Shown here in pieces: positions 1 through 64,000 of a stretch of DNA of 64,000 nt. The notes beneath the pieces were generated by a model. It searched no databases. It worked only from the letters and a program-made list of their open reading frames with translations, and was not told the origin of the DNA. The stretch is from Phoronis australis (Eukaryota; Animalia; Phoronida), in assembly GCA_002633005.1 (NCBI GenBank), contig NMRA01000253.1, forward strand, positions 445,251 to 509,250, written 5' to 3'. Position 1 is the stretch's first letter; each line of letters opens with the position of its first letter. Position numbers and translations under genes: made by a program.

Positions 1-1092
1 CCTAACAAGAGTTGGTCAGGCATACAAGGATGGTAAGAACAGCACTGCAAGCTAGAACAGTTTAAGATGTTAAACTCTGGAATCTCGGCTGCCCCGATCA
101 ACGTGGAGCTGGGCCTTTTATAGCATCCAAGGTCACGAGTGCATTGACTGACGGAGGGTCGTCATACTCTGAACTAGAGCCAGAGTTACATTATACAGCG
201 TCCCATATGTATGGCAATCCAAGCAACACAATTAGACTCCGGAATCATTGCACAAGTCATGAATTAGTCAAAGTACTGTTAGCCTAACATGACAAGTGAG
301 GCAGATACCTCTGCAGGTAGTTAATCAGATATCCAGAAAGTTGCGGGGCATGCGCCCCTCATAACGTGTTACAATTCCTGTTATGTTCATAACAGAGTTG
401 TTCAACGCCAGACACAAAGACTTTTCTTTCCTTTCGAAAATCCCACAAAAATCCTGCGGTCTGACACATGCACTTTCTAGTTCATGACCTCTCGTAACCA
501 GTGGCGGCAAATCGCTCGCCATTCGTGTGACGTCAGCAACTGTAGAATGGGGGTCATACAATAGGTTCTTGTTCAAGCTTTCGAACTCCCTCCGGTGGCA
601 AAGTGAAAGAAATAACCAATCAGATGCAACACGTGACAAAGAGAAGAATGAGCCAATCAGGTGAAGCCTGTGAGACCATACCGTTTCACAAGTGCTTTTG
701 ACCCCAGATTATAGCTCGATCTTTCGCGTTGACGTTCAATATCAGCCCTACTTTTGGCCATTTTCTATTTTCGCCTACTCTTCAGTCAACGGTTCCTCTT
801 TCACGAGATTGCGTACATGTCCCACCAAATTATAGGTAATGGTGTCATTTCATTTTTTTCTATGTTAGTACCAAACCTAACTTGAATTTCACTGAAGTAC
901 AAACTTTGCTGCTGCGAAGCTACCACCATCTTCCGAGAGATGTCGCAATGCATTTAGGAAGTGGGTCGTGAGCGTACCGTTTCTTTGTTGAAAAAGGTGG
1001 AAAATTACGCAAGAAAATGACGTTAATTTCAGCGTTTTTTACTTGTAACGGGCAAGATGAGTACCAATTTACTTCAGATCTTGCATCCCGTG

Positions 1093-1252
1093 CAAGGGCG
1101 GATCCAGGATTTAGAGTTAGGGGGCCAGGACAGAGTATTAGCCAGGATTTTGCGCGTCAGTCATTTGCACCCCCCAAAACTGCCACATGGAATCTAAGAG
1201 AATTTTAGGGAGGTTTGGCCCCTTGCCTCCCCCCTCTGTAAAGCTGCCACTG
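1093..1252. mobile_element. Short non-autonomous DNA transposon (MITE), CA(A/G)TGGCGGATC-type termini
   Basis: Termini caagggcggatcc...gctgccactg, flanked by a 5-bp direct repeat CCGTG (1088-1092, 1253-1257). Same terminal motif as 7417-7729 and 10132-10283. Confidence 0.6.
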
Positions 1253-1807
1253 CCGTGGTACGTGATGTGAATTTCTAGACGTTTGTAGTAATGCTTTTGT
1301 AGTTACGTATTCGCCGCAAAATTATGGGTCATTGAGTGCACATAATTGTTAAGATACCTATCCATATACAAAACTGAAGTTGTTTTGAACTTTGATGCCT
1401 GATTTTTATATAGACGGCATCTTAAGCACTAAGCGGGCAAAAGGCAAACATTTTTACTTTTTAGAAAAACCCAGTACTACCAAATCACACTGAACAAGAA
1501 CCATCTGTAAGTGGTTCCTCAGCTGCCAATACGGGGGTGCGTTCGTACCTTTCACATCCCTTGGCTACAGGCAAGCAATTCTGTCCACATTTTCCAAATT
1601 GCGAGACAGAAAGCGCCGCTGCCCAATTTATGTGTAACCGCGTAATGATGCACCAGGCGTACTTGTCAATTTTGCGGTAATGGTACACATGTACGCTATC
1701 GCCCACAGTAAAAATGTGGCGAACTGTGTGTATGAGTGCCTACACCAGTGCTCGGCGACTTTGTCTCAAGAAAAAAGTATATCTAGGAGTGTATGTATTT
1801 CGAGGCA

Positions 1808-2030
1808 CTAGGCGTGGGGTCTAGGTGTAATCCTTGAACTCGACATCGAATTCCAATTTAGTTTTCCTGGGATTTTTGTACAAACTCAAGATAAGTGTTA
1901 ATTATTCAGTACTAAAGTAAATTATATTTTAATAAGAGAGCTCATGTTCCAGTTTGCAATGGGTAATCCTTAGATCTGAGCCACGAAGTCGAGAAAAATC
2001 GATATTTCGAGTTCAGACTCCAACGCCTAG
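1808..2030. mobile_element. Small MITE-like inverted-repeat element
   Basis: Terminal inverted repeat ctaggcgtggggtct ... agactccaacgcctag. No clear TSD. Confidence 0.45.
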
Positions 2031-2059
2031 CTTTAACGCTGTGGTCACAAGTTAGGCTA

Positions 2060-3135
2060 AGACGGTAAACGACCCTAGAATAATTTACACTTAAATGGAG
2101 TTCGGAAAAAGTAGAATCGAAAATGACATAATAATGACGAGATGGGTTTGAGAAGAACGATTAGACCTCATGTTAAGATATGCAGTGACAGATTGACGTT
2201 AAAAAGTGGCCCAAAAGGTCTTTAACACATTTAAAAATAGCTTTGTGATGAAGTCTGGAAGAAAGTTAACTTGTAACTTCTACAAATTACTTACTTTCAT
2301 GTAACGCGTTTCGTTTTGGTAAGGCCAGTTATAGTTTTATCGCTGATCCGGTTACGAATTAGATTTGGGAAAGAGTTTTTCGAAATGTTGGAGAATTGAT
2401 TAGAATTTTCACTATTAACAATGCAATGAGTCCCAACGAACCAATTTGGTAAAATCTCAGTTGACAAGAAGTATAACTACATTTTATGAAGGTTGATATG
2501 CCAAGGGCATTGTACATATTTAAGATTTGTTAGATTCTAATAGTGACTTGATGTCTTACGAAGACTTTTGTAATTATTATGGATTCTGTCCACCATTCAT
2601 TATATTTATGGGCGTGCGATGAGTTGTTCGTAATTGACTTAACCATGGTGATTCGTCCACAAGCATTCTTCCTCACTGCTTACCACTTTTACTTAACACA
2701 TGTTATAAAACAATGTGCATAAGTTTCTACAAAATAAAACAAAATTTCAAAATAAGTGGGAAGACCTTTCACGTGAATTGTGGAAAACAGTTATAAATTA
2801 AATTATTTGTTCACTAAAGACACTAATTTTAAATGGTTCCAAACAGGGCTTACTCACGGAATTGATTCTTATATAAATAGGTATAATTAAATCACCACTC
2901 CCTACATTCTCTGGCAAAGGCCCCGAGAATCTTTGCAGCCAAAACAAGGAAAGTTGTTAGCTTGAGTTTAGCAGCTGATATTTTAGAAAAGTGGGGGCTA
3001 AAATCAGTGTGGTTAATCCCCTTGTTTGTTTAGTAAAACGTCATAAACATAGAGCTGGGTTAATTTCCAAACCTCCCTACTAGCAATGGCTGAAAATTTT
3101 TAAATATCATAAGATAGAAAAGGTAATTTATTATA
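2060..3135 (+). mobile_element. Heavily decayed 3' fragment of an L1/Tx1-type LINE ORF2
   Basis: Broken frames give PIW.N, IVHI.DL and KDTNFKWFQTGLTHGI, which parallel KDTKLRWFQYRLIHRI (27292 ORF) and DVRLRWFQFRINHRI (54675 ORF). Boundaries are approximate. Confidence 0.55.
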
Positions 3136-3136
3136 T

Positions 3137-3345
3137 GAGTGGACAGTGAGGCTCAGGGATTTAATCTCTGGACTCCTGTTTGGGAGACCTGGGTTCAAAT
3201 CCTGGCTTCACTGCCTGACAATCGAACATTGCACACAAATGTCTCCTACTCCTCTGTGCTCAGTCCTACTAGAGAATGTATGCAAAGGGTTCTCTCGGGC
3301 TGTGCTCATATTTTTAATTCTACAATAAGAGCTTGAATAAACAAC
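3137..3345 (+). mobile_element. tRNA-derived SINE-like element
   Basis: gtggacagtgaggctcag...gggttcaaatcc (A-box- and B-box-like). Related heads occur at ~12760-12820 (-) and ~57704-57770 (+), inside the Kolobok copies. Confidence 0.45.
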
Positions 3346-4045
3346 AATTTAGAAAAAGATGAAACCCTCTTGAAGGACTTTTTGTCTAACAATCTCATAA
3401 TTACACGTGTGATTGTAGTCGATTCCGATGTGAACGGAATACTCTTTATTAAAATATGCTTGAGCCAGGTTGCAGGTTTAATGTTTATTGTGTTTCTTCT
3501 TCAAGTTATGGTTTAGCAAACAATAAAGGTATCAGAAAAGATATGCAATGGCTGCAGAAATTAATGGAGAGGATTAAGCGAAAACCGAGTTTCTGCATTT
3601 GACGTCCTGGGCATGCACTCCGAGCCTTTGTTCACGACTTCGCATACATCTGTCGGTCTCTGTTATTTGAAGTGTGTGCCTGACGATTGGTGGTCTGATA
3701 TGACTTTTCCAGCTAGAAGTATATCAATTTGTCATACACGACAATGACAATTCGAGTGTATAGACAGTGGTAAAAACGTGGTCTGCGAAGTCTTGCACGA
3801 AACATCGGAGCGTTTTTTTTAAAACTTGCACTGCGGTAGCATTATCATTGTTCTATTGGAAGTGAAACGGTAGATGATGGTCAGGGTGCGACAGTTGCAT
3901 GGGAATCAGAGTTATCACGCATTTCAAACACTCAGGTTTGAAGGCATCCTGAAGTAACCAATTTTGGAGTCACTATGGCAGTAAACAGTTTTCCCAAAAG
4001 TGTAATTTTCCTGAAACTTAGCGTCCTGTCCCATGACAAGTCTTT

Positions 4046-4120
4046 TCACGGTTCCACGGTTACGTTGTCAATTGCAATGTCGCTTCGAGGTCCATTCCCG
4101 ATAACTGCTCCAAAAACAAT
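4046..4120 (-). CDS. Terminal coding exon, C-terminal strand of the MAM domain
   Basis: Acceptor TTTTACAG, phase 0, matching the upstream phase-0 donor. Translates IVFGAVIGNGPRSDIAIDNVTVEP*, which fits the MAM I.FE...G...DIAIDDI motif. Stop is TGA at 4046-4048. Confidence 0.85.
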   Translation of the reverse strand: MVFGAVIGNGPRSDIAIDNVTVEP

Positions 4121-4457
4121 CTGTAAAAGAACCGATTGTGATTATTTGCCGACTACAAGGCATTTCCTACCAATGGGCGTATCGTAAATCATTACACTGG
4201 GGTGATTAATTGCGCAACGAGTATAATAGACATTGAATTCCTTACGTAGATAAGGACGCCGTCGATTGACGAACAACATCAGATAGTCTGATCTAAATAA
4301 TAACAAGAACTCATTGTCGTTATCATCCTCATTATCGATATTCAAATAAAACTACGTAAGAATAGAAATTCGTATTAGTATTAGTATTAGTATTAACGGC
4401 ACTTAGTACTGGTGTCACTCTTACATGGTTCCAGCATTGGTATTACATTGTTTTTAC

Positions 4458-4711
4458 CTTGAACGATCGGCCACTGATGCTAAAATTGACATTATGCTTT
4501 ATCCACTCATTGCCTTTATCTCCTTGCAACTGAGAGAGAGGAACGTAAAAGTTGTCGCCCTGAACAGCAATTTTCAGTATTCCCATATTTGATCCGAACA
4601 TGTAGGAAGCGAACCTGAGACACACAAGTGTATCCGAAGGATAGCTTCTTGTTGAAACAAGTTTGGCTACCTTGCCGTAATTTCCAGAAGCCTCCACATA
4701 TAGATAGTGAC
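4458..4711 (-). CDS. MAM domain core exon
   Basis: Acceptor TTTTTCTAG, donor AAG|GTAAAA, 254 nt (phase 1 to phase 0). Translates GHYLYVEAS...VCLRFASYMFGSNMGILKI...GDKGNEW...SFK, typical MAM motifs. Confidence 0.9.
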
Positions 4712-5058
4712 CTAGAAAAACAAAAACCTGCATGAACAAGCATTTGGGTTGACCAAATTGCACCTCGCCACCTCTGTCGATATGCCCGAAACTATTCCAT
4801 GCACAGCACGTGACAGGATTGACGGGGAAGTTGTACATAGGTATACCATTGCCGCTTACGATGCTGCAACTGCAAGGCACGCAACGCGACATTTTAGCCT
4901 AGAGACAGATAAGTAGCCTACTTTCAAAACCACGAGGTCAAACTTTTATATGTACTTTTGATGTTTGCAGTGTACTGTAAGGATTCTGGAAATTTCTCAG
5001 ATCAGATTATAACACGTACATGTAGTTGTATGATTAGAAATTAATTACCGCTAATTAC

Positions 5059-5208
5059 CTGTCGCAGGCAGAGTCATTTACGATGTGCGGCGGCACTAAT
5101 CGTCTCACCACACTTCCACCCTCACAGCAGGAGACGCAAACTTCCATTATTGAAATTGGCAATTAGCTGTTGGTTTTTCAGTTGCCTTTGTAGGCCCCTC
5201 AGGCACAT
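5059..5208 (-). pseudogene. Putative decayed linker + MAM N-terminal exon
   Basis: TTTGTTAG acceptor, CAG|GTAATT donor, 150 nt. The phase-1 frame reads DVPEGPTKATEKPTANCQFQ*. A shifted frame reads NFNNGSL...*GW, resembling MAM C.F....CGW. It lies directly upstream of the MAM core exon. Confidence 0.4.
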
Positions 5209-6345
5209 CTAACAAATAAAATTCCAGAGTTCATGATGTAGGTCCCGTCACCATAGGTAGACCAATTGAAGAGTGCCTCGCCAAAAGCTCGATGTCAAAG
5301 ACGTACAGATTGAGAGTGTTGTTTTCGTTAGATGCCCTAGTGAGGTGACCCGCTCTATCGGTCACTTGGACGACGGCATAACTAGGCACATAGGCCCACA
5401 ACATAGCACGGGATGGATGCTTGGCATTGAAAATGGTCCAGTAAAATGGCAGATTGCCAGAGCATATCTTGTATATAGTATATTGCAAATATGACAACGC
5501 CCGTGTTCAGATCCTGCTCAGAGAACTTGAAGAGAGCACGTCATATGTCCTCAAATTCCATTCAAATGCTGCCGGTGTATATGCTGTGGAATCCAGATCC
5601 TTACGCAAACAGTGGTTTTTCCAGAAGAGATGTGGAAGCCCTCAACCAGAGTCATTGCTGTCTGCTGAGAAGAAGCCGTCAGTTGCAACCACAATAGCAT
5701 CCTCACCTCCTAGATCATGGACTAGTTGGAAGCAGGGAGCCTCAGCAGCCACCTGACTATTCTCTTGCCTCTCTGTTGAGAGCGACAATAAATGCAGGTT
5801 GCTCCTTGACCCGACACATCACCAGACAGCCAGTCTGTAGCTGTAGCAATGGAGTGCACACCAAACAGATCGATGGTGGCACATACCGCCGTCAAGGTCC
5901 AAGAATCCTTGATTTACCTGTGGCGAGGAGCCATGCTGGTAGATCTAGTTGGTCGGAGGTTGTACGACTGAAGGATAGCAGCTGGAGTCATGACTCGCTT
6001 AAAACTCACTGAAACTTGATTGAGAAGAGGGTGCATGGGGCATGTTACTGTGTCTCTCCGCTGTTGACTCTGTATGACCACAACACTATGAATACCCCTG
6101 AGATACCGCAGAGGCGCACTGGAAGTATCGATATGACATTACCATGAGTTTTTACTAAGCAAGTGTATTATTATAATTGAGGCACAAGACTGGGAGACAG
6201 TCAGGTGGGATTTGGTATTTGAGACTTGACAAGGGCAAGTATTTATGAGCAGGAAGTTAACTATGAGCTAGCCACTTGCATCGTGGGTAGTAATATACTG
6301 CCTACACGTTCTGCGTCACGACGGACTGTGACCAGAAAGAGAAAT

Positions 6346-8682
6346 AATTGACCTATCGCCAGGATTATGACGGACGGCTTAATTGACCAATCAGAACGCA
6401 ACATTCTTGGCACACCTTCGTCTGCGTTTCCAAGCCGCCATTTTACCCGACAAACCACACGTAGTCGAATAAAACTTACTTTAGTCTATACCTCAAGAAA
6501 TTGTCCGCTTCGAATGAGGAAACGGTGCTGATATGGCGTGTGTAGCACCGAAAGCCGTTACGCTGCTCCAGAATAATATCCCGTCATTTGTGGCATGTCC
6601 TAAGCCGAAAAATGATGTTGAAAAGCGTAAACTATGGATAAACTGTACGGCCACACGAGCAGCTGAACTCATGGCGATATTGCTTGATAACTCGAAGGCT
6701 ATAATAAGCACAAATATATTAGTTCCAAGATACGCACTTTTCAGGTCAATTGACCTACCACAAGTTCCGCCCCTATGCGAAAAGTCACATGATACCCGAC
6801 AATCGAACCAGATGTCAGAGGCTAATACACTGTCGCTAAACGATGTTCCTGGTGGAATCGATGAGTGTTTTGCACTATTTGAAAACGCTTCGACAGAGAC
6901 AAGAGGCGATACTTTTCAACAGAAAATCGTACGTTCATGATATGGGAATTTGTAAAGGTGACGATGAAAAAATAAGTGCTGGAGGAGCCTGCGAAAATCC
7001 GAAGAACCTCTCGGCCTCGGGGCCACCTTCACCTGACAAATGGCTAGGCCACGGATACGATATGTTCTTGTAAAGCTGGGTATGTACCTTAAAGTCGAAT
7101 TATCTGTACGATTCCATAGATATCATGATCTTTCGAATAAAATCAGTGAAGATTCACCGATATTTTTATTCTGTCGTCTGCTAAATTTCGCCAAATGAAA
7201 AGTAGGTCACAACTGGTGGGACTCCTGGAGTAAAGTAGGTCATAGATTACAGACAGCACATGCACTATAGTCTCTGATTTGATCGACTCGATAGCTTTTC
7301 TAATCTTGTAACGAAATATTTTGATAAAAAAATCCAGGTTCATAGTTCAGGTACACACTCATCTCGTCGTTCGGTAGGTCTAGGACTGTGTCTAAGTAAA
7401 ATTAATGTCTGGAGTTCAGTGGCGGATCTAGGATACCACAGGGGGGCCCAACATATGTTGCCTCGTGGAATTGGGCAAAGTGCGATTCTATGTGCACAGG
7501 CGGCCAGGGATGTAGACCGTTGGACACTCTCTTCAGAAAATCTATCGGTGGACTAAAATAACAGGAACACGATTCCGCCGCGATCTGGGGTCTGAGCCCC
7601 CCCCCCCCTCTTCTGCTACCGGTCCTAGTTACTGAACTCAATATTTCCTCACGGTCTTGCTGTTTCATTTTGCTTGTGGCAGCCAAGGGGGGAACTGGGG
7701 CCCCTGCCCCACCCCTAAATCCGTCTATGGAATTGCCGGTTGCACCATTAAGACATTTAAATTAGGCCTACCTTCTTATGAACTTGGCATTTTTGTAGTT
7801 TCATCCCATAAAGGTAGCTTTCATTTAATTTTGAAGGTAGCATGGATCACTAATTCGTGGTATGGTTACAAAAGATTACAAGTCTGGTGTGGTAGTTGCA
7901 AAAATAGAGTATTTACAAAAATAACTCAAATTCTTTTTTAAAGCTTCATAAATCTAACAGCTCGACCAAGGCTTTGAGTTCCGACAGTAATCCAGTGCCC
8001 TTCCCTTTGCCGATCGAATCTCTGAATTTTGACCGGGAAAGAAGTTCAGTTGAACGCCAGCTTACGGTTTATGAATAACAAAACTGTACCTCTGATACGA
8101 AGCAAAATAATGTCCATTAGATTGAAATAAATAAAAAAACATAAAATAAAAATTTCCTTGAAAACAACAATTTCCGGGGACTACCGCTAGAGTGCTGAGA
8201 TCCAGCAGGTGCCGAGACAAAGGCGGCCAGACGTAGCAAACTCGGGAGTCAAAATCTGAGATAGTCCTGCAGCATAGCCCCCAAGCTGAAAAGTGCGTAT
8301 CTTGGAACTAATATATTTGTGTTTATTATAGCCTTCGAGTTATCAAGAAATATCGCTCATGTCCCGCTGCTCGTGTGGCCGTACAGTTTGATCCATAGTT
8401 TACGCTTTTCAACATCATTTTTCGGCTTAGGACATGCCAAAAAATGACGGAATATTATTCTGGAGCAGCATAACGGCTGTCGGTGGTACACACGTCATAT
8501 CAACACCGTTTCCCCATTCTTAGCGGACAATTTCTTGAGCTATAGACTAAAGTAAGTTTTACTCGACTGCGTGTGGTTTGTCGGGTAAAATGGTGGCTTG
8601 GAAACGCAGACGGTGTGCCAAGAATGCTGCGTTCTGATTGGTCAATTAAGCCGTCCCTCATAATCCTGGCAATAGGTCAATT
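6346..8682. mobile_element. Non-autonomous DNA transposon with ~395-bp terminal inverted repeats that carry a decayed THAP-like sequence
   Basis: 6350-6744 is the reverse complement of 8286-8678, with AATT on both sides. The TIR translates M(R/G)KRC*YGVC..DSRY...PKPKNDVEKRKLWI...HKYISSK (THAP-like, broken). Confidence 0.8.
7417..7729. mobile_element. MITE (CAGTGGCGGATC termini) nested in the long-TIR element
   Basis: cagtggcggatctag...taaatccgtctatg, flanked by GAGTT/GAATT (5 bp, 1 mismatch). Confidence 0.55.
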
Positions 8683-10131
8683 GGGGATATTCAGATAGTG
8701 CCTACACTTGTCGTTGGGTCACGAAGGACTTTGGCCAGCGTAGTGCATCATGGGTAGGACGATATACAGAATTGTGTTGCGCCACGAAGTACAACGTCGC
8801 ATTACAGCGTGTATTATTACGAGGATCGACCAACAGGACTGGATAGCAGACGTTTGATTGTTTACAGAGGGCGCTAGCGTACTCTCTCTTCTTCATTTTC
8901 GTGTGCTTAAAGTGTAATTTGCAAGGTCCAAGTATGTTAAATTGCAATAATATCTTCAAGGTATTGCTATTTGGATGTATTTTATTCAAATCATCGTATT
9001 ATTGTATCTTTAGTTATTTAAAAAAGCGAAAACAAGAAAATGCGCGAAAAGTTGACCTTTGACACCGTGACATGGTGTTGGGGAACACAAACCAGGTCAT
9101 ATCCCACAATGCAGTTCACTGCTATTATATCTCAGTACACGAAGAACAAAGACCGTTCAACCTTGGCGTGTTTTAGCCATGGTGCATCGGTGTGTGTGTG
9201 TGCTAACTATTTTAACACCACCCAGGTGGAAGGCATGAGCCCATTTAAATTCTAAAAAGACAAGCATCTGGCTGCGTAATGGCAGGTTTTCGTGTGCTCT
9301 GCTCGTCTTTTGAAAATGACTGTCGAGTCAGCCATCTGTCGAAGCCGAAATATGCTCCATTTTGAGGACGGCTGCTTTGACGACAAACACATCATGATGG
9401 TTGAAGGTGGTCTTATAAAAAGGTAAGTTACCTTGAGAATTTTTATGTCTAATAATTCATGACGCTTTCGCAGGGCCTGAACAATAACAATATCTTTTTT
9501 CACAATCACCGTAGTTCTCAAGTGTTTAAAATCTGTTGTTTTTCCGTGAAAGATTTAGTTATAAATGGATCAGTGAAACTAAAAGCCACAACAAATGAAG
9601 CTGATCTCAAAAGATGCATGTATTTTGAAAAGAATGCAGACTAAGAATAAAGTAAAACAGGATGGTAACTCAATTCCAAGGTTTTGATTATTAAAGTAGT
9701 CTATTTCAAAAAAAACAGGATTAAAATCTAGTTTTGGCATTTGCATGAAGGTTATAAAAGAAGGCGAAAACTTGCAATTAGATATCATCGTGTTTTACTT
9801 TAATCATGGACAACTCTGGATTCAAAATATTTTTTAGAAATTGATGCCCCTCCAATGCCGACTGCTGGTGCTCCAGATGTGTCCAAGGAGGTTGCACAGA
9901 TAAATTCAGACTTGGTGCTTTGTCAATGGACAGCACTGGAATTTTTTTCCGTCACATATTTAACAGTCACTATCAATGTTTTAGATCAAAGTTTTGATAG
10001 TGGTACAGATAGCAATGCCAGAGTGTTTATAGTACCAGTAGTGGAAATTGTGAAAAGCTTTTGTGTGTGGTATTTGGCTGTCCCATTTGTATAGATAAAC
10101 CCAGTGATATACTATGTTCTTATATTGAAAC

Positions 10132-10283
10132 TAGTGGCAGATATAGAGGGGGGAGCCATGCCCCCCCCCTAAAATTCTTCCAGATTCCATTTGACAGTTT
10201 GGGGGTGCGAATGTCTGACGGGAAAATCCTGGCTAATACCGTGCCCTGGCCCCCCCTAACTCAAAATCCTGGATCCGCACCTG
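10132..10283. mobile_element. MITE nested within the Kolobok (also present in copy 2 at ~60181-60288)
   Basis: tagtggcagat...ggatccgcacctg with a 5-bp TSD GAAAC (10127-10131, 10284-10288). Confidence 0.6.
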
Positions 10284-11384
10284 GAAACATTTCAATAGTT
10301 TTTCAATACAATGACTATAAATATTGTGGCATAGCTTTTTTAAGTATATTTGATTTGCACTAAACTGTTGCTGTCCCATACAGTGGGTCGGTAAAGGAAG
10401 ACTTTCTTAAGTGGGGGTGAAAAGGTACTTGTTTGGGTCGTCAGTCTTTTCGTGAGACAATCTCATCTAAATTGTACACAGAATAATCCCTTGCACAGAA
10501 TTCGAACATTGTCTTGGGAATTTTTGAGTGAGTGGTATAAGCACTCCCTCCAGATTTCCCAATTCCTACTCATGTGCATACTTTTTGTGTTTTCACACCA
10601 TGTCATAGACATCTAAAGCTATTGCATACTGGAGCTTTTGGGATGAGATTCAGTGGTTGCTGTGTCGTGTTATTTGATTTCTCATTGAATTACAGTAGAA
10701 CTCGCTAAGCTGTATCCAGTGAGACTGAGATATTTCATCAATGTTACAGTGATTTGGAGGCGTTACTGCGGAATAAATGCTAACCTTTCTAAAGTTCCCA
10801 CTGATGGGCTACCAATTTAGAGAGTTCTACTGTATAAGAACAGGGCAGAAGATTCAGTCTCGACTTTAGACTATGACCCAGATTCAAAACTTTTAATTTT
10901 TTATGTAACAGCCATACTGTTCAATGTGTTCGCTTCAAGCACACAAACTGGACACCAATGAGACCAATTCCCCTGTTTACCTAGGTAAACCATAAGTTCA
11001 ACTGATGTTGAGTTTAGAGGTTTATAATGTAGTCCTAGTTAAATTACACATGTCATGACCATGTTATTATAAGTAACCAGATTGATGAGCATCAATAAAT
11101 GCTGCTCGCTGTGTTAATTATTTACCATTCTGAAACCACGGAAGTCTATTCATGGAATGCCTACTTCAATTTCATGCCGCTGAGGTTGCACTGCGATTGC
11201 ATTCGTTTGTTACGATGTTTCATCTTTCTATGTAATTTGTCACTACAACTTTTTGCAACTCGCTTGAATTACATAAAACTAGTCCCCGAGTCACAAGTTT
11301 TTATAACAGAATACATAGGTCATGTGGAGGAGTTGGCATTCCAGGGCTAAGACAACTGTTGATATCTATAAATGGGTGAAACTT

Positions 11385-22958: not shown

Positions 22959-25391
22959 CTACAATCAGGCAGTGTAAGAAACTGGTTAATAATATTCGAA
23001 AAAGCAAAAACCACAACACGCATTGACAACAAACACCAGCTACCTTATAGAACTGTCATTAAGAGCAAAAACTTAATCAAATAGGCCAATAGCAAGAGCT
23101 GTGCTCCGTAGTCTTATTATTACTTTGCAAATTCAGTTTTAAGGACTTGAAACGTCACAATTTGAAACACATAATCTAACGGAGAGTTTAAATATTTCGA
23201 AAAATATTCTTGAACACCAGCCATCTAATCCTCAATTAAGGAGTTTATTTTGCATTTCACCATGATCTTTGAAACTGTGTGGCTTATCAAATGGCTAAAA
23301 TTTGGAAAAAGCGAAATCTTAATTGCATTTAGATGACGGAATCGTCAAGTTGGTGTGGGGACATCGACGGAGTTGGCAAATACATGTACGTATCTAAACG
23401 TAAAGCTATCAGAAGTCCGTCGGCTAGCGGAGAAGTGCGTGAACTTGTCTGATTGATTTTTACCCGTTTGGCACTGTGTTCACAAGATGAGGCCTGCCAA
23501 ATGTTGCAAAGACCGTGAACGTGGTGAAATTCATACCATTTCGACACAGCATAGTAGTGCCCGTAGGCCGGACGACCAGACGGAGATGACTACCGTTTAT
23601 GCACCCATCTACACAAAAAAAAAATTCTACCGCAAATCATTGCAATTGAGCCCACACAACTTAGTTTTACAGATGCACCTACATGTAATTGCAAACCAAG
23701 GGTACATGTCCATATATGTGCAAAACCATTGAGCACTTCGTGCCTTGATTAGGCTACCCTGGATATCGGCGTGCATTGAATGTTCTTTCAAAATGCAGGC
23801 ATACTAATCTACATATACAGAGTAAAGCAACTTTCTTTGAATGACATAGTGCCAAACGACCTTTATTTCTTGCTCTTGTTGACATAAAATTATTTTTCTC
23901 CTAAACAATTATCGTTTCGTGGCTCTCCTTCTGTGATTTCGGGTCGACATAATTCATGGTTTGAGGAAACTTTATTCCTGAACAAAACCGAAATTGACGT
24001 ATAATAAAATTTTGAATCATGCCAAGCTGCAAAAATATTCTTGAAAACACTTTGGAGAATCATTTTAAACGAATCAGGTAACTTGGAAGTTCATACTGGG
24101 TTTCTATGACTTGCGGCAACAGGCTCAACAATACAAAGATAATGATTGACTGTTTAATCACGAGCACGAAACGAGTCACCTGTCCAACGTTGGAATTTGA
24201 GTTACAGTACGATGTACAAATACATTTTGAATGTTTCATTGTCACGTATCTGTAGCATCACAATAACAGTTGAATGCCTCATTAAACGGAATAATATCCA
24301 TTTTTGTTGTGTGTAATCAACATAATCATGATTTGGTACGTTCGAACGGAGCTATGTATGCGCATACGGAGATTGACTTCTGTTGATTTGTTCGAAACGG
24401 TTTAGTGACCAAAGATCCGCGTCTGTAAGAAGTGAATTATGGTTGATGGGAATGGACCCTGTAACTTGGAAACGCATGACTAGACAGAGAAGGAAGGATA
24501 TCAGCAGTATTGATTATGAGCGTGAATGTTTTCTTTTCAGTCTATTTTCTTCTTTGCATGTTGATCTCTTTATTCAAGTCTATTTTTAATATTCATGAGT
24601 TCATGTATTTTTAAAACCAATTTCCGGAAAACCGCTGATCGAGCTTATATTTGATAGTGTCTACGTCAGCAATAGAGAAAATTTCAAGTTGGTAAATCGA
24701 AGTAAAATAGAAACTGTTTTTAAATGTAACAGAGCTTTACATACATTAATTTTACCGTAAAAATCGAACGTTTGTGTTTTCCTTTTTGATGTCTGACTCA
24801 AAGATAATGGAAACCAGTTGAATTTGGGGTGACATCCTTTTTTCAGAGTTCGCAATTGAGTCTTCTTGCGCAAAACTTCCAGAAACAACTGCAGAAGTAT
24901 CCTGATCTTCTTGCAACATAATGGCCTTTAGCTTTGAAAATGTTAAACCCGCATCAAAGGTCATTTCTTTCCAGGTGTAACATACAAAAATTTGTTTGGT
25001 CTGAAGTTTAAACGCCTTATTCGCCTAACTTAGGTGCAACTATTGCAAGTTTTATTGTAAATCCGACCAAAGTCGGGTTTCTTAGGACGGACAACACGAG
25101 AAAATCTAATTTCAGTGTTAACCTCCATGAAGACCTTACCTAGAGTTTTTGTAGTAACTAAGGCAAATGCAAAAATGTACAACTATGCGCAATCAAAACT
25201 GTCCTAAAAACAGCGTCCCGTTTCGTAGCAGTTTTTCAAAAAAAAACAGACCGTCAATGTTTACCAAAATCGTAAAATTGTCACTTGAGGGTTGAGAACA
25301 CCAGGAACCGTACAAAATGAGCAGGACCCAAGGGGCTGTATTCTTTATATCACGTTGTACTTAGCAAATTTTATTCAACTTGATGGTGGTT

Positions 25392-27965
25392 GATGGGACT
25401 TCCAGTAAAATGGCGCCTGCACAAAACGTGCGTTTTGCTGGTCTGTTAATTTTCAAAGTTATCTTCACCTTGCTGCTTGAAATGGGACGTCCAAAAGAGC
25501 CACATCATCTCCTGCACCGAAAGACAGTGAGGAAGTGCTAGAGAATGAACCCGTTTGGTTTTCATCATTAAAAAGTGAGTTGAAAAGGTCTAATACGGAG
25601 ATTATGAACGAGCTCGGTCACATAAAAGAATTGTTAAACTTAGCCTTTAACACTGCGGAAGAAGCCTTAACAAACTCCAAACAGTGTGTTGGATAAAGAA
25701 AACGGGTATTTGAAATCCAAAATCTTATCTCTCAAAATGCGTTCTAGAAGGAACAATCTCGTGTTTGTGGGGACCCCCCAAACCCAGGATATGTCGTGTG
25801 AGAACAGTTTATCTATAGTGCTAAAGCGATATATGGGCCTTGACAACATCTCCTTTGAAAGAGTGCACCCGATTGGCGATAAAGGTACTATAATTGCTAA
25901 GTTTTCGTTCTATAAACAACGACAACAACTGTTAATGATCGATTTTGAAAAAGCTTTCGACTCAGTCTCCTGGTTTTTCATCCTCAAGGCATAATCGTAC
26001 TTTAACTTTGGCCCAAGGTTCATTGACATGGTCAAAACACTATACAACAAATCTTGTCTCTGTGTTCTCCAACATGGATTTTTCTCTGAATTTTTTTGAA
26101 ATGGGGAGAGGCTGTCGTCAAGGAGACCCCATTTCTCCTTACCTTTTTTATTATGTGTAGAAATATTGGGTAATTTAATTCTTCAGGATGGTGGCATCAC
26201 TGGGGTCAGAATAGGTGTTTCTGAGTTTAAATTTATCCAGTACGCTGACGACACTTGTTAAATTTTGGACGGTTCTGAGTTATCTCTTAGATCATCTTTG
26301 AATTTAATTTACCAATTTGCTAAACTTTCTGGTTTGAAGCCAAACATCGAGAAAACAAGATGTGTTTGGATTGGTTCAAAAAAAGACTCTCACGAAAAAC
26401 TTTGTGTCAATGAGAACCTGTTATGGACCAACAAACCCTTCATGTTTTTGGGAATAAACTTCTCCACTGATTATAATACAATGCCGGTTATTAACTATAG
26501 TTGCAGGTTTTTAGAAACTAAGAAAATGGTGGGCTCTTGGTAAAGACGAATTCTTACTGTTTTAGGTAAAATAACCGTGGTTAAGACACTTTTATTGCCC
26601 AATATTGTTCATTTGCTTCAATCTCTCCCTAGCCCATCCATTGACATGATTAAAGAATTAGAGCGAGTTTTTTTGGCTTCATTTGGAATGGGAAGAATGA
26701 CAGAGTTAGCCGAAATGAAATTGTACAAAATCAGGATCATGGTGGACTAAAATGGTTCATGTTAGTTTTTTATTAAGTCTTTGAAAATATCGTGGCTTCG
26801 TAACCTATTCACCTCAAATACCATACGTGACCTTGCAGAGGCAGTTTTTGGGCTGTAAAGTAGATAACTTTTTTAAAATGGGAGACGCTTTCCTTAAAAA
26901 AATAGCCGAACGCACTGACAATCTGTTCTGGAAAGAAGTTTTAAGCGATGTTGTGATCCTGTTTCAAATGTGTGACAAAAATGAAAATATTATTTATATG
27001 CGCTATCTGCGAAGCGATACCGAAGCTAGTTTACAGTGAAACAACTGCGGTATAATTCAAAGATTAACGTTGGTAGAAAATCTATTTTCTACAAAACTTG
27101 GTTTGAAAGGGGAGTCTATCGTGTGTGTGGTTTGTTTTAAAGCTGAAGGTTCTTCTATGTCATACGAACAACTCTGTAATAGCTATAATTTTCAACCTCC
27201 AATACTAGAATTCTATGGATTAAGAAGTGCAACCTGTGCAGCGTACGTGGGTCTTAAGAATAGATAAAACAATATCTTTTTACCAAGTAATATGTACATG
27301 TATAAAATTTTACATAATAAATCACAAGTGGTACACATTGATGACACCTTGGTACAGTCATCTGAGATAGATATAAACGGTGTTATAAATAATATAAATT
27401 TTAGTGACTCTGATACATGGTGGAGAAAAGTAAATGAACTCCCCTTCAATTGTTTAAAAGATACAAAATTGCGTTGGTTTCAATACCGCTTAATTCACAG
27501 AATATTGCCAACTAATAGTTATTTACATAAAATTAAAATAAAAACAAGTGATTTATGCTCTTTCTGTGGTGAACACAATGAAACTTTTCTCCATCTGTTT
27601 TGGGAATGTCGTCTTGTCTCCGGTTTCTGGTTCCTGTTTACTGATTGGTTAAAACAAACATATGTAGATTATTCATGTGGACAAGATAGCAGTGTTTTTT
27701 TGGTTTTTTGGGAAACATTCAGTCGGAAAATTGTAATATTAATTTGTTGATCATGCAAGCAAAAAATTACATTTTTAGTCTAAAGTTTGTTAAAAAAATC
27801 TTAATATCGAATTGTTCATTATTAAATTTCATCCTGAAGGAAATACGGTACTTGTTAATTAATGATTTAATGTTATTTAAACGATGTATAGTATACTGTT
27901 TTATATGACTTGTAATTATCATGCTAGAGCAAAATAAAAATATGATGAAGAAAAAAAACAAAAAA
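25392..27965 (+). mobile_element. L1/Tx1-type non-LTR retrotransposon, 5'-intact but internally deleted and decayed
   Basis: 15-bp TSD AACTTGATGGTGGTT (25377-25391, 27966-27980) and an A-rich tail. ORF1 motif RSRRNNL; RT motifs IDFEKAFDSV, GCRQGDPISPYLF, QYADDT; C-terminal CSFCGEHNETFLHLFWEC. Empty sites exist in paralogous units (~19905, ~33393). Confidence 0.92.
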
Positions 27966-28637
27966 AACTTGATGGTGGTTCGAAAATAAAACGCAAAAAC
28001 GTTGAATTGGGCATTGGTGCACATAACTGTAGTCAAATCTGTCCGAAAGACAATATATACCGTTTGTTAACAGGCAACTAGATATGGAATTCTAATATGT
28101 TGAGACTTTAAATGATCAACTCGGTAAATTCAACCAGGCGAAGGAATAAAGTGCAAATAGGGGGCACAGCACAAGTCGAGTTCATCTCAAGTTAACGACA
28201 GAAAAGTTCTGCTCCGTCAAGTCTCATAACAATGCGTCGCCGATAGTAACAGACGCAAATATGAAAACCGTCACCTATTTAAATTCGTCAAAAATCAACC
28301 CAGCCAATTTCTCGTTGCAATAAGTCTAAAAACAGAACTATTATCAAAAGCGCAATTTCATAAATCTCTCGAGTCACTCGACCGTGGCTAGCACTAAATA
28401 GCAACGAGGCCACAATGATTACTACCCGCTCAAAGGCAATATTGCATATATTCCTAGAATTCATCTGCAATCTGGCTGGACTTGTTCACGTTTAATTTTT
28501 TGTAACGGAAAATATATAATTCATAACATCGGGATGCTTGCAGATATCGACAAATTAACCTCAGAAAACACCAGGCTAAATGGAACATAATGCAATCTAG
28601 TTATCATCAAAACGTTGCTAATCAACTTTGTACAAAC

Positions 28638-28787
28638 CTGGTGGCTCAGATGTTGTAGTTGTTTTCACAGTAGTGCAATATCCGCAAAATAAAGCACAGT
28701 TATCTCTTGCCCATGGTTCATAGTCTCCAAAACAAGCCGATGAATTATAGTCCTTGCAGTTCTCCAGTTTGTCTTCACACTTAGCTA
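28638..28787 (-). CDS. Type-2 ShKT exon + Thr-rich linker
   Basis: 150 nt, TATAG|...CCAG|GTTTGT, phase 1-1. VAKCEDKLENCKDYNSSACFGDYEPWARDNCALFCGYCTTVKTTTTSEPP. Confidence 0.88.
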
Positions 28788-30838
28788 CTATATACATACA
28801 GGATAAAAACGGTTAACACGCTTCGACAAGCAAAAAACACAACAACCCTATAGAATTACCGATAAGAGCTAGATCTGTTTCAGAAATGGCCAGATGTGTG
28901 CAGATTCCCACTCCTCTAATCACTTTTAAATTAGTGATATTCGTCATTAAGAATTGCTGATTCCGAATGTCTAACAGATCAGTTGTGTATTTCTTTCAGC
29001 TCAAACGATACCTGTCAAAAGGGGATATACTCAGATCCGTCCACACGACATGTAATTGTAAACAAAATAAACCCTCTTACATGTACATTTCTCTACCTTT
29101 TATGTTCCAATCTACATGAGCTTTTTTTGGACCGAGAAACCATGCAACTCTGACCATATGTCTAATTGTGAAGAAACATAGGTGCAACTGAGCATAAATG
29201 TGACACATTTGAGTAGATCTTGCCCTGATTTTGCTACGTCGTATATTATAGGTGTGCAACGAATATTGTTTTTTACAATGCGGCCATTGTTAATTAGCAT
29301 GTAGAAGGAAACTTCTTTTGAATGACGTAGTGCCAAACAAGGTGTACTGTTCGATTGTCTCGGCAAGATATTTGCAATCTGTCTTCTATTAGTATTTAGA
29401 AAATGCTCCAAGCTTTTATTTCACCGAGTCATTAACCCCGCACTCTGAGTGAAATGGATTATTGTATTTTTAACTAAACAAGGTGTACGTTAAGTTGGAC
29501 CATGATGGTCCACCTGCACAACGAGGCTCGCGTGTGCCTAATTGCGGAGTGAAAGTGCATGAATCTACATGTAAAATGTTCGGTTAAAAATCTTGCAAAT
29601 CGCATACTTTAAAGATATGACAACTGCACTGATTTGCGAGGTGTTGCATAAAAAGGTAACCAATAGAAGTGTGATTTTTTCGCTTTGCTGCGTGCTAGAG
29701 AGTACCGTGTAATCATTGTTTTACTGCTAAGATGTCACTTTTGGAGCCACGTGGCCACACAAGTAAGAATAATTCAAGAGCTCCCTAATGTTATTTATTT
29801 CTCATGATTTCAGCGCCTATGTAACTTATTCAACTCACATGAGACTTTTTTACAAATTTTAAAGAGTATTTATGAACGTGGTAACATTGCACGCAAAAAT
29901 GCACCTAGCAACAGTCGAAAATGAAATCAGCGCCTTCCAGATTTCAGGCAGAACATTGTAACGTTTTGAATCAGTATTTCTAACCGTTGATCATATAAAA
30001 AAGATGGATAACAAAATACACACCAAAATACTAAATTGCCACTAGGATATACAGAGAATTGGGAACCGTGAAATTAAGCACCATAGCGGATGTGAACTGT
30101 ATTTTTCGCAGAAACGCATTTGTGAAATACCAAGTACCAAAAAATTTGATCCACAATGGTTGAGGTTACAATAACGGTATCAACGCAGAAACGTTTAACT
30201 GAACAGGTGTTTCACGTAGTCGGGACTATCCGACAGACAACATAAGCTCTTAGGTTACATCAAGACCTAGCTATAGTATTCCAAGACGAAACTTCAAGAA
30301 AGTAAGGCAGTAAATTGAAGCAGGTGTAGGAATAAACCAGCAAAGAACGCACATGGAAGCAGTCAAATTGTCTGGAAAGTTTCGAGAAAACCATCCGTCG
30401 ATGCTAACAGACATTCAGATAGCTCTAAAAACGATTAAATTCACAAAAGCACATATTTGTGATCGTCAAAAGATCAATGGCATCCAAGTTCTGCTTGCAA
30501 TACATGTAGGTCTAAACTCCGATAGCCTTTTGTTAACTAACTACATCAAACGGGCTATGTCATGAACATCGCCAACCGAACTGTGGCAACGACTACATGG
30601 CAACGAGTCCAGTCCGATTATCCCCTCCTAGGCATTTTAGCACGTATTGCTCTCGTTTGGATTGCAATGTGCCTGCACTTTTGCGTGTATCATTTGTTGT
30701 AGGTGAAAAAATAAAATCCATGGCTTTGGAGTGCTTGTACCTATCACCAAAAAACCCCATACAACCACATGACAAAGAAAACATGATGCACATTATGAAA
30801 ACAGTTTAGAAAGCGTTGCTAATCATCATTGTACAAAC

Positions 30839-31000
30839 CTGGTGGCGCATATGGCGTTGGTTCTGTCGTTGTTTTTCTCACAGCACTGCAATAACCACAA
30901 CTTAAAGCACAATTCTCTCTTGCCCATTCTTGATTCTCGCCAACACACACCCATGCAAAGTATTTTTTGCAATCTTCCCATTTGTCTCCACACTCAGTCA
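30839..31000 (-). CDS. Type-1 ShKT exon + linker
   Basis: 162 nt, phase 1-1. VTECGDKWEDCKKYFAWVCVGENQEWARENCALSCGYCSAVRKTTTEPTPYAPP. Confidence 0.88.
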
Positions 31001-34000
31001 CTACAATCAGGCAGTGTAAAAAACTGGTAAATAAGATTCGAAAAAGCAAAAACCACAACATGCAATGAAAACAAACACCAGGTACCTTATAGAACTGTCA
31101 TTAAAAGCGAAAACTTCATCAAATAGGCCAATAGCAAGAGCTGTGCTCCGTAGTCTTATTATTACTTTGCAAATTCTGTTTTAAGGACTTAAAACGTCAG
31201 AATTTGAAACATATATTCTAACGGAGAGTTTAAATATTTCGAAAAATATTCTTGAACGCCAGTCATCTAATCCTCAATTAAGGAGTTCCTTTTCCATTTC
31301 ATCATGATCTTTGAAACTACATGTATGTGGCTCATAAAATCACTAAAATTTAGAATGGCGAAAAATTAATTGCATCTAGATGACGGAATCGTCAAGTTAG
31401 TACGGGGACATGGAGGGAGTTGGCAACGTACGTATCAAAGCGTAAAACTATCAGAAGTCCGTCGGCTGACGCTGAAGTGCTTGAACTTGTCTAATTTTTA
31501 CCGGTTTGGCACTGTGTTCACAAGATCAGGCCTGCCAATCGTTGCAAAGACCGTGAGCGTGGTGAAATTCATACCACTTCGACACAGCATAGTAGTGCCC
31601 GTAGGCCGGACGACCGGACGGAGATGACCACCGTTTTTTCGCCCATCTACACAAAAAACATTTTTCTACCGCAAATCATTGCAATTGAGCCCACACAACT
31701 TCGTTTTAAAGATGCACCTAATTGCAAACCAAGGGTACATGTCCATGTGCAAAACCATTGAGCATGACGTGCCTTGAGTAGGCTACCCTGGATATCGTCG
31801 CGCATTGAATGTTCTTTCAAAAAGCAGGCATCTTAATCTACAAATACAAAGTAAAGCAACTTCCGTTGAATGACATAGTACCAAACGACCTTTATTTCTT
31901 GCTCCTGTTGGCATAAAATTATTTTTCTTCTAAACAAGTATCGTTTCGTGGCTCTCCTTCTATGATTTCGGGTCGAGTTAATTCATGGTTTGAGGAAACT
32001 TTATTCGTGAACAAAATCGAAATTGACGCATAATAAAATTTTGAATAATGCCAAGCTGCACAAATATTCTTGAAAACAGTTTGGCGAATCATTTTAAACG
32101 AATCAGGTAAGTTGGAAGTTGATGCTGGGTTTCTCTGACATGCGGCATTAGACTCAAGAATACAAAGATAATGATTGACTATTTAATCACGAGCATGAAA
32201 CAAGTCACATGTCCAACGTTGGAACTTGACTTACAGTACGATGTACGAATACATTTTGAATGTTTGATTGTCACGTATCTGTAGCATCACAATAACTGTT
32301 GAATGCCTCATTAAACGGAATAATATCCATTTTCGTTGTATGTATCAACATAATCATGTTTTGGTACGTTTGAACGGAGATATGTATGCGCATACGGAGA
32401 AAGACTTCTGTTGATTTGTTCGAAACTGTTTAGTGACCAAAGATCCGAGTCTGTAAGAAGTGAATTATGGTTGATGGGAATGGACCTTGTAAATTCGAAA
32501 CGCATGACTAGACAGAGAAGGAACGATATCGGCAGCATTGATTATGGGTGTGAATGTTTTCTTTTCTGTCTATGTTCTTCTCTGAATGTTGATCTCTTTA
32601 TTCAAGTCTATTTTTAATATTCATGAGTTCTTGTATTTTTAAAACCAATTTCCGGAAAAGCTTATTCGAGCTTATTTTTGGTAGTGTCTACGTCAGGAAT
32701 ACAGAAAATTTCAAGTTGGTAAATCAGAGTAAAATAAAAACTGTTTTTAAATGTGACAGAGCTTCATATACATTAATTTAACTATGAAAAATCGAACGTT
32801 TATGTATTCCTTTTTTATGTCTAAGACAACGATAATGGAGACCAGTTGAATTGATGGTGACTTTATATTTTCAGACCTCGCAAATGAGTCTTCTTGGTAA
32901 AAAATTCCAGAAACTACTGCAGAAGTATCCTGATCTTCTTGCAACATAATGGCCTCTGGCTTTGAAGATGTAAAAGGTCATTTCCTTCCAGGTGTAACAT
33001 GCAAAAAATTGTTCGATCTGAATTTCAAATGGCTTATTCGCATAACTCAGGTGCGACAATTGCAAGTTTTATTGTCAATAAGGCAAAAGTTGGGTTTCAT
33101 AGGACGGACAACACGACAAAATCTGACCTCAGTTTTAACCTCCATTAAGACCTTACCTAGACTTTTTGTAGTAACTAAAGCAAATGCAAAAATGTACAAC
33201 TATGCACAGTCAAAACTGCCCTAAAAACAGCGTCCCGTTTCGTAGCAGTTTTTCAAAAAAAAAACAGACCAACAATGTATACCAAAATCTTAAACTTGCC
33301 ACTTGAGGGTTGAGAACACTAGGAACAGTATAAAATGGGCAGGCCCCAAGGGGCTGTATTCTTTATATCACAATGTACCTAGCAATTGATTCAACTTGAC
33401 CGTGGTTCGAAAGATAGACCCAGAAACTTTGAATTGGTCATCGGCGCACATAAATGTAGTCAAATCTGTCCGAAAGACAATACAAACCGTTTTGTTAACA
33501 GGCAACTAGATATAGAATTCTATGTTGAGACGTTAAATGAGTAACTCGGCAAATTCAACCAGGCGAAAGAATAAAATGCAAATGGGGGGCATACCACAAG
33601 TCGAGTTCATCTCAAGTTAACGACAGACAAGTTCTGCTCTGTCAAGTCTCATAACAATCCGTTGCCGATAGTAACAGACGTATACATGAAAACCGTCACC
33701 CATAGGACTTATTTCAATTCGTCAAAAATCAACCCAGCCAACTTCTCGTTTCAATCAGTTTAAAAATAGAACTTTTATCAAAAGCGCAATATCATAAATC
33801 TCTCGAGTCAATTGACCGTGGCTAGTACTAAATAGCAATGAGGCCACTCCGATTACCAGCTCAAGGGCAATATTGCATATATTCCTAGGATTACACTGCA
33901 ATCTGGATGGACTAGTTCTCGTTTAATTTGTTTCAAGTGAAATTATATAATTCATAACATCAGAATGCTTGCAGATATCGCCAAATTAATACCAGAAAAC

Positions 34001-34068
34001 ACCAGGCCAAATACAACATAAAGCAAAGTAGTTATCACCAAAACGTTGCTAATCACAATTGCACAAAC

Positions 34069-34221
34069 CTGGTGGCGCATATGTTGTAGTTCTTGTTGTC
34101 ACAGCAGTACAATGACCACAAAATAAAGCACAGTTATCTCTTGCCCATGGTTCATAGTCTCCAAAACAAGCCGATGAAGTATAGTCGTTGCAGTTCTCCA
34201 GTTTGTCTTCACAATTAGTTA
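34069..34221 (-). CDS. Type-2 ShKT exon + linker
   Basis: 153 nt, phase 1-1. VTNCEDKLENCNDYTSSACFGDYEPWARDNCALFCGHCTAVTTRTTTYAPP. Confidence 0.88.
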
Positions 34222-36194
34222 CTATATGCATACAGGGAAAAAATGGTTAACAAGCTTGGACAAGCAAAAACCACGACAACCCTATAGAATTACCGATAAG
34301 AGCTATTTCTGTTTCAGAAATGGCCAGATCTGCGCAGATTCCCACTTCTTTATCACTTTTAATTAGAGATTTTGTCATAAAAAGTCGATGATTAAGAATG
34401 TCTAACAGAGCGCTTGCGTATTTCTTTGAGCTCACACGAAACCTGTCAAAAAGGGATATATTCAGATCAGTCCAGACGTCATGAAATTGTTAACAAAATG
34501 AATCTTCTTACATTTCGCTACATTTTAAGTTCCAATCTACATGAATTTTTTCCACCGAGAAACCATGCAACTCTGCGCATACGTCTAATTGTGGAGAAAC
34601 ATTAGTGCAACTGAGCATATATGTGAAACTTTTGAGTAGATCTTGCCCTGATTTTGCTACGTCGTATAATATATATGTGTGCGATGATTATTCTTTTTAA
34701 AATGCAGCCATTGTTAATTTGCATGTAGAAGGAAATTTCTTTTGAAAGATTTGTGCCAAACAAGGTGTACTGTTTGTTTGTCTGGGCAAGATATTTGCAA
34801 TGTATTAAACCGTCTTCTATTAGTACCTAGAAAATGCTCCAAGCTCTTTATTTCACCGTGTCATTATCACTACAGGCTGTGTGAAATGGATTATTGTATT
34901 TTTAACTAAACAAGGTGTGCGTAAAGTTGGAACATGATGGTGCGCCTCCACAACGACACCCGCTATTGCCTAAATGCGGAGTTAAAGCGCATGACTCTAC
35001 ATGTAAAATATTTGGTTAAAAAATCTTGCAAATCCAAAACTTTAGAGATATGACCACTGCACTGATTTGCGAGGTGTTGCATTAAAAGATAATCAATATA
35101 TGTGTGATATTTTTACATTGCAGCGTGCTAGAGAGTACCGTGTAATCTTTTTTTTTACTGCTAAGATGTCGCCTATGTAAATTTAAACTCACATGAGGCT
35201 TTTTTACAAATTTTTTTTAAAGTGTATTTATGAATGTGGTAATATTGCACGCAAAAATGCACGTAGCAACAGTCGAAATTAAAATCAGCGCCATGCAGAT
35301 TTCCGGCAGAAACATTGTAACGTTTCGAATCAATTTTTCAAACCGTTTGTCATATAAAAAGATGGATAATAAAATACACACCAAAAAGTAAATTGACACT
35401 AGGAGGTGCAGAGAACTGGGAACCGTGAAAATAAGCACCATAGCGGATGTAAAATGTATTCCTCGCAGAAAAACATTTGTGAAATACCAAGTACCTATAC
35501 ATTTGATCCACAATGATCGAGGTTACAATAATGGTATCAAGGCAGAAACGTTAAACTGAACGGGAATTTCACGTAGTCGGGACTATCCTACAAACAACAT
35601 AAGCTCTTATGTTATAACAGGACCTAGCTATAGTATTCCAAGACGAAAATTTAAGAAAGTAAGGCAGTAAATTGAAGCAAGTGCAGGAGCAAACCTGCAA
35701 AGAACGCACATGGAAGCAGACAAATGCTTCGGAAAGCTTTGAGAAAACCATCCTTGATGCTAAAAGACATTAAGATAGCGTTAAAAACCGAAAAAAATTC
35801 ACTACGGCACATATTCGTCATCGTAAAAATCTATGGCATCCAAGTTCTCCTTGCAATAGGTCTAAACTCCAGTAGCCGTTTGTTAACTAACTACATGAAA
35901 AACGCTATGCCATGAACATCGCCAACCTAACGACTGTGGCAACGACTACAGCGCAACGAGTCTAGTCCGATTATCCCCTCCTAGGCATTTTAGCTCGTAT
36001 TGCTCTCGTTTGGATTGCAATATGGCTGCACTTTTGCGTGTATCATTTGTTGTAGGTGAAAAAATGAAATCCATGTCTTTGGAGTACTTGTTCCTATCGC
36101 CAAAATAACCCCATGGAACCGCATAGTGACAAAGAAAAAATTATGCACATCATGTCACACTTTTGAAAGCGTTGCTAATCATGAGTGTACAAAC

Positions 36195-36356
36195 CTATTG
36201 GCACAGATGTCGTAGTTGCTGTCGTTGTTGTTGTCACAGCAGTGCAATAACCGCAGCTTAAAGCACAATTCTCCCTTGACCATTCTTCATTCTCGCCAGC
36301 ACAAGCCCATGCATAATTGTTGCAGTCTTCCCGTTTGTCTCCACAATCAGTCACGA
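36195..36356 (-). CDS. Type-1 ShKT exon + linker
   Basis: 162 nt, phase 1-1. VVTDCGDKREDCNNYAWACAGENEEWSRENCALSCGYCTAVTTTTTATTTSVPI. Confidence 0.88.
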
Positions 36357-38651
36357 CTACAATCAGGCAGTGTAAGAAACTCGTTAATAAAATTCGACAA
36401 GCAAAAACCACAACACGCATTGACAACAAACACCAGCTACCTTATGGAATTGTAATTAAGAGCGAAAACTTTATCAAACAGGCCAATTACAAGAGCTGTG
36501 CTCCGTAGACTTATTATTGCTTTGCAAATTCAGTTTCAACGACTTGAAACGTCAGAGTTTGAAACATATAATCTAACGGAGCGTTTAAGTATTTCGAAAT
36601 ATATTCTTGAACGCCAGCAATGGTATCCTCAATTAAGAAGTTCCCTTTCCATTTCACCATGATCTTTGAAACTGTGTGGCTGATACAATGACTAAAATTT
36701 GGAATGGCCAAATATTGATTGCATCTAGATGACGGAATCATCAAGTTTTGTATGGGTACATCGAGGGAGATGGCAAATACATGCAAGTATCTAAGCGTAA
36801 AACTATCAGATTTCCGTCGGCTGGCATAAAAGTGCTTGAACTTTTTGATTTTTTCCACACGTCATGTAACTGTAACCAAAATAAATCCTCTTACATTTCG
36901 CTAACTTTTATGTTCCAATCTCCATGATTTTTTTTCTACCCAGAAACCATGCAACTCTGAGCATGCGTCTAATTGTAAAGAAACATAGGTGCAACTGAGC
37001 ATATATGTGAAACATTTGAGTAGATCTTGCCCTGATTTTTCTACGTCGTATATTGTAGGTGTGCAATGAATATTGTTTTTTCAAAATGCAGCCATTGTTA
37101 ATTAGCATGCAGAAGGAAACTTCTTTTGAATGACGTAGTGCCAAACAAGGTGTACTGTTCGTTTGTCTCGGCAAGATATTTGCAATACATTAAACTGTCT
37201 TCTACTAGTATTTAGAAAATGCTCCAAACTCCTATTTCACCGTGTCATTAATAACGCACCCTGTGTGAAATGTATTATTGTATTTTCAGCTAAACAAGAT
37301 GTATGTAATGTTGGTACATGATGGTTCACCTGCACAACGAGGCTCGTGTGAGCCTAAATGCGGAGTTAAAGCGCATGTATCTACATGTAAAATGTTCGGT
37401 TAAAAAATCTTGCAAATTGAATACTTTAAAGATAGGACAACTGCACTGATTTGCCAAGTGTTGCATTAAATGGTAATCAACATATGTGTGACAGTTATGC
37501 ATGGCTGCATGCTAGAGAGTATCGTGTAATCTTTGTTTTACTGCTAAGATGTCACTTTTGAAGCCACGTGACCACTTTAGTAAAAATGGTTCAAGAGCAC
37601 CATATTGTTAATAATTTCTTATCATTTCAGCGCCTATGTAACTTATTGAACTCACATGAGGCTTGTTTACAAATTGGAAAGTCTATTCATGAACGTGGTA
37701 ACATTGCACGCAAAAATGCACCTAGAAACAGTTGAAATTAAAATCATCGTCATGCAGATTTTCGGCAGAAACATTGTAACTTTTCGTGTCAATATTTCAA
37801 ACCGTTGGTCACATAAAAAGATGAATAACAAAATACACACCAAAATAGTAAATTGCCACTAGGAGATGCAGAGAATTGGGAACCGTGAAAATAAGCACCA
37901 TAGCGGATGTAAACTGTATTCTTCGCAGAAAAACATTTGTGAAATACCAAGTACCTAGACATTTGGTCCACAATGGTTGAGGTTACAATAATGGTATCAA
38001 CGCAGAAACGTTAAACTGATCAGAAGTTTCGCGTAGTCGGGACTGTTCGACAAACAACATAGGCTCTTAGGTTATAACAGGACCTAGCTATAGTATTACA
38101 AGACGATTTTTTAAGAAAGTAAGGCAGTAAATTGAAGGATGTGCAGGAGTAAACCTGCAAAGAACGCACATGGAAGCAGTCAAATTCTCCAGAAAGTTTC
38201 GAGAAAACCATCCGTTGATTCTAACAGACATGCAGATAACTGTAAAAAACGAAGAAATTCACAAAGGCACATATTCGTGATCGTTAAAAGATCAATGACA
38301 TCCAAGTTCTCCTTGCAATAGGTCTAAACTCCGGTAGCCCTTTGCTAACAAACTACATCAAAAGCGCTACGTCATGAACGTCGCCAACCTAACGACTGTG
38401 TCAACGACTACATCGCAACAAGACCAGTCCAATTAAACCCTCCAAGGCATTAGCACATATTGCTCTCGTTTGGATTGCATGCTGCCTGCACTTTTGCGTG
38501 TATCATTTGTTGCAGGTAAAAAATAAAATCCATGGCTTTGGCAGTGCTTGTACCTATCACCAAAATAACCCCATGGAACCGCATAACAAAATAAATATGA
38601 TGCACATTACGTAACAGTTTAGAAAGCCCTGCTAATAATGATTGTACAAAC

Positions 38652-38813
38652 CTGGTGGCGCAGATGGCGTTGTTTCTGACGTTGTTGTTGTCACAGCAGT
38701 GCAATAACCGCAACTTAAAGCACAATTCTCCCTTGCCCATTCTTGATCCTCACCAACACAAGCCCATGCATAGTATTTTTTGCAGTCTTCCCTTTTGTCT
38801 CCACACTCAGTCA
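38652..38813 (-). CDS. Type-1 ShKT exon + linker
   Basis: 162 nt, phase 1-1. VTECGDKREDCKKYYAWACVGEDQEWARENCALSCGYCTAVTTTTSETTPSAPP. Confidence 0.88.
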
Positions 38814-39660
38814 CTACAATCAGGCAGTGTAAGAAACTGGATAACAAGATTCAACAAGCAAAAACCACAACACACATTGACAACAAACACCAGCTACTTA
38901 TAGAATTGTCATTAAGAGCAAAAACCTTATCAAATAGGCCAATAGCAAGAACTGTGCTCCGTAGTCTTATTATTACTTTGCAAATTCAGTTTTTAGGAGT
39001 TGAAACGTCAGATTTTGAATCATATAATCTAACGCAGCGTTTAAATATTTCGAAAAATAATCTTGAACGAAAGTCGACTAATCCTCAATTAAGGAGTTCC
39101 TTTTCCTCTTCACCATGATCTTTGAAACTGTGTGGCTGATAAAATGTCTAAAATTTGGATGGCGAGATACTGATTGCATCTAGATGACGGAATCGTCAAG
39201 TTTATATGGGGACATCGATTGAGTTGGCAAATACATGTACGTATCTAAGCTTAAAACAACCCGACGTCAGTCGGCTGGCACATTAAACCTTTCTGAATTT
39301 TACCCGTTTGGCTCCGTGTTTACAAGATGAGACTTGCCAATTGTTGCAAAGACCGTGTACGCGGTGAAATTCATACCATTTCGACAAGGCATAGTGCCCG
39401 TAGGCCGGACGACCGGACGGAGATGACTACCGTTTTTGCACCCATCTAAACGAAACAACATTTTCTACCGCAAATCATTGATATTGATTTACAAGTGAGA
39501 GGTTGCGAGAGGAAAATTTCACTTAATTAAAATATCGTTTTTATGGAAATTATGCGTCTTATTTTTCATAGCGTATAATTGTCGGTACAATGCCCTTTGC
39601 TGAATATGCGATTGTTGCTCGTGCTCATTTAAGTATTCTATTTTCACGCTCTATGACGTC

Positions 39661-39735
39661 AGCCGCTGAGTGGTGTAGTGGTAAAGTCGGCGACTCTAAA
39701 CTTTTGAGCCCAGGGTTCGATTCCGGTCTCGATTT
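39661..39735 (+). other. tRNA-derived (SINE-head-like) sequence within a unit-specific insertion
   Basis: A-box-like TGGTGTAGTGG and B-box-like GGTTCGATTCC. Stems do not pair into a proper cloverleaf. Confidence 0.4.
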
Positions 39736-40356
39736 CCCGCCAAAATGTTATCTCACTAGTGAGATAACTTTATGGGTTATTTCACGGTTGTATCTGCCAT
39801 TCGAAGCTAACAAGTGGTATAAAGACTGTTTTTAAATGTGACAGAGCTTCACATACATTAATTTCATTATGAAAAATCGGACGTTTGTATATTCCTTTAT
39901 TTTTTATGTCTAAGACAAAGCTAATGGAGACCAGTTGAATATATGGTGACTATATTTTCAGACCTCGCAAATGAGTCTTCTTGCGTAATAGAAACAACTG
40001 TACAAGTATCCTGATATTCTTGCAACATAATGGCCTCTGGCTTTGAAGATGTTAAAGCCGCATCAAAGGTCATTTCTTTCCGGGTGTAACATACAAAAAT
40101 TTGTTCGGTCTGAATTTCAAACGCCTTATTCACATAATTTAGGTGCGACAATTGCAAGTTGACCAAAGTCAACGCGACAAAATATTATCTGTTAAACTCC
40201 ATGAAAACCTGACCAAGAGTTTTTGCAGTAACTAAGGCAAACGCAAAAACATACAACTATGCACAGTCAAAACTGTCCTAAATTCAGCGTCCCGTTAACC
40301 AATAATGTATACCAAAATCGTAAAATTGTCACTTGAGGAACGGTACAAAATGGACA

Positions 40357-41803
40357 TAGTCGGTGGGCCAGATTTTGTAGGGCCTCTAGAAAATGGTTTT
40401 TGTGAGTACTTTAGGGGGGCAATTTTATTTTGGTATTTTTCAATTCATTTATTAGAGTGTTTTCAAAATCTAAAAAGTTCCCACAAATAAAGTTGCACAT
40501 TTTTGAGAAATTTGAGTTTGAAGTTACCTAATAATCACCAAAGAGCTTAGTAAACTTATATTTGTAAAAACAACAGTTTTGGTGACTTTTTTGTAAAACA
40601 AGTAATATGGTCCCATCAGTGCCATTGTATTGAACAATATTACACTCACATTACATGTTTTACTATTGTAAATTAATTGTAAACAGTGAAATTTAAAAAA
40701 CGTAAAGAGACACCTAGTGGCAAAAATNNNNNNNNNNNNNNNNNNNNNNNNNNNNNNNNNNNNNNNNNNNNNNNNNNNNNNNNNNNNNNNNNNNNNNNNN
40801 NNNNNNNNNNNNNNNNNNNNNNNNNNNNNNNNNNNNNNNNNNNNNNNNNNNNNNNNNNNNNNNNNNNNNNNNNNNNNNNNNNNNNNNNNNNNNNNNNNNN
40901 NNNNNNNNNNNNNNNNNNNNNNNNNNNNNNNNNNNNNNNNNNNNNNNNNNNNNNNNNNNNNNNNNNNNNNNNNNNNNNNNNNNNNNNNNNNNNNNNNNNN
41001 NNNNNNNNNNNNNNNNNNNNNNNNNNNNNNNNNNNNNNNNNNNNNNNNNNNNNNNNNNNNNNNNNNNNNNNNNNNNNNNNNNNNNNNNNNNNNNNNNNNN
41101 NNNNNNNNNNNNNNNNNNNNNNNNNNNNNNNNNNNNNNNNNNNNNNNNNNNNNNNNNNNNNNNNNNNNNNNNNNNNNNNNNNNNNNNNNNNNNNNNNNNN
41201 NNNNNNNNNNNNNNNNNNNNNNNNNNNNNNNNNNNNNNNNNNNNNNNNNNNNNNNNNNNNNNNNNNNNNNNNNNNNNNNNNNNNNNNNNNNNNNNNNNNN
41301 NNNNNNNNNNNNNNNNNNNNNNNNNNNNNNNNNNNNNNNNNNNNNNNNNNNNNNNNNNNNNNNNNNNNNNNNNNNNNNNNNNNNNNNNNNNNNNNNNNNN
41401 NNNNNNNNNNNNNNNNNNNNNNNNNNNNNNNNNNNNNNNNNNNNNNNNNNNNNNNNNNNNNNNNNNNNNNNNNNNNNNNNNNNNNNNNNNNNNNNNNNNN
41501 NNNNNNNNNNNNNNNNNNNNNNNNNNNNNNNNNNNNNNNNNNNNNNNNNNNNNNNNNNNNNNNNNNNNNNNNNNNNNNNNNNNNNNNNNNNNNNNNNNNN
41601 NNNNNNNNNNNNNNNNNNNNNNNNNNGTGCATCATATTTTGTGCAACAAAAACACCTTTTTTTAAAAAAATGTGCAAGTGTAGACGTGGGAACTTTTTGG
41701 AATTTGATTTATAGGTATATTATCTAGCCACATAGAAAAAACTAGGTTGCCCCCCCCAAAGTACTCACAAGGATGAACGCTATGAGATCTGGCCCACCGA
41801 CTA
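40357..41803. mobile_element. Academ-like non-autonomous DNA transposon spanning an assembly gap
   Basis: TIR TAGTCGGTGGGCCAGAT...ATCTGGCCCACCGACTA and a 3-bp TSD ACA. The empty site aaatggacagga is present in the paralog at ~19851. TAG...CTA ends with a 3-4-bp TSD fit Academ. Confidence 0.7.
40728..41626. other. Assembly gap (N run)
   Basis: Run of N bases. Confidence 1.
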
Positions 41804-42533
41804 ACAGGACCTAAGGGGCTGTATTCTTTATATCACAATGTACCTAGCAATTTTATTCAAATTGACCGTGGTTCGAAAGGTAAACGCTGAAACTGTGAAT
41901 AGGTCATCGTTGCACACAAGTGTAGTCAAATCTGTCCGAAAGACAATATAAATCATTTTGTTAACAGGCAACTACATATAGAATTCTACGTTGAGACTTT
42001 AAATGAGTAACTCGGTAAATTCAACCAGGCGAAAGAATAAAGTGCATATAGGGGGCATAGCACAAGTCGAGTTCATCTCAAGTTAACGACAGACAAGTTC
42101 TGCTCTGTCAAGTCTGATAACAATCCGTCACCGATAGTAACACACGTAAACATGAAAACTGTCACCCAGTGGACTTATTTAAATTCGTTAAAAATCAACC
42201 CAGTCAAGTTTTCGGTGCAATAAGTCTAAAAATAGAACTATTATCAAAGCCGCAATTTCCTAAATCTCTAGAGTCACTCGACCGTGACTAGCACTAAATA
42301 GCAACGAGGCCACTCTGAGCACCCGCTCAAAAGCAATATTGCATATATTCCTAGGATTCATCTGCATCTGGCTGGACTAGTTCACGCTTAATTTGTTGTA
42401 AGGGAAAATATATAATTCATAACATCGGAATGCTTGCAGATATCGCCAAATAACCCCCAGGAAACACCAGGCCAACTAGAACATAATGCAATGTAGTTAT
42501 CAGCAAAACGTTGCTAATCACATTTGTACAAAC

Positions 42534-42686
42534 CTGGTGGCGCAGATGATGTAGTTGTTGTTGTCACAGCAGTGCAATAACCGCAAAATAAAGCACACTT
42601 ATCTCTTGCCCATGGTGCATAGTCTCCAAAACAAGCCGATGAAGGATAGTCCTTGCAGTTCTCCAGTTTGTCTTCACACTTAGTTA
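42534..42686 (-). CDS. Type-2 ShKT exon + linker
   Basis: 153 nt, TGTAG|...CCAG|GTTTGT. VTKCEDKLENCKDYPSSACFGDYAPWARDKCALFCGYCTAVTTTTTSSAPP. Not in the ORF track. Confidence 0.88.
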
Positions 42687-44033
42687 CTACATAAATACAG
42701 GGTAAAAACTGTTAACAAGCTTGGACAAGCAAAAACCACAACAACCTGATAGAATTACGGTAAAGAGCTAGATCTGTTTCAGAAATGGCCAGATCTGCGC
42801 AGATTCTCACTCCTCTAATCACTTTCTAATTAGTGATATTCGTCATCGCTAATTCCGAATGTCTAACAGAACGTTTGCGTATTTCTTTGAGCTCAAACGA
42901 AACCTGTCAAAAAGGGATATATTCAGATCAGTCCAGACGTCATGAAATTGTCAACAAAATGAATCTTCTTACATTTCGCTACATTTTATGTTCCAATCTA
43001 CATGAATTTCTTTTCTACCGAGAAACCATGCAACTCTGCGCTTACGTCTGATTGTGAAGAAACATTGGTCCAACTGAGCATATAAGTGAAACATTTGAGT
43101 AGATCTTGCCCTGATTTTCCTACATCGTATATTATCTGTGTGCAATGAATATTGTTTTAAAAAGCAGCCATTGTTAATTTGCATGTAGTAGGAAACTTCT
43201 TTTGAATCACGTAGTGCCAAACAAGGTGTACTGTTCGATTGTCTGGGCAAGATATTTGCAATGTACTAAACTGTCTTCTATTAGTATTTAGAAAATGCTC
43301 CAAGCTCTTTATTTCACCGTGTCATTAACCCCGCAGGCTGTGTGAAATGGATTTTTCTATTTTAACTGCACAAGGTGTGTGTAAAATTGGAACATGATGA
43401 TGCGCCTGCACAACGAGACCCGCGTGTGCCTAGTTGCGGAGATAAATCGCATGACCCTACATGCAAAATACTCGGTTAAAAATCTTGTAAATCGCTTTGG
43501 ACCACTGCACTGATTTGCGACGTGTTGCATTAAAGGTAATCAATATGTGTGTGATATTTTCGCATTGCTGCGTTCTACAGATAACCGCGTAACTTTGATT
43601 TACTGCCAAGATGCCGTCGCTTTTGGAGCCACGTGACCACTCAAGTGAGAATGGTTTAAGAGCTCTACATTGTTAATAATTTCTTATGATTTCAGCGCCG
43701 ATGTAACTTACAAAACTCACATGGGGCTTATTTACAAATTTTCAAGTGTATTCATGAACGTGGTAACATGGCAGTGTTGCACTTAATGATAAATAATCAA
43801 ACCTTTGCAGCTGACACTCAAACGTTTTTGAAGAAACTAAGACAAACGCAAAAAAGCACCTAGCAACAGCCGAAATTAAAATCAGCGCCATACAGATTTC
43901 CGGCAGAAACATTCTAACGTTTCGTATCAGTATTTCAAACCGTTGATCAAAAAAGATGGATAACAAAATACACACCAAAATATTCAATTGCCACTTGGAG
44001 GCGCACAGAATTGGGAACCGTGAAAAAAGGCAC

Positions 44034-44202
44034 TGTTGTGTTCGTAGAACCAGTAAAACAACACAGATGAGAGTAAAATATAATACGTCTATTCGCTTGG
44101 AGAACTAATACAAGAAGGGGATGAGCACGTGGCTTGTGGGCATAAATACCACGTGACTATATTCTAAGGAAAACCACAGAGTAGCATTGCCAATACACAA
44201 CA
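44034..44202. mobile_element. Short solo-LTR-like insertion (169 bp)
   Basis: TGTTGTGT...ACACAACA ends and a 5-bp TSD GGCAC. Absent from paralogous units (aagcaccatagcgg). Confidence 0.75.
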
Positions 44203-44962
44203 GGCACCATAACGGATGTAAACTGTATTCTTCACAGAAACACATTTGTGAAATACCAAGTACCTACAAATTTGATCCACAATGATCGAGGTTACAATAA
44301 TGGTATCAACGCAGAAACGTTAAACTGAACACGTGTTTCAAGTAGTGGGGACTGTCCGACAGACAACATAGGCTCTTAGGCTACAACAGAACCTAGCTGT
44401 AGTATTACAAGACGAAACTTTAAGAAAGTAAGGCAGTGAATTGAAGCATGTGTAACAATAAACCAGCAAAGAACGCACATGGAAGCAGTCAAATTCTCTG
44501 GAAAGCTTCGAGAAAACCATCCGTTGATGCTAACAGACATTAAGATAGGTGTAAAAAACGAAGAAATTCACTTCAGCACGTATTCGTGATCGTCAAAAAA
44601 TCAATGGCATCCAAATTCTCCTTGCAATAGGTCTAAACTCCGGTAGCCCATTGTTAACTAACTACATCGAATGCGATATGTCATGAACATCGCCAACCTA
44701 ACGATTGTGGCAACGACTATATCGCAATGAGTCCAGTCCGATTATTCCCTCCTAGGCATTTTAGCACGTATTGCTTTCGTTTGGATAGCAATATGGCTTC
44801 AATTTTGCGTGTATCATTTGTTGTAGGTGAAAAAATGAAATCCATGTCTTTGGAGTACTTGTTCCTATCGCCAAAATAACCACATGGAACCGCATGACAA
44901 ATGAAAAATGATGCACATGATGTCACAGTTTTGAAAACGTTGCTAATCATGAGTGTACAAAC

Positions 44963-45121
44963 CTATTGGCACAGATGTCGTAGTTGCTGTCGATGTTGTT
45001 GTCACAGCAGTGCAATAACCGCAGCTTAAAGCACAATTCTCCCTTGACCATTTTGCACTCTCGCCAACACAACCCCATGCATATTTCTCGCAGTCTCCCC
45101 GTTTGTCTCCACACTCAGTCT
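44963..45121 (-). CDS. Type-1 ShKT exon + linker
   Basis: 159 nt, phase 1-1. ETECGDKRGDCEKYAWGCVGESAKWSRENCALSCGYCTAVTTTSTATTTSVPI. Confidence 0.88.
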
Positions 45122-46773
45122 CTACAACCAGGCAGTGTAAGGTTAAAAAGATTCGACAAGCAAAAACCACAACAAGCATTGACAACAAACACCAGCTACC
45201 TTGTAGAATTGTCATTAAGAGCGTAAACTTAATCAAACAGGCAATTAACAAGAGCTGTGCTCCGCAGTTTTATTATCACTTTGCAAATTCAGTTTCAATG
45301 ACTTGAAACGTCAGATTTTGAAACATAATCTAACGGAGCGTTTAAGTATTTCGAAAAATATTCTTGAACGCCAGCCATCTAAAATCCTAAATTAAGGAGT
45401 TCCCTTTCAATTTCACCATGATCATTCAAACTGTGGGGCTGATACCAAATGACTAAAATTTCAAAGGCGAAATATTGATTGCATCTAGATGACGGAATCT
45501 TCAAGTTTCGTATGAGTACATCGAGGGAGTTGGCAAGTACATGTACGTATCTAAGCGTAAAAGTATCAGAAGTCCGTCGGCTGGCACAAAAGTGCTTGAA
45601 CTTGTCTGATTTTTACCTGTTTGGCCCTGTGTTCACAATTTTGCAGTGACCGGCATGGTGCACGTTGGCCGGACGCTCGCAAGGAGATGACTACCGATGA
45701 TACGTCCATCAACAAAAGGACATTTTCTACCGCAAATCACCGAAATTGAGACCACCCGCTTAGTTTTGGAGATACACCTCATTGCAAACCAAGTGTGCGT
45801 GCCCTATGTAGATCTGAATCGTTGACTACATCGTGCCTTGATTTTGTAACAACGGAAATTGGAGCGCGCTGAATTTTCTTTCAAAAAGTAGGCACTTTAA
45901 TCTACTACAAAGCAAAGTGAATGACGTAGTATCAAATGAACTGTAATTCTTTTTCTTCTTGACAAGAAAGTTTTCTCCTAATCAAGTATCGTTTTGTGGA
46001 ACTCCTACAATTTTGAGTCGACTTAAAATGCGGACTGAGGAAACTTTATTCATGAACCAAAACTAAATTTTGAATAATGGCAACTTGTACAAATATTCTT
46101 GAAAATACTCTATGGTGAATCATTTTAAATGGGTCATACAAAATGGAACTTGGCGCTGTACTTCTCTAACTTGAGGCATTAGGCTCAATAATACTAATTG
46201 ATCGTTTCATCACGAACCTGAAACGAGTCAGATGTCCAACGTTGGAATTTGATTTACTATATACGAATATATTTTAAATGTCTCTTTGTCATCAACAGAT
46301 GTATCTGTAGCATCATGATCACTGTTGAATGACTCATTAAACGGAATAATATCCATTTTCGCTGAATGTACCAATATGATCATGTTTTGGTAGGTTTGAG
46401 CAGAGCTATGAATGGTCACACGTATAAAGTGTATCTTGTAATCTTTATTTTACTACTAAGATGTGGTCACTTTTGGAGCCACGTGACCACACAAGTGAAA
46501 ATTGTTCAAGAGTTCTATATTGTTACTAATCTCTTATAATTTCAGCGCCCATGTCACTTGATCAACTCACATGAGGCTTATTTACAAATTTTAAAGCGTA
46601 TTTTTAAACGTGGAAACATGGCAGTGTTGCACTTAGGCCTAATTAAATCAAAACTCTGAAGGTGACACTCGAAAATTGAAATTGGCATTTGAGCAATAAT
46701 GAACGCGAAACCATGTTTCCCTTCCGCAGAACCGCTCAAGGAAAAGACAAAGACACTATGATTTGAATAATGT

Positions 46774-46840
46774 GTATATATATATATATATATATATACA
46801 AATATATATATATACACACATATATATATATATATATATA
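46774..46840. repeat. Interrupted (TA)n microsatellite
   Basis: TA dinucleotide runs near the right edge of the tandem array. Confidence 0.9.
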
Positions 46841-47228
46841 GATGCGCCTAACATCTCACCGCACAACAGCTTCTAGTCAACAAACACTGAATTAGCATTC
46901 GCTCACACGTGCGGAAGCCCGGTCAACAACATGTAGTTTTCTTGCATCTGAAGCCGGTAACGCAGAATGGTTTATTCATTACTGATTTCTCAAAACAATT
47001 GCATTCACTAATAGTTCAAAGCATTGCAAATTGTATCTACTGGGACAGACTTTTTGACACTTTGTTTCACTTAAATATGAATAATGGTTAGGGGGAGAAT
47101 AATTTATTTTGAAACAGAACATTGTTGGCCGCAGACACGGAGATATTTCACGGCCTCATACTTGGCATTAACTGCGTTCGTTTTTTACTGCCGGGAACCA
47201 CTTCCAACTAGCATTTTATGTTCTTGAT

Positions 47229-48126
47229 TGTCAGAATAAATATTGATTAAGTAATTAGTAAAAATAGATCCATTTTAAGTTGCCCAAAATTTGTGCATAT
47301 GTACTTTTAAATCATGGGGTCAGACTTGTTGACATGTATTTTAACGTCAAAATCTATTTTTAGATGGTGTTTACAACTTTGGGTTCTGGGGTCAAAGTAC
47401 TCTAGAGATTCTAGAATATTCTGAGAACAAATTGTAACAGCCAATAATACGAGTGGATATGATCATGTGGTTTTTATTAGCCAATCACTAAATAAGTAGA
47501 ATGTTATATTATGGGCTGAAATCAGCAAGATAATCAGATGCGCTATAGTAGCTGAAGCATAAGGACTTGCTACAGTGTACAGAAGCAGTTGTACGACAGA
47601 GCCATCTCGTGGAAGATTCTAGAAAGGATCTTGACAAGGGCAAGGGTTAACGAACCGGAAGTTAACTAAGAGCTTGTCACTTGCATTGTGGGTAGTAAGA
47701 TACTACCTGAAGTGTTGCGTCATCAGCCAGAGACTGTGACCAGCAAGAAGAGTCGCGGATAGAAGAAATTGCCTGCAAGTGTTGAATCACCAAAGACGGT
47801 GTCCAGCGAGTATACTGTCGCTATACAGTGTATGTAGTTCGAAGATTCACCAACAGGATAGACATCCAACAAGTGGAGAGTCCTAGCTTGGATAGCAGAT
47901 AAGACATTTGATCGTTTGGTTGTTTGATTAAAGTAATCTTTAAAGACGGCGCTAGCGTAGTTTTTCTTTGTAGTTGATTACTTAATTAACAATAGGTTTC
48001 ATTTGTCGAATTAGGGGTTATCATATAATAAATTAATTACTGGATTTGATTATTCACTCTCCATCTACGCACAACTTCAAAGCATAGCTACCTTTTAAAC
48101 AAACCCACACAGACAATCGTCTGACA
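47229..48126 (+). mobile_element. Solo LTR (898 bp)
   Basis: TGTCAGA...TCTGACA inverted termini and a perfect 5-bp TSD TTGAT (47224-47228, 48127-48131). Strand is a guess. Confidence 0.85.
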
Positions 48127-49122
48127 TTGATGAAATCGAATAAACCATATACTAGCTTTCCTCATAGCTTCATGTGTCGCATAAGCGGCAACGACATGCC
48201 AGGACACACTCAAATGAAGAACCACTAACGTCGCTGCGCCATGTGATCACCTTCCTCTCGGCGACGTGAGATCGACTTTATACGAGGTGATGTGGATATA
48301 GACCGATCAAGACAGTCACAAAAACAAATTATACCGGGTGACTTTCTCCTTTAATGGATGTTTCTGATAGTAGCGTGACCACAGTCTTATTTATTGGGAA
48401 AACGTCCTGTTTCTCTGTATGTATCAATACAGTCATGTTTCGGTACGTGAAAAAAGAACAATGCGTGTCCAACATAGACAAAGACTTGATGTGATATGTT
48501 CAAAACGGTTACTGAAAAACGAACTTAGTCAGTAATTGGTGGATAATGGTCGATGAGAATGGACGTTGTAAATGGAAAGTGCCTGACTAAAGCGTGAAGG
48601 AGAGACATCGGCAGACCTGACCAAGGGCGCGACATGGCATGAATGTTCACTTTTCACTCATTGTCTTACTTTGCAAGGGGATCTGCTTTCATAAGATTAC
48701 TTTCAATCTTCAGGAGTTCAAAACAGTTTGTCGAAATCAAAGCCCCTTTCGATTTTATATTAAAAGGCCACTGTGAACATGTTTATGTTCGACCTATGTA
48801 TCGAAAATGATACATGTACGTGCGTCGCAAGCTGGGTTTCCAGAGAAGAAAAGGATGCCGTATATAGTAGAGCAAAGTCCAATAAAGTTCAGTCAACTAA
48901 AGAAACAAGATTAATTCGCCTAAAATGTTACAGAGCTTTAGATGTATTAATGAATCCTGATAACAGTTACATCAGAAAACTAGCATAAAGCATTAAAATC
49001 ACAATATACGTGTAACGGGCAAGTTACAGCGGACTGGCTTCTTAACACCTTAGTGATGTGAAGAATCAATTAGCTCCTACAGTATTGAACACGATAAATG
49101 CACTTAAGGCCAATATGCTTAC

Positions 49123-49149
49123 CTTTAGTTGTCACAGCAGTGGTCGTTT
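49123..49149 (-). CDS. 27-nt linker micro-exon (ETTTAVTTK)
   Basis: CTTTTCAG| ... AAAG|GTAAGC, phase 1-1. The TAVTT sequence matches the linker that follows the array ShKT domains. Confidence 0.75.
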
Positions 49150-51850
49150 CTGAAAAGAACATGTTTTGCTTTATGAACAGACATATGTCCCGAAAATGAT
49201 ACAATCCGCCCAATGCATTGTTTGATAAAAAGAAGGAAGTTCATAGAAATCCTTAATATTTGGTCAACGATTTCTGGAGCACCAACGTTAGATTGCAGTT
49301 CGATTCACAAGTAGCTTCGAGCAAAGATATTTGAAGTAGTCGCTGAATGGGTTATCAGGCAAATTGATCCGGATATTTGGCATCCAGAGCTGAAACATGG
49401 TCGGATACTTCGGGGATATGTGTAAAGCCGTCCCAGCGCAGTTACCTTTGTTACAAAGCTCATTACCAAGAACAGAATAGTAACTCAAAATACTACTATA
49501 AATCTTTCGGCACTCACAAAAGTTTAAGAATTGTTTTAGCTAACTCAGTTTTCTTGGAATGAGCCCCTGTCTGAAAATGTTCTTTCAAAATTGAACGTTC
49601 GATAGGCAATGAAATTTGATATTTTGTGGCCGCGTAAATTATAAGTAAGTAAGTTTATGTCTTTTGGTGCACACAACCTCATAACTATGAATTACATAAA
49701 TATTCACATTCTGCGAAATGCACAGCTTAGATCATTTCTCAAATAGCATTAGTGACCCATGTTGGTTGGAAGCTGTTTTGTAACATTCAATTAGGTTTGG
49801 GAGCTTGAAAATTTTTAGGGGAACAGGGTGTTAAATGAATAACAGCAGTCTTTTGATAAAGATCAATGGCGGTGAGGGTAGTTCATTGCTCGGGGGCAGG
49901 GAGAAAATGTTCATTTGCGCTTTTAATAGAAAGAGCATGTCTTCTCAAATTATCTAAACATCGCTGAGGAGAAGCACTAAAATGTTAAAAGATCAACACT
50001 ATAGGAAACAGTGTTATAGGAGTCTGGGTGGGAGCTATAGTCGACCCTCCCTTTTTTCAGTGCTGCGACGCCCATGTTTTGATTGGTCAAGTGTGGTGGC
50101 GGTCTGCTGCTAAATAATTTGTTACATGGGTAACTTTGTTCATTTCACTTTGTAATTAAAACTGTGAGCGCTGGAATACGCATTTTACAGCATTAGTTCG
50201 CGGAGAAGATTTTGCTTGTAAATGACACATTTCACACTTTCGGAAAAAGTCCGGTCACCCGTCAGTGACATATTCTGGGTCTATGTGCGAGTACCGAACG
50301 CTAGAAGTCTAGATTAACCCTTCCACCAGATACATCTGTGTGGTTTTAGTTTTGTCTGTGAAGCAGCTTGAACAGAGTAAAGAAAAAATCGTTTATGCTG
50401 TTTGGGCAGGTATGCATATTAGCTTGGCTGACCTGGCGGTGGCATAAGCCTCAGAGGAGTGCATACTTAACGCGCTCTCACATTTCGTAGTGTTTAAACA
50501 AACTGATGACTAACAAGTTACAACTTGGTCATTTCTGGCACAATGACGACTCATTACGTGGGGGTGGGGGCAGATCTATGTCAGGATTGGCGCTATTTTT
50601 TCACGGATCTTTACTTAACTTTATTCTCATGTGCACTTAACACGGGCAGGTCTACAGTTTTTGTGCTGCAATGTGCACCTGTCCAGTAAATTACAATATC
50701 TTCGTTCTCGGGGAAAAACAAATACGAAATATATACTGTGTAGTGAGAAAAAAATTGTAGAACCATCTTGGAACAGCCCAAGCTCATGAAAATTTGTTTG
50801 TTTCTTATCCGAGGTCAAAGGTTACGGCGCTGTTACTCAAATCGAATATCCCGTTAGGCACAGAGCAGCTGCGTATGTGCCCTCAATCCTTTCATTCACT
50901 GGTATCCCAAAATATTGCGTCAACACTGTGTACATATGATAGAAAGATGCCCGGAAATAAGACAACAGAACGTATTTGTATCCTAAGAGAGCGTGGAGTG
51001 TCCAACAATGAACTGATGACCTACTTTAAAATAGACCACAATGCACCAGCTTCAGAGACTTAATATACTAGCTCTGCCTGTGTCCTAGTTGGAGTCTAAG
51101 CATTAAAGATCGACTTTGTTGAAGTTAAACGTTTTTATCATAATCAAGTTAATTGAGCACTGCACATTCAGATGAAACTGTGCGTTAATTTTGAAATAAT
51201 GTACGTACATATGTTATATTGGCCAAGAACAAGTTTTCACCGAACAATTATCCTAAGTCTTTGAGATTTTCACTTCTCGCTACGTAATCGGCCTTTTCTC
51301 GGCGTCGGCAAATCGACTTAATTTGACATTAAGAACACGAGTTCTCGGAAACTACTTTCTGGATTTCGGTGAAACTTTCGAGTCTCTTCATGGATTCACC
51401 AATCTCAAAAACCCTGTTAGGATTTATGATATAAAGGACTAGTTTTTGCGTAACGTAACGGAGACAAATACAAAACTACGCTACGTTTTGTCATAGCAAT
51501 CAAACGAAAATGCTAGTTAAAAATTCCTAACAGCGTTTTTAGGCCAACTGGGGAAGTTTTCATCTTAAAAAAGGTTTCTTTAAAATCTACTGAGTGATTA
51601 TTTTGCTTTTAGTCTTCCTATCTTAAACATGGAGTTTTGATTTTAAAAGGTGCGAACGTAGTAATAATAATGACACATCAATATAAAACATACTTTTGAT
51701 TTTCGGACGTTTTCCTTTCAGAAAGTATAGACTTTTGCTAGTTGAAAAGGTCTAGTTTTCATGTATGTGTTATAATGGAGGCCAATAAATAAGGTTTGGA
51801 ATAGCCTTACGACGCAAGATTAAAAATGAAAATTTACGTTACTCTAATAC

Positions 51851-51979
51851 CTGGTTTTGTTACAGCTGGTTTACAGTATTGGCAGAAAAGTGGACAGTTG
51901 TGTCTGGCCCATGGTTCGAAGTCACCTACACAACTTGAGGTTGAGTATTTTGCACAATCGGCAATCCTGTCTTTGCATT
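51851..51979 (-). CDS. ShKT exon (type 3)
   Basis: 129 nt, TTTTAG|...CCAG|GTATTA. ECKDRIADCAKYSTSSCVGDFEPWARHNCPLFCQYCKPAVTKP. Confidence 0.88.
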
Positions 51980-52235
51980 CTAAAAGTTAGACATATATCA
52001 GGTCAGATATCAGCACGATTAATAGATTCCAAGCTATTGTATTTGTCAAAAATGCAACGAACAACTCTTATTTTAATGATATAGTTGTATCATTTAGGCT
52101 AAAACGGGTCAATCGTATTTGTTGCTAATGTTATCATTGCTTGAAACAATCGTCGTCAACAGACTTATGTAAGAAACCAAGGTGTCGAACCTTTAACTAA
52201 ACGGTGAAGTGAGACCCAGAATAACAGCTACTCAC

Positions 52236-52262
52236 CTTTAGGTTCGACTGGTTTGCCTCCCT
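52236..52262 (-). CDS. 27-nt linker micro-exon (EGGKPVEPK)
   Basis: ATTACAG| ... AAAG|GTGAGT, phase 1-1. Same length and same CTAAAG end as 49123-49149. Confidence 0.7.
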
Positions 52263-52831
52263 CTGTAATGAATCGATGCATATATTAAGTAAACCTCTCG
52301 ACGAAATAGTTACACATGCAACTGACATGGTGCATTTGGCCATCAATTTCGTGGTAATTACATCACTCGATACAGGAACTCCTCTTCATCAACTTTAAGA
52401 CAATGGTATTTCGTGCAATAGTCATTTAAGTAAATAGTCGTATACAGATGAGAACTCTTTTTTACAAAAGAAGGAAATCGTATTGCATTTTGGTCTGGTT
52501 TTCAAAATGATACCGTTGAGCAGAGGCGATCACCAAAGAATCACACACTGTGAAGTAGCAAGGTATATGTGACTAACAGATGTGCAGCAGTGTGGAAACA
52601 ACGGGAATGACAATGCAGTTTGGGCTCTTGGTGTGAAAAATAAACGAATAATCGTTTTACAGTTAGTCTGAAATCTAACCGCAATGTACATTTCATTTCA
52701 CCGTGATACGCGGTCAGTAAATCGAGTTTATGTTTAACCTACAGACCCGAACTCAATACGTCGGTAGATGGAAAAGGGATACCAGCAAACCATACAGAGG
52801 CAACTCTACTTTTTCCTTCACTTACCCCTGA

Positions 52832-53290
52832 CTACGACACGGGTGCCGTACTGTAAACCCATGCATCTGATACGATGCTTTTAACATCACAACAACAGGA
52901 ACAAAGAATGCTTGAGACGGCAAAATGCTCAATCGAGTTGGTGGCACGTCCAAAATTTGCTAACTCTTGCCACGGGAACGTACCTCTTTTGAATATACGG
53001 AGATATCTCGCCGCGACGTACGTGGGTTTGCTCAGCGTATTGGCCGTAATATCGTTATTGAGTGGGTACTTCAGTAACGAAAATTCCATGTAGGGACAAA
53101 AAGAATTTTAACAGAAAAGCAACGTTACCGCATCGTCCACATAACTTAGGACAGTACTCAAATCCCCAATCCTTCTGGCTTCCAGAGCAGATGTCCTCCT
53201 TACTGTGCTGGTTACATGTAGTAAGTTTGTCGTCGCATTCTGAAATAACATATCGCTCACACAGTTTCCATCAACTCCATAGTAAACCAC
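52832..53290 (-). pseudogene. Possible decayed OTU/vertnin-like protease fragment, probably transposon-derived
   Basis: Two adjacent frames give GVDGNCVSDMLF...VRRTSALE and ...RGTF..ELAN...IEHFAVSSIL...VKSI, loosely matching OTU DGNC...ALS.VL...I.S. The resemblance is weak. Confidence 0.25.
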
Positions 53291-54436
53291 TATTTTAATT
53301 TATACAACAGCAGCCAAGGCACATAAAAGTGAGAAACGAATTCCTACAAAGAGGAATGTTACACTTTCAACCAATTTCACGGGCCACGTTTGACTTGATA
53401 TAGAAGGTTTTTCATTCTTTTAAGGATTCCTATTCATCAAAGCCAAAAGCAAGTGCTCAGAAGGGATTACATAACGAGTAGCCTTCACTTCGAAAATGCA
53501 GTGGGTCAAGGGGACCAACGGTCCAACATCATCAACCAATCATTACAGTTCCGTTATTTTCTTAAGCTGGATAGTAAGCTCCGGACATTACAACTACTGT
53601 ACTCTCACCTGCCACTCGAATGATTTTGCTTGGTTTTGCGTGAATCTTACATTTGATTCTTTTGACTTTCTTGCATCTGCGGAACGCATCTTTACTACAG
53701 TCTTTCGCAGCGGTACCACAGATAGATTTGTTGTGTTGCGTAGACTAAAGACAATCGCAAGAATAGTTGTGTGTTCACGTGCATCGCTTCCACTGCATGG
53801 TGATATTCTGCGAATTATTCCTTGATCTTGTTTTCACGAGTTTCTTACTACTACGGCAACCTTACCCCAAGACAAATGGGAATTTGCATTATGCCCTAAT
53901 ACGCATGTCCTGGGCGCGGTATTTTCCTTTGGCTTTTGACTAGGAATCATTCTGCGGTTGGCTTACCCTGTGTCACGAAATCGGGTGGCAACTGAAGGAG
54001 TTCGTTGTCACAATTGGTGTGGATAAGCCTCAGGGGAGTGCATACCGCATTCACAAACGTCGTGGTTTTCAAAGCAAACTGGTGACCGTACGAACAGGTT
54101 ACAGCTCAATTATTTCAGGCACAGTGACGTCTCTTTACGTCAACAACGAGAGCATAGGTAGGAAGATGCCGAGAAATAAGAAAACAGATAGCAGCTGTGA
54201 TCCTGAGAAAACCTGGGGTTTCTAACAATGGACTTCTGACCTACTTTAAAGTGGACCACAATGCACCAGCTTGACGCACTTAATATACTGGCTCTGCTCG
54301 TGTCCTAGTTGGAGTCAGCATTAACAATCGACTTTGTTAGAATTAAACGCTTTTGTCATATGAAACTGCGCGTAAATGTTGAAATAATAAACGCTTATAG
54401 GTTATATTGGCCAAAAGCAAGTTTCACTGAACAGTT

Positions 54437-56370
54437 GCTGCAAGAAAACAAGTTATCAGTCTGATGTCACAGTTAAATTTGGTCGACCCGTGGCGCTTAC
54501 GTAACCCAAACACAACAAGCTATACTTGGTTCAGAATAAACCCTTGTAAGCAAGCCCGTCTGGACTTCTTTCTAGTGTCCGACGAATTTTCCTCTTGGAT
54601 AGAAAATATTGAAACGTCCCCAGGTTATAGAACCGACCATCATTGTGTCGTGACTACTATTCAGGCCTCTAAATTTGTTAGAGGTAAAGGTCTANNNNNN
54701 NNNNNNNNNNNNNNNNNNNNNNNNNNNNNNNNNNNNNNNNNNNNNNNNNNNNNNNNNNNNNNNNNNNNNNNNNNNNNNNNNNNNNNNNNNNNNNNNNNNN
54801 NNNNNNNNNNNNNNNNNNNNNNNNNNNNNNNNNNNNNNNNNNNNNNNNNNNNNNNNNNNNNNNNNNNNNNNNNNNNNNNNNNNNNNNNNNNNNNNNNNNN
54901 NNNNNNNNNNNNNNNNNNNNNNNNNNNNNNNNNNNNNNNNNNNNNNNNNNNNNNNNNNNNNNNNNNNNNNNNNNNNNNNNNNNNNNNNNNNNNNNNNNNN
55001 NNNNNNNNNNNNNNNNNNNNNNNNNNNNNNNNNNNNNNNNNNNNNNNNNNNNNNNNNNNNNNNNNNNNNNNNNNNNNNNNNNNNNNNNNNNNNNNNNNNN
55101 NNNNNNNNNNNNNNNNNNNNNNNNNNNNNNNNNNNNNNNNNNNNNNNNNNNNNNNNNNNNNNNNNNNNNNNNNNNNNNNNNNNNNNNNNNNNNNNNNNNN
55201 NNNNNNNNNNNNNNNNNNNNNNNNNNNNNNNNNNNNNNNNNNNNNNNNNNNNNNNNNNNNNNNNNNNNNNNNNNNNTTTTTGGAAGGATATTTTCCATAT
55301 CTTATACGAATTTATCAATCTTTGTGAGATAGAGGATCCTTTGTACCAACCTTTGTGGTATAACCCCAAAATCTGTATAGACAGCAATCCAATTTTTTGG
55401 AACGAGTGGTTTCAAAAGGGTATACGGTACGTATACGATTTAATTGACCCTGATAAGGGATATATTTATGATTATCATACCTTTTGTAAACGTTTTCAGT
55501 TTTGTCCTTGTATTACTCATTTTTATGGAATTCGAAGTTCAATACTTCGTTCTTGGAATCATCTAAGAGATAAGAGTACTGTAGTCACTCCACATTTTCC
55601 AGAACATATTTTTCGAATCTCCTCGGAAAATAAAGGGACTGGGAAAATCTATGAAGTATTTATTTCTAAATTATATGTAAAACCTGTCGCAGAATTGAAG
55701 TGGGAGAGAGAAATTAACTTATGTGATGAAACTCAATCTTGGAAAAAAATTCATTCTGTAATTTATCATTGTACTTCTGATGTCAGACTCAGATGGTTTC
55801 AATTCCGTATCAACCACAGAATTATTGGTACAAACTCTTATTTAAAGAAAATAGGTGTTAGTGAATCGTCTTTATGTTCTTTCTGTGAGCAACATGAAGA
55901 AACAATTCTACATTTGTACTGGGAATGTTCACTTGTTCAGAAGTTTTGGATATGTTTAAGAACATGGATGATAAATCAGTGCAATTTCCCTCTGCAGTTA
56001 AATATGTCTTCCGCCTTGTTTGGAGATCCAGCCTGTAGATTAGAAGCTGTAAATTTAATTCTTTGCTTAGCAAAATTCCATTTATATAGACAAAGATTAC
56101 AAAAGACTAAGCCCAATTTTCAGTCATTTTTACGTGAGGTATATGATTACTACAACCTGGAAAAAATTATTTACAATGATAAATTGGATCTTGAGAGATT
56201 CCAAGCAAGATGGTCTTTTTTGCCTAACTACATGTAGCTTCTATAGGGTCCGATAATGTTCGTAATTTGTCTGATGTACACTAAACTAGATGTCATATTG
56301 TCGCACAACTATGTACTGGTTGGTTGAGTTAATAAATCTGTTTTATTCATCAAAAAAAAAAAAAAAAAAA
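54437..56370 (+). mobile_element. L1/Tx1-type LINE, 5'-truncated in the endonuclease domain, young
   Basis: TSD GTTTCACTGAACAGTT (54421-54436, 56371-56386) and a clean poly(A) at 56352-56370. Endonuclease motifs DPWR..NP...YTW...ARLDFFL...TDH. Open C-terminal ORF2 to 56237 with CSFCEQHEETILHLYWEC. Confidence 0.92.
54695..55276. other. Assembly gap (N run) inside the LINE
   Basis: Run of N bases. Confidence 1.
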
Positions 56371-56395
56371 GTTTCACTGAACAGTTATCCTAAGT

Positions 56396-56807
56396 TATGC
56401 AAGGACCAGAGGGTACAGCTTTTCCAGACACTCGAACAATACCCTAATGTTTACAAAAAAATATTCAGAAATTCCGCAATTGTACAACATTTTTTTTCTA
56501 TATGGATGTCAAGAAATCAACCCATATGAAAATAATGTTTTATTTGAAATGAAAATTTCTTTATAACATTTAATGTTTTGTGTGTGTGGATCGGAATTGT
56601 ATACATGTGTATGAAAATGAATTGTTTACATTCGTAATCATATGTCATTGTAATCTTAACATCAGTTTTTTTAATTTATGCATTCGTGCATAATAATTGT
56701 ATATAGACGTCTTTGTATTTTTAACCCAGATCTAATCTTCTTGGCGCTCTCTGGGTTATGTATATTCACTTTATTCTGAAGATTTCGTAATAAACATTTT
56801 AAAAAAA
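56396..56807 (+). mobile_element. Severely 5'-truncated retroposon 3' end
   Basis: 10-bp TSD TATCCTAAGT (56386-56395, 56808-56817), with AATAAA followed by an A tail. Empty site at ~51249 (ttatcctaagtcttt). Confidence 0.7.
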
Positions 56808-56968
56808 TATCCTAAGTCTTCGAGATTTTTCACGTCTAGCCAGATAATCGGTCTTTTCTCAGCTGCGGCAAATAGACTTAATTTGAGCTTAAGAACACGA
56901 GTTCTCGAAAACGGCTCTCTGAATTACGCTGAGACTTTCAAAACTTTACATCTCTTCATCAATCTTAA

Positions 56969-59900
56969 AGAGGAAATTGCAAGGTCCAAACCAATCTCAA
57001 CAACAACATGGTCTAAATTCTAGTTTATGATTATCATTGCTATATTCTTAACATTAACTGAATTGTACGCCGCTATACAAAGTTATTTACATATTCAGTG
57101 CCGTGGTGTTGTAACGTCATCGTTGTAACGGAGAATAGAAACGGCGCCATTTTCGTTCGTTACACATCTGTTACGTGGTGTTGGGAACACAAAGGAAGCA
57201 ATGTATGTCCAAGTGAGTACAGCAGCGTAGATGAGGAATACTTTGAACGATACAGGGACGGACAGGGGGACTTTTCAGATGATTCCGACCTTTCGGACGT
57301 GGAGGTAGAGGTGACAGATTCCAGAGGAACAATATGTGTTCACAGCTTTTCTGTAGTGGAGCCGTTCAACCTCGATCCCATTCACGGCCCCTTCTCTGGT
57401 CGCCGAAGACTCAATCCCAGCGGGTTCGTCCTGTGAACGTCAACAGGCTGAAGGTGCGCAGGAGTTGCGATTAGATGTTAGTGATTGGTAAGAATATTAT
57501 CAATATGTATCCTACAACAGCGAATTATAACTTGATCTTTTTTAATTCAAAAGTAGGTGCTTTACCAGTCAGTCCCAGGCGCCCATATTCCCATTGGTGA
57601 ATCGTGTTTCAGCCGTGGATAAATACCAGATTCAGTGATAAAACTGGGATTTTTTTTGCATTTTAGCAAAGTCACTCAAAAAGTGTTAGGTCTCTGATTA
57701 TTTGTAGACAGTGTGGCTCAGTGGTTTGAGCTTGTGAGACTCAGGTTCGAATCCTGGGTTTCACTGGCATGCAATTGAGCATTGAACAAAATTGTCTCTT
57801 CTCCGATACTAAGCTGGGTGTTACTAGTGAGTGAATAAATGTATACAAGGGAATGAATGAGAACCACTTTGGAATAATCTACTGTGAATTGTAAAGAAGA
57901 GGATGAAAGAATTGTAATTTTATAATTTAGACTTTCTCACCTTGGTGCTGGGGGAGGGCATAATTCTATAGGTTATAGAACAAGTCATTTCATTTTCGTA
58001 CTCAAGTCAACTCGGACCTATATCAATCTACACATGTGTTCCAAAACAGTTTTATTTTGTAAGGCGATGCTTGAAATGGAAACAACCATTCCATGTCGAT
58101 GTACATTGACCCGATGTTGCCATTATTTATAAATGAAATATGGTACATGGCTTGGTTACGAGTCGACTTGGGTAGGAACCGCCTGGTAAAGTTTCTATAG
58201 TGAAGAGTAAAGAGAGCATACCATTGGATTGGTGATTGCCCATATAGCATATCAAGAAGTTTTAATGAATACTGTAATATTTAAAATATGGGCGACCCTT
58301 TGAGTGGCAACACTGCTTTTCAAGTTGGTTTACCCCATTGTCATTGTCTAGTTTGATTAATGGTATGTGGGTGCCGATAGGATTCAGATTGGGAGAATAG
58401 GTCTCACGACTACATACAAAACAGTCCCCTCCATCAATGAATCAGGGCAACTACCTTTTGCCTTAGGGTCAGCTAAAAATCAAACAACTAATGTCCATTA
58501 CTATATCCCCCGGGCATGATCTACCACTGCCTTTAGTGTAGCACTATTCATTTGTATGAAAAGTAAATATCTTTACTATATACATGTATGATCAATTTGT
58601 ACAAAAAATAAATAGGTTGTGATGTTCCAACCAATTTTCCTGAAAACTGAAGTCGTATGCAGACCCCTCAATTTGGTAGAGGCACTCTTGGTAAATTTTT
58701 CAATTCGAAATTTTGATGTTTACTGAAATAATGTATTATTGTTGACACATCTGGCAGGTGCACCTGGGGCAACTGTCAGACAACCTCAGTTGTTGAAGAA
58801 AGAGTATGTTGCCAAGAGGTTGACAAGGTTGTTGCAAAACTTGATGAAGAAATGAATCGTGACAAAAGCCAATATCCTGATGGCTATGACAGACCCTTGG
58901 ATAAAAGGATTTGACCCATGGCCTACAAACAGTTCCAAAGATGGGTACACGGTCACTTAGGACGAACAGTCCGTGTTGTCATTCCAGCATGCGCAGTAGC
59001 CTGCATCAGAGCTTTCTACCCTCCGCCAGGAAATGAGGAAGACTTTGAGTTCCAAGGATTTTCTTAAAAGTTTCACCCATTTATAGATATCAACAGTTGT
59101 CTTAGCCCTGGAATGCCAACTCCTCAACATGACCTATGTATTCTGTTATAACAACTTGTGACTCGGGGACTAGTTTTATGTATTAATTCAAACGAGTTCC
59201 AAAAAACTGTAGTGACAAATTCCATAGAAAGAACAAACATCGTAACAAACGAATGCAATCGCAGTGCAACCTCAGCGGCATAAAATTGAAGTAGACATTC
59301 CATGAATAGACTTCTGTGGTTTCAGAATGGTAAGTAATTAACATAGCTAGCAGCATTTATTGATGCCTATCAATCTGGTTACTTATAATAACATGGTCAT
59401 GACAAGTGTAATTTAACTAGGACTACATTATAAACCTCTAAACTCAACATCAGTTGAACTTATGGTTTACCTAGGCAAACAGAGGAATTGGTCTCATTGG
59501 AGTCTAGTTTGTGTGCTTGAAGCAAACACATTGAACAGTATGGCTGTTACATACATGTAAAAAATTAAAAGTTTTGAATCTGGGCCATAGTCTGAAGTCG
59601 AGACTAAATCTTCGCCCTCTTCTTACACAGTAGAACTCTGTAAATTGGTAGCGCTTCAGTGGGAACTTTAGAAAGGTTAGCATTAATTCCGCAGTAACGC
59701 CTCCAAATAAGTCTAACTTTGATGAAATATCTCAGTCTCTCTGGATACAACTTAGCGAGTTCTACTGTAATTCAATGAGAAATCAGTCAAATAACACGAC
59801 ACAGCAACCACTGAATCTCAACCCAAAAGCTCCAGTATGCAATAGCTTTAGATGTCTGTGACATGGTGTGAAAACACAAAAAGTATGCACATGAGTAGGT

Positions 59901-60797
59901 ATTGGGAAATCTGGAAGGAGTGATTATACCACTCACTCAAATATTCCCAAGACAATGTTCAAATTCTGTGCAAGTGATCATTCTGTGTACAATTTAGATG
60001 AGATTGTCGCACGAAAAGACTGACGACCCAAACAAGTACCTTTTCACCCCCACTTAAGAAAGTCTTCCTTTACCGACACACTGTATGGGACAGCAACAGT
60101 TCAGTGCAAATCAAATATAATTAAAAAAGCTATGCCGCAATGTTTATAGTCATTGTATTGAAGAACCATTGAAATGTTTCCAGGTGCGGATCCAGGATTT
60201 TGCCCGTCAGACATTCGCACTCCCAAACAGTCAAATGGAATCTGGGAGAATTTTAGGGGGGCATGGCCCCCCTCTAAATCTGCCACTATTTTCAATATAA
60301 GAACATAGTATATCACTGGGTTTATCTATACAAATGGGACAGCCAAATACCACACACAAAAGCTTTTCACAATTTCCACTACTGGTACTATAAACACTCG
60401 ACAGTCATTTTCAAAAGACGAGCAGAGCACACGAAAACCTGCCATTACGCAGCCAGATGCTTGTCTTTTTAGAATTTAAATGGGCTCATGCCTTCCACCT
60501 GGGTGGTGTTAAAATAGCACACACACACACACACACCGATGCACCATGGCTAAAACACGCCAAGGTTGAACGGTCTTTGCTCTTCGTGTACTGTGATATA
60601 ATAGCAGTGAACTGCATTGTGGGATATGATCTGGTTTGTGTTCCCCAACACCATGTCACGGTGTCAAAGGTCAACTTTTTGCGCATTTTTCTTACTTTCG
60701 ATACAATAATACGATGATTTGAATAAAAAACATCCAAATAGCAATACCTTGAGTATATTATAGCAATTTAACATACTTGGACCTTGAAAATTACACT
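56969..60797 (-). mobile_element. Kolobok-type DNA transposon, copy 2 (inverted relative to copy 1)
   Basis: Reverse complement of 8911-13554, with TTAA/TCAA flanks. KolX-like exons on + (~57201-57487, 58758-59067). Lacks ~0.7 kb (copy-1 ~9325-10020) and ~0.1 kb of KolX exon 2. Confidence 0.88.
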
Positions 60798-61011
60798 TCA
60801 AAGACTTTATTAGGATTTTAGATATCGAGGACTAGTTTTTGCGAGTTGATTTGTCATACTAATCCTACGAGAAAGCTAATTTCCAGACTATTTTCTTTTT
60901 CGTTGAAAAAGCCTAGTTTTCATATATGTGGTAGAATGGAGGCCACCAAATACGGTTTGAGATAACATTAAGACACATGATTAAAAGTGAAAATTTACAT
61001 CACAGCATTAC

Positions 61012-61131
61012 CTGATATCGGTTTACAGTATTGGCAGGTAAGTGGACAGTTTTCTCTGGCCCATGGTTCGTAGTTACCTACGCAACTTGAAGTTCCGTAT
61101 GCTACACAATTGTCCTTCTTGTCTTTGCAGT
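61012..61131 (-). CDS. ShKT exon (type 3), the most 5' exon visible
   Basis: 120 nt, GTTCAG|...TCAG|GTAATG. DCKDKKDNCVAYGTSSCVGNYEPWARENCPLTCQYCKPIS. Flanks are paralogous to those of 51851-51979. Confidence 0.88.
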
Positions 61132-61332
61132 CTGAACGTTAGACACATATTAAGTCAGATGTTAATGCAGAAAGAAACAATTATCATAGTTAAAAACATA
61201 AGAATTCCGCACGATTAACAGATTCACAGTTATTGTCTTTATCAAAAATGCAACGAACAACTCTTGTTTTTATGATATAGTTGTATCATTTTGGCTGGAA
61301 CGAATCAATTGTATACGCGTGTGTTGCTAATG

Positions 61333-64000
61333 CAGTCCGGGAGCCAGGTGGGCATTGTTAAATATGCAAATTTAGGTCGCCATTATGCAAAACTCTATTT
61401 TTGCTAATAATTTTCTTAGCAGGCATTGCAGGCAGATAATTTCAACCTTTTCCCCACGTTTTCATTGTCAGGGAATTTAATATTGCAAGATTTTTGGTGG
61501 ATACATTGTCAATTTCCATAATTGATGCAAATTAATGTCCTATTATTCAAAATTCTTGTGTTTATAGCTACGGTACCAGGCACCACAGATGAACTATCAT
61601 GATATTTGCACCCATATTCTAATGGTCAATTAGGTTAATAAAATGAGTTTGCAAATTGTTGCATGATAAATTTCCATAAAATTAATGCAAATCAAGGTCG
61701 CCTTTTTTCAAAATTCTACTTGTGCTTATAGCTGCACTACTAAGCACTTAAGTTGAAATCTCATAATATTTGGACCTAAGTTCCAATGGTCAATTAGGTT
61801 AGTGAACTCAGTTTGCAAGTTGCACGGTGTGATATAGGCAAATGAATACGGCCATTATTAAAAATGCTGTTTCTACTCGTAATTTTCTTACGGGGGCACT
61901 TCGTGCAGATTAGTTTGGTATTTTTACTGATGAATTTGATGTAGTCTGTCATTACATGATCAATATAAACAATCTGCAATTTATTACACAACGTTACAAA
62001 TTCAAAATTTTGTCTGATACCCGGGGTAGATCTAGTATACGACCAAATTGTTAAATTGCATAAGTCCAGGGCAATAACCTATCGAATGGAGAACAGTCAC
62101 AAGATGTTTCAAATTTCAATACAAGAGTCAGGACGTGATCACACTATGTACAGTATAACATGCCCAAAATATTGTGCGGGTTAGCAAATTGACGTTGCAA
62201 CTTTATCTTTTTGAATTTCATGGAATTTGACCTTTGCAGCGCCACCCAATCATAACCAGTATGTAATAGGGGCGAGTTGGACACCATGCGGAATTATAGA
62301 TGGAGAGAGTGATTTGCTTGTAGCATCTTTCTTCCATCCATAATCCTTTACATCTAGTCCTGGTTACATTCCACCACATGACTGGTAATGGGCTCCGTTT
62401 ACGTATACATTTTCTGTGAATATGTCGGTGACAGTTTGGGGGCAGGCATGTATCCCTTGCCGTTTTTCTTCCCCATACTAGATGTCGGATTCCTGACTTC
62501 TTTCCGATTCTTTCCATTCCAAACCAGACACATTAGTACCCTGTTTTATAACATCAGAAAAATTTGCATTAATAGTGCCAATGGCGGACAGGACATGTCC
62601 AGTCTTCAATATTTTAACGATATTTAACTCCATAATAGCTTGCCACCGTGTTACACCCCTACAGCACCTGGGGAAGGAGGAGACACCCACAATATCGCCA
62701 CGTGTTTCCAATGTTTAGAACTGTTCTAAGCTTACAAGGTGATTTCAAGGTTGTGGTATTTAAAGTAGTGTCCCATGCCATTGTAATGCACACGTAGCAC
62801 AAATACATTTTTGTCATCGGAAACAACCTAAAATTTGTTAAGTTCACATGCACATTTGACCTCCTGCAGCGCAGTAATGGAGCCGGCTTCTTCGTGGGAC
62901 GTACTCAGATAATACCCACAACCAATATCCTAGTACTGTAGTAAGGGACAGGGACCTTCATCAGCAATTACCTACTGGTGTTCCTTAGCTACTGCCAGCT
63001 TTTCTCGAACATTCTCTGTCCAATGTTTATTGGGTTTTATGTACATTAATACTCTACGCCATGTCTTTGGGATGCACCTTGGAATCCAACAAATCGATGC
63101 TGGTATCTACTTTTGTCAAATTTGTGCAATATCCTGGGCATCTGCATCGAGACATCATGTCTTACTTTAGTCTATGTAATAGGTTTCAGACCTGTTTCAA
63201 TCTTGTAGGATAAATGGCAACTCGTACCCAGAGCTTAAATTCTCTACTTAGAGGGGAATTCTCTATTATGTCCCTACTACTGTTTTCCTACCTCATGAAT
63301 GTGGTCCCTATAAACTGATCGCTCCGAGCCCCATTCAAGTATTCACCCAAGTCATTGAACTAATGGTGTGTGGAAATACATGTAGGCAAATACTACAGTG
63401 CATCTCTTGGAATTTAAAGGTCTAAAACTGTAGAGCTCACATTACACAAAAAATTCTTATTTCATATTCAAAAAAGAGAATCTGAAAATTCATCATGCTA
63501 CAACCTGCAAATAAATTTCTTTAAATTCATTGGCAACAGAAACATGGGTGTAAATATCTATAACTAACCTCTGGTGTCAGATGCAGCAACTATAAGCACA
63601 AGTAGAAGTTTGAATAAGGCAGTTGTAATTTGTTTAAATTATCAATTATGCAAATTTATGATGACCATGAAAACATGAGACATCAGTATTCGAAAATAAC
63701 CTACGTGTAATTCCCATCAGGAGTGTCTTTTATTTGTATAATTGATGTAAATTCATCATAAAATAACTTGAAAACTGATTTCATTAAATTAATTGACCAC
63801 ACGAAATGGGTGCAGATGTTAAATTGTTAACCTGGGATGCCTGGTGCATGTCCTTCAGCAGAATTTTGAATCATGGCAGCCCTAAGTTGCAAATATTATA
63901 TAATTTGCATATATTATGCAAATTCACGATGTATTCAGAACAAAACAAGCTCCATTAAATTCACTGATCATGGAAGCACAGGTGAAAACATTAAAGTAAC
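61333..64000 (-). mobile_element. Decayed Academ-like DNA transposon, probably running past the window end
   Basis: Begins CAGTCCGGGAGCCAG (similar to the TAGTC..GCCAG end at 40357) exactly where homology to the 52130 paralog stops. Many (a)tgcaaa(t) subterminal repeats. Minus-strand relic GCNTVASYYG (~62620-62660) resembles the XPG-like GCDT.S.F.G motif. Confidence 0.45.

Follow-up and report, generated by a model that had tools for sequence, protein, structure and literature searches.

Multi-ShKT proteins with Thr-rich linkers are common in molluscs. Mercenaria LOC123547587, Mytilus "mucin-2-like" and Ostrea LOC125659539 are built of many ShKT domains split by Thr/Pro/Ser-rich linkers, and some annotated isoforms are shorter by one linker or by an entire ShKT module. 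The multiShKL and M12/CAP-ShKT proteins of Cumia reticulata show frequent internal ShKT duplication, low-complexity linkers, and some domains without cysteines (available part of PMC6409789). The Toxocara mucins Tc-MUC-1 to 4, as cited in the accessible portion of PMC7333891, join SXC/ShKT modules to mucin stretches and reportedly have neither the Lys-Tyr dyad nor toxin function. ShKT-astacins with extra MAM, CUB, or EGF domains indicate that ShKT and MAM can occur together in one secreted protein (excerpt of PMC9848320), and tandemly duplicated exons of similar length are described for the Dscam1 exon clusters (excerpt of PMC6071210).

The minus strand of the 64,000-nucleotide stretch of Phoronis DNA analyzed here (the window) carries 13 ShKT exons, 10 of which form a near-identical tandem array, together with two 27-nt micro-exons. 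Their ShKT domains are of the type seen in the molluscan proteins named above (28 to 54% identity), and 48 of 50 related proteins have 2 to 10 ShKT domains, mostly with Thr/Pro/Ser-rich spacers. The named nonredundant matches in two protein searches (3 of 8 and 14 of 22) were all molluscan, and a search of the ESM Atlas returned only small unnamed ShK-like clusters. In three metagenome loci, a consensus donor was found at six of eight ShKT matches, all six in phase 1 (about five independent exons).

The locus also departs from each of these systems. None of the 50 related multi-ShKT proteins has a MAM domain, and ShKT and MAM were found in one protein in 0 of 200 fetched proteins. Unlike that of the ShKT-astacins, the MAM of the Phoronis locus is incomplete; the astacin motif HExxHxxG does not occur on the minus strand, and the Pfam astacin profile had no match in 59 upstream frames, the 5′ end of the gene, which could encode such a domain, lying beyond the window. 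The Toxocara mucins, in the same portion of PMC7333891, are nematode proteins with few ShKT modules and long mucin blocks, whereas the Phoronis exons provide one short linker per domain. The Cumia proteins are transcript-level, venom-gland sequences with one to four domains or an enzyme domain (PMC6409789, same part), and nothing points to venom in the Phoronis locus. We hypothesize, with a probability of roughly 0.7, that the window holds the 3′ part of a transcribed gene whose cassettes are spliced serially to their neighbors, encoding a secreted, mucin-like beads-on-a-string protein, and that its 3′ end is in turnover.

Exon anatomy

All exons lie on the minus strand. Upstream of the array are U1 (61,012 to 61,131; 120 nt; donor GTAATG), which is the furthest 5′ exon found, U3 (53,129 to 53,239; 111 nt; GTAACG), a predicted 27-nt micro-exon (52,236 to 52,262; GTGAGT), U2 (51,851 to 51,979; 129 nt; GTATTA; 81% identical to U1), and a predicted Thr-rich 27-nt micro-exon (49,123 to 49,149; GTAAGC), all of them in phase 1-1. 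No signal peptide exon was found in the window, and the 5′ end is placed beyond position 64,000.

The array consists of ShKT-plus-Thr-linker exons of two classes, A and B. Its intact members are A1 (44,963 to 45,121; 159 nt), B1 (42,534 to 42,686; 153 nt), A2 (38,652 to 38,813; 162 nt), A3 (36,195 to 36,356; 162 nt), B2 (34,069 to 34,221; 153 nt), A4 (30,839 to 31,000; 162 nt; 96% identical to A5), B3 (28,638 to 28,787; 150 nt), and A5 (22,797 to 22,958; 162 nt). In B4 (20,596 to 20,752; 157 nt), a complete ShKT domain (21.1 bits) is followed by a frameshift and a stop at 20,606, and the decayed copy A6 (17,437 to 17,590, start approximate) has no AG acceptor, no fourth Cys, and a weak donor. 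The original prediction, made from the letters alone, had already stated that two array exons must be skipped to reach MAM and had described the intact exons as phase 1-1 with lengths divisible by 3. Two array exons are indeed broken, and the second statement holds for 11 of 11 intact ShKT exons (111 to 162 nt) and for both micro-exons. Its 12 ShKT exons and two micro-exons are all present at the sites it implied, but the count was one short, as U3, with a Pfam ShK match of 22.9 bits, had been overlooked.

The six-Cys pattern is present in 12 of the 13 ShKT exons; the disulfides that define the domain family are C1-C6, C2-C4, and C3-C5. The Pfam ShK (PF01549) search proposed with the original prediction matched 12 of 13 exons, 11 of them at or above the 20.9-bit cutoff; B1, at 18.8 bits, fell below it, and A6 had no match.

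Array growth and the shared donor

All 10 array exons use the donor GTTTGT, and the exons outside use others, as had been predicted. Intron flanks are 84 to 92% identical within a class and, compared over 200 nt, 61 to 69% identical across the two classes. Downstream of the donor, all 10 copies agree at 77 of 176 ungapped intron columns, and the intron trees are near star shaped. Because the flanking introns of the copies are still this similar, we attribute the common donor to inheritance by tandem duplication. An older A/B exon duplication was likely followed by a burst in which an (A, B) unit spanning about 8 kb, introns included, was repeatedly duplicated in tandem, and GTTTGT would have been carried along with each unit. 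Compared with the molluscan proteins, the array is very young, with introns of 2 to 3 kb that are still 84 to 92% alike and alignable, and it ends in broken copies. Predicted U1 pairing of the nine donors from A1 to B4 (−7.3 to −8.9 kcal/mol) is ordinary, inside the range of the five outside donors (−5.5 to −12.3 kcal/mol). The shared donor therefore lends no support to a cassette-selection reading, since duplication explains it.

Shuffled extracellular modules are as a rule of class 1-1 (available part of PMC8001218). The symmetric phase 1-1 cassettes follow this default for extracellular animal modules, and no selector mechanism is needed to explain them. As each module is symmetric, duplication, loss, and occasional skipping all preserve the frame. 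The locus offers a clean case of a domain repeat that has grown as class 1-1 exons were duplicated in tandem.

Transcription and serial splicing

Three stranded RNA runs (X1, X2, and X3) of low depth (about 1 to 10 per exon) were used together with a contig from a fourth (X4), all four picked by species label; the mapping covered the gene from 45,400 downstream, except for the stretch from 23,200 to 27,950. In the exon bins, reads ran nearly all in the direction expected of minus-strand RNA. The locus is transcribed and is therefore not a silent pseudogene.

Reads joined neighboring array copies at predicted GT-AG sites in three places. A2 was joined to A3 by four reads with two starts in X1, and A3 was joined to B2 by one read in X2 and by the X4 contig at a depth of 17.8. 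B3 was joined to an A5-type exon by three reads each in X1 and X2; these were placed on A4, where the majority of reads carry letters of A5. Thus, several ShKT domains occur in one chain. Three of the seven neighbor joints between A1 and A5 were among the joints listed; A1-B1, B1-A2, an unambiguous B2-A4, and A4-B3 were not among them. A first mapping was swamped by transposon reads; of its 33 joints, 15 were listed, and of its 781 loose ends, 24, with no ShKT or MAM exon among them. A5-B4, A5-MAM, and B4-T19 were accordingly not among the joints listed, and a further 115 loose ends of the second mapping lay outside its listing.

These joints bear directly on the idea, part of the original prediction, that the array is a mutually exclusive, Dscam-like one. 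In such a system, each transcript would take one cassette, selected by RNA structures that compete with each other or by a weak donor common to all copies. Tandem exons alike in length and sequence with a single donor hexamer would suit this reading, and exons duplicated in tandem frequently come to be used in a mutually exclusive way (excerpt of PMC6071210). However, A2-A3, A3-B2, and B3-A5 are three different joints within the array, and strict mutually exclusive splicing is therefore refuted. In contrast to the Dscam1 clusters as described in that excerpt, neighbors are co-included, no docking/selector pair was found, and each exon encodes a whole domain plus linker rather than part of a domain. 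Exact docking/selector complements within the array reached 9 to 13 nt at the longest, against a null maximum of 12 to 15 nt. The array introns are 2 to 3.7 kb long and have no U12 signals, and all exons are 3n; U12, steric, and frame-based exclusion were each looked for among the array exons, and none was found. We regard one-cassette choice as extremely improbable.

Since reads join neighboring copies in series, the product is probably a secreted protein of the ordinary beads-on-a-string kind, made with some skipping of exons, and not the output of a Dscam-like one-of-many switch. Spliced in this way, the cassettes would likely yield a mucin-like chain with up to 11 to 12 ShKT domains. This was the alternative offered by the original prediction, and it is supported by the neighbor joints at predicted sites and from the many relatives of like build.

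Uneven use of cassettes

Coverage was uneven among exons and runs. Reads on A1 and A2 came from X1, and X2 and X3 contributed hardly any (approximate Fisher P values of 5e-5 to 0.013); reads on A6 in X1 were likely cross-placed from A1 to A3. Taken together, B1 and B4 did not exceed about 200 letters in any run. Two joints looked like skips. One, of two reads, linked an A1/A3-type end to the stop-carrying, T19-type exon at 19,580, which is not a neighbor; the other, of four reads in X3 and ambiguous, linked B2 to an A4/A5-type start bearing the first base of A5. Given these joints, the restriction of A1 and A2 to X1, and the scarcity of B1 and B4, one constitutive isoform does not account for everything observed.

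One explanation is regulated skipping, in which the sample or tissue picks a cassette subset and either T19 or MAM as the 3′ end, all from one allele. In the reference, the A1/A3-T19 joint requires that at least one cassette be skipped, or five if A3 is joined to T19; the MAM region had reads in X2 and X3 only, and the T19 bin had reads in X1 and X3 only; and RefSeq models of a relative from the clam Mercenaria are set apart by one entire ShKT module. The two odd joints, however, could be made of duplicates or mates, and a regulatory element was looked for in the array and not found. Moreover, a single base separates A4 from A5 over their first 42 nt, so that an allele explains the B2 joint. 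Among the papers listed by literature searches, which included unrelated word matches, none dealt with ShK-domain exons spliced in a regulated or mutually exclusive manner. We consider regulated skipping unlikely.

Alternatively, transcripts may be near constitutive within each haplotype, with unequal crossing-over altering the number and order of units and with the first MAM exon lost from the reference haplotype or assembly. The young 8-kb units, two of them partial (A2 and A6), the star-like intron trees, and two N gaps in the gene would favor such variation, as would position 45,078, where all 10 X1 reads depart from the reference, and the absence of the whole A1, B1, and A2 blocks from two runs. 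On the other hand, 3′ bias would likewise thin upstream exons, and the copies, 8 to 16% diverged, are too far apart for the array to stem mainly from collapse or duplication in the assembly. This reading seems to us quite improbable. The odd joints and uneven cassette reads fit skipping and haplotype differences equally, and the combinatorial part of the original prediction survives only weakly.

It is also conceivable, though doubtful, that a very young array is becoming a variable-repertoire gene in which individuals or tissues vary their cassette subsets and switch between the new T19 end and the old MAM end; one locus would then supply many ShKT combinations. If cassette choice were regulated within one genotype, the gene would be a candidate diversity generator for invertebrate mucosal or defense proteins. 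Taken as ordinary, the gene would be a further multi-ShKT mucin-like member of a large, functionally dark family.

MAM exons and probable turnover of the 3′ end

A complete MAM domain has about 160 residues and two disulfides. The MAM middle exon (4,458 to 4,711; phase 1-0) matches only positions 44 to 127 of the 158 positions of Pfam MAM (PF00629), and the last exon (4,046 to 4,120), which ends at the stop and lacks the final Cys, matches positions 131 to 152; AATAAA follows at 3,489 and 3,450. Together they cover positions 44 to 152, with one Cys. A profile built on the first 50 MAM positions found nothing in any frame of the readable window with stops as X (best, 5.2 bits, compared with a median of 44 bits over 1,070 matches in fetched proteins); two N gaps inside the gene, of 899 and 582 nt, lie outside this readable sequence. 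The N-terminal third is therefore missing from the readable window, and no exon subset splices onto a whole MAM in this assembly. The original prediction had any subset joining in frame onto the MAM exon, which proves to be the middle of the domain only; the proposed MAM profile check thus recovered both exons and left the first third unmatched. No ShKT-MAM joint was among the RNA joints listed, and a word-based search with the MAM exon gave no match. A search of sequencing runs with positions 3,430 to 4,720 listed no RNA run, which speaks neither for nor against expression there.

T19 (19,375 to 19,580, 3′ end estimated) is a small candidate terminal exon with an AG acceptor, four codons, a stop, and an AATAAA at 19,394. 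It sits inside the last repeat unit and has three homologous copies, all of which lack an acceptor. Its bin held 126, 0, and 126 letters in the three runs versus 1,703, 1,013, and 490 at A5, which weakens T19 as the main last exon. Broken last copies, a MAM without its first third and last Cys, and a T19 used by few reads would make this 3′ end a likely case of turnover, with an acceptor in one of four copies.

ShKT domains and linkers

The tails of the nine array exons A1 to B4 contain 5 to 10 Thr plus Ser per 11 to 16 residues and may be O-glycosylated. The pN/pS of the ShKT cores is 0.43 in class A (10 pairs) and 0.35 in class B (6 pairs). ShK-type K+ channel toxins carry a Lys-aromatic dyad before the fourth Cys and are freed as a small peptide. 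Lys stands at the corresponding place in 1 of the 12 six-Cys domains (A1) and is absent from 11, and the domains belong to a single long frame; a toxin identity was accordingly rejected, and a nontoxin scaffold or mucosal role would be the better fit.

Four 18-nt micro-exon candidates within the array (40,231; 33,174; 25,157; and 19,748) were not counted as exons because the B3-A5 and B2-A joints skip past two of them. A 21-nt candidate at 63,589 was dropped, as it sits in a repeat.

Architecture of the ShKT gene

The gene is read from the minus strand, and a profile search of the whole window in six frames found 13 ShKT-like stretches, with none further above noise: three upstream exons, U1 (61,131-61,012), U3 (53,239-53,129), and U2 (51,979-51,851), all on the minus strand, and an array (45,121-17,437) whose ten copies fall into two types and are arranged as A1 B1 A2 A3 B2 A4 B3 A5 B4 A6. 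The Pfam ShK model matched 12 of these stretches, 11 at or above the cut-off. The original prediction had overlooked U3 and counted 12 ShKT exons; its anatomy of ShKT exons and micro-exons was otherwise confirmed, including the shared phase and donor. The 11 intact ShKT exons and two 27-nt micro-exons are all phase 1-1 with lengths divisible by three, and GTTTGT is the donor of all ten array exons. B4 (157 nt) has a stop at 20,606, 3' of a complete domain, and A6 lacks an acceptor and one Cys. Each repeat unit also contains one 18-nt phase 1-1 micro-exon look-alike (40,231-40,214; 33,174-33,157; 25,157-25,140; and at 19,748), two of them with a strong GTAAGG donor; the observed joints pass over these.

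Splicing of the array

Three stranded raw RNA runs (X1 to X3, about one-fifth of each used) and one contig set, all labeled Phoronis australis, covered 3,300-23,200 and 27,950-45,400. Reads in exon bins were oriented as for RNA from the minus strand, with a depth of about 1 to 10. Among the joints listed, A2-A3 was found in four reads with the predicted sites exact, and A3-B2 in one read and one contig. A joint from B3 (3 + 3 reads) was placed on A4 yet starts with the base of A5, which lay outside the compared stretch, and A5 letters also occur in 5 of 7 and 6 of 8 reads of the joined exon; the joint is therefore B3-A5. Because a mutually exclusive array forbids joints between neighbors, these three refute the Dscam-like choice that had been proposed and bear out the other proposal, a bead-on-string protein: this is an expressed gene whose neighboring ShKT-linker exons are co-spliced in series. 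None of the known mechanisms of exon exclusion listed in the available part of PMC6071210 is present in the array; its introns are 2 to 3.7 kb long, all its exons have lengths divisible by three, and U12 signals are absent. Exact complementarity between exon flanks and unique introns, scored as exact pairings only, was at the level of shuffled sequence.

Several observations depart from one constitutive isoform. In four X3 reads, B2 is spliced to an exon of the A4/A5 type that carries the first base of A5, which fits either skipping of both A4 and B3 or an allele of A4. Two X1 reads join an A1/A3-type end, via letters AT, to T, the stretch 3' of B in the repeat unit; in the reference a B exon precedes each T copy, so either skipping or a different haplotype is required for this joint. 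Among the four T copies, an AG acceptor followed by AT occurs only in the one at 19,580, and this candidate terminal exon (T19) reads four codons and then a stop, with AATAAA 186 nt further on. Exon use was uneven between runs: A1 had 1,020 letters in X1, 29 in X2, and none in X3, and A2 had 535, 0, and none (rough p, 5e-5 to 0.013). Reads of B4 were expected to fall on B1 in the 27,950-45,400 placement, and the B1 bin is low (204, 0, and 122 letters in the three runs), so most transcripts omit B4 or those that include it are eliminated. The B4 stop would invite nonsense-mediated decay if the MAM exons follow but not where T19 is the final exon. Exon skipping and copy-number haplotypes fit these odd joints and the uneven exon use equally well, and 3' bias would likewise deplete upstream exons; regulated combinatorial splicing, the remaining part of the combinatorial claim, we consider improbable.

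The MAM remnant

The two MAM exons 3' of the array (4,711-4,458 and 4,120-4,046) span profile positions 44-152 of 158, and the first third was not found in the window in any frame with stops read as X (best, 5.2 bits; median of real ones, 44 bits), so that in this assembly no set of cassettes can be spliced onto a complete MAM domain. The remnant has one Cys and ends before the place of the final Cys, which 10 of the top 12 relatives listed possess. Right-strand reads on these exons and their 3' UTR were few in X2 and X3, with none in X1, and the exons may belong to another gene starting outside the window. The co-occurrence of ShKT and MAM invoked earlier is described for astacins in the part of PMC9848320 available, but the window holds no astacin sign, and none of 200 fetched proteins pairs them (MAM in 0 of 50 ShKT proteins, ShKT in 0 of 150 MAM proteins). 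Nearby, 4,900-5,950 is GC-richer and coding-like, with a 66-nt exon candidate (5,772-5,707) and a few reads, mostly in the direction of minus-strand RNA (mean depth up to 1.2 in X1); this stretch could represent an unrecognized exon or what is left of a transposon.

Origin of the array

Self-comparison gave blocks of 1.4 to 5.5 kb at 78 to 89% identity. The repeat unit is A, B, and T, with A2 and A6 as partial units, and homology ends about 830 nt 3' of A6. Intron flanks are 84 to 92% identical within a class and 61 to 69% between A and B, the closest pairs being A4/A5 and B3/B4. As 77 of 176 ungapped columns after the donor are invariant in all ten copies, the common GTTTGT is what descent plus normal selection on splice sites would produce. 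Pairing of this donor with U1 is predicted at -7.3 to -8.9 kcal/mol, intermediate for the gene, because CAG or TAG 5' of the donor and G and T at +5 and +6 compensate. The pN/pS of the ShKT core was 0.43 (A) and 0.35 (B), from small counts and nonindependent pairs. Extracellular modules that spread by shuffling are as a rule phase 1-1, ShK and MAM being unnamed in the part of PMC8001218 available. Among eight ShKT exons examined in three unrelated metagenome contigs, a donor was found in six, all phase 1; these contigs (L001-L003; about 38% GC) are animal DNA with compact multi-exon ShKT genes, three domains seen in each.

Single array units contain high-copy repeats (39,485-39,810; 40,357-40,727; 41,627-41,803; 44,033-44,202) with reads on both strands, an 899-nt N gap lying between two of them, and one unit alone has a 2.5-kb insertion (25,400-27,950).

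Relatives and proposed product

Searches starting from the ShKT alignment and from a seven-domain hit yielded relatives that have 2 to 10 ShKT domains with Thr/Pro/Ser-rich spacers; several come from single transcript-sized contigs, and the named ones are all molluscan. At the place that we take, from its spacing, to be that of the dyad Lys, 11 of 12 ShKT domains in the window have no Lys. Mercenaria LOC123547587 has RefSeq annotation models with 8, 8, 7, 7, and 6 ShKT domains, predicted isoform X3 lacking exactly one module and X4 the same module plus a linker. Internal ShKT duplication in Cumia (PMC6409789) and ShKT mucins without the dyad in nematodes and a limpet (PMC7333891) are described in the available parts of those sources. 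The original observation is real and was well described, but the gene is an ordinary further case of the multi-ShKT mucin-like kind.

The product is probably secreted and O-glycosylated, a string of small disulfide-rich beads that would give mucus or extracellular matrix a multivalent scaffold. Because each module keeps frame, chain length could change easily through unequal crossing-over and leaky skipping. Less certainly, the first MAM exon may be missing from this haplotype through loss at an old MAM-bearing end, the two final array copies may have decayed, and the last T copy may have gained its acceptor, which its sister and both other copies lack, although the rooting is weak.

Transposons beside the array

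An inverted pair of DNA transposon copies (8,907-13,558 and 56,965-60,801; 91 to 94% identical) flanks the array. Copy 1 is flanked by TTAA at either end and bears terminal inverted repeats and AG...CT ends, and a decayed frame matches Pfam P2RX7_C below the cut-off (21.8 bits); this fits a Kolobok Kol0 element with KolX, as far as the available part of PMC9587614 describes it. Transcribed into a single pre-mRNA, the two copies would be long inverted repeats that might loop the array out entirely. An intron of the family's KolX-like gene (1,242 nt; 11,790-13,033; ends CT..AC) is spliced out in reads of all four runs; these reads probably come from other transposon copies. On the plus strand, 55,278-56,250 is the open 3' end of a LINE-like element (Pfam zf-RVT, 36.9 bits); it has a poly-A tail and adjoins a 582-nt N gap.
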